Shown here: positions 1 through 64,000 of the stretch, one piece after another
Numbering within the stretch: position 1 is the first letter of the stretch
Layout: each line of letters begins with the position of its first letter
Source of the DNA: Raillietiella orientalis
Taxonomy: Eukaryota
Assembly (NCBI GenBank): GCA_036172245.1
Contig: JAYWIR010000113.1
Coordinates: 62,001 to 126,000 of the forward strand
DNA length: 64,000 nt
Direction of reading: 5' to 3'
Made by a program: the position numbers and the translations under genes
The notes under the pieces: model-generated
What the model saw: the letters and a program-made list of their open reading frames with translations, nothing else
What the model was told of the DNA's origin: nothing
Databases searched by the model: none

Positions 1-1535
1 CGTCCGGGAACAGCATAGGTCTGCTCGGGACTCACCACGGAAGCGGCCACCAGCCCCAAACGCTCAGCCCACAACTTGGCATACAACTTTGCGTCCGCAT
101 TCACTACTGTGATGGGACGCCAGTTGCCAATGTTGCGTAAGTCTCCTGACTTCGGCAGGAGACGTACTTTAGCTGACCGGAACGAGGCGGGAACTTCGCC
201 GTGTTCGCGAATCAGCGCACTTAACCTGAGCACCAGGGGGGCCAGCTCTGGCGCGAAGCGATGGTAAAACTCCGCGGGCAGGCCGTCCTCCCCTGGTGCC
301 TTCCTTCTCTTTAGCCTGTTGATGGCGGAGATGATCTCCGCCATCGTGAACGGTTCCGCCAATCTGGAACGGTCCTCCTCCTTGAGCGCGGGAGCGCCAT
401 CCGGCAGCAGGCGCTGCGCGAAATGGCGCTCAGGTGTCAGTGGCGCGTACAAGGAGGAATAAAACTCCCGCACGATGCGGCTTACCTGGGCTGGGCTGGA
501 GCGTTCTTGGCCCTGATGATCCAGCAGGCAGGCCGAGCCGGACTGCCAGGCCTGCCTCTCCGCCTCAGCCTTGAATTCAGCCAGGCGACGGACGTCGGGA
601 CGCCGGGAATAACGGCGCGCCTGGAGGTACGCCCGCTCGTTCCTGACACCCTCACCGAAGCCCGGCGGAAGACGTTCCAGCGGAAACTGGTCGCAAAACT
701 CACGGACTGAGCACTTCATTTCGTCCCAGTCCGCGAGCGTCTGAAGCTGGAATCCTCGCAGGAAACAGCGTAGATGTTCCGCCGCTCCTGCGAGGCGCAA
801 CCAATCCCCTGGCAGGCGCCATGTTTTCAGGGGAGGGCCCTTATTGCGCGGATGTAACTCGAGCACGAGCCGTGGATGGTCGGACAGCTCTGCCGGGAGC
901 GTTCCTCGAGTTCCCACCCGCGTGCACAGGTGGTTGTCGAGGAACATGTGGTCGATGTTCCGATCTCTCCCGGCATCGCCGGCCAACAAGTTGCGCGCAT
1001 GCATGGCTGCGCACAACTCGTTGAACAGCTGGGCTCGTCCGCTGGGCGCACCTGCCAGCAGGCGGAGATTGAAATCGCCCGCAATGAGGTGCGCCCTTCG
1101 CACGCCTGCTTCGGCCAACCAGTCTCGCCGCAAGGTTTCGAAGAACGCAGTGCGTTCCTCGGCCCTGTGGCTGCTCACCGGAGCGTACAGGGTCGTGACT
1201 ACGAGGTCGATCGAGTCGGACCACTTGAACACAAGCTGCCCAACTCGACCATCCCCGTCGAACCGTGCACTGCGCAGTGAGTTGTCGACGGTTGGCTTTA
1301 GCAGAAAGGCCACTCCGCAGGAGTTGTCCGTTCCGTTCCTCCACAGTAGCCGCCCTCCCGCGATTCTTTCGATTTCCTGGACATCTCCCGGTCGGAGAAC
1401 GTGCGTCTCTTGCAGGAGCACCAGGTCGAAGTCTCGCAGTATGGCGGCTACATCTCGCCTCTTTCCGCCGTCGCGCAACCCGTTGACATTCCAACAGGTG
1501 ATGCGCAAGCGGCGGCAGAAGGCGAGCCCACGCAC
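1..1535 (-). CDS. A1 ORF2, 5' part (APE endonuclease, linker, start of RT); appears open to the window edge; GTG at the start-equivalent position
   Basis: Colinear with A2 ORF2, with motifs WNVNG, LQETH, YAP, GDFN, IDH, SDH, KAPGEDG and WRPIT. Confidence 0.85.
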   Translation of the reverse strand, partial: MRGLAFCRRLRITCWNVNGLRDGGKRRDVAAILRDFDLVLLQETHVLRPGDVQEIERIAGGRLLWRNGTDNSCGVAFLLKPTVDNSLRSARFDGDGRVGQLVFKWSDSIDLVVTTLYAPVSSHRAEERTAFFETLRRDWLAEAGVRRAHLIAGDFNLRLLAGAPSGRAQLFNELCAAMHARNLLAGDAGRDRNIDHMFLDNHLCTRVGTRGTLPAELSDHPRLVLELHPRNKGPPLKTWRLPGDWLRLAGAAEHLRCFLRGFQLQTLADWDEMKCSVREFCDQFPLERLPPGFGEGVRNERAYLQARRYSRRPDVRRLAEFKAEAERQAWQSGSACLLDHQGQERSSPAQVSRIVREFYSSLYAPLTPERHFAQRLLPDGAPALKEEDRSRLAEPFTMAEIISAINRLKRRKAPGEDGLPAEFYHRFAPELAPLVLRLSALIREHGEVPASFRSAKVRLLPKSGDLRNIGNWRPITVVNADAKLYAKLWAERLGLVAASVVSPEQTYAVPG

Positions 1536-1543
1536 TGATGCGT

Positions 1544-3210
1544 TTATTGTGGGGTGGAGGCGGCCTCCTCCCTTGCGGGAGGCGGCTTGTTGGCGGCCGT
1601 GACGACGGTCGGCTGCTCACACGGCAGCACGTCGTCCACAGCGACTTCCATGGGGCTGGCTTCCGAGACACGGATCGGAGAGGGGTCGCGTGGCGCGACG
1701 CACATTGCCTCCTCCTCCGTGCCCGAGGACATGGCCTCCTCCACCTGCGGAGGGGCGACCCGTCTCGGGCAACCGGTCTTCTTGCCAGCCTTCCTCTTCG
1801 GCACGGCTGCGGAAGTAGAACACCCGGCTTCGGTTTCGGACTCGGAATTTTCCGGGCCCTTCACCGTTGCCGGTCGTCTCAAGGCCTTCTTCTCGGCCTT
1901 GGCAGGCTGCCGTAACATGGCTGCCAGCTCTTCCGCGGCCTGCGCGACGGTCGCGTCCGTTATGCGCGCCGCCTCCTCGCTTTCCGCACCGACGCTTTGC
2001 GCAGGCGCGACAGGGGCGGCTTCATCGATCGGCGCGCAGACGTCCTCCGCTGGCAATGCCGGAACGGCATTGTCGTCAGCTGATGGTGACGTCACTGCGG
2101 GCACGACCGGCTCAGGATCGACGGTATCGATCGCCTTTACCGTTACTTTCTTTACGGCTCTGGCGATCGAGACGCGTTCGATCTTCACCGTACACGCGCG
2201 GACGACCGGTTTCTGCTTTTTCGGCGCCGCCTTGTTTATCTTTTTTGCCTCCTTCTTCTGGGGCTTCTTCCTTTCTACCTTTTGCCAACCTTCCTCGTTC
2301 TCGGCGCTTTCTCCAGCTGGTTGTTCGCTGGTGGATGCCTGAGTAGCGGGTTGGTCGGCAGGGCGGGGTTTGCCAGTTGTTGGCTTCGGTCCTTTTCCTT
2401 CGGCGTCTCTTCCTTCCTCGCGCCTGACGGAACGGACCTTTTTCGGTTCGGGCACATCCGCCTGATGTGCCCCTTCTCCCCACAGCCCAAGCACACGATG
2501 TTGGGGCATTTCTTTTTTAAATGCCCCGACACCTGGCAAAAGCCGCAGTATACGGGTTTCCCCACATACCACAGGTCGATCTCCTCCTCCCCGACCTGCA
2601 GTCTGTGGGGTAGCCCACCCTCGGCACGTACCGTCACGCGCGCAGCGGCGTAATCACTAAATGCCCTGGTGTAACCCAGGACATTGGGTTTTGCCCACAA
2701 CGCGTGAACGGTCCCGAACTTCTCTAACGATTCTCGCACGGCGCTCTTTGCCATGCGCATCGTTATGCCGGTCAAATGCACCACGATGGAGTTGTCCGCC
2801 GTGAACGGGAAGATCCTTCTCCCGTTCACGGTCACCGGCAGGCGGAGCAGCTGCTGAGCCATCCCTGCAGACTTGCAGTTCATCTCAACCAGCTGCCCGC
2901 CACTCCTAACCGAAAGCCCGAGGACTTCGTCCTCCGGGACTTTCAACTTTTTAAACTCCGCGGCGAACGATCGTAACACCGCGGGGGAGTACAGGCCACC
3001 TACCTTGTAAAGTCGGGCCGGGTTGTAGCCGTCGGCCATATAGGCCCGCTGTTCCTCTGCGGGGGGCGGCGCAGGCGCCGCCACCACCGCGCTCCAAGCC
3101 CTCGCCGGGGCGGGGGACGATTCCGTGGGGGAGATGGCCCCCACATCCATGGGCTGGGGGGACGAGGCTCGCTCGCCCCCCTCCGCCGTCTTTGCGGCGT
3201 CCTCGGGCAT
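1544..3210 (-). pseudogene. A1 ORF1 (RRM-like region + 2 CCHC knuckles + disordered tail) with a 1-nt frameshift near 2370
   Basis: Track ORFs 2275-3732 and 1544-2572 together match A2 ORF1. Knuckles are CGFCQVSGHLKKKC and CLGCGEKGHIRRMC. A1 reads GGCAAACCCC where A2 reads GGCAGAACCCC. Confidence 0.9.
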
Positions 3211-3320
3211 CTCTGCCCAGGAACAACCGCTCACAGCTGAAAACACCGAAAACACTCGCGAGAAAAACGCGGAGCACCACAAAAGCACGTCCACCCTCTC
3301 AGGCGGCGGGTTGAACAGCT

Positions 3321-3535
3321 GGTCCGCGCCGCTTGGTGCGTGCACGTTCGTGACGATCAGATCGATCGAGTCGGACCACCTGAGAGGCAGCTGGCCGACA
3401 CGACCGTGATAGTCGAACCGCACACCCCGAGCCGAGGCCAGGTCTGGCCGAAGCTGATAGGCGACACCGCAACTTTTCGCTCTCCTACACCTGTACCATA
3501 GCCGCCCTCCAGAGATCCATTCGATCTCCTGCGCT
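3321..3535 (-). mobile_element. LINE C, continuation of its EN domain after interruption by B
   Basis: Reads AQEIEWISGGRLWYRC...WSDSIDLIVTNVHAPSG and directly continues LQEIHVISAEQAQEI at 9482-9520. Confidence 0.9.
3524..3535 (+). repeat. TSD of B, left copy ATCTCCTGCGCT (right copy ATCTCTTGCGCT at 9482-9493)
   Basis: 11/12 identity, and the host reading frame is continuous across the element. Confidence 0.85.
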
Positions 3536-3652
3536 CGTACAGTGCAGACGTGTTTCCGCGTCTTTCCGCGCCAACGATCGGGCAACTTTGTGCCTGCGTT
3601 TTTGCTCGCACTTGTGTGTTCCTGTGCAATCTGCCAAGTAGCATAGTGCAAC

Positions 3653-5556
3653 ATGGCCAGTACACAGGATAGTGTGGAAGAGCAAGCCACTGGATGCACT
3701 TCAGCTGCACTTGAAGTGGCCGCATCCTCCATAATGGTTTCCTCGCCCCCGGTGAGGAGTTACGCCGTCGTTACCTCCCAAAGACCAGGATCCTGCGATG
3801 CGGAGTTCCAGGCATATGTGTCATCAGGATACATGCCTGCACTCCGTTATAAGGTCAGTGGGCCACTTAACGGGAGAATCGGTCGTGAGCTCAATGTTGA
3901 GCTCGTCCGGATAGGCGTTCGCGAGGAGGAACTCCTTGCCATAATGCCTGCTGGCAGGATGGAATATACGAAGATTCGGTGCAAGAACGCAGCACTTGTG
4001 CAGCGCCTTCTCCGTACGCCGTTGACCATCAATGGCAAGGAAGTCCTACCTACCGCGATGGACGACTCTTTTGTCGTTCAATTGTGCGACATCGAACCGG
4101 AAATCTCCGACCGCGATGTCGTAAGTGTGCTGGCGAAGTTCGCCACCGTGCACGCTCTGTGAAGGAGGCCAAATCCTTTAAAGGATTTCCCCTCTGTCCA
4201 CATTGGACAAGCCTCCGCGAGGATCACCGTCGCGAACAGGCGTGTTGTGCCTGAGCAGCTGCAGGTGAACGGCACGGTCGTTCACCTGTGGTTCATAGGC
4301 CAGACTCGCGCGTGCGAGCAGTGCGGCAAGGATGGGCAACGAATTAAAGAGTGCCCCTCTCCAAGATGCCGCTATTGCAAAGATTCCGGGCACGAAATCA
4401 AGAAGTGCCCGGTACTTGCAAGAAAAAGAGCCGCAGCGGAAATTAGTCGGGTTCAAGAGACCACTGCACGAAAAGCCGCAGCGGCAAATAAAAAACGTCG
4501 TCCGCAAAAACTCGAAAAAAACCACGAGCGATCCGCGGATAAAAAGAAAGCATCCCCGCCCGCAACGCCCTGAAAGGGGAAAGTCACGGCGGGGAAGCCA
4601 ATTAAAAAGGGGCGCGAGGGTTTGACGCGTGCCGTGCCTTCCCTCTCTGCCGAACTCGCAGGCACCCTTCCGAGCCTGGAACCAGGAAATCTCCGTAACA
4701 CCCTAGAGGGAAAGGTAGGAAAACAGGAAGATCGCAACAGTGCGAAGACTTCTTGCCCCGTTCCGTTGTCCCTTCCGAGTTCCGGACAGCCCCACTGCAG
4801 CGCAGGCCCCACTGCAAAGGCTACGAAAGCCGTAAAAAGCAGCGTCGCAACGAGCAAAAGCACGCTGCATGCAGTCGCCCCATCGCCGACTCGGCAGGAG
4901 AGGAGCAATCTCCCGACTGTCAAGAAGGTGATTCCGTTGCCGCCTTTTAAAGGCGTAGCGAAAGCAACGCCCCCAGAGAACGCAGCGAAAATCCCGGAGG
5001 TTTCCGCAACTACTGTCGCGGAAGCTTCCGAAAATCGCGAAGGCGAATGGAAGGTTGTGGAGAGGAGGAAAGAAAAATCTCCAAAGAAAGCTCCGCAACC
5101 TCCATCCCTGAGCTCTTCCAAAGGAAAAGCAGTCGCGCGAATACGAAAACACGCGCGGCTTGTGACTCTTCCAAGGAAAAAGCCAACGCCTTCAACGCGT
5201 GCAAGTCCGCTTCTGTGACCGCCGAGAAGACCATTCCGGTGCAATCGGACGGATGCAAGCGCACGTCGATCGTGCGAGCATCAGACTTCGCAAAGGAGTC
5301 CGATAACGCAGCTGAACGACGCGTAACTCGCGCGGGAGCGAGCGCCCGCAGGGCTGAAGCCCTGAGGCGTGAGACACTCGCCGCGGAACGGCGAGTGCTC
5401 ACCCCGGAACCCACAGGTTCTGCACCCGGGGAGGAGCACCCGATTACGTGCAGCACAGTTGAGGCCGGTGGCGACCGCGCCCTCCAGCCCGTCGTGCTGC
5501 TTACTGCCCGCTCGCCGGGTGAGGCGAGCACCACGGCCTCGCTTTCCCAGCCGTGA
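3653..5556 (+). pseudogene. B ORF1, disrupted by stops and frameshifts
   Basis: Track ORFs 3653-4162, 4247-4573 (CEQCGKDGQRIKEC, CRYCKDSGHEIKKC), 4622-5218 and 5047-5556. Confidence 0.85.
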
Positions 5557-8500
5557 TGAGGGCAATCGCGTCTTCTCGTCGTGTTGCCGTAACGTCTTGA
5601 AACGTCAACGGGCACCAACACGAGGAGAAGAGGCGACTAGTGGCTGACGCTCTGCGCGCCTTCGACTTGACGCTCCTGCAGGAGATTCACAGCATCTCCG
5701 GAGAGCAGGCTGCCGAAATCAAACGGCGCGCGGGCGGAACGCTACTTTATGGGTGCGGCGTTGCACGTACGTGCGGCGTCGCTTTCCTCGTGAGAGGAAC
5801 TTTGGCGGAAGCGGTGCGCAGCGTTCGTTTCGACACGGAAGGCCGAGTGGGACAGCTTGTACTCAAGTGGTCCGACTCGATCGACCTTGTCGTAACCAAC
5901 GTGTACGCGCCGAGCGGTGCTGGACGATGGGCCGAAAGGATTGAGTTCTTCGGTACCCTTCAAGGCCAGTGGCTCACTCGATCTCACCCTACTGTGGCCC
6001 ATCTCATTGCGGGGGACTTTAACGTCCACCTGCTTTCTGAGAATAGATCCCACAAAAGGGAAAAGTTGCTAGCGGAAGAGATGTGCGCGTCCGTGCACGC
6101 GTGCAACTTGTTCGCTAGCGACCCTGTTATGGCAGCAACGCCGGACCACGTATACCTTGATGAACACTTGCTCTGTCGAGTGGGTCGGAGAGGTCCCGTG
6201 CCGTCCGTGCTGTCAGACCACAACAGGCTCGAGTTCGAGTTGCTCCCGCCAGGCAAGGGGCCTCCAAACTGTTTTTGGAGGATGCCGGCAGACTGGCTAA
6301 GCCACCCGGAGGCGGTTGAGCATCTTCGCCAGTACCTCCTCGGCTTTGCCATAAGTGAGCTCGAGGACTGGGACGATCTGAAAAGATCGGTCCGCGAGTT
6401 CTGCTGCCGGTTTCCCTTGCACCAGCTTCCGCGCGGCTTCGGAGAGGGCGTAGCCAACAGCAGAGATTTTCTGCAGGCCCGCTCCTTTCCAGGCGCGCGG
6501 ACGTTGGTCGATTATCCGAGTACAAGGCCAAGGCCGAGCGCCAGGTCTGGCAGTCAGGGGCGACAGTTCTGCTCGACGACCAGGACCGGGAATGCTGGGC
6601 TCCAGCCGACGTGCGACGGATAGTCAGGCGCTATTACTCTTCTCTGTATGCAGAGGCACCGACGGAACGCAGCCTCTCCCGGCTGCTTCTGCCGATTGAT
6701 GCACCTGTTGTAGACGAGGAGGAACGCGCGCGTCTTGATGAGCCCTTCACGGCAGAGGAAATTTCCTCGGCCATCTCGGGGCTCAAGAGACGAAAAGCGC
6801 CAGGCGAAGATGGGCTCCCCGCGGACTTCCTTCAGTGTTTTGCGGCGGAGCTCATCCCTCTGGTGCTCCAGCTCTCGTCGCTGATGCGAGACTCGCGCGA
6901 TGTCCCCGCCTCGTTTCGCTCAGCGAAGGTGCGTCTACTGCCGAAAGGCGGAGATTTGCGCCAACTGAACAACTGGCGTCCGATCACATTAGTGAATTCG
7001 GACGTCAAGTTGTTCTCGAAACTTTGGGTGGCGCGGATGGGTTGGATCGCGGAATCCTTGGTAAGTCCGGAGCAGACGTACGCTGTTCCTGGGCGGTCCA
7101 TGGACGCGAATCTCTTGTTCATCCGCACATGGCTGCAATTGCAGCATCGGGTGGCGGTGGATCGTCGTGCGGAAGCGACGCCTTCGATCTCTCACCGACG
7201 GAGGCGCGGGACGCAAAGGGAGACACCGGGAGCCTTGGCGGTTGCAGTCGATCTGCACAAAGCTTTCGATTGCGTGAACCAAAAGCTTCTTCTTGAGCTT
7301 TTGGAACGTCTGGGTCTTCCGGCATTCCTGTTGGCGTACTTGCGCTCCTGCTGGCGCCACGCGATTACATCCATTGTTTTCAGTGGCTGTCGCGTGTACG
7401 GCGTGCCGGTACGACGAGGAATTAGGCAGGGTGACAGCTTAAGCCCGCTGCTCTTCAGCATCTATTTTGCATTGGTGCTGGAGGCTTACAGGCTGACGCT
7501 AGCCAACCTGCCGAGCTCCTGTCCAGGTACGCCCGCCGTGGCAGCCTATGCCGACGACCTGCTTCTCCTGTTGCCCATGTCCACCCCGACAGCGTCGCTT
7601 GAAGATTTCTTTGAGTTGATCCGTCGTGGTGCGGGCGTGAGCGTTAACAGGAGTAAGTGTATGGTTGTTCCGGTTGGTGCGACGTGGGAGGGGCAGTCCG
7701 ACTTGATCGACCTGGGGATCCCCACGGGCAGGTACCTCAGGTACCTTGGCGTGCCGTTGGGCGACTTCTGCGTCTCAGAAGCGTGGTCGGACTGCCTTCG
7801 GAAGGCAGAGCGTGCACTTAGCCCGTTTTCAGGAGGCGAGTTCGTCTTGCCGGAACGGGCTCGCATCTGGAACACCTTCGTTGCCCCCCTCCTCCGCCCC
7901 CTGTTTTTTGTTTGTCCACCCCCCCAGGAAGTCAAAGTCTGGGCGCAGCGCCTTCTACGCAAAGCGTTGTGGGGCGCTGCAAGATCCCGTGTTAGACTTA
8001 AAGACTTGGTGGCGCCGCGTCAGGATGCAGGCTTGGGCATCCTCGACTTAAACAGCATCGAACTGCAGGTGCAGTTTCGCATGCTGCGGCTCTGTGCCAA
8101 GCTGTGGTGTACGCCGTGGTGCTTACCCGCACGCCTCATACTGAGGCGCTGCACGGGAAGCGAGGGACTGCTTTCGTTGCTACCCCACTTTCGGCACACC
8201 AGAATAGGGTTTGGCTTCCCGCTGAGGCAGCTGTCCTCACTGCTGGAAGCCCAAAGCTGGATCTTCTGCCGCCCCATGAACATTAATGCATGGCGGCAGG
8301 AATCTTTTTCATCGTGGGCAGCTTCCGAAGGAACGCGCCCGGAAGATCTTCGACGCCTGCGACTTCTCCTCAGTCATCAAATGGACCAAGTCATGCAGGA
8401 CAAGAAGTTGTCGGATCGTGTGGCCGCCACACCACTCGCCGTAGCGCTGTCTGCCCTCAGGGCAAGCAACGACGGTTGCCTACCGGCGGAATGGGAGTTC

Positions 8501-9127
8501 TCCTGCAAAATAGCGGGAGTCAGTAAGCTCCTCGGCAGCTGGACGACAAAGGAGCGGGTGCAAGCCGCCACACCTCGGAATCGGGCGAAGGGACTGCTTC
8601 GGTGGAGCGAACATTTAAGTGTGCCCCCCGGAGAGATAGTGGTTCCCCCCGTTTGTTTGGACAGCTCCGTGTTCCCCCTTAAGTGGAAACAAGATGTGCT
8701 CCTCTTTTTACATTGTGCATTTCACTGTAATAGGCAGCGAAGCATCGTTTCCGGGGGAGCTGCTTTGCCAAACTGTTTAAGGTGCGGAGAGATCGAGTCT
8801 TTTCCGCACCTTTTGTTGGACTGCGGTGACCTTCAGGAACTGTGGCGAAGGCTCACTTCGGCCATCATGCCAAAAGGAGGCACTGCCATTGATGTGCTGC
8901 GGCGCTTCTTCAGCAGAAATGGACTTTCGGTTGGCGCGATTGTCGCAACCATGTGTTGCGTTCGCGCCATCGTGAAGGCCCGCTACGCCCTTGAGTTGTC
9001 ATCGCAGCGAAGGGAGGCTCACCTGCTTGCAGCTCAATTCATGGAGAAGGCTTCAAGGTGGTCTCATCTTCGTGACAAGGTGAATGAGGACATCACCGGC
9101 ATACATCGCCGGTTTACACACCCTTGA
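5556..9127 (+). pseudogene. B ORF2 (EN-RT-zinc finger), with an early stop and frameshifts
   Basis: LQEIH/YAP/GDFN/SDH lie in 5640-6623. DLHKAFD, GIRQGDSLSP, YADD, YLG and CLRCGEIESFPHLLLDC lie in 6611-9127. Confidence 0.93.
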
Positions 9128-9451
9128 GAACGGCGTAATCCGGTGACCCCTGCGACCTCTCGCCCACCCATACCCCGTCCCCGTTCGCTCGGTAAAATTT
9201 CCGGTGCCCATGCTTTTATCCCCGTGTCTTCCAGAGCGATCCCAAAGACCCTTATCCCGTCCTCCTTATTCATTGTTTTTATTTTATTTTGGTTTCTTTG
9301 TGTTTCCCGCCCCCCACACCGTTCACAAAACTGTTACTCTGGCCTGCGTGCCAGCAATATTCTCTTCATTCTTGTTCAGTCGTCGGTTGGGAGTTTGGTT
9401 CCCAACTGGTTTATTTTGTATAATTGCTTTTTTTTTGGTTATGTTATATGG

Positions 9452-9481
9452 AATAAACGCCCCGGCGTGACCGGGTGAGAA
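9452..9481 (+). terminator. 3'-terminal AATAAA + CCCGG-CGTGA-CCGGG hairpin (representative copy)
   Basis: Recurs, intact or decayed, at all 11 element 3' ends. Confidence 0.8.
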
Positions 9482-11402
9482 ATCTCTTGCGCTTGTTCTG
9501 CAGAGATCACGTGGATCTCCTGCAGCAGCGCAAGGTCTTAGGACTCCAGAAGGGCGGCCATGTCTCGTCTCCTGCCGGCGTCTGTCATGCCGTTCACGTT
9601 CCAAACGGCGATGCGCAGACGACGGCGGGAGGAGATTCCCGGCATTACTGCTGGGAAGATTGAGGTGTGGGGGAGCCCTCCTCTTGCGAGGCGGGCGGGA
9701 TGTCCATGGGAGTTTCGGCCTTCTCAGGCACCTGAGGCACCTGTTTGGCCTCCACCCCCTCCATCCCCTCCGTGTCCGCGGGTGGGAGTCTCTCGGGCGA
9801 CGGGTCCCGAGAGTTTCCCACGCTCATGGCACCCTCGCTTGCGGAAGCCATCTCTTCCCCTTCGACGGGGGAGACGAGCTTCCTTGGCTTTGTGGACTTA
9901 CGTCCAGCCTTCTTGCGCGGTGCCGTGGAAACGGAGGCTGTGCTTCCGGCCTCCACCTCAGGGTCGGAAGTGGGGAACTCCTGAGGGGAGGCCGGGCGCC
10001 TTACGGCCTTCTTGCCAGCCTTGGAGGGTTCTGGCTGCAACGAGGCTGCCAGCTCCTCCGCGGCTCGCGCGAAGGCTACGTCATCGATGGTGGTGTCGAT
10101 GACGGACGCCGCCGCCGGCTCGCTCCCCTCGCTGTTGACAGAGTCAACAGAGGGGTTGTCGTCGGTAGCGGCGAGTTCTTTTTCGCAGCGGTCGGGAATA
10201 CGCTCGACGACAACGCTGCATTCTTTAATTTGCTCGCTTGCCTGCTGTTTTTTCTGGGGGTACGCGAGCTTTTTCTCCATCCTCTTCTCCTTCTTTGATT
10301 CTTTGGCCGTAGCCACCTGCCACCCAGGCAACCGGCTAGTTCCCTCGACTTGTACGGCGTTGTTCGCTGAGGTCTCGGGTGCGGCCTGAGTCTTGGGCGC
10401 GGGTGACACAGCCTTCGCAGCAGCTTTCGCCGCCAGCCTTTTCTGCAGAAGCCGGGCGCGTTTTTTAAGGTTTCTCTTGGAAACCACCCGCACTGCTGCT
10501 TTTGGACACACCTCCCTCGTGTGACCCATTGTGCCTCATACTTGGCAGTGAACATTGGGACACCTCTTATTGATGTGGCCCGACGTATTGCAGAAGCCAC
10601 AGTATTTCGGCTTCCCCACATACCAGAGGTCGACGGTTTCGCCTTCGACCACCAGTTTGTGGGGAAGGGTGCAGCCCTCCCAAACGGTCACGCGCGCAGC
10701 AGTGACGCCGTGTTGCAGCCCCGTGTAATCCACGAAAGGATTAACTTTCGTCCACTGCGCGTGCACCGTTCAGTATTCCCCAAACGCGGCGCGAACCTGT
10801 TCCTTGCGCATCCGCGCGGTAACACCTAACAGGTAGACCACCATGCTGCGGTCCGCCGTAATAGGGAGTAGCCTGCGCGTCCTTATCACCACGGGGGTTT
10901 TAAGCAGTCGTTGGGCCAGCTCTGCCTGTTTGCAGATGACCTCAACGTACTGACCCCCGCTGCGGATGTTCATAGCGCTGAGCTATTCTTCTTTCACATC
11001 GAGAGCGCGCATGCCCTTCGAAAAGGCGCGCGCGCTCTCCAAGGAATGAAGGTTGCTTACCTTGTAGAACAATGAGGGGTTGTATCCCTCCTCTACATAG
11101 TGCGACAATTGCGCCGCGGCTGAAGGGGATGGCGCCGACACAACGGCGCACCACGCCCGTGCTGCAGCGGGGACCGATTCTGTGGGGGAGGATGCCCCCA
11201 CCTCCATCGCCTCTGGGGGCGACGTTGCCCCCACCCCCTAACTCTTTATCGCCTCTGGAGGCGGCGTAGCCGCTTCCCCCTGGCCATCCCTGGTTGTCTC
11301 GTCAGGCATCGCTGCCTGAGCGACCACCGAACCACACGACTTTTGCACTGGGGGAGACTTCCTGGCACGAGGATCACCGAGGAAACACGTCCACACTAGA
11401 GC
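9482..11402 (-). mobile_element. LINE C, 5' part (5' UTR, degenerate ORF1 11309-9645, start of EN)
   Basis: GGACGTG at 11392-11386, knuckle CGFCNTSGHINKRC, TAATG junction at 9647-9643, then WNVNG. Confidence 0.92.
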
Positions 11403-13605
11403 ACGCAAGTCGTTTTACTGGGTAAACAAGAAGCTGCTCTTGGAGCGTATGGAACGCCTTGGGTTCGCGGCGTAACTCCTTCTGGATTTGCGTGCGCGCG
11501 GGCGCCACGCGCTAACCTGCATAACTTTGAGCGGCTGCAGCGTGTACGGTATTCCCGTGCGTAGAAGCATCCGACAAGGGGTCAGCTTTAGCCCGTTCCT
11601 CTTTAGCATCTTTTTTGAGTTGGTGCTGAGAGCGTACAGGCTCACCCTGTGTCGCTTGCCATGCTCTTCCCCGGGTACGCCTGCCGTAGCCGCCTACGAT
11701 GATGACCTGCTTCTTCTGCGCCCCATGGCCACCCCGGCGTCCAGTGTCGAGGTTTTCTTGGACCTGATTCTTCGGGGAGCGGGTGTGAGCGTGAAGAGAG
11801 AGAAGAGCGTGGTCGTTCCTGTGGGTGCGTTGTGGGAGGGGCAGTCCGACTGAATCCGCCTGGGTATCCCCACGGGCCGCTACTTTAAGTACCTTGGCGT
11901 TCTGTTGGGCGCTGTCGGCGAAGCCGAAGCGTGGGCGTACTGTCTCCAGGGAGCAGAGTTGGCCATCAGCCCGTTCATTCATGGCAAGTTTAGCTTGCAG
12001 GAACGGGCGACTATTTGGAACAACTTTGTGGCCCCCCTCCTTCGTCCCCTGTTTTTTGTTTTGGACCCCCCCTATGCGGCAAAACAGCGGGCTAAACGCC
12101 TGCTCAGGAACGCTCTCTGGGGTGCGCCGAGATCCAGGATCGGCCTAAAAGATTTGGTTGCTCCGCGTCGGGATGCTGGTTTAGGTATCCTGACAATGGA
12201 GCGAATCGGTCTGCAGGTGCAGTTCCGATAGCTGGGCACTGAGTGCCCAGCTATGGACATCCCCCCTGTGTGTGCCAGCACGCATGCTCCTGCGGAGATG
12301 CGCCTGCAGCGGAGGATTTTTATCGGTTTTGCCGGGCACCCAATTCAGGAAGCGGGGTTTCGGGTTTCCATCGCGGCAGTTGACCGCACTTCTGGAAGTT
12401 CACTCGTGGATCTCCTGCCGCCCAATGAACTCTCAATCTTGGCGGCAGGAATCTGTTGAATCCTTAGCGGCGTTCCAAGGAATACGCTTTTAAGGTCTTC
12501 ACCCCCTAGGCCAATTTTTTCCACGATCCTTGGAAGAAGTACTGCAGGAGGAGGTGAAGTTTTCTACCCTGGCTCATACGCCTCTTGCCGCAGCGCTGTA
12601 TGCCCTCAGGGCGAGAAAGGACAGTTGCCAGCCGGCAAGGTGGGAGTTTTCCTGCACGATAGCGGGAAGAACCAAACTCCTTGGCACCTGGAAGACAAGT
12701 GAGTTGGCGGACGCCGCCACTCCTCGTGTTACTGCAAAGGGACTCCTCCGGTGGGCAGAAGAACTTGCTGTCACCCCCGAAGAACTTGTAGTCCCTCCAC
12801 AGTGTATGGACAGTTCGCTGCTCCCCCTTGCTTGGAAACAAGCCGTGCTGCTTTTCGTTCACTGGGGTTTTCAGTGCAACGAGCGTTGGCATCGTGACTC
12901 CGGGGGACTTGCGTCTGCGAACTGCGTTCGGTGCGGATCGACGGAGTCGATTCCGCACCTACTTCTGGACTGCGGTGTCCTACAAGGACTGTGGCGTAGG
13001 CTGGCAACAGCACTATTGCATCCCGTGGACACCGCAAGAGACTTGCTGCGACGATTCTTCACGCCGAGCGGGCTTTCACTAAGCGCAAGGATTGCAACCA
13101 TCGGTTGCATACGCGCGATAGTTTCCGTCCGCAAGGCGCTGATAATCAACAAGCAGCACCAAGGGGTGATCGGCAAGGCAACTTTCTATATGAAAGGAGC
13201 CGCCAGATGGCCTTAATTACCGAGGATACGAAAAGGGATCTCGCTAGCATACGACGACGGTTTACAGACGCTAGCCAACAGCGAACCCGGTGAACCTTTT
13301 CCTTCGCTTCCTTCAAATGTTTTTTTTTTTTCCCTACATCCGCCCTATTAGGCTCCGGAACATTTTATGTGCTCTCTATTTGAATCCTCGTAAGTACGGT
13401 GCTTCACCTAAGACCCGTTACCCCTCCCTCCAGATTTTCATTTTTGTTTGTTATCCCTCTACTCCCTCAGTGTTGTTGGAAGCGGTTTGTTAACCATGCC
13501 TGTGTGTCGGTAACTACTCTTTGCTTCTTGTCGTTAATTTGGTTAAAGACATCGTCTTTGATTGTTTTATTTTCAATAAACGTCCCGGCGTGACCGGGTA
13601 AAAAA
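11403..13605 (+). mobile_element. LINE D, 3' part (mid-RT to 3' end), degenerate, B-like lineage
   Basis: IRQGVSFSP, YDDD, CVRCGSTESIPHLLLDC, T-rich UTR, and terminus AATAAACGTCCCGGCGTGACCGGGTAAAAAA. Confidence 0.92.
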
Positions 13606-16600
13606 TTTCAATCTCCGTCTGCTAACAGGTGAGCCAGAAACACAAGAGAACGCGATGAACGAGTTCTGCGCCGCCATGCGTGCGCGCAACTTGTTTGTGG
13701 GTGAGAGGGAAATGGTCCGCAGCATCGACCACATCTTCCTCGACGCTGACCTGTGTTCACGTGTAGGCAAACGGGGAAGATTGCGTCGACGCTATCGGAC
13801 CATTTCCGGTTAATTTTCGACATGCGCCCTCGCGACAAGGGACCGCCATCCAGGGACTGGTGTCTGCCGGGAGACTGGACGCGACTCTCAGGTGCGAAGG
13901 AACACCTTCGCGAATACCCGAAAGGCGTCACGCTCCGGAATCTTCAGGATTGGTACCTTTTTAAGGAATCGGTCGGGGAGTTCTGCGAGCAGTTCCCCCT
14001 GGACCGCCTGCTTCCCGGATTCGACAAGGGTCCTCGCAACCATCAAGCCTATTTACAGTCCCGCAGGTACGAGAGAAGTAATAATGTCTGTCGCCTGGCC
14101 GAGTGCCGCTTCGGATTCGAGCGACAAGCATGGCAATCCGGGTCAGCCAGCATTCTGATTGACCTGGGCCGGGAACGTTCGTCCGCGTCTGTGGTACGGA
14201 ATCTCGTACGGTGTTTTTATTCCTGCCTTTACGCCAAAACACCACCCGAACAAGACGATTCGAGGCGACTGCTCATGAGTGGTTCCGTGGCGATAGATGA
14301 GGAAAAGAGAGAAAGCCTCGATGAGCCTTTCACGAATGGTGGTATTCTCAACGGTATCAAAAGTCTCAAGAGGCGTAAGGCGCCAGGGCATTACGGCTTG
14401 CCCGCGGAGTTCTTTCAGAGTGTCACCGAAGAGTTGGAGCCCCTGGTGCTCGAGTTGACAAGGCGAATCCCACACGAAGGCGATGTTCACGCCTCGTTTT
14501 GGTCAGCCAGAGTGAGGCTCCTCCCGAAGGGAGGAGACCTCAAGAAACATTGCAACTGGCGTCCGATCACGATTGTGAACACGAACGCTATGTCGATTGC
14601 CGGGCTGTGGGAGTCGCGATTAGGGCAGGTGTCCAATTCCATAATTAGCCCGGAGCAGACTTACGCTGTTCCCGGGCGAAGTAAGGAGGACAACCTCTTC
14701 TTCGCAAGCACATAAATGCACGCGCAGCGGAGTAAGAAAGAAGGGAAAGGGAAAATATGCAACCCTACATTCGCAACGCCAGTGGGAAAGGGTAGAAACC
14801 CTTATACGGGACAGGGTGCTTTAGCGATCGCAGTCGACCTCCATAAGGCGTTCCACTGTGTAGACCAGGAACTCCTCTTGAATCTCCTGGGTCGCATGGG
14901 CTTCCCACCTTCCTTGATTACCTACTTGCGCTCTCCCTGGTGGAACGCGATAATGTCGATTACTTTCAGTGGTCAAAAGGTGTATCGCGCGCCGGTGCGG
15001 CAAGGCATTAGGCACGGCTACAGCCTCAGCCCCCTGCTCTTTAGCACCTACTTTGATTTGGTGCTGAGAGCGTAGAGGGTGACTTTGGCCCCCTTGCCGA
15101 GCACGTGCCCCGGCACGCCCGCCGTAGCGGCGTATGCCGACGATCTTCTGCTCCTCTTACCTATGTCGACCCCGGCAAAGGCGGTCGGAGATTTCTTCGA
15201 CCTACTCAGCCGTGGGGACGGATTACAGGTTAAAAGGGCGAAGTCGTCGGTGGTGCCAGTTCGACCGGCATGGGTAGGGCAGCAGGACTGGGTCCGTCTA
15301 GGTATCCCCACGATGAGGTGCATCAAGTACCTTGGTGTGCCGTTGAAGGACTTCTCTACTGCGGAAGCGTGGTCCAGCGTCCTCCAAAAAGTCGAGACGG
15401 CGAACGGCACGTTCCTGGAAGGAAACTTTCACTTGCCAGAACAATCCGAGGTTTGAAACGCCTTCGCTGCTCCATTCTCCGCATCTTGCTTTTTGTTTGT
15501 TCCGCACCCGTGGAATCGAAGAAGAGGACGAAGGACCTTCTCCGTATCGCCCTTTGGGGCAAGGGGAGGCCGCGAGTCCTTCTGAAGGACTTGTGCGCTC
15601 CGCGTCGGGACGGCGGTCTTGGCCTCCTTACGCTGGAGCGCATGGAGAAGCAGCTGCGGTGGCGTACCCTGGCCATCGCTGCGAAGATGTGGAGCACCGC
15701 TTGGTTCATTGCCGCCCGCCTTCTGGCCAAGCGTGTGTCCCGCTGCGAAGGACTCGCATCGTTTCTCCTGTGCTCTGGCCAGAAGATTCGAAGATGTGGT
15801 CTACTGCTCGGCCGAATGGCAACCCCGGCAAAGGAGAACGACTGGATGGTTTGTGGCCCCGCCAACTTCTCCGCTTGGCTCGAGGCTGCTGGCACCTGGG
15901 CCAAGCAGAACCAGAGGTGCGAAGACCGGATGAACTGCCTGCGAGTCGGCTTTTACGCCCGCCGAACTCTCCGTGAAATTCTTGAATTTCCTACGAGTTG
16001 CACGTGGGCGGAAGGCACAGCCCTTGTTACGGCGATGTCCTTCGTCCATAGGGCGCTTTACGAAAGCCGGAAGCCAAGGTGGCAAGTCTGCTGCCGTTTC
16101 GCATGCAGAGAGACGATGATGAGCGGCCGTACCATGGGAGAGTTGACAGGTGCAACGACCCCTAGTCTCCATCCGCGTGGATTAAAAAGATGGGGCGAAC
16201 TGCTCGGCATTCGATTGGATGATCTGAAGTGGCCTCCGTTTCTACTTGGATTCAGGATTCTTCCCCTGAAGTGGCAAGAATCGGCGCTTCTATGGCTGCA
16301 TTGGTGTCTACCCTCCAACACGCGCCGCTTTTACTGGACGCGGGGAATTGAAAATCCTGCGTGTGCCAGGTGTGGGTAGCGGGAGTCGCTCCCCCACCTC
16401 TAAGTTGTATTCCCTGCCATCCGGATTCTTTGGGATCGTCGAAAAACAACCCTTGGGATACCGGATGGTGGCAACGTATGATGTGTCCTCAGTCTTGTCT
16501 TCGTGCGGGACGCCCTCAGTCCAGTCGCAGTCCTGGCAGCACTTTGCTGCATTCGTGGTATCGTGGCGGCCTGGAGTGATGCCGAAGATGAAGATTGCAT

Positions 16601-16955
16601 CGTGAGGGACGTCATCGAGTATGCTTCTTGCTTCCTGCAGAGGGCTACCCGATGGCCCCATCTAGGAAATTTGAAAATGTAACTAGAAGGCATCCTGCAA
16701 AGGATGGGCCCTCCCAGGAGATTAGTGTTATCCCTTCTTGGCCCTTCAAACTCCTTTTATTGTTTGTTTTTCTCTTTTTATTTTATTTCTGCTTTCTCCC
16801 ATATCTCCCTCCACTGCCGAGGAGAGCCACACCGGTCTGCGTCCCGGTGTCCCGGCAGTTCCGGTATTGCGTGGTGGTCAGTGGGGCATTGTACCACGTT
16901 CTGTATTGACTGTAGAAATGTTTTTAATAAACGTGGCGGCATATCCGGGTGGCAT
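13606..16955 (+). mobile_element. LINE E, 3' part (mid-EN to 3' end), degenerate, I-like lineage
   Basis: Begins FNLRLLTGEPETQENA, with SDH, YADD and CARCG. AATAAA at 16926. Confidence 0.92.
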
Positions 16956-19794
16956 CGCCGGGTTTGAACGTCAAGCCTAGCAATCCAAGTCGGCCAGCTT
17001 GCTGGACGACCAGGGTCGGGAATGTTCTTCCCCGGCGTCGGTACGTCATCTCGTGCGCAGTTCTTATTCCTATCTTTACGCCATGGAGCCCCCGGATCGA
17101 GACGCCTCTAGGCGCTTGCTTCCGGATGGCGCCCGGAAATAGGAAAGGAGGAGTCGTTAAGCCTCGATGAGCCTTTTACCACCGGCGAAATTCTCGCCGG
17201 TATCAAAAGGCTTAAGAGGCGGAAAGCTCCAGGGGAAGACTACTTGTCCGCGGAGTTCTATCAGAGCTTCGCGGAAGAGCTGGCACCCCTGCTGCTTAGG
17301 CTGACAAGGCTGATCCGAGACGAAGGCGATGTTCCCGCCTCGTTTTGGTCAGCCAGAGTAAGGCTCCTTCCGAAAGGGGAAGACTTCAGAGATTTAAAGA
17401 ACTGCCGTCCAATCACGATCCTGAATACGAACGCCAAGTTGGTTGCCGGGCAAAGGGCTTAGCGTCTGGGGCAGGTGGCAGAATCCATAATTAGCCCGGA
17501 GCAGAAATATGCTGTTTCCGGGCGAACTATGGATGCCAACCACTTCTTCGCAAGCACATGTTCGCACCTGCAGAGAAGACATAAGAAAGGGATAGGGAAA
17601 GTCGGCAACCCCACATTGGGGCCGCCATTTGGGCTAAGAAGAGACCCCGTTCGGGGAAGGGGGCAGTAGCTCTCGCAGTCGATCTTCACAAGGCATTTGA
17701 CTGTGAAGACCAGGAACTCCTCTTGGAGCTGCTGGGTCGCATCAGCTTCCCACCCTCCCTGATTTCCTACCTGCGCTCTTGCTGGCGGAATGCGATGATT
17801 ACCGTCTGTTTCAGTGGACAGAAGGTGTATGGCGTGCCATGGCGGCGGGGCATAAGACAGGGCGATAGCCTCAGCCCCCTGCTCTTTAGCACCTACTTTG
17901 ATTTGGTGCTGAGAGCGTAGAGGGTGACTTTGGCCCCCTTGCCGAGCTCGTGCCCCGGCACGCCCGCCGTAGCAGCGTACGCCGACGATCTTCTGCTCTT
18001 GTTGCCAATGTCCACCCCGGCAAAGGCGGTCGGAGACTTCTTCGATCTGCTCAGCCGCGGGACCGGACTGCAGGTTAACAGGGCGAGGTCGTCGGTTGTG
18101 CCAATAGGTGCGGCGTGGGCAGGGCAGCAGGACTGGGTCCGTCTGGGGATCCGCACTGCGAGGTGCTTCAAGTACCTTGGTGTGCCGTTGAAGGAATACT
18201 CCCCTGAAAAGCGTGGTCGAGCTGCCTCCAAAAAGTCGAGACGGCGATCGGCCCGTTCCTCGAAGGCAAGTTTCACTAATCAGAACGGGCCGCGGTTTGG
18301 AACGCCTTCGCGGCCCCCATCCTCCGTTCCTCGCTTTCTGTTTGTCCCCCACGGTGGAAACCAAATAGAAGACAAAGGACCTCCTCCGTTTCGCTCTCTG
18401 GGGCAAGGGGAGGCCCCGAGTCCCTCTGAAGGACTTGTGCGCTCCTCGTCGCGACGGCAGACTTATCCTCCTGACGCTGGAGCGCGTGGAGGAACTTCTG
18501 TGATGGCGTACCCTCGCCATCGCAGCGAAGATGTGGAGCACCATGTGGTGCGTTCCGGCTCGCCTCCTCGCCAGTCGTGTGTCCCGGTGCGAGGGACTCG
18601 CTTCTTTTCTTCTGTGCCCGGGCCGGAAGATCAGAAGTGCTGGCCTACAGCTCGGGCGCATGGCATCGTTGGCCATGGAGAACAGCAGGATGGTTTGCTG
18701 CCTTGCCAACTCCTCCGCCTGGCTGGAGGAAAATATTGGAACGTGGGCAGTGGTGAACCAGAGAAGCCACGTAACGTGGAATCGTCTCCAATGCGGCCAT
18801 TACGCCCGCTGCACTCTGAGGAATCTCTTGCAGAGTCCAGCTAGAAGCACGTGGGCAGAGACAACCTGCCTGGCTACGGCGCTGCCCTTGCTGAGGAGGG
18901 CGCTTCACAGCAGTCGGACGCCAAGGTGGCAAGTCTCCTGCTGCATCGAGGGACGGGAGAAGTTGATAAGCGGCTGGACAACAGAAGAACTGGCAGACGC
19001 CACGACCGCGAGCTTCCAGCCGGGAGGGTTTTTAAGATGGGGCGAGCTGCTCGTCATACCCAGGAATGAACTGAAGTGGCCCCCGGTGATGAAGTAATCC
19101 AGGATCCTTCCCCTCAAGTGGCAAGTGTCGGCGTTGCTCCTGTTGCACTGGGGTCTACCCTGCAACTCGCGCCGCTTCCACTGGACGAGGGGAGCTGTGG
19201 ATCCTGCGTGTGGCAGGTGCAAGGAGCTGGAGTCGCTCCCCCACCTGATTGTGTATCGTGCTGCCCTCCGACCCCTCTGGGAACGGTTCGGGATGACCCT
19301 CGGGATCCCTATGGGCAGTGCATTCAGAGACGTTCTCCGGCTCCTCTTCTTGAAGGACGTCCTGCTGCCAGCGGCAGCCCTCGCAGCCCTGTGCTGCGTC
19401 CGAGGCATCGTTGCGGCCTGGAGCAACGCCAGAAACGAAGATGTGGACGAAAACGGGAGGGACGTCATCCAGTATGCAGTGCACTTCTTGCGGATAGCTG
19501 CTCGATGTCCTCATCTGGTATATATACGGAGGGACCTCGAGGGCTTCCTTCGAAGGATGGGCCCTCCTCACAGTGACCAGTAATCCCTACCCTGCCCTCC
19601 AAACTCTTTTTTTTCTTTTTTATTTCTTTATTTTTCTTTTGGTTTTCTCCCCTCATCCCCTTTCGCTGTCGGGGAATGCCACGCCGGGCTGCGTCCCGGT
19701 GTCCCGACAGGTCATGTGCTTACGGTCGTGGTGGGGCCTTCTACCACGCATGTAGTGTTTATTAATAAACCCCCCAAGCGTACCTGGATGATAA
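16956..19794 (+). mobile_element. LINE F, 3' part (linker to 3' end), degenerate, close relative of I
   Basis: Colinear with the reverse complement of 27363-30190, with YADD and CGRCKELESLPH. AATAAA at 19764. Confidence 0.92.
19666..19748 (+). other. Structured 3' UTR RNA element: bulged stem with CUGCGU loop plus a second hairpin (representative copy)
   Basis: Pairings CTGTCGGG/CCCGACAG, ACGCCGGG/CCCGGTGT and CGTGGTGG/CTACCACG, with compensatory changes in other copies. Confidence 0.7.
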
Positions 19795-20399
19795 CCCCAA
19801 ATCCCCGGGGCGAGCGGTGCAAGCGGAACTCCTCGGAAAACTCGCGGACCGAGGCCTTAAATAGGTTGCAATCCTTCAGATTGCGGAGGGTGACGCCTCT
19901 CATTAATACGCAAGGGGGTTCCTTTGCACCTGAGCCGCGTCCAGCGCGCAGGCAGACGGCACGCGCTAAATAGGGGGTCCTTGTCGCGCGGTTACACCTA
20001 GAATATCAACCATAAATGGTCAGACAGTGCCGACGCAACTTTGCCCCGTTTGCCGACCCGTGATCACAGGTCGACGTCCAGGAAGACGTGTTAGATGCTG
20101 CTGACCATTTGCGGGAGATCCCCTAACAAGTTGCGCGTGCGCATGGCGACGCACAACTCGTTAGCCGCCCGTTCCTGTGCGAGTGGCTCACCTGATAGCT
20201 TGCGGAAACTGTGGTCTTCCGCTATCAGGTGAGCCATGAGCACGTTCGCTTCCACCAATCAGTCGCGCTTCAGGGTTTCTAGGAACGCCTTACGTTCCGG
20301 GTACCTGCTAGTACCGCTTGGAGCTTACACATTTGTTACGAAGAAATCGATCGTATCGGACCACCTGAGAATCAGCTGGCCGGGACTTGCGACGGCGCT
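19795..20399 (-). mobile_element. LINE G, old EN/linker fragment
   Basis: The minus strand reads GQLILRWSDTIDFFVTNV...HVFLDVDL...SDH...SVREFSEEFRLHRSPRGFG with many stops. Confidence 0.85.
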
Positions 20400-20491
20400 C
20401 TGAGAGGGTGGACGTGCTTTTGTGGTGCTCCGCGTTTTTCTCGCGAGTGTTTTCGGAGTTTTCAGGGTTGAGCGGTTGTTCCTGGGCAGGG
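20400..20491 (+). promoter_or_regulatory. 5' UTR / putative internal promoter with GGACGTG at +11 (representative copy)
   Basis: The motif recurs at 10 element 5' ends. Promoter function is inferred. Confidence 0.55.
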
Positions 20492-22159
20492 ATGCCCGAG
20501 GACGCCGCAAAGACGGCGGAGGGGGGCGAGCGAGCCTCGTCCCCCCAGCCCATGGATGTGGGGGCCATCTCCCCCACGGAATCGTCCCCCGCCCCGGCGA
20601 GGGCTTGGAGCGCGGTGGTGGCGGCGCCTGCGCCGCCCCCCGCACAGGAACAGCGGGCCTACATGGCCGACGGGTATAACCCGGCCTTGTTATACAAGGT
20701 AGGTGGCCTGTACTCCCCCGCGGTTTTGCGGTCGTTCGCGGCCGAGTTTAAAAAATTAAAAGTCCCGGAGGACGAAGTCCTCGGACTTTCGGTATGGAGT
20801 GGCGGGCAGCTGGTTGAGCTGAACTGCAAGTCTGCAGGGATGGCTCAGCAGCTGCTCCGCCTGCCGGTCACTGTGAACGGGAGAAGGATCTTCCCGTTCA
20901 CGGCCGACAATTCGATCGTGGTGCATTTGACCGGCATAACGATGCGCATGGCAAAGAGCGCCGTGCGAGAATCGTTAGAGAAGTTCGGGACCGTTCACGC
21001 GTTGTGGGCAAAACCTAATGTCCTTGGTTATACCAGGGCATTTAGTGGTTATGCCGCTGCGCGCGTGACGGTACGTGCCGAGGGTGGGCTACCCCACAGA
21101 CTGCAGGTCGGGGAGGAGGAGATCGACCTGTGGTATGTGGGGAAACCCGTATACTGCGGCTTTTGCCAGGTGTCGGGGCACCTGAAGAAGAAATGCCCCA
21201 ACATCGTGTGCTTGGGCTGTGGGGAGAAGGGGCACATCAGGCGGATGTGCCCGAACCGAAAAAAATCCGTTCCGTCAGGCGCGAGAAAGGATGAGACGCC
21301 GAAGGAAAAGGACCGAAGCCAACAACTGGCAGAACCCCGCCCTGCCGACCAACCCGCTACTCAGGCATCCACCAGCGAACAACCAGCTGGAGAAAGCGCC
21401 GAGAACGAGGAAGGTTGGCAAAAGGTAGAAAGGAAGAAGCCCCAGAAGAAGGAGGCAAAAAAGATAAACAAGTTGGCGCCGAAAAAGCAGAAACCGGTCG
21501 TCCGCGCTTGTACGGTGAAGATCGAACGCGTCTCGATCGCCAGAGCCGTGAAGAAAGTAACGGTAAAGGCGATCGATACCGTCGATCCTGAGCCGGTCGT
21601 GCCCGCAGTGACGTCACCATCAGCTGACGACAATGCCGTTCCGGCATTGCCAGCGAAGGAAGTCTGCGCGCCGATCGATGAAGCCGCCCCTGTCGCGCCT
21701 GCGCAAAGCGTCGGTGCGGAAAGCGAGGAGGCGGCGCGCATAACGGACGCGACCTTCGCGCAGGCCGCGGAAGAGCTGGCAGCCATGTTACGGCGGCCTG
21801 CCAAGGCCGAGAAGAAGGCCTTGAGACGACCGGCAACGGTGAAGGGCCCGGAAAATTCCGAGTCCGAAACCGAAGCCGGTTGTTCTACTTCCGCAGCCGT
21901 GCCGAAGAGGAAGGCTGGCAAGAAGACCGGTTGCCCGAGACGGGTCGCCCCTCCGCAGGTGGAGGAGGCCATGTCCTCGGGCACGAAGGAGGAGGCAATG
22001 TGCGTCGCGCCACGCGACCCCTCTCCGATCCGTGTCTCGAAAGCCAGCCCCATGGAAGTCGCTGTGGACGACGTGCTCCCGTGTGAGCAGCCGACCGTCG
22101 TCACGGCCGCCAACAAGCCGCCTCCCGCAAGGGAGGAGGCCGCCTCCACCCCACAATAA
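20492..22159 (+). CDS. A2 ORF1, 555 aa nucleic-acid-binding protein (RRM-like region, 2 CX2CX4HX4C, long K/E/P/A-rich tail)
   Basis: ATG CCC GAG GAC matches the MP(E/D) start of C, I, N and Q. The upstream TTG start in the ORF track lies outside the element. Confidence 0.92.
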   Translation: MPEDAAKTAEGGERASSPQPMDVGAISPTESSPAPARAWSAVVAAPAPPPAQEQRAYMADGYNPALLYKVGGLYSPAVLRSFAAEFKKLKVPEDEVLGLSVWSGGQLVELNCKSAGMAQQLLRLPVTVNGRRIFPFTADNSIVVHLTGITMRMAKSAVRESLEKFGTVHALWAKPNVLGYTRAFSGYAAARVTVRAEGGLPHRLQVGEEEIDLWYVGKPVYCGFCQVSGHLKKKCPNIVCLGCGEKGHIRRMCPNRKKSVPSGARKDETPKEKDRSQQLAEPRPADQPATQASTSEQPAGESAENEEGWQKVERKKPQKKEAKKINKLAPKKQKPVVRACTVKIERVSIARAVKKVTVKAIDTVDPEPVVPAVTSPSADDNAVPALPAKEVCAPIDEAAPVAPAQSVGAESEEAARITDATFAQAAEELAAMLRRPAKAEKKALRRPATVKGPENSESETEAGCSTSAAVPKRKAGKKTGCPRRVAPPQVEEAMSSGTKEEAMCVAPRDPSPIRVSKASPMEVAVDDVLPCEQPTVVTAANKPPPAREEAASTPQ

Positions 22160-22167
22160 ACGCATCA

Positions 22168-25100
22168 GTGCGTGGGCTCGCCTTCTGCCGCCGCTTGCGC
22201 ATCACCTGTTGGAATGTCAACGGGTTGCGCGACGGCGGAAAGAGGCGAGATGTAGCCGCCATACTGCGAGACTTCGACCTGGTGCTCCTGCAAGAGACGC
22301 ACGTACTCCGACCGGGAGATGTCCAGGAAATCGAAAGAATCGCGGGAGGGCGGCTACTGTGGAGGAACGGAACGGACAACTCCTGCGGAGTGGCCTTTCT
22401 GCTAAAGCCAACCGTCGACAACTCACTGCGGAGTGCACGGCTCGACGGGGATGGTCGAGTTGGGCAGCTTGTGTTCAAGTGGTCCGACTCGATCGACCTC
22501 GTAGTCACGAACCTGTACGCTCCGGTGAGCAGCCACAGGGCCGAGGAACGCACTGCGTTCTTCGAAACCTTGCGGCGAGACTGGTTGGCCGAAGAAGGCG
22601 TGCGAAGGGCGCACCTCATTGCGGGCGATTTCAATCTCCGCCTGCTGGCAGGTGCGCCCAGCGGACGAGCACAGCTGGTCAACGAGTTGTGCGCAGCCAT
22701 GCATGCGCGCAACTTGTTGGCCGGTGATGCCGGGAGAGATCGGAACATCGACCACATGTTCCTCGACAACCACCTGTGCACGCGGGTGGGAACTCGAGGA
22801 ACGCTCCCGGCAGAGCTGTCCGACCATCCACGGCTCGTGCTCGAGTTACATCCGCGCAATAAGGGCCCTACCCTGAAAACATGGCGCCTGCCAGGGGATT
22901 GGTTGCGCCTCGCAGGAGCGGCGGAACATCTACGCTGTTTCCTGCGAGGATTCCAGCTTCAGACGCTCGCGGACTGGGACGAAATGAAGTGCTCAGTCCG
23001 TGAGTTTTGCGACCAGTTTCCCCTGGAACGTCTTCCGCCGGGCTTCGGTGAGGGTGTCAGGAACGAGCGGGCGTACCTCCAGGCGCGCCTTTATTCCCGG
23101 CGTCCCGACATCCGTCGCCTGGCTGAATTCAAGGATGAGGCGGAGAGGCAGGCCTGGCAGTCAGGCTCGGCCTGTTTGCTGGATCATCAGGGCCAAGAAC
23201 GCTCCAGCCCAGCCCAGGTAAGCCGCATCGTGCAAGAGTTTTATTCCTCCTTGTACGCGCCACTAACACCTGAGCGCCATTTCGCGCAGCGCCTGCTGCC
23301 GGATGGTGCTCCCGCGCTCAAGGAGGAGGACCGTTCCAGATTGGCGGAACCGTTCACGATGGCGGAGATCATCTCCGCCATCAACAGGCTAAAGAGAAGG
23401 AAGGCACCAGGGGAGGACGGCCTGCCCGCGGAGTTTTACCATCGCTTCGCGCCAGAGCTGGCCCCCCTGGTGCTCAGGTTAAGTGCGCTGATCCGCGAAC
23501 ACGGCGAAGTTCCCGCCTCGTTCCGGTCAGCTAAAGTACGTCTCCTGCCGAAGTCAGGAGACTTACGCAACATTGGACACTGGCGTCCCATCACAGTAGT
23601 AAATGCGGACGCAAAGTTGTATGCCAAGTTGTGTGCTCAGCGTTTGGGGGGGGTGGCCGCTTCCGTGGTGAGTCCCGAGCAGACCTATGCTGTTCCCGGA
23701 CGAACCATGGAGGCCAACCTGCTCCTCGCCAGCTCATGGTGGCAGTTGCGACAACGCGTTGCACAGGACGGTCAAGGGAGCCTCGCGCCCCCCTCTGACC
23801 AAGAAGATCGTGCAGAGGGTGGGATGGACTCGGCGGGAGCCTTTGCTGTCGCGGTCGATTTGCACAAAGCATTCGACTGCGTCGACCAGGATCTCCTTCT
23901 GGAGCTCCTGGAACGAATGGGATTCCCGTCCGTGCTCCAGTCCTACCTGCGCTCCTGCTGGCGCAACGCGTTGATTAACATTGTTTTCAGCGGCCGGCAC
24001 GTGTATGGCGTGCCAGTGCGCCGCGGCATCCGGCAGGGTGACAGCCTGAGCCCCTTGCTCTTCAGCATCTACTTCGAGTTGGTGCTGAGGGCATACAGGG
24101 TAACTCTGGCAACCCTGCCGAGCTCGTGTGCCGGCACGCCTGCCGTGTCGGCCTATGCAAACGATCTTCTGCTGCTGCTTCCCGGGTCCACCCCGGCGAG
24201 TGCACTCGAGGACTTCTTCGAGTTGCTGCGCCGCGGGACGGGCCTGGAGGTGAACAGGGCGAAGTCGTCCATGGTCTTCGTCGGTTCGGCGTGGGCTGGA
24301 CGGTCGGACTGGATCCGCTTGGGGATCCCCACGGGCAGGTGCTTTAAGTACCTCGGCGTACCGTTGGGGGACTTCTGCGCAGCAGAAGCCTGGTCCGACC
24401 GTCTCCAAAAGGCAGCGTTGGCGATCGGTCCGTTCCAAGAAGGCAAGTTTTACTTGCAGGAACGGGCCGCGGTGTGGAACGCGTTTGCGGCTCCCCTCCT
24501 TCGCCCCCTACTTTTTGTTTGCCCCGCCCCTTATTTTATTCGGAAACGAGCAGCGGGCCTCCTGAGGACAGTCCTTTGGGGCAAAGGGAGGTCCCGTGTG
24601 AGGCTCAAAGACTTGTGCGCTCCACGTAAGGACGGTGGACTTGGCGTACTTACGCTGGAGCGCATGGAACTACAACTTCGATTCAGGACTCTCGCCCTTG
24701 CGGCAGAATTGTGGGACACGCCTTGGTGCGTTCCAGCACGCCTCCTGGCCCAACGAGCCTGCGGAATCGGCGGACTTTTGTCGTTTCTGGCTGCGCGCGT
24801 CTGCATAAAACCATACTGTGGCTCTATGCTGCGACGCATCTTTGTTGCGGTTCGGGAGAACGCCTGGATCTCCTGCCTCCCAGGGAACTACTCCGCCTGG
24901 TTGCACGAGTCAGTCTCCAGCTGGGTAAAGATCCAATTTCCGGCGGGCACAAGAAACACTTGTATGAAAAGGCACGCCCGCTGGACGCTGCAGGAGATCG
25001 TGCAGTCCCACGACAAGCTTCTGTGGGCCTTGATAACCCCCCTCGACCCAGTGCTGCCCTTCCTTGTGAATGCCAGGGACAGTAGCGAGCAGGGGAAATG

Positions 25101-25713
25101 GACCGTGTCCTGCACTATAGGCGGCAGGACACAATCGATAAAGGCGAGGATATCTCGGCAGCTAGCTGACGCTGCGACGCCGAGTGTCCCGCCCAACGGA
25201 ATTCGACGCTGGGGCGAGCTACTCGGACTATCTCCGGAGGAGATGAAGTGGCCCCCAGCGTCCTGGAACAGTGCATCCCTCCCCCTAAAATGGCAGGATG
25301 TGGCGTTGCTTGTGGTACTCTGGGGATTACCATTTAAAGCACGCCTGCACCACACCACCCGGGGGGCTGTGGATTCCAATTGTGACCGGTGTGGGGAAAA
25401 AGAAACATTCCCCCACCTTCTCCTTGAGTGTAGCGCCCTCCGCCCTTTGTGGGATCGTCTCGCGGCGATCCTGGACTTGCGCGGATGCGGCCCAAAGGAC
25501 GTTTTCAGGCGCCTCTTCTGTAGTGACGCCTTGTCCCCGCCCGCTAGTGTAGCAGTCCTCTGCTGCATCAGAGGAATAGTTGCGGTTTGGAACGCCCCAG
25601 AAGAAGGCGTCAGCCAACAGGCAACGCCTTACACTGGACTCGCCTTTTCGCGCGCAGTGGCTGCAAGTGGCGCCACTTGGGCGCTGAAAGGACTCAGCTT
25701 GTGCGGATCCTGA
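22168..25713 (+). CDS. A2 ORF2, 1181 aa APE endonuclease-reverse transcriptase-zinc finger; YADD changed to YAND; probable frameshift near 25645
   Basis: WNVNG, LQETH, GVAF, YAP, GDFN, IDH, SDH; DLHKAFD, GIRQGDSLSP, YAND, KYLG; CDRCGEKETFPHLLLEC. Confidence 0.95.
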   Translation: MRGLAFCRRLRITCWNVNGLRDGGKRRDVAAILRDFDLVLLQETHVLRPGDVQEIERIAGGRLLWRNGTDNSCGVAFLLKPTVDNSLRSARLDGDGRVGQLVFKWSDSIDLVVTNLYAPVSSHRAEERTAFFETLRRDWLAEEGVRRAHLIAGDFNLRLLAGAPSGRAQLVNELCAAMHARNLLAGDAGRDRNIDHMFLDNHLCTRVGTRGTLPAELSDHPRLVLELHPRNKGPTLKTWRLPGDWLRLAGAAEHLRCFLRGFQLQTLADWDEMKCSVREFCDQFPLERLPPGFGEGVRNERAYLQARLYSRRPDIRRLAEFKDEAERQAWQSGSACLLDHQGQERSSPAQVSRIVQEFYSSLYAPLTPERHFAQRLLPDGAPALKEEDRSRLAEPFTMAEIISAINRLKRRKAPGEDGLPAEFYHRFAPELAPLVLRLSALIREHGEVPASFRSAKVRLLPKSGDLRNIGHWRPITVVNADAKLYAKLCAQRLGGVAASVVSPEQTYAVPGRTMEANLLLASSWWQLRQRVAQDGQGSLAPPSDQEDRAEGGMDSAGAFAVAVDLHKAFDCVDQDLLLELLERMGFPSVLQSYLRSCWRNALINIVFSGRHVYGVPVRRGIRQGDSLSPLLFSIYFELVLRAYRVTLATLPSSCAGTPAVSAYANDLLLLLPGSTPASALEDFFELLRRGTGLEVNRAKSSMVFVGSAWAGRSDWIRLGIPTGRCFKYLGVPLGDFCAAEAWSDRLQKAALAIGPFQEGKFYLQERAAVWNAFAAPLLRPLLFVCPAPYFIRKRAAGLLRTVLWGKGRSRVRLKDLCAPRKDGGLGVLTLERMELQLRFRTLALAAELWDTPWCVPARLLAQRACGIGGLLSFLAARVCIKPYCGSMLRRIFVAVRENAWISCLPGNYSAWLHESVSSWVKIQFPAGTRNTCMKRHARWTLQEIVQSHDKLLWALITPLDPVLPFLVNARDSSEQGKWTVSCTIGGRTQSIKARISRQLADAATPSVPPNGIRRWGELLGLSPEEMKWPPASWNSASLPLKWQDVALLVVLWGLPFKARLHHTTRGAVDSNCDRCGEKETFPHLLLECSALRPLWDRLAAILDLRGCGPKDVFRRLFCSDALSPPASVAVLCCIRGIVAVWNAPEEGVSQQATPYTGLAFSRAVAASGATWALKGLSLCGS

Positions 25714-25979
25714 ATAGGATCTAGAGGACCTCTCCACGCGCACCGTGATCCCTTCCTCGCCCTCCCACCCCTACAACATTTGTTCCCCCCCACATTTGAA
25801 CTTTTTGTTTCTTTTTGTTTTTCTTTATTTCCCATCCCCGCGCATCGGAAGGACCTCTCCGGCACGGAGCCGGTAACCAGCAAGCTGTTTTGGAGTGGTG
25901 AACCTTCGGGTTCGCCACGCGACATTTTTCTGTAATTTTATTTCTATGAAATAAATTCCCCGCCACATCCGGGTGTGAA

Positions 25980-27362
25980 CAACCCGTTGCGGCGCGAACC
26001 CCGACGCCGCGACAAAGTCGCGAGCTTAGCGTGAGCAGCGACGACCGGGACTTCAACAAGGCGGCGGAAGAGTTGGCAGCCATGCTCCAGCAGCCTCCCA
26101 AGGCCCAGAAGAAGGCCTTGAGGCGTCCGGGTGAGGCAAAAGGACCGGAGACTTCCGAGTCCGAAGCCGAAGCCGGCAACGCTCCGGCTGTCGCTCTCCC
26201 GAAGCGCAAAGCGGGACGCAAGGTAAGCAACCCGCGGCTTTCCGAACCTCCACCGGCGGAGGAGGAAATGCGGTCGGACCACGACGACGGGGAGGCGATG
26301 TCCGCGAGGTCTCGCGACTCCTCGCCGGACACGTCCCTGGCCAAGCAGGATCCTCCAACCACCACCACAACCTCCGACGGACCGCCTCCTTGCGAGGAAA
26401 AGCCCGTCGCAATGGATACACAACTCTTGCCTCCTGAACAGCAGGCGGAGGACGGTAAGGAAGCACAATAAACACACCAACGCGTAAACTCTCCTCCTGC
26501 CGGCGAGTGCGCGTAATCTGTTGGAACGTAAACGGGTTGCGCGACGACGGCAAGAGGAGAGAAGTGGCCGCCAGCCTGCGGGACTTCGACCTGGCGCTTC
26601 TGCAGGAGACGCACGTGCTCCACGCTGGAGAGGCCCAAGAAATCGAACGGATCGCAGGCGGGCGGCTCATATACGAGGACGGGAGAGACCACACCCGCGG
26701 TGTGGCTTTCATGCTGAAGCCAGCCGTCGTTAATGCGCTGCGCGACGTGCACTTCGACGGTATAGGTAAAATCGGGCAGCTTGTTGCCAAGTTGTCCGAC
26801 GCGATCGACCTCGTCCTGACCAACGTGTACGCGCCCGGCACGAGCCACAGGCGCGGGGAACGCACTGCGTTCTTCGAAGGCCTGCGGCGAGATTGGCTGG
26901 CCGAAGCAGACATGCGAAAGGCGCACCTCATTGCCGGGGACTTTAACGTCCGCCTGCTGGCAGGTGAGCCCGACATTCGCGCACAGCTGGTCAACGAGAT
27001 GTGCGCTGCCATGCACGCGCGCAACTTGTAGGTCGGTGACGCCGGGACGGAGACGAGGATCGACCACATGTTCCTCGACAACCACTTGTGTTCGCAAGTG
27101 GGAAGTCGAGGGGCAGTTGCATCCGAACTTTCCGGCCATACCCGGCTCGCGCAAGAAATACACCCGCGCGGTAGATGTCCACCCTTCACAGCGTGGCGTT
27201 TGCCAGGGGACTAATTGCGCCTCGAAGGAGCAGCGAAACATCTTCGCTCGTTCCTGCAAGGCTTCCATCTGCAGTCGCTCGCGGACTGGGACGACCTGAA
27301 GAGCTCAGTCCGCGAGTTCTGCGACCAGTTTCCCCTGAACCGTCTTCCTCGTGGCTTCGGCG
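25980..27362 (+). mobile_element. LINE H part 1 (ORF1 tail + EN), A-like lineage, interrupted by I
   Basis: FNKAAEELAAML, WNVNG...GDFN, ending at LPRGFG. Confidence 0.92.
27353..27362 (+). repeat. TSD of I, left copy GGCTTCGGCG (right copy GGATTCGGCG at 32942-32951)
   Basis: 9/10 identity, and the host frame ...GFG|GFGDG... is continuous. Confidence 0.85.
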
Positions 27363-30300
27363 TTGCCACCCGGGTACGCCCGGGGCGTTTATTTTTAAAA
27401 ACTCTACACTTGCGGTACCAAGGACTTATGCACGGGACCTACCGGGACACCGATACGCAGTCCGGCGTGGCACTCCCCGGCAGCGAAAGGGGATGGGGAA
27501 AAACAAAAATAAAAACAAAAAGGCAAATAAAAAAGTGAGGTTGGGGGGCAGGGAAGGGATCACTGTTCGCTGAGAGGAGGGCCCATCCGTTGAAGGAAGC
27601 CCTCGAGGTCCATCCGTAGATTCCCCATTTGGGGCCATCCAGCAGCTCTTCGCAAGAAGCGTTGGGCATATGGGATGACATCACTCGCGTGTTGACCCAC
27701 TCCTTCCTTGTTGGTGTCGCTCAATGCCGCCACGATGCCTCGGACGCAGCACAAGGCTGCAAGGGCTGCGGCTGGCTGCAGGGCGTCCTTCACGAAGAGG
27801 GGCCGAAGAACGTCTCTAGGGGAACTTCCCGTTGGGAGACCGAGGATCGTCCCAAACCGTTTTCAAAAAGGACGAAGGGCAGCACAGTCCAGAATAAGGT
27901 GGAAGAGCGATTCCCGCTCTCCGCACCTGACACAAGCTGGATCCACAACTCCTCTTGTCCAGTGAGAGCGGCGTGTGTTGCAGGGTAAACCCCAATGCAA
28001 CAACAGCAACGCCGTCTCTTTCTACTTAAGGGGCAGGATCCTGGATTCCTGAAGAAGCGGGGGCCACTTCAGCACATCCATAGGGATGGCCAGAAGCTCG
28101 CCCCATCTTCTTAGTCCTCGCAACTGGACGCTCGGGGTCGTGGCGTCTGCCAGTTCTCCTGTTGTCCATCCGCTGATCAACTATTCGCGTCCCTCGATGC
28201 AGCAGGAGACTTGCCACCTTGGCGTCCGGATGCTGTGCAGTGCCTCCTCAGGAAGGGCAGCGCCGTAGCTAGGCAGGTCGTCCCTGCCCACGTGCATCTT
28301 GCTGCACCCTCCAGGAGATTCCGCAGCGTGCAGCGGACGTAGGGGCTGCATCGGAGACGATTCCACGTCTCGTGGCTTCTCTGGTGAACCACTGCCCACG
28401 TTCCAATATTCTCCTCCAGCCAGGCGGGTTAGTTGGCGGGGCAGCAAACCATCCAGCTGTTCTCCTTGGCCAATGTTGCCATGCGCCCGAGCAGTAGGCC
28501 GCATCTTCGCATCTTCCGGCCACAGCTGAGAAGAAAAGACGCGAGTCCATCGCACCGGGACACGCGGCTGGCCAGGAGGCAGGCCGGAGTGCACCAAGGG
28601 GTGCACCACATCTTCGCTGCGATGGCGAGGGTTCGCCACCGCAGCTGCTTCTCCAGTCGCTCCAGCGTCAGGAGGCCAAGACCGCCGTCCCGACGCGGAG
28701 CGCACAAGTCCTTCAGTGGGACTCGGGGCCTCCCCTTGCCCCAAAGGGCGATACGGAGGAGGTCCTTCGTCCTCTTCTTGGATTCCACGGTGGGGGGGCA
28801 AACAAAAAGCAAGGGGCGGAGGATGGGGGCCGCGGAGGCGTTCCAAACCGCGGCCCGTTCCGGCAAGTGAAACTTGCCTTCCAGGAACGGGCCGATCGCC
28901 GTCTCGACTTTTTGGAGGCAGCTGGACCACGCTTCCTCAGGGGAGTAGTCCCCCAACGGCACACCAAGGTACTTGAAGCACTTCGCCGTGGGGATCCCCA
29001 GACGGACCCAGTCCTGCTGCCCTGCCCACGCCGCACCTATTGGCACAACCGACGACTTCACCCTGTAAACCTGCAGTCCGGTCCCGCGGCTGAGCAGATC
29101 GAAGAAGTCTTCGACCGCCTTCGCCGGGGTGGACATTGGCAACAAGAGCAGAAGATAGTCGGCGTACGCTGCTACGGCGGGCGTGCCGGGGCACGAGCTC
29201 GGCAAGGGGGCCAAAGTCACCATGTACGCTCTAAGCACCAAATCAAAGTAGGTGCTAAAAAGCAGGGGGCTTTGGCTATCGCCCTACCTTATGCACCGCC
29301 GCACCGGCACGCCATACACCTTCTGTCCACTGAAACAGACGGTAATCATCGCATTCCGCTAGCAAGAGCGCAGGTAGGAAATCAGGGAGGTTGGGAAGCC
29401 CATGCGACCCAGGAGCTCCAAGAGGAGTTCCTGGTCTACACAGTCGAACGCCTTGTGGAGAACGACTGCGAGTGCTAGGGCCCGCTTCCCTGCCCGGGGG
29501 TCCCTTCCCAGCCCGGCTGGCGGCCCCAATGTGGGGTTGCCGACTTTCCCTATCCCTTTCTTTTCTCTTCTCTGAAGGCGCACCCATGTGCTTGCGAAGA
29601 AGAGGTTGGCATCCATACTTCGCCCGGGAACAGCATAACTCTGCTCCGGGCTAATTTCGGATTCTGCCACCTGCCCCAGACGCGAAGCCCATAGCCCTGC
29701 GATCAACTTGGCGTCCGTAGTCACGATCGTGATCGGACGCCAGTTCTTTAAATCCCTGAGGTCTCCCCCTTTCGGAAGGAGCCTCACTCTGGCTGACCTA
29801 AACGAGGCGGGAACATCGCCTTCGTCTCGGATCAGCCTGATCAACTAAAGCAGCAGGGGTGCCAGCTCTTCCGCAAAGCTCTGAAAGAACTCCGCGGGCA
29901 AGCCGTCTTCCCCTGGAGCTTTACGCCTCTTGAGCTTTTTGATAACGGCGAGAATTTCGCCGGTGGTAAAAGGCTCGTCGAGGCATTCCATCTCCTTTTC
30001 CCCTATTGCCGGGGCGCCATCCGAAAGCAAGTGCGGACAGGCGTCTCGATGCGGGGGCTCCCTGGCGTAAAGGGAGGAATAGAAACTCCGCACGAGATGC
30101 CGTACCGACGCCGGCGACGAACATTACCGGTCCTGGTCGTCCAGAAAGCTGGCCGACCCGGATTGCCAGGCTTGGCGTTCGGCTTCGGCGCGGTACTCGG
30201 CCAAGCGACGGACATTAGGGGTTCTTTCGTACCTACGAGCCTGTAAATAGGCCCGATGGTGGCGAGCACCCTCGCCTAATCCGGGGTGCAGGCGAACCAG

Positions 30301-32941
30301 GGGGAACTGCTCACAGAACTCGCGGACCGATTCCTTAAAAAGGTCCCAGTCCTGGAGATTCCGGAGCGTAACACCTCTCAGGTATTCGCGAAGGTATTCC
30401 TTCGCACCTGAGAGTCGCGTTCATTCCCCCGGCTGACGCCAATCCCTGGATGGCGGTCCCTTGTCAAGAGGCCGTATCTCGAAAATTAACCGGGAATGGT
30501 CCGACAACGTCGACGCAACCCTCCCCCGTTTGCCGACCCGTGAACACAGGTCAGCGTCGAGGAAGACGTGGTCGATGCTGCGGACCATTCCCCTCTCACC
30601 CGCGAACAAGTTGCGCGCACGCATGGCGGCGCACAACTCGTTCATCGCGTTCTCTTGTGTTTCTGGCTCACCTGTTTGCAGACGGAGATTGAAAACTCCC
30701 GCTATCAGGTGAGCCTTCCGCACGTTCGTGTCCGCCAGCCAGTCGCGCTTCAGGGAATCCAGCAGCCTGGTACGGTCGCTGTATCCCTGTTTACCGCTGG
30801 GGGCGTACACATTCGTGACGATCGGTTCGATCGAGTCGGACCAGCTGAGAATCAGCTGACCGACACGACCGTCGTCATCGAAGCGCACGCCCTCCACGGC
30901 AGCGTCGATGGCCGCCTTCACGAAGAACGCGACCCCGCAGGTGTTGCGGAGGCCGCACCGCCAATACAGCCGACCCCCCGCGATCGTCTCGATCTCCTGG
31001 GCGTCTGCCGCGGTGATCACGTGGATCTCCTGCAGCAGGGCCAGGTCGAGCTCACGCAGGGTGTCGGCCGTATCTCGCCTGTTACCGTCGTCGCGCAGCC
31101 CGTTGACGTTCCAACAGGAGGCGCGAAACCGACGGCGACTGGCGAGCCCAGGTGTTACTCCTGGGAAGATGGCGATGCGGCTTCCGCCACCTGTTGGGGC
31201 GGGACTCTAGGTGGAGGAGGAGGGTCAGGCGCTGCGTCCACCTGGTCCCCCTCCTCCATCGGTAACGGCGCGTCGAGCGAGTCACCCTCAGGTGGGGTCG
31301 CGCCTACCTGTAGGCCCTCCTCCATGGGGGTGGCCGGCTCGACGGCTTCCGAGCGTGGGAGTTCCCCCTCCGGGATTCCCACGCTACCGTTACCTTCCTG
31401 CTTCTCCTCCTCTCTGGTGGAGGAAAGGCGCCTCCTGGGTTTCTGGGACTTGCGTCCCGACTTCCTGGGGGGTGCCTCCGAGGAGGAGGATGCACTTCCG
31501 GCCCTGAGGTCCGACTCACCTGTAGGGGCCTTTTTGGCGGGTGCCGGCCTTTGCACGGCCTTGCGCGAGGTTTTCCCACGCAAGGCTAGCGTGGCCGAGA
31601 GTTCCTCCGCCGCCTGAGTGAACGCGGCGTCCTCGGCTTCGACGGTAGCTATTTCGCGCGGCTCACCCTCTGTGTAAACAGAGGGTTCGCCGTCGCGAAC
31701 CTCGGGCGCGGCGGAAACGGCGAGAAAAGGCTCGTCGCCCCGGGTGGCAATCTCGGGAACGGCTATGTGCTCCAGCGCTACCGTACACTCGCGCATGGTC
31801 TTAGAGCGCGGCCCAGGTGTTTTCGCCTTGCCGGCTGTCTTTTTTACCGGTTTTGCGGGTTTCGCGGGGGCACCTTTTTCTTCTTCCTGGCCTTGACCAG
31901 CTGCCAGCCGTCTTGTTCTCCCGCGACTTCGGAGGGTTTTTCATGCGACGCCTGTGTGGCAGGAGAAGGGGCTAGCGGCTGCTGCCGACCAGTATCTCTT
32001 TTTGGTCTTTCGACCAGTTTACCGCGTTGTGCCTGTGCTTTCTTTGCAGCAGGCGGCACCGGAGTGGGGCGTTTAGGGCAAACGCGGCGTACGTGGCCCT
32101 TCTCCCCGCATAAGTGGCACACAATGTTCGGGCACCGCTTGCGCAAGTGTCCTACTGCATTGCAGTAGCCACAAAAGCGGGATTTCCCCACGTACCAGAG
32201 GTCTACGACTTCGCCATTGACCACTAGTTTGTGGGAAAGCCCACTCTCCTTCACCATCACGCGCGCGGCGGCCTGCCCTCCGAAAAGGCCATCGTAGCTA
32301 TCGTAGATTGTGGTCTTTGGCCATAGCGCGTGAACATCTCCATACTTTCTTTACTGATCACCAACCGCAGACCGCGTCATGCGGCTGGTGATCCCTGTCA
32401 GATGGACCACTACGGAGCGGTCCATCGAGACTGGTAGGATCTTGCGTCCGTCCACGTTCAGCGGGGAGGTTATCAAGCTTTGCGCCAAGGTGATGTCCTT
32501 GCAGACAACCTCGACGCGCTGACCCCCGCTGAGCACGGATAGACCGTCAAGGTCCTTTTCCAACACGTTGGCGTTCTGCAGCGCTTTCGAAAAAGCGCGT
32601 GCAGTTCGTCCGTCAAAGAGATTGCCTACCTGGTAGACCAAGCTGGGCTTGTACCCAGCTGCCCGGTAGACCGCCATCTCGGCCATGGTTTCCGCGCTCG
32701 GCGCGGCCGCCATGGCGCTCCAGCTCCTCGCTTTGAGCGGCGAGGGCGATTCCGGGACGAACGCCCCTGATTCTGTAGGCTGTAGGGGTGGGCAAGTCTC
32801 CCCCACACCTACCTCCATCGTGGTGTCCTCAGGCATCGCTGCCATCGGACACCAACGATGTTCCACACCAAACAGCACAAGAAAAACCCGCTTCCTGTCG
32901 ACTCACTCGGGAGCGAAGGAAGAACACGTCCACTCGCCAAG
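27363..32941 (-). mobile_element. LINE I, full length (5.58 kb), degenerate ORF1 32836-31155 and ORF2 ~31155-27560, inserted antisense into H
   Basis: GGACGTG at 32931-32925, knuckles CGYCNAVGHLRKRC/CHLCGEKGHVRRVC, EN and RT motifs, AATAAA + hairpin, and a 10-bp TSD. Confidence 0.95.
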
Positions 32942-35285
32942 GGATTCGGCGATGGGCTGATTAACGACCGGGCATACCACCAAGCCCGTCTTTACTCTAG
33001 GACTCCCGACGTTCGACGCCTGGCGGAGTATAAAGCTAAGGCTGAGCGACAGACCTGGCAATCCGGGTCCCCAGCTTGCTGGACGCCCAAGGGCAGGAAT
33101 GCTCAGCTCCGGCGAGAATAAACCGCATCCTGCGGGACTATTACTCCTCCTGGTACGCGCGGAGAACAACAGAGCGCGCCGTGGTGCAGCGCTTGCTGCC
33201 GCAAGGCGCCCCCGCGCTGCAGGAGGAGCAGGCACATGAACTCGCGGAGCCTTTCTCGATGGCGGAGATCGTCTCCGCCATCGGAAAGCTCCGAAAGAGG
33301 AAAGCACCAGGGGAAGACGGTCTGCCCGCGGAGTTCTACGGAGGCTTCTTGGCGAAGCTGGACCCCTGGTGCATCGGCTTTGCATGCTGATCCGAGAACA
33401 AGGTGACGTCCCTAAATCATTCCGGACAGCTACAGTGCGTCTCCTGCCGAAAGGAGGAGACAATCGCAACGTACGCAACTGGCGTCCCATCACAGTAGTG
33501 TATGCGGATGCGAAGTTTCTTGTGAAGCTTTGGGCTGAGCGACTGGGACGGGTGGCGGAATCAATGGTGAGTCCGCAGCAGACATACTCTGTTCCCGGAC
33601 GAAGCATGGAGGCCAACCTATTCCTCGCCAGTACATGGTGGCAGTTTCAACAAAGCGAAGACCAGTGAGGTCAAGAGAATCCTGGATTTTCCTCTGACCA
33701 GTAAGGGGACGCCCTTCATAGAATAGCCGCGTCCGGTGCCCTTGCGGTCGCAGTCGATCTGCGTAAAGCGTTCGATTGCGTCGACCAGGAACTCCTTCTG
33801 GAGCTCCTGGAACGCTTGGGATTTCCGGCCGTCTTCCGGGCTAACCTGCCCTCCTGCTGGCGGTTCGCTGTAATAAACATCTCTTTTAGCGGTTGGCACG
33901 TGTACGGCGTGCCGGTTCGCCGTGGCATAAGGCAGGGTGACAGATGAGCCCCTGGCTCTTCAGCATCTACTTCAAGCTGGTGCTGAGGGCATACAGGGAG
34001 ACTCTGGCAACCCTGCCAAGCTCGTGTCCCGGCACGCCTGCCGTGTCGGTCTACGACGATGACCTTCTGCTCCTGCTTCCCCGGTCCACCCCGGCGTCGC
34101 CGCCTGAAGATTTCTTTGAGTTGCTGCGCCGCGGGACGGGCCTCGAGTTGAACAGAGAGAAATCTTCCATCGTTCCAACATCACCACTACTTTTAAACAA
34201 TACGGCGTGGGGCGGACGGCCGGACTGGATCCGCATAGGGATCCCCACAAGCAGGTGCTTCAAGTACCTTGGCGTTCCGTTGGGGTCTTCTGCGTTGCAG
34301 CTGGTCCGACCGTCTCCAAAAGGTGGAGTTGGCGATCGGCACGTTCCGGAACGGCAAGTTTTACTTGCAGGAGCGGGCAGCGGTGTGGAATGCGTTCGCG
34401 GCCCTCCTCCTTCGCCCCTTACTTTTTGTTTGCCCCGCCCCTCCCATCATACAGAGACGGACCAAAGCCCTCTTGAGGACTGCCCTTTGGGGCACAGCGA
34501 GGTCGCGAGTCCGATTGAAAGACTTGTGCGCTCCACGCAGGGATGGTTGCTTGGGCCTCCTTACGTTGAGCGCATCCAACTACAGACAACACTTCGGAAT
34601 TCAGCCCTTGCGGCTAGCTTATGTATGACGCCATGGTGCGATCCGGCACGGCTCCTCGCCAGAAGAGCGATCGGCTGCAAAGGATTGTCCTCGATCCTCG
34701 TGGCCTACGAGCGCAGCCTCTGCAACTGAGGCCCCGATTTGCGCCAGATGGTCGCCCTGATGAGGGAGAATACCTGGATCTCCTGCATCCCCGCGAACTG
34801 CACTGCCTGGCTTCAGAAGAAAGCTTCCTCGTGGGCTAAGATCAACGGCACGAGCGAGGCGGAATACAACTGCCTACGACGAGGACCGTAGGCTCGACAG
34901 CCGCTGCAGGAGATTATCAACACGCCCCGGAAGTTCCTGTGGGCTTCTTTTAGCCCCCTTGCCCCCGTTCTGTCCTCCCTGAAAAACACTAGGAGCAGCA
35001 ATGAGCGGGCATCGTGGGAAGTGTCCTGCCTCATCCGAGGCAGGAAAAAACCTTTAAAGGCGTGGACGACTCGGGAGCTCACGGACGCTGCCACCCCGAG
35101 CGTCCCGCCTCACGGACTTGCGCGCTGGGGAGAGCTGCTCGCAATACCTCCGGAAGAGGTGAAGTGGCCCCCAGCGTGTTGGGATTGCGGCACACTTCCG
35201 TTGAAGTGGCAGGAGACGGCGTTGCTATTTCTGCACTGGGGACTATTAAGCAGAACACTCCTGTCTTGCTGGACAAGAAGAAGGT
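32942..35285 (+). mobile_element. LINE H part 2 (linker, RT, part of the C-terminus), 3'-truncated
   Basis: GFGDGLINDRAY..., KAPGEDG, WRPIT, YDDD, LPLKWQETALLFLHWG; no zinc finger or 3' UTR. Confidence 0.9.
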
Positions 35286-35349
35286 GGAAGGACACAGTGT
35301 TTCCCCTCAGAAAACATCTTTTGAAACACTTTATTATCTAATTTTTGTA

Positions 35350-35642
35350 AAAAGTTTGAATAATAAATGTCCCTGAATATCCTGTTGACAAACTTTGGCT
35401 GCAGCCGAGCATTAATGGCCAGCATCATCGAGCAGACAAGCCGCTCCGGACTGCCAAACCCGGCTCTCGACCCTGGTCTTGTAGTCCGCCAGACGCCGCA
35501 CGTCCGGGCATCGGGAGAAGGTAAGCGCCTTCAGATAGGATCTGCTGTTCGCGACACCCTTTTTGAAGCCGCGGGGTAGCAAACGCAAGGGGAACCGGCA
35601 GCAGAACTCGCGGACTGCCCTTTTCAGATCGTCCCAGTCCTC
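35350..35642 (-). mobile_element. LINE J part 2 (linker), 3'-truncated
   Basis: EDWDDLKRAVREFCCRFPL...WQSGAACLLD continues PGFAIRELE at 41185. Confidence 0.88.
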
Positions 35643-38600
35643 AAGCGAGAGCGGACGGGTTTTTGTTTCGCTCTTCATCGTTTGTGTTTTTTTCTTTCTT
35701 TTCTTTTTTTTCTTGGTGTGCCAGTGGATTCGGTGGTGGGCAGGCAGCAATGCCTGGGAGCACCACCAATGTTAAGGAGAGGGCGACGTCTATGTCTCTT
35801 CCTGAATCAATGGATGTGAGGGCAACCGCCCCCACGGAAGCGACTCCCTCGCTAGGGAGAAGCTGGAGTTGCGTGGCCGCGGCGCCAACGCAAGCAATTG
35901 CAGCTGAGTTAAAAGCCTACCTAGAGGAGGGGTGCAATCCCCCTCTACTCTACAAGGTAGGCAACCTTTACTCCTTTGAGAGTGCACGCGCGTTCTCGAA
36001 AGCGATGCACTCCCTCAAAGTACCACAGGAGGAGCTCTTGGCGATGACCATCAGGAGTGGTGGACAGTACGTTGAGGTGATTTGCAAAGAAGCAAGTCTT
36101 TCCCAGCGTCTGCTCTGTACACCTGTTGCTTTAGGGCATCGCCGGCTTCTCCCTATCACGGAGGATATATCTATCGTGATCCACCTCCTTGGAATCACCT
36201 TCCGGATGGCCGAAGAGGCTGTACGAAAGAAACTAGTTAAATTTGGAACTCTCCACGCGTTGTGGAAAAGGCCGACTCCGTTATATGAGTACGATCTCCT
36301 GAATTGCGGTATGGCTTCCGCGCGCACCACGGTCCGGGAGGGTTGCTCCCTACCTAGCAAGCTGGAGGTCAACGACGAACCCGTTGACATCTGGTATGTC
36401 GGTAAGCCGCATTTCTGCGGGCATTGCAGCACTTCAGGTCACCTGAAAAAAAGGTGCCCCCACTTGCAGTGCAAGCAATTCAAGCAACCCGGGCACACTC
36501 TTCCAGTGTGCCTGCAAAATGAAGTCCGCGTCGCGTCCGCACGGAATGCCAAGAAGCGCGCGACGAGAAAAAGACGAGTTCAGGCAGCCCGAGAGAGAGC
36601 CGCCGCTCGAAAAACAACTATGGCGCCCCAGGTGAAGGTCATCTCCGAGCTCTTGGAAAACTTGGACAAGGTCGAGGAGAACGGCCAGGAACCTGGATGG
36701 CAGTTAGTAAAATCCAAGAGGCAAAAAAGCCTCAAGGAAGCAGAGAAAAATGTCGCGAAACGCAGCGAGAATTTGCCGCGTCGCGAAAATATCGAACACT
36801 GCTCTGTCGTCATCAAACGCATTCCTGCTGTCGAAAAGAGTGGCAAAAATGCACTCGTTGCTGCCGACTTTTAGCCCTCCGGCAAATTGATTCCGGAGGC
36901 TATCGACCCGGCGGTGGCGTCCGTCGTCGAACGCATGCTCGACGACGTCGCCTTTGAGCGAGCGGCGGAGGAGCTCGCTGCGTCCTTGCAGCGTCCCCTT
37001 AAATCCGCGGTAAAGGCCTTAAGGAGTCCGACCTCGATCAAGAAGTCGGAGATTCCGAACTCTGACGCAGAGGCGGAAAACACAGCCTGCGGCATCGCGG
37101 CCTCTCGCCCGAAGGCCAATCGCACGAAGAAGGCTACCCGCAAAATTATCCCGTTCGTAAAAAAGGCAGAGATAATTAAGGGAAGCGAGCGTGCCAATAA
37201 AGTGGGGAACTCCAAAAACTCTCCTCGAGAGGTAACCTTACGCTGCCACCCCTGAGGGAGGGAAAGGATAGAGTCTGTGCCCCAGGTGCTTCAAGTGACT
37301 GAGATTGCCGCGGTCCCCTTACTCGTCCCTACCACCTGTCCGTTGACAGGTGCTGCCACGCCATGTTACCAGCCTTAATGCCGAGAATCGCCTCTTGCCG
37401 CCGTCTGCGAATTGCCTGTTGGAACGTCAACGGGCTAAGCGACGACGGCAAGAGACGAGACGTGTCCTCCACCCTGGCATCGTTCGACCTGGTGCTGCTG
37501 CAAGAGATCCACGTGATCTCCGCAGATCAAGCAACGGAGATCGAGCGTATCTCGGGTGGACGGCTGCTGTGGCGTTGCGGCACCGTAAAATCTTGCGATG
37601 TCGCGTTCCTGCTTCGTCCAGCTGTCGAGGTTGCGGCAAAGGGCGTACGGTTCGATAGTGCCGGTCGCGTCGGTCAGTTGACCATCAGGTGGTCCGACTC
37701 CATCGATCTGATCATCACCAACGTGTACGCCCCAAGCGGCAGCGACGCGCTAAGGGCAAAGGCAAGGAGAGATTTCTTCCTCACCCCGAGGCGTGAATAT
37801 CTGGACGAAGCGGGAATGCGCAAAGCGCACCTAATCGCAGGTTACTTTAACCTGCGCCTGCTGTCAGGTGCGTCCGACACACTTCGGGACCGCGTGAACA
37901 AGCTGTGCGCAGAGATGCACACGCGCAACTTGTTCGCAGGAGATCCGGAAATGGTCGATAGCATAGATCACGTGTTTCTTGACCAGCACCTATGCTCACG
38001 CGTGGGCAGGCGCGGCAAGTTACCGTCGGAACTGTCGGACCATTACCGGATCGTACTCGAGGTGCGCCCACGCGATAGGGGTCCGCCGTCATCTGCGTGG
38101 CGCTTATCGGGAAACTGCCTGAAACTTCCGGAAGCCGCGGAGCATCTCCGCAAATTCATGCGAGGTTTGAGCTTGCAGACGCTTCAGGACTGGGAACGCT
38201 TCAAGCGCTCGGTCCGGAATTTTTGCGACGAGTTCCCTATGAACCTCCTGCCTGCCGGGTTTGGTGAAAGCTTGCGTAACGAGAGATCGTATTTACAATC
38301 TCGATGTTACGCGCGAACACCAGACGTACGCAGGCTAGCCGAATACCGTGCGAGAGCCGAGAGGCAGGCGTGGCAATTCGGGTCGGCCAGTAAGCTGGCC
38401 GACCCGGGTTCGGAGCACTCGGCCCCCGCCCAGGTAAAAGGCTTATTAAAAAAATTCTACTCCTCCCTGTACGCGCGCGCTCCACCGGAACGGGATGTCT
38501 CGCGACTTCTTCTTCCGGAAGGCGCTTCGGCGATCGGGGAGGAAAATAGAAAGGCCCTCGACAAGCCTTTCACTATGGGCGAGATCATCTCGGCCATCGG

Positions 38601-41184
38601 AAAGCTCAAAAGGCGGAAGGCTCCAGGGTAGGACGGCCTGCTAGCGGAATTTTTTCAATGGTTCGCGGCAGAGCTCACTCCTCTGGTGAAGAAACTCACC
38701 TTGCTGATCCGCCAAACGGGCGAAGTCCCCGCCTCGTTTCTTTCGGCAAAGGTGCGTTTCCTCCCTAAGGGAGGAGACCTTCGGAGCATGAGCAACTGGC
38801 GGCCGATTACCATGATAAACGCGGACGCCAAGTTGCTGGCGAAATTGTGGGTTGAACGCCTGGGGCGGTTGACGGAAAGTTTCATTAGCCCGGAGCAGAC
38901 ATATGCTGTTCCCGGGCGGAGCATGGATGCCAACCTGTTCCTCGCCAGCACCTTTTTCGCGCTCCAACAGGAAAGGGTCAGGATGGGCAACCGGACTTCC
39001 GGAATGTACGCCGCTAGGAAACGAAATGGTTGTTGGGGGCAGGGAGCAGTCGCAGTCGATTTGCATAAAGCATTCGACTGTGTCGACCAGAGGCTCCTCC
39101 TGGAGCTCCTGGAACGCTTGGGCTTCCCGGTCTATTTCCTGACCTACCTACGATCCTGCTGGCGCGACGCGCTCATCGAGATCTCTTTCAGTGGACACAC
39201 CGTGCACGGAGTACCGGTGCGACGCGGCATACGGCAGAAAGACAGCCTGAGTCCCTTGCTCTTCAGTACCTACTTCGAGTTGGTACTGAGAGCGAACAGG
39301 GAAACTCTAGCGCACCTGCCGCGCGACTTTCCCGGTATTCCCGCGCTGTCAGGATATGCGGACGACCTACTGCTGCTGCTCCCTATGTCCACCCCGGCAT
39401 CGGCGGTCCAGGAGTTCTTCGACCTGCTAAGTCGGGGAACCGGGCTTGAGGTGAACAGGGCGAAGTCGTCCGTCATGCCAATCGGTGCGGCGTGGGCAGT
39501 GCAGCCGGACTGGGTCCGTTTGGGGATCTCCACGGTACGGTACTTCAAGTACCTCGGTGTACCGATGGGTGATTATCTCCCTTCGGATGCGTGGTCCAGC
39601 TGCCTTGAAAAAGTAGAGACGGCGATCGGCCCGTTCCAAGGCCGCAGGTTTTTCCTGTCGGAGCGGGTCGCGGTGTAGAACGCATTCGCGGCGCCCCTCC
39701 TCCGTTTCCTGCTTTTTGTTTGTCCCCTCACCACAGAGACTAAAAAGCGGACGAAGGACCTCCTAAGAATTGCCCTGTGGGGTAATGGGAGGGCCCGAAT
39801 CCGGCTTGAGGACTTGAGCGCTCCGCGTCGGGACGGCGGTCTCGGCCTCCTGACGCTAGAGCGGCTGGAGCTCCAGCTCCAGTTTCGGTTATTCGCCCTA
39901 GTGGCGAAATATTGGAATAGCAGTTGGTGCGAGCCCGCACGTCTCCTCGTCGAGCAGGCTACAGGCAAGGTGAGACTGTCATCCTTCCTTGCGCTCCGTC
40001 GGCGTCGCCAAGTCCGTCACTGCGGGCTGCAGCTACGGAGAGTGGCTGACCTGATGAGGAAGAACGCAGGATGGTTCTCCTGTCGCCCCGTTAACGGACC
40101 AGCATGGCTTCAGGAAACGGTTCAGACGTGGGCGAGGAGCAACCAGAAACGCACCCAAGAAGAGCAGAGACAATTCTAAGCCCGTAATGCCCGTCTGACG
40201 CTCCAGGAGGTCCTGGAGAACCCCCAAAAACGAGCGTGGGCAACAAAAACTCCCCTCGCTGCAATGCTGTTTTCTCTCGCGGAACATTTAAACAGCAACA
40301 CTGCTGCAAAATGGGATGTTTACATCAAAATCTCCGGTGCGGAGAGAAAGATCGGGGAATCGAAAACGGGAATTCTCCGCGATACCGCTGCCCGGACTAC
40401 CACCCTTATTGCACTTTTGCGCTGAGGCGAGCTGCTAAAAGTTCCGCGGGAACTATTGAAGTGGCCCCCGGTGCTGATGAACACCTTCACCCTCCCCTTA
40501 AAATGGCAGGAGTCGGCGCTCTTATTGCTGCATTGGGAACTCCCATGCAACGTCCGCCGACACCATTGGATTTGGGGAGGGGTGAGCTCTAATCATGCGA
40601 GGTGTGGAGAACGGGAGTCCCTCACTCACCTATTTTTGGATTGTGTGGCTCTTCGGCCCCTTTGGATCCGTCTTGCCGCGGCAATCGGTAACCCCTGTGG
40701 CAACCCCGGAGACGCAATCAGATCCCTCTTCGTTTGCGACGCCCTTTGGCCCTCGGCCGCGTTAGCAGCTCTGTGCTGCTTTCGCGGGATCGTCGCTGCA
40801 TGGAGCAAAGCAATGGGAGGAACTCGCAATAAGGGTGCCGTCCAGTGCGCAGCCGAATTCATGCCGACGGCGACAGGATTGACCCATCTGGATTCAAACA
40901 TCCAAAAACAGCTTGTCGGCATCCTGCAAAGGATTTAACGGCCCCACAGCAGACTGTGCTTCCTTCCCGTGCCCCCCAGATCTTGATTTTATATATTTCT
41001 TTTTTTTGTTCTATTTTTTCTTTTGTCCTTGGCCCCTCTGCTGTCGTGATGGACCGTGCCGGAATACGAACCGGTGACGCGGCAGGCTTAATTTTGTATA
41101 CCAGTGCGTGGCCGGACCACCTGGTCAGCCACCAACGTTTGTTTTATTCCAAAGAATAAACGCCCCGGCGCAACCGGGTAAAAA
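35643..41184 (+). mobile_element. LINE K, full length (5.54 kb), degenerate ORF1 35750-37378 and ORF2 37378-40938, inserted antisense into J
   Basis: GGACGGG at 35653, knuckle CGHCSTSGHLKKRC, TAATG junction, YADD, and terminus AATAAACGCCCCGGCGCAACCGGGTAAAAA. No clear TSD. Confidence 0.94.
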
Positions 41185-43993
41185 TTCTAGTTCACGGATG
41201 GCGAAGCCCGGGAGGTGTTGGCGAAGATGCTCCGCCGTCTCCGATTTGCTAAGCCAGTCGGGCGGCAACCTCTAGGCATTCATCGGAGGTCCTTTGCCAG
41301 GCGGGAGAAGCTCGAACTTCAGTCTCGGATGATCCGAAATCGCTGACAGCAAGTGCCCACTCCAACCTACTCGTGAGAGCAGGTGTTCATCGAGGAACGC
41401 ATGGTCAGGAGATTTGTTCATCCCGGGCTCGCCAACAAGCAAGTTCTGCACACGCACGGATGCGCATTCTCCGCTCACCAGTTGCTTCTCCCTCAAGCGG
41501 CATCTCTTCTCCGTTAGCAGGTGGACGTTGAAGTCTCCTGCAAGCAGGTGCGCCACGTTAGGGGCGAAATCAGCGAGCCAGCGGCTGCGCAGGCCACCCA
41601 GGAATGCAAGTCGCTAAGCGTAGTTCCAGCCGCCGCTCGGCGCGTAGATGTTCGTAACGACCAGGTCGATCCATTTGAACCACTTGAGCACAAGCTGGCC
41701 CACATGACCTTCCTCGTCGAAAAAAACGTTTCGCACCTCCTCCGTTTCTCTGCCTCGAACGAGGAACGCGACTCCGCACGTGTGCGCGTAGCGTTGCCGC
41801 CAGTGTAGCGTCCCGCCCGCGCTCTCTTGCAGACCCGATGCCTGCCGTTCGGAGATGCTATGTGTTTCCTGCAGCAGCACCAGATCGAACGCGCGCGAAG
41901 CGTTGGCTACCTTCCGCCTTCTGTCAGCATCACGTAGCACGTTGACATTCCAACAGGCCACGTTGACGCGACGAGCGGACGTGAGTGCACACATCACTGC
42001 TGCGGACATGACGGTATGCTCCTCGCCCCGTCCGGCGAGAAGTCAGCTGGTAGGAGAGCGGATTGGGAAGCGGAATCGCTCCCGTTCGTCGCCACATCGC
42101 GCCCAGCTGAGTCCTGGGAGCCGAGAATCATCGCCTCGGTCTCCGTGCAGGAGCCGGAACTGCCTGCGGCAACAGGCTCGTGCTTTCGCACTTTAGCCCG
42201 GCACGCTACCCGCTTACCTCGGGAAGCGCGCTTCATTTGTTTGCACTCGGACTCCACCTCGGAGTCAGAGTGCCTGGCGGGAGACTGGCGTTTTGCCAGT
42301 CTCTTTTTGTTTCGGCAGGTGGAGGCTTGCCCTGCCCGCGCGGGTGTCGTCGCAGTCGCCAACGCTGCTTCCAGAGCTTTGGCTTTAGTAGCCGCCCTCT
42401 CGCGCGAAGCGACGGAGACAGAGCACGCCGCCGTAGTGCGTACCTGGGTACGAACCTTCTTTGGAGTGCCTCTCTTCTGTCGCCCACCCACCTTTAGGAT
42501 GGGGAATATTGAAGGGTCAACCTTCTTCTTCCCCTTTGTGGGCGTCCCTGAGACGCGAGTCCAACCCGCGTCGGGGACGCCCTCCTGGGAGGCCAACGCC
42601 TCCCTCAATTGTTTGGCCGGAGAAGCCGGCTCACGTTTCGCGCTCGCGGCGGGAGACGGCTCCGTCCCCGTTACGCACTGCACCTGCTCTTTAGCCGATG
42701 CGGGCGAAACGGCGGTCATTGCCGTCGTCCCGCGAGGCGCTATTGCAGCCTTTGCTGCTCTTGCCTTCGGCGTGAAAGACGTGATCTCCACCGCAGTAGG
42801 AGGAGACTGCCGTTCAGAGGCAGTTCCGAAGGTACCCGCGCACGGTTTCCCGTGTGCTCCTCTGGACGCGCAAGCGAACGCGGACGGTTCAGCAGCCTTG
42901 ATTGAGTGCGTGCCCGCACTCTTGGGCTACTTCTATGAGGGCGATTTGCCCCCAGGGCAACGTGGCATTTTTCTAGTGTGCGCCGCTGTCTGGATTGGTG
43001 GCTTCCCTAGAGCAACCGCGCCATTTTTCACGGGGGCTACCACTTGAGGATGCACCGCCCTTAGCGCCATATTTCTCCCGTGGCACAACGGGGGATCTTC
43101 TCAGCGCGGAGGGGGAAGATTGTTGGCGGCTTTTCGCCTGCCGCTTTCTCTTTAGCTCCGCGGACTCTTTAATGGAGTGGCCGAGCTGTTTACAATAGCG
43201 GCAGTTGCGTGAAGGTCACGTCCACGGACGGTGGCCCTCGGCACCGCAAATGCCGCAAGCCGGTAGCTGACCGGCAAGTTTAAGGTGGACGATCGCAACG
43301 TCCACCTGCAAGTGCGAAGGCATTTGCCTCCTATCCGCCATGGTGACACGCGCCATGGCAAGTCCGCTGTGGACTGATACAATCCTTTTAATTGCACTCT
43401 CTGCCCTTCAGAGCGCATGCACCGTTGCGAATGCACTAAGTGCACCAACGAGCACGCGATCGGGCGTGTCCACCTGGACGGCAGACAATCGGACCACGAA
43501 CGACTGGTCCACGGCCGACGGGACGACCTCGTTCCCGCGTATGTCTAGCGGCTGCGGAGAAGGCGCTGGACTAGGGATGCCGCTTTCCAGTAAACCTCCC
43601 AGAGTCCAAGCGCGTTAACCGGCATGACTGCCAGCAGGTCGTACTGTCGAACCCCGACGCGGAAACGCTCGTCCCATAAATTTTCTCCGACCCCATCGGA
43701 GATAGCAGCACTCACCGGATAGCAGAGCGCAGGCTTGTAGCCATGGGCTGCATATCTCTGCAGCTATACTTCGTCGAGAGGTGCTCCGTTGGCGAAGCTT
43801 CTCGCCGGAGGCGAGACACAAGAATCAGAGGCGGACCGGGCATCCTGAGTACAGTCTCCAATGCCAGTAGCATTCTCCACATCCATCTTCTGCTGCGAGG
43901 GCTCCGTGGACACCTCAGTGGACGCAATCGGGCACACCACACACAAGAAGACGGAAAGGAATCGAGCTCGTGGAGCAACACCGAACACGTCCG
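41185..43993 (-). mobile_element. LINE J part 1 (5' UTR, degenerate ORF1, EN), B-like lineage
   Basis: GGACGTG at 43992-43986, TGATG at 41996-41992, then WNVN, LQETH, YAP, GDFN and SDH. Confidence 0.9.
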
Positions 43994-46900
43994 TGCAGCG
44001 TTATTGTGGAGCCTATATCCGATTGCTGCAAAAAAGAACTCGCCGCTACCGACGACAACCCCTCTGTAGACTCTGTCCACAGCGAGGGGAGCGAGCCGCC
44101 GGCGGCGTCCGTCATCGACACCACCATCGATGACGTAGCCTGAGCGCGAGCCGCAGAGGAGCTATCTACCTCGTTGCAGCCGGTTACCTCCAAGGCAGTC
44201 AAGAAGGCAGTAAAAGGTCCGGCCTCCCTTCAGGATTCCCCGTATCCGACCCCGAGGTGTAAACCGGAAGCGCAGCCTCCGTCTCCACGGCACCCCGCAA
44301 GAAGGCTGGACGTAAGTTCACAAAGGCGAGGAACCTCCTCTCCCCCGTCGAAGGGAAAGAGATGGCTACCGCAAGCGATGGTGCCATGAGCGTGGGAAAC
44401 TCGCCGGACATGTCGCCCGAGAGACTCCCACGCGCGGACACGGAGGGGATGGAGGGAATAGAGGACGAACAGGTTCCTCAGGTGCCTGAGAAGGCCAAAA
44501 CTCCCATGGGCATCCCGCCCTCCTCGCAAGAGGCGGGCTCCCCCACACCTTAATCTTCCCAGCAGTAATGCCGGGAATCTCCTTCCACCATTGTCTGCTC
44601 ATCGCCGTTTGGAACGTGAACGGCATGACAGACGCCGGCAGGAGACGGGACATGGCCGCCCTTCTGAAGTCCTACGACCTTGCGCTGCTGCAGGAGATCC
44701 ACGTGATCTCTGCAGAACAAGCGCAAGAGATCAAACGGATCTCCGGAGGGCGGCTATGGTATAGGTGTGGGAAACCGAAAAGCTGCAATGTCGCCTACCA
44801 TCTACGACCAGCCGTCGAGGCCGCGGCTCCGGACGTGCGGTTCGATGATCACGGTCGTGTCAGCCAGCTGACTCTCAGGTGGTCCGCCTCGATCGATCTA
44901 ATCGTCACGAACGTGTTCGCACCGATTGGCACGGACCTGAGAAACAGGAGGGCTAGGTAAGAGTTTTTCCTTGCCCTCCGGCGCGAATGGCTGACCGAAG
45001 CAGACGTGCGGAATGCCCATCTGGCTGCAGGCGATTTCAACTTTCGCCTGAAACCAGATGGGCAGAATCCCGAGAGTGACCTACTCAACGACGTGTGCAT
45101 GGCATTGCACACCGTTAATTTCTTGGCCAGTGCACCGAGGATGGAAGGCAGCATCGACAACGTGTTTCTTGACGAGCACCTGTGGCCTCGCGTGGGCAGG
45201 CGCGGCAAGATACCGTGCGAGCTGTCCGACCATCGCTTGCTAGTTTTCGAGAACCATCCGCGCGACAGAGGTCCTTCCTCATCAGCGTGGCGTCTCCTAA
45301 GGGAATGACTGAAGCTCCTGGACGCGGCGGAACATCCCCGCACGTTCATACGGAGCATCAGGCTGCGGACACTCCAGGATGGAGACCGCTTCAGGCGGTC
45401 GATCCAGGAGTTCAGCGACCAGTTGCCTCTGCACCGCCTTCCTACGGGTTTTCGGACCGGAGTCCGTAACGAACGTGCCTATCTGCAGGCCCGTCGTTAA
45501 GCCAGGACCCCCAACATCCGCAGGCTGGCGGAATACAAAGCGGGAGCCAAGAGGCAAGCCTGGCATTCCGGATCGGCCAGCTTGCTGGGCGATCAGGGCC
45601 AGGGGCACTTTGCACCCGCCCAAATCCGTGGCCTGCTGCGGAGTTACTACTCCTCCCGGTATGACAGGGCATCTCCGGAGAGGAACGTTTCACGACTCCT
45701 GCTTCCAGAAGGCGCTCCAGCGGGAGCAGGAGAGAAAGACCCTCGACGAGCCTTTCACAATGGACGAGATCTTCTTGGCCATCGGAAAGCTCAGGAGGCG
45801 CAAGGCTTCAGGGTAGGACAGCCTGCCCGCGAAGTTATACGAAACAATCGCAACTGAGCTTCCTCCCTGGTACAGCAACTCACCTTGCTGATACGCGAGA
45901 CAGGTGACGTTTTCGCCTCGTTTCGTTCGGCTAAGGTGCGGCTCCTTCCTAAGGGATTAGATCTGAGGAGCATGAACAACTGGCGTCCCATCACAATAGC
46001 GCATACGAACGCCAAGTTGCTTTCTAAGGTTTGGGCAGAGCGTCTGGGACGAATTGCCAACATCTACATCAGCGCGGAACAGACATATGCTGTTCCCGGG
46101 CGAAGCATGGAATCGAAATTGTTCCACGCTTCCTCCTGGCTTGAGCTCCAACAAGAAAGGTGCTTGGTGCGCAGCCGGAATTCCGGTGCGTGCGCCGGCA
46201 AGTGGTCGGACGGTCGGGTGGGGGAGGGAGCCCTTGCGGTCGCTATCGACTTCCGGAAAGCAATCGATTGCCTCGACCAGAATCTCCTTCTGGAGCTTCT
46301 GGAACGCTTAGGCTCCCCTCATTAGTAACCTATCTGCGCTCCTGCTAGCGCGACGCGCTCATCAACGTTTCTTTCAGCGGGCAGACCGTGCACGCCGTGC
46401 CGGTGCGACGCGGGATCCGGCAGGGAGACAGCCGGAGGCCCTTCCTCTTCGGTACCTACTTTGAGTTGTTACTGAGAGCGTACAGGGAAACTCTGGCGCA
46501 CCTGCCGCACGACTGTGCCGGTACGCCCGCCGTTTCAGCATACGCGGACGACCTTCTGCTACTGCTCGCTATGTCCTCCTTGGCTTCGGCGGTCGAGTTC
46601 TTCGACCTGCTTCATGAGGGAACCGGACTTACGGTGAACAGGGCGAAGGCGTCCGTGATGCCAGTTGGTGCGGCGTGGGCAAAGCAGCAGGACTGTGGCC
46701 GTTTGGAGATTTTCAAGGTGAGGTAATTCAAGTATTTCGGTGTACCGTTGGGGGACTACTCTTCTGCGGAAGCGTAGTCCGGCTGCCTCTAAAAAGTAGA
46801 TACGGCGATCGGCCGGTTCCGAGGCGGCAGTTTTTTCCTCCCTGAACGTGTCGCAATTTGGAACACGTTCGCTGCTCCTTTCCTCCTTCCCCTGCTTTTT

Positions 46901-47545
46901 GTTTGCCCCCCCACAGAGAGAATTAAAAAGCGGACAAAGGACCTCCTTTGTATCGCCGTTTGGGGCAACGGGAGGGCCCGAGTCCGCTTAAAGGACATGT
47001 GCGCTCCTCGTCGGAACGGTGGTCTGGGCCTCCTGACGCTGGAGCGACTGGAGCTTCAGCTCCAGTTTTCAATTTTGGCGCTTGTTCCAGAGTTGTAATT
47101 CACCTGGTGGTGCGTCCCTGCACGTCTTCTTCTCCAGCGATCCACCGGCAAGACGGGACTGTCGTCGTTTCTTGCACTCCGTTGCCGCGTCAACGGATGC
47201 TGACTCCAGCTACGGAGGGTGGCTGCGCTGTCACGGAAAAACCCAGGATTGGACACCTGTCGCCCTTTGAACGGTAGTGCCTGGTTGCAGGAAACCTTTC
47301 GAACGTGGGGACAGTTTGCCATGCAACGCTCCCAACAGGAACGAAGGTTCCTGTTTGGGGGTTACAGAAGTTGCACGCTCCGCGAGATCCTGGCGGAGTT
47401 TAAGAAGAGAGCGTGGGCAGGAAGAACACCCCTCGCTGCTGCGCTGCCCTCCCTGAAGGGAGAGCTGGACAGCGATGTTGCGGCGAAGTGGGAGGTTACA
47501 GTAACAATCTCCGGGAAGGAGAAGAAGATAGAAGAGTAGAAGACT
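43994..47545 (+). mobile_element. LINE L (C family): ORF1 tail, EN, RT; both ends missing
   Basis: 43994-44730 is colinear with the reverse complement of 9482-10220. TAATG at 44566, YADD present. Confidence 0.92.
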
Positions 47546-50026
47546 TTTCAGGGGGAGGCGCTTATGCGGGAGACGGGAGAGTTTTCCGCTTCTTTCCGCT
47601 CAGTAAAGGTGCGGCTCCTGTCGGAAGGCGAGGATTTGCGCCACCTAAGCAACTGGCGTCCGATCACCTTGGTGAATTCGGACGTCAATTTGTTCTTGAT
47701 GCTATGGGTCGCGCGGCTGGGGAGAATCGAGGGGTGCTTTGTATGTCCGGAGCAGACGTATTCTTTTCCGGGGCGATCCATGGACTTGTATCTCTTGTTC
47801 GCGAGAACATGGTTGCAGTTGATGCAGCGCGTGGGGCAGCAGAACCAGGCAGCCGAAAACGCCGCTGCCAAAGGTAAGCGGCGGTGTTCGAGTCCCGATG
47901 GAACGGCGATGGCCTTAGCGGTCGCCGTCTATCTCTGCAAAGCGTTCGACAGCGTAATCCAGGACCTCTTTCTGGAGCTTCTGGGACGCCTAGGCCTCCC
48001 GACGCACCTCATCGCCTACTGGCGCTTTTGCTGGCGCCACGCGTTATGCTGTATCTCTTTCAGCAAGCGCCACGTGTACGGCATTCCCATACGGCGGGGT
48101 ATCAAGCAGGGAGAAAGCTTAAGCCCCCTGCTTTTCAGTATCTTCTTTGAGTTGATGCTGAGTGCGTACAGAGTGACGATGGCCAGTCTGCCTAGCTCCT
48201 GTCCGGGAACTCCGGCCATGGCTGCATATGCTAATGACCTTCTCCTGCTACTGCCCATGACCACCCCGGAGTCCATTCGTGAGGCTCTTTTCGAGGAGAT
48301 TCTCCGTGATGCGGGCATGAGCGTGAACCAAAGTAAGGGCATGATCGTTAATATTTGTACGGCGTGGGAGGGGCAGTCCGACTGGATCCGCCTGGGGATC
48401 CCGACCGCTTACTTCATCCAATATCTGGGTGTTCCGCTGGGGAACATCAGCCCAGTGAAAGTGTGGTCGGACTGTCTTCGGAAGGCTTTGAGTGCTCTGA
48501 GTCCGTTCCACCATGGGAAGTTCGTCCTCTCGGAGGGGGCCGCGATATTGGACACCATCGTTGACCCCCTCTTGCGCTTTCTGCTTTTTGTTTGCCCACC
48601 TTCCTTCTCGACCATGCTCCAGGCTTACAGCCCGTTAAAAAACGCTCTGTGGGGACCTGCAAGGTCCACGAACCGCCTCAAATATTTGGTGGCTCCGCGT
48701 TGGCATGCAGGCTTAGGCATAATGACGCAGGAGGGAATCTAGCTGCGGGTGCAGCTTCGGATGTTGTCCATGTGCGTCAACCTTTGATCTTCTCCGTGGT
48801 GAGCACCCGCGCATCTGCTGCTGCTGCGTTGCAACGGCAGCGATGGACTTCTGTCGCTCGGGTTGCATAGGGAGCGCGCCACGAGTAGCTTCGGTTTCCC
48901 GATGAAAGCGCTCTACCAGCTCCTGGTAGCCAAGGAATGGATCTTCTGCTGCTTAACAAACTTTGAAGCATGGCGGCAGTAAACGTAGCATGGATGGGCA
49001 ATGCACCAGGATGTTTCCCTTCTGGAACTTCGTTGCGCTCACCTCTTTATGTACTGCACGGTGGACGAGGTGTGCAACAGCCAGGAGAAGTGGACTCGCC
49101 TGGCCGTCACGCCTCTCATGGACTCTCTCTGAGCCATGAGGACAAGAGATTACATTCGCCAAGCGATGAGGTAAAAGTTTGCCTGCACCATTGCAGAAGC
49201 AACAGGACCCATAGACGTCTGGAGGTCTAGCGAGCTGGTAGATGCCGATACGCCTCGCAACATCTCGAAGAGGCTCCTTTGGTGGAGTGATTACTTGAGT
49301 GTGCATTACGAAGAACTTGTTGTCCTTCCCTCGTCAACGAACACTTATGTGTTCCCTATGAACTGAAAATAGGACGTCATCTTGTTGGTGCATTTGGGTT
49401 TCCACTCCAACCAGCGGACGAAACGTCTTTCCGGAAGAAGTTGTCTCCCCGATCTTTAAGCGGTGCGGGGAAGTGGAAACGCTCCCCCATTTGCTTTTGG
49501 ACTACGCTGTCCTCAAAGGACTCTGGTGGAGGCTGGTGTCAACTATTCTGCACCAGCTTGACACCGCAAAAGACTTGATGCGCTGCTCATTTACGCCAGG
49601 CGGACTGTCTTTAGGTGCTGACATCGCAACAATCTGTTGCATATGTGCCATCGACAAGGCCCACCGAAATTTGGAGAAGCTGGCCATCCTTGGTCAGCCC
49701 ACTGGTTTAGTTAGCGCGAACATGTCATCCGCTGTCAAGTAAGCCCATCTTTCAGAAGGCGTTGGGTGAGAGATCGCCGGCATCCATCGCCGGTACTGAA
49801 AAGAAGGAACGGCCTTACCAAACACCCTTGTCCCCTACCCTCCCGTATCTTTGTTTTTATTTTTTTTATAAGTTTATTTCTGGTCCCATCCTTCCCTTTT
49901 CGGACATTTGTCATGCAGATCTGCGTGTCGGAGATCCCAAGCAGTTCGTCTCTTCTGTGTCCTTTGTCCGGGAACTCTGTTCCCTGATAGTTTAGTAATA
50001 AACGCCCTGTCGCAGCCAACTGACAC
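47546..50026 (+). mobile_element. LINE M, RT to 3' end, degenerate, B/D-like lineage
   Basis: ORF 47564-48742 (WRPITLVNSD, GIKQGESLSP, YAND). AATAAA at 49997. Confidence 0.9.
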
Positions 50027-52049
50027 ACATGCGAGCCTCTGAGATCCTCGTGATCTCCTGGACGTTTTCCGCGGTCATCACTATGATCTCCTGCAGGTGC
50101 GCCACGTCGAATTAACGCAGAGTTTTGGTCGTATCCATTGCCACTTTCCTAAAACTAGCAACAGGGCTCACCTGTTGCTGTCGTCACTCAGCCCGTTGAA
50201 GAACCAGCAGGTTTCGCGGATCATACGGCGACAGGCGAGCCCTGTTGCTAGTTTTAGGAAAGTGGCAATGGGACTCCCACCACCTGGTCGGGCAAGACGC
50301 TAGGAGAAGGGGGTTTGTCGTTTACCACTTACTTCTCCTCCATTGGTCCCGAGTCGTCTGTAGGGCCATGCAGAGGAAGAAGGTATTCGCCCACCTGCTC
50401 TTCTTTCTCCATGGGGGTCTCCAGCTGCACGGTGTCAGAGATTGAGAGATTTTCTACCTCCTCTATCACGCTGCCGGCTTTCTCCTTGGGTGTCGGTTCA
50501 TCCCTCTCCTTGTTGGTCCAGATGCGCCTCCTGGGATTCTGGAAATTGCGTGTCGTCTGCTTTGGTGACGCTTCCGCGGAAGACGCCCTTAAGGCATCCG
50601 GATCGGCCTCACGTACCTCCGTAGCCTTCCTCGCAGCCGGCCTTCGTTAAGATTTCTGCAATTTCTAATCACGGCTTTGCAGCTCAGCCGCGAGTTCTTC
50701 CACCGTTTTTTGGAAAGCGGCCTCCTCGATCGCGTCGAGCGCGTAACGCGGTTCTTCCTCTGTTCAAACAGAAGGTTCGGCATTGTCCGTCGCGGCTTTG
50801 GCAAACGCGAAGTAGGAAAAACCTCTCCCGGTGGCGGCATCGAGTACCCCCACACGCTCTAAAGTCACCGAACACACGCCGAGTTTTTGGCAGCATGGTT
50901 CTTTTACGCGTTTCGTTTGGGACTCACCGGTCTTTATGGCGGCTGTACCGTCTGCCAGCCTGCGCAATTACCAGCATCGTATGGTGTTTCCGCAACTGAC
51001 GTTTACTAGCAGTGTTTATAAACCGGCTGCTGTCTTTTGACATCCTTTGCCTGTTTCAAGGCATAGCCTTCTCCCCCCCGGTTTATTCTTTTCCTTTTTG
51101 GCATCAGGTAAGAGCGGGATGCCTTTCCTAAGGAACGCTTAACAAATGTGGCTTTTATTTCCGCATAAGTGGCATTCGATGTTGAGGCATCGGTTTTTCA
51201 AGAGTCATGTGGCATCGCAATCGCTACACTACTTGGGCTTTTCAACGGAGCAAACATCGACTTTTTCTTCGCCAATGTTTAGTTTGTGCGGAAGCGCACC
51301 ATTCTTTAATATTGTAACACGGGCAGCGGCCATCCCACCGAAAAGCCTTCCGTACGTTCGGAAGACATCAAGTGTGGCCCAATACTCGTGCACATTACCG
51401 TGTTTTGCCAACTCCTCATGGACTCCAGTCTTGCCCAATCGAAGTGTCAAGCCTGTGAGGTAGACCACGACGGAGCGGTCCTTCATCACATGGAAGATCC
51501 CACGGCCGTCCATCGTATTGGGGATGTTCTTTAGGCGCTGCGCCAGACTTTCCTCCCTTCAAGTTAGTTGCACTCCCTGTCCCCCACTGAGGACGGAGAG
51601 GCCCTCAAATTCTTCCTTCCTCACGTCGAACCTTTGCAGCTCTATTTAGAAGGAGCGCGCAATTTTCTCATCAAATACACTGCCTAACTTTCAGAACAGA
51701 GACGGTTTGTAACCGCTGTTCTTGTAGGCATTTCGCTCCGCACCTGCAACCGTGGATGGTACACTAACGACGGGTACTCCAACTCCTCGCCGCTGGCGAA
51801 GAGTTACGCGAAGGTGCGGTTGCCCCCGATTGCAATGAGGCATGTACCCTGGATTACGTGGGGGCGCATGCCCCTACTTCTATGGGTGGAAGACAGCAAG
51901 TCGCCTCTCCTTCCCCAATTTCCATCGCGGTTTCCTCAGGCATTCCTGCCATGGGACACCGGCTCTCCCACACACCTGACAAAACCACCAAAAAGCTTTC
52001 CACTAACTAGATCGCGGAGTGATGCCAAACCATGTCCACTCACTAGAAG
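50027..52049 (-). mobile_element. LINE N, 5' part (5' UTR, heavily degenerate ORF1, start of EN)
   Basis: GGACATG at 52037-52031, ATG CCT GAG GAA, DRSVVVYLTG...LPHKL, and knuckle remnants. Confidence 0.88.
50135..50271. repeat. 41-bp inverted repeat (50135-50175 vs 50231-50271, 1 mismatch)
   Basis: CCATTGCCACTTTCCTAAAACTAGCAACAGGGCTC(A/G)CCTGT occurs on both strands. Confidence 0.9.
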
Positions 52050-52661
52050 CACACAAGTAAGATTGAATCCAAACTGTGCCAGGTGTGGGGTACGGGAATC
52101 CCTTCGGAACTTCATAGTGGACTGTGTTGACTTCCGTTCTCTTTGGAAAGGTTGCAGTAGTACCATAGGGATCGTGGAAGGTAGCCCTCCCAGAGACGTT
52201 ACTTGGCTTTTCTTCTTGCGGGACTCCCTGTAGCCAGCCATCGTGGTAGCAGCGCTCAGCTGCATCCGCGTTATTTTAGCCGCTTGGAGTAAAAGCCGCC
52301 GAAGCAGAAGATGTTAACGGAAGTGTTGTTTTGGAGTATGCAGCTTGCTTACTGCGAATAGCACACTGATGGCCTTACTTGAGAAATCTGCACAAATACC
52401 TCGTGGGCATCCTGCAAAGGATGGTTACTCCACGCAGCGGACAGTGATCCCTTCCTGACCGTCCAAAGAACTATGGTTTTGTGTTTTCAGTTTCCTTTAT
52501 TTTTATTTTTATTTTTCCCATTCCTCTCCGCTCACGTGGAGTGTCAAGTCGGTCTTCGCACCGTCCATACGGCAGCTCCGTCTCGCTTTTGTCCGTGACG
52601 GGCCGTTGTATCGCAAGTACGGAAGGTTTATAATAAACGTTCCGGATTCACCAGGTGAAAA
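52050..52661 (+). mobile_element. LINE O, 3'-terminal fragment (zinc finger + 3' UTR), I/E-like lineage; right edge of the large nest
   Basis: NCARCGVRESL, T-rich UTR, and terminus AATAAACGTTCCGGATTCACCAGGTGAAAA. Confidence 0.88.
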
Positions 52662-53260
52662 CGCCGAACCGCCAAAAACGTGTTTTTCCTGCGCTACGAA
52701 CACTCTTGTTCTGGATGTTTTTTTTTCTTGGCGTTAGTGTGATTGTGTGGAACATGGTCGGTGTCTCTTGGCAGAAATTTCCCAAGACGCCAACTACCGA
52801 CCGGGCTTCGATCCTTGGACGTCCGTACGCGCGTCGCCGCGCTAATTGAAAAATATATGAAACGTGACAGACAAAGCTGCTTAGCTTAGCCGGTGACCAG
52901 GAAGTTGAATCGCGTAAAGCCGCAGCACCGGCCGCGAGCAGCGTGGACCTCCCGGCAGCGGCTCTGCGAGAAACGGGTGGCAACGTGTCCTTCTGGAGAT
53001 CACAGCGTTTAACCAACACCGTAGACGCCACAGTTGCTTTGTATTTCTGATTTCGGAGATACGAGGGCGCATGCATGGGTGCGGAGCAGCTTGGGCCAGT
53101 TGGTTGAGAAAACAAGTCACCTTTCGGTTTAAGGTTCAGCCGTCATTTCACTTTATTGATGCAGGAGCGGCTCCGAAGGTATCCTTGGGAAGCTGTTCTC
53201 AAGTGATCGAAGATTTCGTGATACCTCATTCTTGTGCTCGGCTTCTTGTCCGACAAATCT

Positions 53261-54847
53261 CTACTGTTCCTGGCGCGGCGCTTCCGCATTAGCGGTGCTG
53301 CCATCAGACTGCACGGATGAGCGAGAGGTTTTCATCCTGCCAAAGACCGTGAGCGTATGAAGCAGCTGCGGAAGGCACACCCACCTTGGAGTTCTGCATG
53401 CACTTAAGGCATGGAACATCTTCAGCATGAGCTGGTTGTATTCGTGCAGGCCTACCAAGGAACGGCCCAGCTGCCATCGTCTCCTGAGTTTCGAAGAAAG
53501 GCCATTCCTCAAGTACTCCAGTTCCTCCAGGAGGCTATCGTTCATTTCGCCGCTCTGAGGACGCAAAGATGTCATCGACTTACATCTGAAAAAACAGCCA
53601 TGATTGCCCTTACCTGTTTATTCGTCTCCTCCAAACTAGTCACCCTACTGGACGCCATTCTGTTTTCTTCGACAATTTTCTGCGACTGTTGGATCTCAGT
53701 GGCCAATTGGATCCCCCAATTATTACTATTGAGAATGTGTTGAAGAAGTTATAGCGAAGACGTGCTAACCTCCGCGAATTTTCATCCAGAGCTTGCCACA
53801 TGGTTCTGAGATGCTGTTCCTCTTGCATTTCTAACGCTCCTTGGAAAAATGCGGTGTAATTATTCTTGCATGTCTTTAGAGTATCAATAATGTTTGAGAA
53901 TCTACGTTTCAATTGTTCCACAGTGGAAATCTTATTGTTCGAGATGGATGTGAGCATAAATTGCATCTCCCCCCGCAGCGAATTTTCCATCATTAAAGTC
54001 ATGGACATCTGATATCTGGAAATCCAGACCGCCAACTCTTTCTCCCACAACCTGTGTTCCTGCAACAAACTGAAGGCCATTGAAGTGACCGCCTGCAGCC
54101 GACTTACCAGAATATACTCCTTTGGGCAAACAACTCATACTGTTCTGCCTTAACGTTAGAGATTACCGAGATCTTCTTCAGCAAGCCGCTGTAGGCAACG
54201 TTCAGATCCACCTCCTCCTGGAGCACTCGAGAGAGATTCCCCGCGCATGCCAAGCGCTTCTCTTGCAACTCATGGAGGCTACTCTCGTACTTTGCCACGA
54301 CCGCACTTCTGAACAACAACGACAGAAACTCGAAACTGTCATCTTCTCAGCTCCAGATATTCACGTTTTCTCCACCAGGTTGTCCTCGATCATGCGCAGA
54401 CATCGCTGCCTCCAGTCCTCTTTGCTCGGTGTGGCGAGGGCATCTTCTGCCTTCTTTCTGTGGTTTGTTCCCTGCCCCAAGGGGCTTCCATCCTTTATTG
54501 CGAACCCCTAGAACAACCTCATTTACGAGTGACACCAGTCGTCGCAACGCTCCTTCGTCTCATATCCGGCGGCAGTCCACATACCGATCTGATTTCCTGC
54601 CCTCTCGCCGCCCTTCTGGATGGTATGTACAGAAACTTCGAGCTTCTCTGCAGTCCATCGATGTTCGCTTGCCTCTTTCTGTGCTGCACTGACAAGCTGC
54701 GGATGGTTCTCTTTAACGAGCACAGAAGGTTGAAATCGGCATGGGCCTGGTTTCGCATGGAATTCTCTGTTGTCCCTTGCTAAAAATCAGTCGCTAGTTG
54801 CACGAGCAGAGATCACTGTCACTTACCTCCGATGCCATCATGACCAT
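53261..54847 (-). CDS. Putative spliced host gene, ~415 aa, probably alpha-helical/coiled-coil, function unknown. Exons 54847-54827, 54779-54585, 54507-54365, 54308-54108, 54051-53770, 53725-53614, 53554-53261
   Basis: Six GT..AG introns (47, 77, 56, 56, 44 and 59 nt; donors GTAAGT, GTATGT, GTGAAT, GTAAGT, GTTAGC, GTAAGG) have phases that join into one stop-free frame. The first exon, the intron-4 acceptor and the last exon are uncertain. Confidence 0.7.
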
Positions 54848-56399
54848 GAGGCCTGAGGGCAGGATCTAGGCGATGAACGCGCACTCCGGAGGGCTTGTAT
54901 GCAAGCCGAGAAGTCTTCGCACTCAAGGATTTGTGCTTCCGTCTTGGGAGCAACAAAAAACGGGGCCAAAGAACGGCCTAGGGAGAGTAAGCAACACAAT
55001 TGGAAACGCCAACAATCGTGATCTCGCCATGGCAACGAAACTGGAAACTGGGTGCAAAAAAACGTGGTTTCAGTGAAAGTGCCGTACACACATTGTAAAC
55101 GTTGCCAGCTGGTTGGCGCGTGTTTGCTACGATCACTTGCTATACAGTTTGCCTTCTCCTCGTGAGGAAGCGAGCCGCTGCAGCAGCCGCATAATCCGCA
55201 GCTGAGGAGATCGCACGACAGATTAGGCGGACCGCCGACGGCAATGCGGCATGCGCGCGCTGCGCGGAAAGTGGACCCTTTATAGACATCCACCGTGCGA
55301 GCGTTTCGAATCTTGCGGCCTCCCTGCCAGAGGGGGAAGCGAACGCAATCCGCTGTCTCCCTACGCTGGTGAATGCTCACGCAGGTGTCAGGGGATGCGC
55401 TCGCCAGGCACCGGATCTTTCCTGGCAGGCAGTAGGGTGACGCATCTCCGGTTTCGTGTCACGAGGACACGCGTGGGAGGTGAGGGCGCGAACTAGGTTT
55501 GCTGATGCCCTAAGTGCTGATCTCGACGCAAAGGGAGCGGAGAGTTCGCCAGAAGGCAAGACGGTGGTGACGATGCGCTGTGGTATCCGAGAAGAAGGGG
55601 GTTCGCCGATGACTGACGCATGAGTGCGACTAGCGGTCGCACTCTTGCCATGCAGCTGACGTCCCCAGAGTGCTCTTGTGGTGGAGGAGCTGAGCGCGTT
55701 AGGCACACGGGGGCACTCAAAAGTTCTACAGAAATAAAACGCATGCATGGAGCCAGTAAGTTGATTCGCCTCCTTTCTTTGAAGGGAGTGCAGCCGATGT
55801 AGGCGAGGTAGAGGAGAGAGCACCGAATCGGGCTGCGTTCGGGCTGCACGTGAGTCATTCTCGGAAGTCGAAGGGAGCAACGTCGTATGACTGGCATGCA
55901 TCTTCGTTCTAGATTAGGACTTCTACTCTTGGGTTTACAAGAGTACTTCTGGGTGTTCTGTCTACAACTTTTCCTTCCCGAGAACGTGGATTCCCAAAAT
56001 CGTAGTATTATTGCGTTCGTGAAGATGACACGGCCGTAGGTCACTTAAAATCACGCGGTTGTTGTCGAAATTTTCTTATATTGCATGCCCAAGATGGGCG
56101 CTGTTTGGTGGATATGTCTGCAACATATGAACGCAACATGAAGTTATGTGTTTTTATGAGGCTTTCTTTCTCTGGGAGAGGTTTTGAAACCTGGTGATAC
56201 GTATTTTGTGGCTTTCTGCGTGTCCCTCAAGCCATTCACGTTTGCATGCATGCATTCGTAAGTTCTGCACAAAGTTGCTCCCATAGCGTTTCCCCATTCA
56301 GGTACAGCAAAGAGCGTATTTCCTGTAATACCAAGAACATTGAAAAGGCGGTAGCGCCACCGTCTCTACCACGTTCAAGACACGAGGAGCTTAGAAGCC

Positions 56400-58289
56400 T
56401 GCTGCCACCTATTTCGAACTGCTGCTGAGAGCATACAGGCTGACATTGTCTGCCCTACCAAGCTCGTGCCCCGGTACGCTGGACATGTCGGCGTATGCTG
56501 CTGATCTTCTGCTCCTGCTAGGCATGTCAGATTCGGCTTTGGCAGTAAAGAATTCCTTCGACTTGCTGAACCGCGGAACAGGATTACGGGTGAACAGGAC
56601 GAATCCGCCGCTGGCTACGGTTGGTGAAACGTGGGCAGGATGATCTTATTGGATCCGACTGGGGATACCCACGAAGAGGTACTTGAAGTACTTCGGCGTT
56701 CTATTAAATGACTTCTGTTAGTCAGAAGCCTGATCAGGTCGTCTCCAGAAAGTGGAGTTGGCGATCGGCCCGTTCCTGGAAGACAAGTTCCACTTGCAGC
56801 AATGGACAGCGGTGTGGAACGCGTTTCTGGTTTCCTTAAATCGCCCCCTTCTTCTTGTTTGGCCGTAACCCATAAGATGAGAAAGAGAACAAAGAACCTC
56901 CTGGGCATCGTTCTGTAGGGCGGCGGGAGGCCTTTTTTGCTTCTGGAGGATTTGTAAGCTTCCCGTCGGGACGGAGATTTCAGCGTCCTTACGCAAGATC
57001 CCGTAACGAAACAGCAGCGATGGCGCAGCCTCGCTATCGCAGCAAAAATATGTAGCACTCCTTAGTGCGTTCCGATCCACCTCATCGCTAGACGTGTGTC
57101 CGGGACTGATGGACTAGCATCTCTTCTGTGCTCCAGCCGGAAAACAAGATGCGGCCTTCTCCGGGACGCATCATCATCCTCGCAAACGAGAACGGGTAAA
57201 AAGACTGTAGCCGCGCCAACTCCAGCGCATGAATGGAAGAAACAGTTGGCTCGTGGGCTGAGTTAAAGCAGCCTAGTGAAGAATCTTGCAATTGCCTTTG
57301 CCCGGCATCTACATCGACTGTGCGCTACGGAACATGATCGAGGATCCTTCCAGAAGCACGTGGAAGGAGACAACCCTACTGACCACGGCGCTGCCCTTCC
57401 TGAGAATGGCGCTTCATGACGGCCGAAAACCCAGGAGTGAAATTATCTGCCGGATAGCGGGCAAGGAGAATGGGTTAAATGGGTGGACCATGATGGAACT
57501 GGCTGACGTCGCGACTCCAAGCGTTCTCTAGCTCGGAATCCAGAGATGAACGAGCTGCTTGGCCTTTTACTGGATGATCTAAAGTGGCCTGTGTGATTTA
57601 GACACGCAACCAACCTCCCTCTCAAGTTGCAGGAAACAGCTCTGCTTTTGTTGCACTGGGGGCTTCCCTGATACGCGCGCCGCCACCACTGGACGTTGAG
57701 GAACCTGGGAGAGAACTGTACAGTGTGCGGGGAGAAGGAATCCTTCCTTCACCTGTTTCTGTACTGCGCTGTTCTCTGGACCCTGTCGGAACGTTTTGCT
57801 ACGACCCTCCGGATACCGGCAGTACCCGCACAGACGCTGTGAGACTCCACTTCGTGCGAGACGCCCTGCAACCAGCATCAACCCTGGCAGCGCTCTACTG
57901 ACTCTGAGGGAGTGTGGCTGGGTGATGAGCGTTTAACAGAGAAAGAAGAGCTGTGGACACCATCGATCACGCTGGTCGCAACCTGCGAATCGCGATCGGC
58001 TGGTCCCATCTGGGAGCCATGACGAGAAAACTCGAGGGCATCCTGGAAAACATAGTCTCTCCCCCCAGCGGGCTGTGATCGCTTCTTGACTCTCCAAATA
58101 GTTTCTTTTTGTTTGTTTCATTTATTTCACTTTTTGTTTTACCCCCTAGCCCCTCCGCTGCCAAGAAGAGTCAGGCCGGTCTGTGGACCGGCTTTCTAAC
58201 ACGTCCCATGAAATATTGGACGAAGCGCGGCCTATTACCGCAAATGTACAGTGTTTATAAATAAACGGTCCAGCGTGACTAAGTGAGAA
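56400..58289 (+). mobile_element. LINE P, 5'-truncated, old (RT end to 3' end)
   Basis: TYFELLLRAY, LPSSCPGT..YAAD, zinc-finger remnant, AATAAA at 58260. The left boundary is approximate. Confidence 0.85.
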
Positions 58290-58301
58290 CTTCCCCGTGT
58301 C

Positions 58302-58520
58302 CTTCTAGGGAGCGGACGTGGTTTGGCATCGCACCGCGCTCTAGTTAGCCTAAAGCATTTTGGTAGTATTGTCTGGTGTGTGGGAGCGCCTGTGTCGCAT
58401 GTCAGAAATGCCTGAGGACACCGCGATGGAAATTGGAGGAGGAGAGGCAACTTGCTCCCCTCCACCCATGAAAGGGGAGGCATCCGCTCCCACGGAGTCC
58501 TGAAAAGCAACTGGCTGCCG
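58302..58520 (+). mobile_element. LINE Q, 5'-end stub (N family)
   Basis: Colinear with the reverse complement of ~51850-52049. GGACGTG at 58314, then MPEDTAMEIGGG. Confidence 0.85.
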
Positions 58521-58562
58521 GACACGAGTGTGTAAAAAACTCACTTGAGAGCGGGAGAATTC

Positions 58563-60885
58563 AATCGAGTGCGGACGTGTTCTTCTTTGCTCTCGTCTCC
58601 AGGCTTTCGTTTGCTTCGTCCTGTTGTCGTGCATTTTGACGAAGATGTCGACCCAACCCGAAGCTACTGAAGTTGGAGAAGCAGCACCCGGATCTGCAAT
58701 CGCGGAACCGACAACCGCCTTCTCTTTGTCTGCCTTGCCATTGGCGAGAAGTTTTGCTGAAGTTGCTGCCGCAGCAGCCGTCAAAGGGGAACCACCCGAC
58801 GATTCGGAATTGCGGGCATACGTAGCATATGGCTATAGACCCGCTCTCCGATGCAAGGTGAATGGGTTTCTTTCTTCGCTTGACGGCAATCAGTTCAACG
58901 ATGAGCTGACCCGTGTTGGCGTGCGGGAGGAGACCTTCTCGCCATAATGCCCGTAAAAGAAATGGGCTATTTCAAGGTGCGCTGCACAGACGCTGCACAT
59001 GTGTAGCGCTTGCTGCGCACCCCTTTGTCGATCCGTGGACAGAAGGTCTTCCCGGCTGCCAGGGATGACTCGTTCGTGGCGGAGATTTTCGACATCGAGT
59101 CGGAAATCTCCGACACTGATATTAGGAACGCGTTGGCGAAATTCGCCACGATCCATGCGCCGTGATGGGTGCGTAGCAAAATCAAGGACTTCCCGTCTAT
59201 ACAGAGCGGAGTTGCTGGAGTCCGGCTTACAACGCCAGACCTCCGTTGCTGCCCACCAAACTACAGGTGAAAGACACGGTCGTTCACCTGTGGTTCGTGG
59301 GCAATGTTCGAACGTGCAAGCAATGCGGGAAGAAGAGACATTCTTTGCATAAATGCCCCATTGGGAAATGTCGCTATTGCAAGCTTTCCGGGCACCAATT
59401 AGGAAATTGTCCGGATCTTTTTCAAAAAAAGGCAGCCGCTGAGCTTCGACGAACCAAACGTAAAGCGGAAAAAAAGAAAATATTTGCGAAAAAGCCGAAG
59501 AAATTAAGGCAGAAATCTCGAAATAACGCAAGGCGGAATGCCTCCCCAAAGCAGCGGAAGTACTCGCACTCTAGGCCTCGCGGGCCTTATCTCGCGGCGG
59601 GGGAGCCGCAAAAGAAAGGGCACGGGGAATCCGGGGCAATGGAAGGTCCTCCTAAACGCAATAGCAGATCCGCCGAAGCACGCACGGCTCTATCGGAGTT
59701 CGAGCAACCGGCGGGGACGCCAATGGACAACAGCAGTAAGGACACTGCCAGTACTGCAAGTTCCATTCCTTCAACACCTTCAGTGGCTGAGAAGCCCAAA
59801 GCAGGTAAGAAGGGTTGTGCCATGCCGACTTCGATAGTCGGCAAATTAAAATCCGCGCCGCGGGCAAACGATGCGAAAGCGGAGAAAGATCCGACAATAG
59901 GAGAGTAAGCTCTCGACTGAAGCGGAAGCGATGCCGACGATGGGGTTAAGAGCCCTACCAAAGGCAGCGCCGATGACGAGCGTGTCGAAGTCATCGGAAG
60001 TGCTCGCGTCCAAAGACGCAAACGCCTCCAATGATGGCAATAGAGAATGGACGGTGGTAGAAGAAAGCGGAAAAATAAACAAAGCTCAAGGAACGCACTA
60101 CAACCTTTATCGACGGCGCCACGTGAAGCGAATAACCGTCATGAAGTCAAAAAGACTTCTGCAAAGGTTCCATGAGGAACTGCCCGTAACCACGCGGACA
60201 TTGCGCTCGCCGGGAAAGCAGCCGTCAAAAAGAGCGACGCTATGGTGACGGACTCCTGTCAGTTTAGCAGAACCTGCCACTTCTCCGCGGTTGGCCAAAT
60301 GCCGATCGACAATGTGCAAGTCGGACTCCGAAGCGGGGGCCGACCTGAACGCAGAGACCAGGATAACTCGTTCGAAAGCGTGTGCGTAACCGTCGAAACT
60401 AAGGAGCCAGACAACGCACGCCGCGGAGCAAAGACAACTTTCCACCAAACCCGGCGGAGTTAAACCTAGCGTGGAGCGTGATACATGCAGCAGGAGGGAG
60501 GAGGGTGGCGACCGTCTACTCCAGCCGGTCGTGCTGCTCGCCGTCCGCTCGCCGAATTAAGAGAGCAAAAAGCCGCCGCCTTCCCAGCAGTAACGCGGGG
60601 AATCGCGTCTTCTCCTCATCTGTCCGTCGCGTGTTAAAACGTGAACGGACTCCAGAACGAAGAAAAGAGGCGATTAGCAGCGAAAGCCCCGCGGTCCTTC
60701 GACCTCGTGCACCTGCAGGATCTTCACGTAATCTCCGACGAGCAGGCTGCCATAATCGAGGGACGCGCAGGCGGAACGCTACATTGGCGGTGGGGCGACG
60801 CACACAAGAACGGCGTCGCGTTCCTCGTAAGAGGAAAAATGGCGAAAGCGGTGCGTGAGTTCGTTTCCACGAAGACATACGGATA
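58563..60885 (+). mobile_element. LINE R, 5' part (5' UTR, degenerate ORF1, start of EN), B-like lineage
   Basis: GGACGTG at 58573, CKQCGKKRHSLHKC/CRYCKLSGHQLGNC, TAACG at 60591, LQDLH...GVAFLVRG. Confidence 0.9.
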
Positions 60886-60889
60886 CGCC

Positions 60890-61004
60890 AACTTGTCTTC
60901 CTTTCGGTAAGCCAGAGTGATGCTCCTTTCGAAAAGGAGAGATCTCTGGAAAGTGAACATCTGGCGTCCGATCACGATCGTGAATACGGACGCCAAGTTG
61001 ATAG
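60890..61004 (+). mobile_element. Short RT fragment (WRPITIVNTDAKLI) fused to the EN of R
   Basis: First 30 aa of ORF 60917-61177. Confidence 0.75.
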
Positions 61005-62775
61005 TTGCCACACGGTCAAGCAGGGGCGTTTATCATGAATTCTCTATAATTCGTGTTACGAGACCTTACAACGGCCCAACCAACAGGACCTGCCAAGTTG
61101 ACAGTACGCACACCGGCGCGACACTCCTCGGCAGCAGAGGGGGATGGGAGGAAAAACCAAAAAAAAATAAAACATAAAAAACAAAAGATGCTGGAGGGCC
61201 GGGAAAGGATCACGGTCCACTGGAAAAGGGGTCCATCCTTTTGAGAATTTTCGCGAGGTCCGTCCGTATAATTCCAAGGTGGGACCATCTGGTCGCAATC
61301 CGCAGGTAGCGGACTGCAAGTACGACGGCATCCCTGTCTTGGCTCGGTCTCCTCACGTCGCTCCAGCACGTCACTATCCCGGTGAAACAGCAAAGTGCAG
61401 CCAGTGCAGCAGCTGGTCGCAGGGCATCCTGCACGAACAGAAGCCGAAAAACGCCTCTGGATTGGCTGCCCTCCTGGATCCAAAGGGAGGCACGAAGACG
61501 CTCGCACAGGGGTCGGAGGGCAGCACAATCAGCAAGGAGGTGGGAGAGCGTTTCCCGCTCCCCACACCTTATGCAGTCCGGACTTACTGGACCCCTGGTT
61601 TAGTGGTGCTGGCGTGCGTTCCACGGTAGACCCCAATGCGACAACAGGAGCGTCGACTCCTGCCACTTCAGAGGGAGGATCGACGAACCAACGAATACCG
61701 GGGACCACTTCAGTCCATCCATCGGTGTGCCGAGCAGGTCGCCCCATCTCAAGAGTCCTCTCGACTGGACGCTTGGGGTACTAACGTTTGCCAGTTTGTC
61801 CATGGACCAGACGCTCATCAACCTTTCTCTGCCTGCAATACGGCAAAATATTTGCCACCTAGGATTGAGGTTGCTGGAGAGCGCCCTCCTAAGGAAGAAC
61901 AACGCCGTAGCTAGAAGTGTTGTCTCTGCATACGTACTTCTTACGGGAAACTAGATGATATTTCGCAGATTGCAGCAAGAGTAGGCTCCGTGTTGCAGGC
62001 ATTTCCACTTATCTTGATTGCTGCCATTAATCTTTGGTCACGTGCAAGTGGTCTCCTAAAGCCATGCGGAAAAGTTGGCGGGGCTGCATACCATTTCGCT
62101 GTTTTCCTTATCCAGAGTTGCCACCCATCCCAAGAGAAGTCCGCATCTCTTGAGCTTCGAGCTAGAGCACAGAAGATCACAAGCGAGACCTTCCGTTCCA
62201 GATACACAGCTGCAAAGAAGTCGGGACAAACGCAACATTGGGTGCCCCATAACATTGCTGCGATGGCCAGGGTGTGCCATCGTAGCTGAATCTCTCCTCG
62301 CTCCAACGTCAAGAGACCAATACCGTCATCACAACGTGGAGCACACAAGTCCTTCAAGAAGACACGGGGCCTCCCTCTTACCCTAAGGAACAAGTCTCCG
62401 GAGGTCCTTCGTCAGCTTCCTCAACTTCCGAGGGACGAAGCATACAAAAAGCAGGGTGCGAAGTATGGAAGTCGCGTAAGCGTTCCACACTGCGGCCCGT
62501 TCCGGAAGAAGAAACTTGGCTTACAGGAACGGGCCGATCGACGTTTCCACTTTTCGGATGCAGCCGGACCACACATACGAAGGGGAATTGTCCCCAAACG
62601 GCACACCAAGGTACTTCAAGCACCTCGCCGTGGGAATCCCTAAACGGACCCAGTCCTGCTGCCGAGCCCACGCCACGCCTACTGTCACCATCGACTACTT
62701 CGTACTGTTAACCGGCAGTCCAGTCCCGCGGCTAAGTAGATCGAAAAAATCTCCAAGCGCCTCTGTGGGGTGGAC
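61005..62775 (-). mobile_element. LINE S, 3' part, degenerate, I-like lineage
   Basis: Colinear with 27363-29130. Terminus GATAAACGCCCCTGCTTGACCGTGTGGCAA. Confidence 0.9.
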
Positions 62776-64000
62776 ACGGAAACAGGAGTACCAACCTCAC
62801 GAAGTTGCTGAAGTGTTCCGGAAGGCCTAGCATCTCCAGAACCTTCAGCAGCATCCCATGGTCGATGGAGTCGAAAGCCTTCTCCATGTCAGTGAACACC
62901 AGCGCCAGATTATCGCCGACGTATCGAATGAGTACGAAGGTGGACTGGGCACACTTGACATTGTCCGACATGTGACGTCCAGGGATGCACACGTTTGGAC
63001 CGGAGAGATGAGCCTCGACATGACCTTGCCTAAGCGGTTGGACCAGATCTTCGCCAACAAGTTGGCATCCGAGTTCAATATCGAGATTGACCTCCATTGA
63101 GCGACCTGCGTGAGGTCGCCTCCTTTTGAAAACAATCCCATCCGACTCTCGTAGAAGGACTGTGGAAGTCTTCCTTCTTCGAGGATGCAGAGGGTCAACT
63201 GGTGGAAAAAACGCAGGTAGGCATGCAGGTACCGCTGATAGTGAGTGATGGGTACGCTGTCAGGGCCCGCTGTCACGTCCTTCCGTAGTTGACCAAACGC
63301 AGTCTTCACTTCGTCTTCGGAGAATTCCTCCTCCAGTCTGTTCCGCTGGAGATCGTCGGTCCTCTTCTCGAGGTAGCTCAGAAAGGCCTGTTGACTAGAG
63401 CGACAGAGATGTTGTCGCCTGAAGTGTTTCGTGTAATGCCTGTGAAAGGCATCCACGATGTCCTCAGACGACTGTCGCTTTTTACCGTCGTACTGGATGC
63501 AGAAGATATCTGTTGCCACATTTCTCTTCTCCAGCATTCCGACTTCCACTTTTATGTTGTTGAAGACGTACCGACTCTGGTACTGATCGAAGTACTTTGA
63601 GAGTAAGCGATCTTGGATGTTCAGCTCCCGGTACGCCTCCTGCCTCAAGCGCCTATTCCCGAACTGCATGTTTGCAAACAGGTGTATCCTGTGTTTCAGG
63701 CTGTCCCAGTCGGCGACTCTTCGGATTGTTGTTGCCTTCAGAATCGTCTCCAGGACAGCCTGATTTCCGGGATGGGTTTCGAACCAGGCGAACATGCTGA
63801 TGAGCGCCGCCCTGGTGCCTTGCCTCCGCCGAGGATTCTCCGTTCTTAGGGAAAACCGCACCAGGGGGTGATCGAACACCGTGGTCATAATGTCTCGAAA
63901 ACCCAGGATGCGATTCCAAAGTTCGGTGCTGTGCAGGACGTTATCGATCGGCTCGTGACTTGCAGTTCGTCACACCAGTCCGAACTCTTCGGATAACAGG
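62776..64000 (-). mobile_element. LINE T, divergent L1/Tx1-like ORF2 fragment (EN end, linker, N-terminal half of RT); continues off the right edge
   Basis: IDNV...FDHP, TAGPDS, WRSISILNSDANL, DMEKAFDSIDH; one frameshift near 63000. Confidence 0.88.

Follow-up and report, generated by a model that had tools for sequence, protein, structure and literature searches.

The LINEs in the 64-kb stretch of Raillietiella orientalis DNA analysed here (the window) raise the question of how a retrotransposon with L1-like proteins and no tail chooses the first base that it copies. In human L1 and in R2 this choice is understood in detail: human L1 relies on poly(A) pairing and R2 on a structured 3' UTR. 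In the present study, the hairpin-counted ends of these LINEs suggest that a folded RNA signal tells the copying enzyme where to begin, which is known in other retrotransposons and is unusual for relatives of L1.

The 3' ends in the window

Twelve elements (B, D, E, F, A2, I, J, K, M, O, P and S) terminate in a common module of AATAAA, a hairpin and six further nucleotides, and several have a second hairpin upstream:

9338..9355, + strand: upstream hairpin of element B, CTGCGT loop, belonging to the upstream-hairpin covariation across lineages
9452..9481, + strand: 3' module of element B; AATAAA, N3, intact 5-bp hairpin (9461-9475), TGAGAA
13575..13604, + strand: 3' module of element D; intact hairpin (13584-13598), TAAAAA
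16831..16848, + strand: upstream CTGCGT hairpin of element E
16926..16955, + strand: 3' module of element E, a member of the AT-ending lineage; 5' arm decayed, TGGCAT end
19683..19700, + strand: upstream CTGCGT hairpin of element F
19764..19794, + strand: 3' module of element F; 16-nt hairpin decayed, junction +25
25950..25979, + strand: 3' module of element A2; one stem mismatch, TGTGAA, junction +24
27363..27393, - strand: 3' module of element I; intact 6-bp stem, 4-nt loop, TGGCAA, junction +25
27449..27466, - strand: upstream CTGCGT hairpin of element I
35362..35391, + strand: 3' module of element J, missing from the earlier list; stem decayed, TGACAA
41058..41075, + strand: upstream hairpin of element K, loop variant
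41155..41184, + strand: 3' module of element K; intact hairpin, TAAAAA
49997..50026, + strand: 3' module of element M; heavily decayed
52632..52661, + strand: 3' module of element O; decayed, junction without an independent anchor
58260..58289, + strand: 3' module of element P; decayed, junction +24
61005..61034, - strand: 3' module of element S; GATAAA variant, stem decayed, TGGCAA, junction +24

Nine of the twelve ends fit the 30-nt pattern at no more than 3 mismatches, and none did so in 100 shuffles. The hairpins that the original prediction had placed in B and D were present at those sites, and those of K and I were as described; the terminal stem is intact only in these four elements, the remaining ends being decayed. 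To place the window junctions, sibling LINEs in which the homologous site is empty were used for comparison. The hairpin was missing from the empty sites, which ruled out that it is part of the target. By this comparison, the junction lies 24 nt after AATAAA in B, D, E, A2, J, M, P and S and 25 nt after it in F and I, both with a 16-nt hairpin. The predicted distances of 24-25 nt were thereby confirmed for B, D, E, F, I, S, A2, M and P; the junction of K lies at +24 or +25, and O has no empty site. The target-site duplications (TSDs) of B and I would have been weak evidence by themselves, because that of B is mismatched at 3 of 17 positions and, in B as in I, the two flanks resemble hosts diverged to different degrees. 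Elements B, D and I lie in sibling LINEs: B entered the endonuclease region of ORF2 in antisense, D the GDFN codons in sense, and I the PxGFG codons in antisense.

The module in the genome

The pattern AATAAA-N3-CCCGG-N5/6-CCGGG-TNNNA had at least 2,387 matches in the genome of R. orientalis. The exact 5+5+5 hairpin module accounted for 2,038 copies and the 6+4+6 form for 208, and the reversed control gave 0 matches for all three patterns. AATAAA had been predicted for all ends; element S has GATAAA. The terminal stem is common to the lineages and the terminal loops are lineage-specific. Genome-wide, 2,155 copies end in TNNNAA, and in 232 TNNNA is followed by a base other than A; one lineage terminates in AT in many copies. 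ATTAAA was rejected as a selected alternative signal, as the 69 position-2 variants were mostly AGTAAA and were spread across lineages, which resembles decay. Two copies (L062 and L063) had no ORF2 matches upstream; short copies are explicable as 5'-truncated LINEs.

A search of the 64-kb window against Rfam gave zero matches. Eight exact module matches were found in metagenome contigs, none with a convincing ORF match (one at E 0.007). Neither the AATAAA-hairpin-6 nt end nor this LINE family was found in the literature searched, outside which lay Repbase and most subscription papers.

The absence of tails that had been predicted, even for the young copy A2, was upheld: 27 of 149 ends had a relative at 95% identity or more, and tails were present in none. 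A2 and copy A share 96.9% identity across 5.6 kb, and a tandem repeat such as (TGTAA)n was absent from every 3' end in the window. An A9 run occurred within 30 nt of the hairpin in just 5 of the at least 2,387 ends. In one of these copies (L122) the A-run is situated within the TSD, and the sole copy with the run directly after the element end (L125) was negative in the TSD search.

The junction is measured from the stem

Of 76 candidate TSDs, drawn from a sample that required an intact stem and was deliberately enriched for the AT-ending lineage, 45 failed validation, and in all 31 that were validated the element ended at the sixth base past the stem (stem+6). In 14 of these the junction was pinned exactly; in the other 17, element and target overlap by 1 nt. 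The pinned copies included three with 16-nt hairpins (L105, L111, L112). Since stem+6 holds for both 15- and 16-nt hairpins, the ruler is the end of the stem rather than AATAAA, hence the distances of 24 or 25. Deviations were seen in two unvalidated copies: L139 carries 2 additional bases, and the end of L148 may lie at +4. The TSDs were 9-19 bp long (12-14 bp in 21 of 31), and many copies were short and 5'-truncated.

Eight of the 14 pinned copies ended in T or G, a base that the target did not supply. The last base of a copy is therefore template-encoded, from the element's own sequence. Moreover, because the final T of the AT lineage is not target-derived, no A of a tail was copied. It follows that the AT lineage does not fit a reading in which the two terminal bases begin a poly(A) tail; in the AA lineages these bases may be so explained.

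Proteins and classification

The proteins were examined in element A2, whose two stop-to-stop frames are as follows:

20369..22159, + strand: A2 ORF1, gag-like, with a zinc knuckle
22087..25713, + strand: A2 ORF2, with APE endonuclease, RT and zf-RVT

The architecture of the L1 clade (L1 and Tx1) is present, namely ORF1 and an ORF2 with an N-terminal APE, an RT and a C-terminal cysteine motif. Among solved structures the best match in both sequence and fold was human L1 ORF2p, far above R2. Identity to all listed hits was just 22-32%; one hit, the zebrafish pol-like protein BAC82609, presumably belongs to the Tx1 group. In A2 the linker between endonuclease and RT (the tower region) lacks about 40 aa relative to the homologues. 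Counted back from the LxDxxG motif, the position of W365 is aromatic and the other poly(A)-contact positions are unconserved, in a part where the alignment is weak. The family represents the principle of stringent LINEs in an L1/Tx1-like group; recognition of a 3' stem-loop was itself already known. An end of this kind had been called unusual for an L1/Tx1-type element; Table 1 of PMC3472496 lists a few families of the L1 clade that lack a 3' repeat.

Two hairpins of different character

The remainder of the UTR had been described as diverged, which holds only in part. The last approximately 300 nt can be aligned, at a mean column identity of 49%, and a second conserved hairpin with a CUGCGN loop covaries across lineages about 75-120 nt upstream, so that the UTR is not simply diverged. 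The closing pair of this hairpin was U-A in 14, C-G in 13 and G-C in 5 of 40 sequences. Changes on both sides of a pair numbered 45 against 16.8 in shuffled data, a value matched by 0 of 500 shuffles under a control that ignores relatedness. Compensatory changes in a conserved 3' stem-loop, the mark of stringent LINEs, were found in this upstream hairpin only.

The original prediction had counted missing stem covariation against itself, and none was detected in the terminal stem: in the genome, 111 copies had both sides of a pair changed, of which 61 were Watson-Crick, scattered over lineages and including no fixed variant lineage. Such changes at pairs 1-5 numbered 25, 13, 35, 28 and 10, of which, by hand count, 17, 8, 18, 14 and 4 were Watson-Crick; pairs 1 and 3, with marginal expectations of 16.4 and 17.8, thus show no Watson-Crick excess. 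As the terminal stem is invariant in sequence, the missing covariation neither proves nor refutes folding. The folding energy was also unremarkable, with z below -2 in 2 of the 12 window ends and a best fold of B that uses other pairs. Without covariation and with ordinary folding energy, the terminal stem may be read as sequence. The proposal of a hairpin-positioned transcriptase with a defined start was supported in part, by the fixed, stem-measured and template-encoded end, and was left without covariation of the terminal stem. Masking of AATAAA by pairing with an upstream U-tract was rejected, since the base after AATAAA did not covary with its partner; the mean helix value of 5.0, against 3.7-3.8 in controls, was treated as a composition effect.

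Targets and the start of copying

The first target base of 80 AA-ending ends was C in 38, A in 26, T in 14 and G in 2. Targets thus mostly start with C, which rules out L1-type poly(A):T priming. The site of endonuclease cleavage is a short sequence specific to the lineage, and a duplication of 12-14 bp results. The target consensus of the AT lineage is CC(C/T)(T/C)|CGCC, with loose specificity. Lineages reuse identical sites in sibling LINEs, and the short consensus is found at other, dispersed sites.

These data are probably best explained by ORF2p binding a two-hairpin 3' UTR and thereby fixing the start of reverse transcription, a model drawn from sequence comparison. ORF2p would hold the 3' UTR by two hairpins, the covarying CUGCGN one and the invariant terminal CCCGG/CCGGG one, so as to set the sixth base past the terminal stem in the RT active site. 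The cDNA would then start at stem+6 with little or no pairing between primer and template, in the manner of R2Bm. The role of AATAAA would be to terminate the transcript at or past stem+6 and to make it stable, and any sequence beyond, whether poly(A) or a few flank bases, would be bypassed. In R2Bm, the template is placed by two stem-loops together with a short single-stranded tail, and primer pairing is not needed (PMC11194090). In human ORF2p, start sites scatter once the stem-loop is unpaired (PMC10830416). A bolder reading, which we put forward tentatively and would not favour over its negation, is that an APE-type, L1-related ORF2p has abandoned poly(A) priming for an internal, unpaired start 6 nt from the terminal hairpin, ignoring existing poly(A) and shortening its tower, and that the endonucleases of sister lineages were thereby freed to specialise on targets that are unrelated and often rich in GC, the coding motifs of other lineages among them.

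The most serious competitor, to which we assign a distinctly smaller though not negligible chance, is that the RNA itself ends at stem+6 and the RT simply starts at its last base, the transcript having been cleaved near a site defined by AATAAA with the tail never added or trimmed back to a hairpin-protein boundary. This geometry is reminiscent of histone mRNA ends, and the element end lies at the usual cleavage distance of 24-25 nt past AATAAA. The template-encoded, stem-tracking last base is in agreement with it, and every DNA-level result fits equally well as under the two-hairpin model. The 1-nt overlap in 17 of 31 TSDs would fit priming from an RNA end; in the AT lineage, however, it may merely reflect a pyrimidine-rich target (T in 9 and C in 5 of 16 at base -1). 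Furthermore, downstream contexts vary widely, which would make host cleavage at a single base unlikely unless trimming follows.

An improbable alternative is that the donor-flank RNA pairs with the nicked strand and so sets the junction, while the hairpins just bind protein. For Drosophila R1, PMC2718515 proposes such read-through pairing as the source of its precise 3' junctions, and since the RNA must extend to at least +6, a few flank bases could be present. Reuse of the same sibling-LINE sites is in keeping with it, as are the flanks of the AT lineage, with C in 48 of 50 at +1 and in 47 of 50 at +4, and a weak correlation between copy and flank similarity (rho 0.15, p 0.03-0.045 in four tests, uncorrected). 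Base +2 is, however, variable (G 28, T 9, A 9, C 4), copies that are 98-99% identical often differ in flank (L166/L182, L195/L130), and the far side of the nick is also conserved as CC(C/T)(T/C), which RNA pairing cannot produce. Moreover, R1 sometimes carries flank along, and here no convincing 3' transduction was found among 26 boundary-anchored repeats from 95 boundaries. It is very improbable that the copies were inserted with A-tails which decay or assembly has since removed, or that the inverted repeat serves as a binding site in double-stranded DNA and has no part in priming. Many window copies are indeed decayed, and a stem that is invariant without covariation is what a dyad DNA site would show. 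Such loss is contradicted by the TSDs, which adjoin the +6 base directly; the youngest copies are tail-less as well, other long A/T runs did assemble in these loci, and a DNA site leaves the stem-tracking junction unexplained.

The family joins an L1 protein architecture to R2-like behaviour of the 3' end, with single-base precision across thousands of copies. Its 30-nt module, natural variants in loop length and natural non-A end make shifts between stringent and relaxed priming testable in L1-clade enzymes. If priming is pairing-free, the endonuclease alone would choose the target; the multitude of lineage-specific targets would follow from this, and the family would be relevant to tools for precise, tail-less insertion.

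Comparison with known systems

Like the stringent L2-clade LINEs UnaL2, ZfL2-1 and ZfL2-2, the family has a conserved 3' stem-loop adjoining its end; unlike UnaL2, with its TGTAA repeats and likely slippage, it belongs to another clade, is repeat-less and has a fixed 6-nt tail with AATAAA just before the hairpin (PMC4176376, PMC3747384). In ZfL2, the linker between endonuclease and RT binds the 3' stem-loop, recognizing the stem generally and the loop specifically (PMC4176376, PMC3747384). Within the L1 clade, a 3' repeat is absent from 9 of 233 L1 families in plants and from 5 of 15 in algae (PMC3472496 Table 1). The monocot LINE1-1_ZM group and Chlamydomonas L1-1_CR likewise have a 3' hairpin with compensatory changes and were inferred to be stringent, although L1-1_CR, unlike the present family, terminates in poly(A) (PMC3472496). 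The monocot hairpin has a variable stem and a fixed loop; here the terminal hairpin shows the reverse and only the upstream hairpin is similar, and the main text of PMC3472496 describes no single-base ruler for the plant and algal stringent L1s.

The domain order, the TSDs and an AATAAA near the end are shared with vertebrate L1, of which all those studied end in AATAAA and poly(A), human ORF2p requiring about 20 A's (PMC5381506, PMC10830416, PMC10830420). The family differs from vertebrate L1 in its lack of a tail, in the shortened tower region and in having no T-rich nick site for poly(A) pairing. R1 is likewise an APE-type, sequence-specific element. Its Drosophila form shares the precise 3' junction and has a TSD of 14 bp; it is directed to 28S rDNA, with its precision ascribed to read-through pairing and with occasional flank carry-over, whereas sibling LINEs and dispersed sites are the targets here (PMC2718515). 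A preference for targets, with transposons among them, is known from the Tx1 group (Tx1L, Keno, Kibi, Koshi, Tx1-Mar; PMC4494074). The closest working analogue is R2Bm, with two stem-loops, a short 3' tail and an unpaired start (PMC11194090). R2, apparently co-transcribed with 28S (PMC2718515), has a restriction-like endonuclease and a single rDNA target, whereas the present family has an APE endonuclease, ORF1 and AATAAA.

Results

The 3' module and the insertion junction

The window (G000:C113:62001-126000, in a genome of 210 Mb) is a nest of related LINEs whose sister lineages share roughly 65-80% DNA identity. The analysis also identified an animal-type actin gene. At twelve 3' ends in the window, AATAAA (GATAAA in copy S) is separated by 3 nt from an inverted repeat, CCCGG...CCGGG, and this is followed by the 6-nt tail TNNNA(A/T); nine of these ends matched at three or fewer mismatches, with no match in 100 shuffles. 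Genome-wide, 2,038 copies had an exact 5+5+5 hairpin and 208 a 6+4+6 hairpin, and with a loop of 5 or 6 nt, 2,155 ends read TNNNAA and 232 read TNNNA plus another base, all reversed controls being 0. Moreover, in a set of 38 ends chosen by the ORF2 C-terminus instead of the stem (three contiguous stretches, two picked for holding exact matches), exact AATAAA with the module was found in 30, of which 20 had an intact stem, and three further ends had a one-letter hexamer change. Literature searches listed no paper on this LINE family.

The end of the element is fixed, real and precise. Comparison with empty sites in sibling LINEs placed the junction, counted from the end of AATAAA, at +24 for copies B, D, E, A2, J, M, P and S, at +25 for F and I, and at +24 or +25 for K, in line with the original observation of a fixed 24-25 nt distance; copy O offered no empty site for comparison. 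A target-site duplication (TSD) search that presupposed no junction yielded, from 151 ends, 53 repeats scoring at least 11 versus 13 in controls, and among 76 candidates scoring at least 9, the 5' copy lay at a homology boundary in 31. In this sample, deliberately enriched for one lineage and restricted to intact stems, an end at the sixth base past the stem (stem+6) fitted 31/31 validated TSDs, the fit being exact in 14 and involving a 1-nt overlap in 17 (first base mismatched in two of the 17). The TSDs measured 9-19 bp, 21 of the 31 being 12-14 bp. Three exactly TSD-pinned copies with 16-nt hairpins ended 25 nt past AATAAA, and the distance is therefore counted from the end of the stem. Two ends deviated, with unvalidated TSDs: L139 had 2 extra bases, and L148 possibly ends at +4. 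Furthermore, a boundary-first search over 300 nt gave 26 repeats from 95 boundaries, 22 beginning at +7 or earlier; inspection of each of the other four revealed no convincing 3' transduction.

Genome-wide, only five ends had a run of nine A's no more than 30 nt from the hairpin. The A-run of L122 lies within its TSD and is therefore target sequence, and L125, where no TSD was found, is the only end with an A-run directly at its end. Counted from stem+5, the run was at most 4 in 148 of 149 distinct ends. All 27 ends having a relative at ≥95% lacked a tail, which bears out the claim that even young copies are tail-less.

The last base is encoded by the element. Many copies of the AT lineage, which includes copy E, end in TGGCAT, and in seven TSD-pinned copies A, G or C precedes the 5' TSD, so the terminal T can come neither from the target nor from a poly(A) tail; likewise, the terminal G of L142 was not supplied by the target. 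The RNA must therefore extend to at least +6, without any tail A being copied. The AT-lineage target is CC(C/T)(T/C)|CGCC (16 TSDs), with C at +1 in 48 of 50 ends, and the next base was A in only 26 of 80 AA-ending ends. Primer-tail pairing is therefore not possible, and A:T priming is absent.

Structure of the 3' UTR

Covariation of the terminal stem, named beforehand as a test, was absent: 111 copies had both-side changes over the five pairs, of which 61 were Watson-Crick by hand count, mostly transitions and scattered over lineages. Of the 12 window ends, only 2 had a folding z-score below -2. Loops differed by lineage while the arms remained complementary, and the 16-nt variant gained a sixth pair, which suggests folding without proving it. 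The UTR is also structured upstream and, contrary to the original supposition, has not simply diverged, since a hairpin with a CUGCGN loop is present about 75-120 nt upstream. Anchored on this loop in 35 of 45 representatives, the closing pair was T-A in 12, C-G in 9 and G-C in 5 (26 Watson-Crick versus 11.8 shuffled). After removal by eye of five representatives whose upstream sequence was rearranged or non-homologous, RNAalifold predicted both hairpins on the remaining 40. This alignment, in which the terminal stem is invariant by selection, held 45 both-side changes versus 16.8 shuffled (0/500 shuffles; slid controls 9-23), a statistic that ignores relatedness. In addition, an outer stem with 70.6% of cells paired surrounds the CUGCGN hairpin, and a third, lineage-specific hairpin was predicted between the latter and AATAAA in many representatives.

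Proteins, target sites and insertion history

Copy A2 is the best kept, with a gag-like ORF1 bearing a zinc knuckle and an ORF2 comprising APE endonuclease, RT and zf-RVT. Database relatives are distant (22-32% identity), and human L1 ORF2p was the best match among solved structures by sequence and by fold (model pLDDT 79.5; Foldseek E 1.5e-46). The EN-RT linker was 198-201 aa in all eight local translations having both anchors (13 hits) and 237-246 aa in all 28 such homologues (37 examined), the linkers of the local ORF2s, including that of A2, being about 40 aa shorter than those of every measured homologue. Profile alignment to human ORF2p identified the absent part as the tower helices, in whose place stands a short segment with PxGFG, itself a target site.

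Lineages return repeatedly to lineage-specific positions within sibling ORFs, for the most part in antisense orientation (window-wide; G000:C1:1-40000; C1:8020001-8060000): near ORF2 aa 80-90, GDFN (sense), aa 294, PxGFG, aa 378, DAKL, HKAFD and one ORF1 site. Dispersed AT-lineage copies share only a loose 8-bp consensus, and part of the sibling targeting may therefore be a moderate endonuclease preference meeting good matches. Individual features of the window were as follows.

~3300-3335: 5' end of copy A, a 15-bp TSD, then 19 extra bases matching the ORF1 site that holds the A2 3' end
3524-3540 / 9482-9498: TSD halves of B
22087-25713: ORF2 of A2, frame open, yet RT active-site motif altered
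27347-27362 / 32930-32946: TSD halves of I
50135-50271: inverted duplication inside an ORF2 fragment, self-match 78%

The extra bases of copy A look like a short 5' transduction from the donor locus. Young-looking A2 is probably inactive, given its altered motif, and its two flanks come from different hosts. In B and I, several bases distinguish the two halves of the TSD, and the flanks look like hosts that have diverged to different degrees; this points to recombination between copies that had inserted at the same site of different hosts. At L023/L024, L094, L174, L186 and G000:C1:8044952-8046076, a later copy had inserted in tandem precisely at the 3' junction of an earlier one, and these cases include an AT-lineage copy adjoining an AA-lineage one. 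L062 and L063 (G000:C4) have identical flanks and no ORF2 match within 1.5 kb upstream, possibly as a segmental duplicate or a non-autonomous element.

Discussion

The reading that we favour, and consider probable, is that ORF2p would clamp the two 3' UTR hairpins and begin reverse transcription at stem+6 without primer-template pairing, bypassing whatever RNA lies beyond. That the RNA physically ends at +6 is rather unlikely, and an R1-like process, in which read-through flank RNA pairs with the primer, is less likely still: a rho of 0.15 lends it weak support, whereas target conservation extends to either side of the nick, and near-identical copies often have differing flanks. DNA alone does not separate these three. 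Tail decay or a DNA site is very improbable.

The human ORF2p tower is dispensable for RT activity and required for retrotransposition (PMC10830420), and the EN-RT region of ZfL2 binds the tail hairpin (PMC4176376). That the short linker is tied to the tail-less end would be a guess.

Recognition of a stem-loop by stringent LINEs is already known, and the R. orientalis LINEs would be a variant of it. R2Bm is closest in working, with two stem-loops, a short tail and no pairing (PMC11194090), and stringent L2 and plant L1 elements work similarly (PMC4176376, PMC3472496, PMC3747384); assignment of the family itself to R2, R1 or L2 was rejected. SART1 is described as retaining a poly(A) tail that is required for accuracy (PMC7265360). 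The family lacks the poly(A) feature reported for vertebrate L1 (PMC5381506, PMC10830416) and, on comparison with Tx1 (PMC4494074), is placed as L1/Tx1-like and assigned to neither group.

Follow-up and report, generated by a model that had tools for sequence, protein, structure and literature searches.

A LINE lineage of Raillietiella orientalis that appears to insert at a fixed coding motif of other LINEs

Does a LINE that lands within other LINEs choose its sites by sequence? The question is raised by a window of 64,000 nucleotides from the Raillietiella orientalis contig JAYWIR010000113.1 (positions 62,001 to 126,000), about 52 kb of which consists, according to sequence-similarity maps, of LINEs inserted into LINEs with no spacer. 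LINEs with a specific target are known to insert into rDNA, telomeres, snRNA genes, microsatellites and a small number of transposons, and Zepp-type LINE-only clusters form the centromeres of some green algae. The nest presents a GC content of approximately 58-63%, versus 49-54% in the unique stretch of the window, and at least four reverse transcriptase (RT) clades are interleaved in it, one of which comprises elements E, F and I (84-92% nucleotide identity, 12 copies compared). It is strongly rearranged, and several neighbours do not bracket as in a simple nest. A first-pass annotation had proposed that the lineage of E, F, I and O targets its own family and siblings at a CGCCGAA(GCC) site. 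All four of the 3' junction strings behind this proposal are present (E at 16955, F at 19794, I at 27363 on the minus strand and O at 52661), and the flanks given for two further elements, P and S (the latter here called T), read as quoted.

The elements are APE-type non-LTR retrotransposons with an L1/Tx1-like architecture, i.e., an endonuclease-RT ORF2 and a CCHC ORF1. In Pfam, ORF2 of element Z matches Exo_endo_phos (E=3.4e-14) and RVT_1 (E=6.5e-21), with zf-RVT at 26.9 bits, slightly below the cut-off of 27.5, and zf-CCHC is found in ORF1 of both Z and Z'. The ORF pieces of element I yield Exo_endo_phos (E=1.5e-9), RVT_1 (E=3.8e-7) and, in ORF1, zf-CCHC (E=3.3e-6). Hallmarks of target-primed reverse transcription are the 10-bp target-site duplication (TSD) of I and the 5' truncation of O; no clear TSD was found at Z, which lies between unrelated flanks, or at K. 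Among solved structures, the nearest to the I endonuclease is the human L1 endonuclease (7n8s, 1vyb; E=1.3e-6). Its 16 matches comprise entries for the human L1 endonuclease, of which two bear only the names LR1 and LTX, together with bacterial or archaeal exonucleases; no R1Bm or TRAS1 entry is among them at E <= 0.01. Protein searches gave no close relatives, the best matches being unnamed or generic and 23-29% identical, and metagenome scans gave no related sequences.

Element I (27363..32941, minus strand; 5,579 bp), delimited by tblastn and blastn maps, Pfam and junction reading, is a full-length LINE inserted antisense into another LINE, H, directly after the latter's P-R-G-F-G codons. 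It presents an ORF1 with a CCHC knuckle and an ORF2 that encodes APE endonuclease and RT, now interrupted by frameshifts and stops. The host is a Z-lineage LINE. Its left part (25981..27362, plus strand; blastn, tblastn, blastx) runs from the end of ORF1 through ORF2 to the GFG codons and is 73.5% identical to Z 1378-2664 (blastn), and its right part (32942..35392, plus strand) runs from the GFG codons to H's own 3' end, which adjoins element M in antisense, and is 72.7% identical to Z 2656-4945 (blastn). The left TSD copy, GGCTTCGGCG (27353..27362, plus strand), consists of the G-F-G codons of H plus one nucleotide and reads CGCCGAAGCC in the orientation of I, immediately 3' of it. The right copy, GGATTCGGCG (32942..32951, plus strand), is delimited by the blastn overlap, in which Z coordinates 2656-2664 fall on both parts of H. 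The two copies are 10 bp long and identical at 9/10 positions, and the reading frame of H resumes at the right one (G-F-G-D-G-L-I-N-D-R-A-Y).

A second insertion occupies the same place in a different host. Element F (16956..19794, plus strand; 85.3% identical to I over 2,832 nt, blastn) can be followed from the A-G-F-E-R-Q codons of its ORF2 as far as the 3' end, and what lies upstream of these codons is absent from the window. It adjoins host G (19795..20399, minus strand), an endonuclease-domain fragment delimited by alignment and tree that ends at its P-R-G-F-G codons, the flank in the orientation of F being CCCCAAATCC. Within the wider I clade, G is a divergent member that groups with E and I with a support of 1.000 and is 72% identical to each; thus, one host comes from the wider clade of the inserting lineage and the other, H, from the Z clade. 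The claim that F and I sit antisense at one nucleotide in two different hosts was confirmed: that nucleotide is the first base after the G-F-G codons, and G and H present 60.0% identity over 603 nt.

Such a coincidence could also arise from a single duplicated junction, which the first-pass annotation had itself recognised as fatal to its proposal. This is excluded by the divergence of hosts and inserts: the hosts are 60-63% identical whereas the inserts are 81-85% identical, hence F/G and I/H are two events. In the 240 nt beside the junction, G and H agree at 147/232 aligned nucleotides and F and I at 182/224, with no local rise in host similarity. By our arithmetic, coincidence of nucleotide and strand has a chance of about 1 in 11,000 per pair, or about 0.004 over the 45 pairs among 10 host-mapped 3' junctions. 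It could still be argued that there is no lineage-specific targeting, the GFG region being fragile or favoured through structure, chromatin or repair, or the junctions being look-alikes produced by coincidence together with later rearrangement and gene conversion in the nest. The heavy rearrangement of the nest, the lack of a TSD at Z with its unrelated flanks, and the presence of only two coincident junctions in the window speak for this. Against it, strand, nucleotide and inserting lineage are all alike in two hosts 60% identical, host similarity is not raised beside the junction, and the junctions of other lineages (B, D, K, H, Q and Z) are all at positions other than the GFG nucleotide. 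We thus regard this explanation as improbable.

Whether the lineage recognises the GFG site or simply the word CGCCGAA(GCC), sense or antisense, inside or outside LINEs, with GFG as its commonest carrier, depends on elements E and O. Over 3,282 nt, E (13604..16955, plus strand) is 77.8% identical to I. It adjoins F in sense orientation through the 3' end ...CCGGGTGGCAT, and its flank CGCCGGGTTT (16956..16965, plus strand) is made of F's own (R)-A-G-F codons, as determined from an alignment of 10 sequences (nine LINE copies and the F flank). This site, which is not homologous to the GFG site, lies some 35 codons further downstream. The aligned position in sister element I does carry a perfect, empty CGCCGAAGCC, as had been reported, in sense within the R-A-E-A codons of its ORF2 (30181..30190, minus strand; motif scan). 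That E sits exactly there favours recognition of the word, as does the fact that the flanks of I, O/V and E all begin with CGCCG, and as does the Z-lineage parallel, in which CAACCCG is present at junctions in two non-homologous hosts. The sequence of F at the E junction, however, matches the motif at only 5/10 positions: the earlier claim that the E flank fits the motif holds for the shared CGCCG and for nothing beyond. F reads GCC GGG TTT GAA there and E reads TTC GGA TTC GAG at the same codons, a difference that is, to judge from the alignment, ordinary lineage variation.

Background counts bear on the same issue. CGCCGAA occurs 17 times and CGCCG 270 times in 128,000 positions, so CGCCG alone is insufficient. 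In favour of sequence-specific targeting, CGCCG begins the flank in 3/6 members of the group taken more widely (I, F, E, T, O and P), and the chance of at least two matches among the five flanks excluding I is about 4.5e-5 by our arithmetic. Two of the three perfect 10-mers in the window are empty, i.e., that in I's ORF2 and one in the RT region of element N (46582..46591, minus strand; motif scan), as is each of the 13 one-mismatch sites that do not belong to the I TSD, which weighs against recognition of the word wherever it occurs. Against the GFG site as preferred target, in turn, speak these empty 10-mers and the fact that eight of the 10 GFG sites compared are empty as well. The flank in G, too, is off the motif at 3/10 positions and no nearer to it than the sites left unoccupied in Z (CACCGAAGCC) and B (CTCCGAAGCC).

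The remaining copy with a CGCCG flank is element O (52056..52661, plus strand, start approximate; tblastn and junction reading), a 5'-truncated 3' fragment of about 600 bp. O is a distant relative of the I lineage: when the last 600 nt are compared with I, it reaches 62% identity, close to the value for E (64%) and scarcely above that for P (60%). The 3' end of O, ...CCAGGTGAAAA, leads directly into CGCCGAACCG (52662..52671, plus strand; junction reading). The surroundings of O had been taken for non-LINE DNA, which the sequence next to this 10-mer contradicts: a stretch of about 110 nt, V (52672..52780, plus strand), aligns with the I-lineage 5' UTR, and its distance from the 10-mer equals that in I. 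Its local score against the 5' end of I is 38, which 0/200 shuffles reached (maximum 26). The similarity stops near 52780, where unique DNA begins, and no self-similarity exists at 52662-56450. The window contains two I-like 5' ends, those of I and V, and each directly follows CGCCGAA[T/C]C. O and V are head-to-tail copies with only CGCCGAACCG, the target or TSD, between them. Since the O flank is the 10-mer followed by an I-like 5' UTR, we read CGCCGAACCG as the probable common target and TSD of two successive insertions, O and V standing in tandem on one re-used target. As an I-like 5' end adjoins it, the O 10-mer may be another GFG site, which would speak against the bare word. Taken together, these observations make recognition of CGCCGAA(GCC) wherever it occurs rather unlikely. 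Run X1 provides, in one contig, a head-to-tail parallel for the Z lineage. A run X1 contig (as given by its match-table row only) links position 30267 to position 32956, the two sides being on opposite strands and the shorter of them 110 letters long; it is suggestive of another I-like 5' end beside a GFG site, in a host more similar to I than to H.

The target could also be chosen by pairing of read-through or 3'-terminal RNA with the nicked target, as in R1-type elements, instead of by the endonuclease. In that case, the CGCCG that E, I and O share directly behind their tails could come from the flank of a donor copy, and co-transcription with the target is said, in the consulted part of PMC4494074, to strengthen specific integration of R1/R2-type elements. 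Nevertheless, all copies end 24-25 nt past AATAAA with one to six A's, the normal distance for cleavage and polyadenylation; the 10-mer of I consists of host codons and is duplicated on the 5' side; and the last 25 nt of the element hold no stretch complementary to a primer ending in TTCGGCG-3'. The read-through pairing put forward earlier as a possibility is not supported, and we consider RNA-based choice very improbable. A small 3' hairpin is no better than in shuffles (z about -0.8 to -1.0) and is absent in E, F, O and P.

The explanation we favour, and hold to be probable, is that the I lineage (here I, F and, more loosely, E) is a sequence-specific, endonuclease-driven LINE that mainly targets CGCCGAA(G)CC, the GFG codons read in antisense. 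In the endonuclease-RT linker of another LINE, the G-F-G codons would offer, on their antisense strand, the preferred landing site, where, in element orientation, ...CAT is followed directly by CGCCGAA(G/T)CC. The element's endonuclease would nick the sense strand of the host LINE just 3' of GGCTTCGGCG, and the freed 3' OH would prime reverse transcription at the very start of the short A tail, behind the terminal GC-rich 3' segment. A second nick 10 bp away would give the 10-bp duplication. The site would thereby be recreated on the upstream side of the new copy, and a later element could land there and leave a head-to-tail pair with the 10-mer between. The tandem of O and V fits what would be expected of a TSD that regenerates the target. 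The site would be read by the endonuclease rather than by another part of ORF2, ORF1 or RNA, and the gap-free nest may have been built by repeated use of such LINE-borne sites.

The case is small, consisting of two GFG-site events, one TSD and one tandem pair in a single window. Two elements count against it: E, of the same clade, sits in sense at another site with only 5 nt in common with the motif, and element T (61005..62788, minus strand; 70% identical to I; blastn and junction reading) has an I-type tail, ...GTGTGGCAA, at a quite different site, where it stands in antisense behind the N-T-D-A-K-L-I codons of an RT and is followed by CTATCAAC, a different target from that of I. The first-pass idea of lineage-specific self or sibling targeting survives in its LINE-borne target, its two independent GFG events and the tandem of O and V; its extension to CGCCGAA(GCC) wherever present draws on E, with its 5 nt, and on O.

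Self-targeting nests have already been described. In the part of PMC8226300 consulted, Zepp (Chlorella/Coccomyxa) and ZeppL-1 (Chlamydomonas and relatives) are L1-type LINEs that insert into existing copies and form gap-poor clusters, and the GC content of Coccomyxa Zepp clusters is given as 61% versus 53% in the surrounding genome (PMC3446292, seen in part). The nest resembles these in habit, as it too is a cluster formed by insertion into existing copies, and in its GC contrast; it differs in having at least four interleaved RT clades, where Zepp clusters hold one family (Chlamydomonas) or a few. The portions consulted of PMC8226300, PMC9940879, PMC3446292, PMC11005252 and bioRxiv 10.1101/2025.03.28.645958 give no nucleotide-level target, strand rule or TSD for Zepp or ZeppL.

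In function and architecture, the lineage is similar to Xenopus Tx1L and the Tx1 clade (Keno, Kibi, Koshi; crocodilian Tx1-Mar, Tx1-8_Crp and Tx1-4_AMi). In the excerpts of PMC4494074 consulted, these are APE-type LINEs with sequence-specific insertion into repeated DNA, their targets include transposons (piggyBac Tx1D, Mariner-N4_AMi and LTR retrotransposons), copies also flank one another at a common target, and the clade is called animal-specific. The target of the I lineage differs in being a coding motif of other LINEs, its own wider clade included. A family is considered target-specific in those excerpts when more than about 20% of its flanks have the same sequence genome-wide; here, independent copies lie at one nucleotide in 2/2 of the closest members (I and F), a very small sample. 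R1Bm, TRAS1 and SART1, R1-clade LINEs whose APE endonuclease cuts both strands of a defined target (PMC1919474, seen in part), share the precise insertion at one nucleotide, but their targets are rDNA or telomeric repeats. Human L1 shares the endonuclease-RT domain order, TSDs and 5' truncation, whereas its loose TTTT/AA preference and long poly(A) contrast with the one to six A's and GC-rich site of these elements.

A broader reading, to which we give somewhat less than an even chance, is that a guild of related LINE lineages has produced the nest, the endonuclease of each having been adapted to a short word within the coding sequence of other LINEs: CGCCGAAGCC (antisense GFG) for the I lineage, CAACCCG for the Z lineage and the N-x-D-A-K-L codons of RT for T. 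Such insertions would kill rival or sibling copies, spare host genes, and build and renew a LINE-only domain, possibly a centromere. A LINE lineage with a conserved coding motif as its fixed target in other LINEs, among them relatives of its own, would provide a nucleotide-level mechanism for the spacer-free growth of Zepp-type LINE-only clusters. It would also mean competition or parasitism between retrotransposon lineages, and would offer several naturally retargeted APE endonucleases, close relatives of one another, for the study of how such enzymes read DNA.

Positions 1 to about 52,780 (about 52 kb) consist of LINE nested in LINE without spacers; from the end of this nest to about 56,400 there is a unique stretch lacking internal repeats, and further LINE pieces lie beyond it. 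The unique stretch (52780-56400; about 3.6 kb, GC 49-54%) resembles nothing else in the window, a search of 52662-56450 against Pfam and Rfam gave no match, and it may mark the edge of the LINE domain. The elements carry two ORFs, ORF1 with a CCHC knuckle and ORF2 with an APE-type endonuclease (EN), a reverse transcriptase (RT) and a weak zf-RVT match; over 16 ORFs, Pfam yielded three Exo_endo_phos, four RVT_1, two zf-CCHC matches and one zf-RVT match. All recognisable 3' ends present AATAAA, 24-25 nt, and then GT with one to six A's, and no long poly(A) was found at the 3' ends read in the window. In the better-kept copies, the 24-25 nt tail segment contains CCCGG-N5-CCGGG. A small 3' hairpin was considered as a recognition element and rejected, as it does not outdo its own shuffles (z -0.8 to -1.0) and is absent in the LINE copies E, F, O and P.

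Aligning the RT region of 12 copies produced four clades: (I, F, E), with nucleotide identities of 92% for I-F, 86% for I-E and 84% for E-F; (Z, H), with 81%; (K, N), also with 81%; and (B, D, Q), with 66-70%. Over longer stretches, I and F are 85.3% identical (2,832 nt), and I and E 77.8% (3,282 nt). Only about 600 nt of the 3' end of O are present, with identities of 62% to I, 61% to E, 60% to F, 57% to P, 55% to K and 50% to Z, which makes O a distant member of the wider group rather than a close sister. Element T (61005-62788, minus strand) is 70% identical to I, and its tail is nearly that of I (...GTGTGGCAA). A whole-protein search with ORF2 of element Z returned six distant matches only (best 29% identity), its C-terminal third had no match in a protein search, and a protein-atlas search gave generic EN-RT clusters only; hence, no taxonomic or clade placement of the element follows. 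A metagenome scan with the 3'-end pattern of E and I found 119 loci, none with blastn similarity to the window; these are chance matches.

Element I (27363-32941, minus strand; 5,579 bp) interrupts host H, which belongs to the Z clade and is 73% identical to Z. The left part of H ends in ...CTT CCT CGT GGC TTC GGC G and the right part starts with GGA TTC GGC GAT GGG..., in the reading frame G-F-G-D-G-L-I-N-D-R-A-Y (i.e., at the G-F-G codons of the ORF2 endonuclease-RT linker, hereafter the GFG site). The two copies of the 10-mer duplicated by I (GGCTTCGGCG / GGATTCGGCG) are 9/10 identical, and given that the bases beyond them differ, the target-site duplication (TSD) is exactly 10 bp. In the orientation of I, the pre-insertion site reads ...CAGCCCAT|CGCCGAAGCCACG. 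The 3' end of F (19794) adjoins host G (19795-20399, minus strand) after ...CCC CGG GGA TTT GGG G, at the same nucleotide and in the same antisense orientation as I in H. The junctions are therefore as read in the first-pass annotation, with F and I antisense at one nucleotide of the GFG codons in two differing hosts.

That annotation had named descent from a single duplicated insertion among the results that would refute its reading. Such descent is contradicted by the hosts being far more diverged than the inserts: G and H share 60.0% identity over 603 nt and 147 of 232 aligned nucleotides within 240 nt beside the junction, against 182 of 224 within the same distance for F and I (85.3% overall). 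G clusters with E and I (support 1.000), at 72% identity to either, and H clusters with Z; the inserting lineage has thus hit one relative and one member of another clade. For a 5.6-kb target, we calculate a chance of about 9e-5 per pair that both nucleotide and strand coincide, or about 0.004 over the 45 pairs from 10 host-mapped 3' junctions. Two other readings were discarded. F and G do not form a single element with an inverted 3' part, as G ends at I coordinate 2667 and F begins at 2752-2762, and their identities to I differ (72% for G vs 85% for F). The joints from 27360 to 35497/35498 were taken not as extra junctions but as uninterrupted relatives whose alignment switches from H to M, another LINE copy.

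The tail of O is followed by CGCCGAACCG and then by CCAAAAACGTGTTTTTCC...TGTGTGGAACATGGTCGGTGTCTCTTGGCAG. This flank aligns with the 5' end of I (ACGTGTTCTTCC...GTGTGGAACATCGTTGGTGTCCGATGGCAG) at an equal distance from the 10-mer, with a local score of 38, compared with a mean of 16.5 and a maximum of 26 among shuffles (0 of 200 reached 38); I's was the best match among the six 5' ends tried. O had been placed in non-LINE DNA, yet its flank is the 10-mer plus an I-like 5' end, V (the first ~110 nt of such an element), so that O and V stand head to tail with the 10-mer alone as spacer. The spacer is 8/10 identical to either copy of the TSD of I, and such an arrangement arises with a target-specific element whose TSD recreates the target ahead of a copy already in place, on its upstream side. 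With an I-like 5' end adjoining it, O may occupy a further GFG site, in which case its junction is no independent context. V is cut short near 52780, at the start of the unique DNA, and the 5' end of O adjoins the 5' end of element R, which indicates local rearrangement here.

The 3' end of E, ...GGGTGGCAT|CGCCGGGTTTGAACG, lies in sense orientation within F, some 35 codons downstream of the GFG site. In an alignment of this junction over 10 sequences (nine LINE copies and the flank in F), I reads CGC GCC GAA GCC GAA (R-A-E-A-E), which contains the perfect 10-mer, E reads CGC TTC GGA TTC GAG, and F reads (C)GC C GG GTT T GA A (i.e., GCC GGG TTT GAA); such variants make the sequence of F normal variation within the lineage. 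Sister I has the perfect 10-mer at the aligned position, as the first-pass annotation noted, but I is alone in this and its site is empty; the site that E used shares only CGCCG with the I target. A 105-nt deletion in F turning the flank of E into a sense GFG site was rejected, as E itself has G-F codons there. The 3' end of T (61005) lies antisense exactly after the RT codons N-T-D-A-K-L-I of host Y (60960-61004). With its I-type tail, T shows that related tails can accompany different targets, and it is a counter-example to a GFG/CGCCGAA target of the lineage. B (9482) and Q (~50025), of one RT clade, lie antisense in the endonuclease region of hosts C and R; a shared nucleotide was rejected for them, since about 27 nt separate their junctions, of which one follows ...A-Q-E-I and the other ...E-A-R-M. 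The 3' end of D adjoins E at 13600-13610, in sense orientation, within the endonuclease motif codons G-D/V-F-N (flank TTTCAATCTCCG).

The first-pass annotation took the LINE-borne word CGCCGAA(GCC) as the target. On both strands of the window (128,000 positions), CGCCGAA occurs 17 times, CGCCG 270 times and the perfect 10-mer (CGCCGAAGCC) three times. Among the flanks of the wider group (I, F, E, T, O, P), three of six start with CGCCG and two of six with CGCCGAA; leaving out I, the source of the word, the counts are 2/5 (chance ~4.5e-5, by our arithmetic) and 1/5 (~7e-4, likewise). That the word is read wherever it lies is a possible but weak explanation. Against it, the flank of F (CCCCAAATCC) has 7/10 of the word, and those of T (CTATCAACTT) and P (CTTCCCCGTG) are unlike it and count against the word as sufficient. 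Furthermore, the GFG sites of Z, its second copy Z' (both CACCGAAGCC) and B (CTCCGAAGCC) differ from it by one mismatch and carry no insertion, and nothing has inserted at the perfect words of I (30190) and N (46591). Only two of the window's 10 GFG sites are occupied, those of G and H, and H's alone has the perfect word. This pattern suits a site that is preferred but tolerates some variation, and not a word hit wherever present. The GFG-equivalent codons of I itself (30271-30285) read G-L-G (GGATTAGGCG; antisense CGCCTAATCC), and those of E read G-F-D (antisense TGTCGAATCC); in these two copies, the departures from the preferred word could lower self-targeting.

The junctions present precise 3' ends, a 10-bp TSD, and a very short A tail at the normal distance from AATAAA. 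The ORF2 of I encodes an APE endonuclease (Pfam E=1.5e-9), which among solved structures comes closest to entries for the human L1 endonuclease (7n8s E=1.3e-6); none of its 16 solved-structure matches names R1Bm or TRAS1. The endonuclease would nick the host sense strand at GGCTTCGGCG^A, the freed 3' OH would serve as primer for the cDNA, starting at the first A's after the terminal 3' segment, and a second nick on the other strand, 10 bp upstream, would give rise to the TSD. It is established that the endonuclease largely determines target choice in APE LINEs (PMC4494074), as shown for R1Bm (PMC1919474). Pairing of 3' read-through RNA with the nicked target, also proposed in the first pass, is unlikely: the 10-mer after I consists of host codons, and the last 25 nt of the element have no stretch able to pair with the primer ...TTCGGCG-3'. 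Given the clean TSD, the tandem pair and the two hits that fell independently on one nucleotide, we hold with moderate confidence that the findings are best explained by a lineage-specific choice of a LINE-borne target site. The original observation was real, yet it requires correction as to the context of O, the flank of E, and T as a counter-example.

As for known systems, Tx1-clade elements target other transposons, LTR retrotransposons included (PMC4494074). For Zepp/ZeppL, no nucleotide-level target, strand rule or TSD was found in the accessible parts of PMC8226300, PMC9940879, PMC3446292, PMC11005252 and bioRxiv 10.1101/2025.03.28.645958. A limited search of the open-access literature returned no LINE with a fixed target in a coding motif of other LINEs, which does not prove absence.

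Z (20400-25980) is intact, neither of its two frames being interrupted (596 and 1,208 codons between stops), and Z' (1-3302, minus strand) shares 97.5% identity with it. Z has no TSD at 20383-20400 / 25981; it is flanked 5' by G, antisense, at endonuclease codons near residue 113, and 3' by the ORF1 of H. Recombination of two Z copies, or a deletion, may account for this, and the nest around Z is not a simple set of brackets. The 3' end of Z is followed by CAACCCGTTGCGG (25981-25993), in the apparent ORF1 of H, and Z' has ...TTCAACCCGCCGC just before its 5' end (3303-3321, minus strand), within the endonuclease codons Q-L-F-N-P-P-P of host C. Among the 15 of 34 joints listed for sequencing run X1, one contig (25986 to 20400) joins the Z 3' end, CAACCC and CCGC to the Z 5' end; it represents Z copies in tandem with about 10-11 nt between them. 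The Z lineage seems to have CAACCCG, found 13 times in 128,000 positions, as its own target word, with GGCTTCGGTG^AGGGTG as candidate site. Elsewhere, the 3' end of P (...AAGTGAGAA) passes directly into the 5' end of LINE W (CTTCCCCGTGTCCTTCTAGGGAGCGGACGTGG; 58286-58310), and the 5' terminus of R (CTTACTTGTGTGCTTCTAGTGAGTGGACATGG; 52030-52075, minus strand) is nearly equal to that of W. The P/W junction thus seemingly lacks any spacer, and might reflect template jumping between RNAs during reverse transcription.

Of the three runs compared with the window, only X1 contains its sequence (in contigs; share of words 0.31), and X2 and X3 gave low-complexity matches only, at 19606-19648. In X1, 903 contigs aligned, with 34 joints; its loose-end table is dominated by the T-rich tract at 19606-19648 and yields no junction logo. 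Among the 15 joints listed, a contig of depth 5.2 links 30267 to 32956, in opposite-strand orientation and with a shorter arm of 110 letters; the two positions are homologous and follow directly on the GFG codons, in I and in the right part of H respectively. Read from its joint coordinates, this contig is a lead, not a count, for an I-like 5' end and the 10-mer beside a host closer to I than to H. If so read, it would represent another locus, with a host of the I family.
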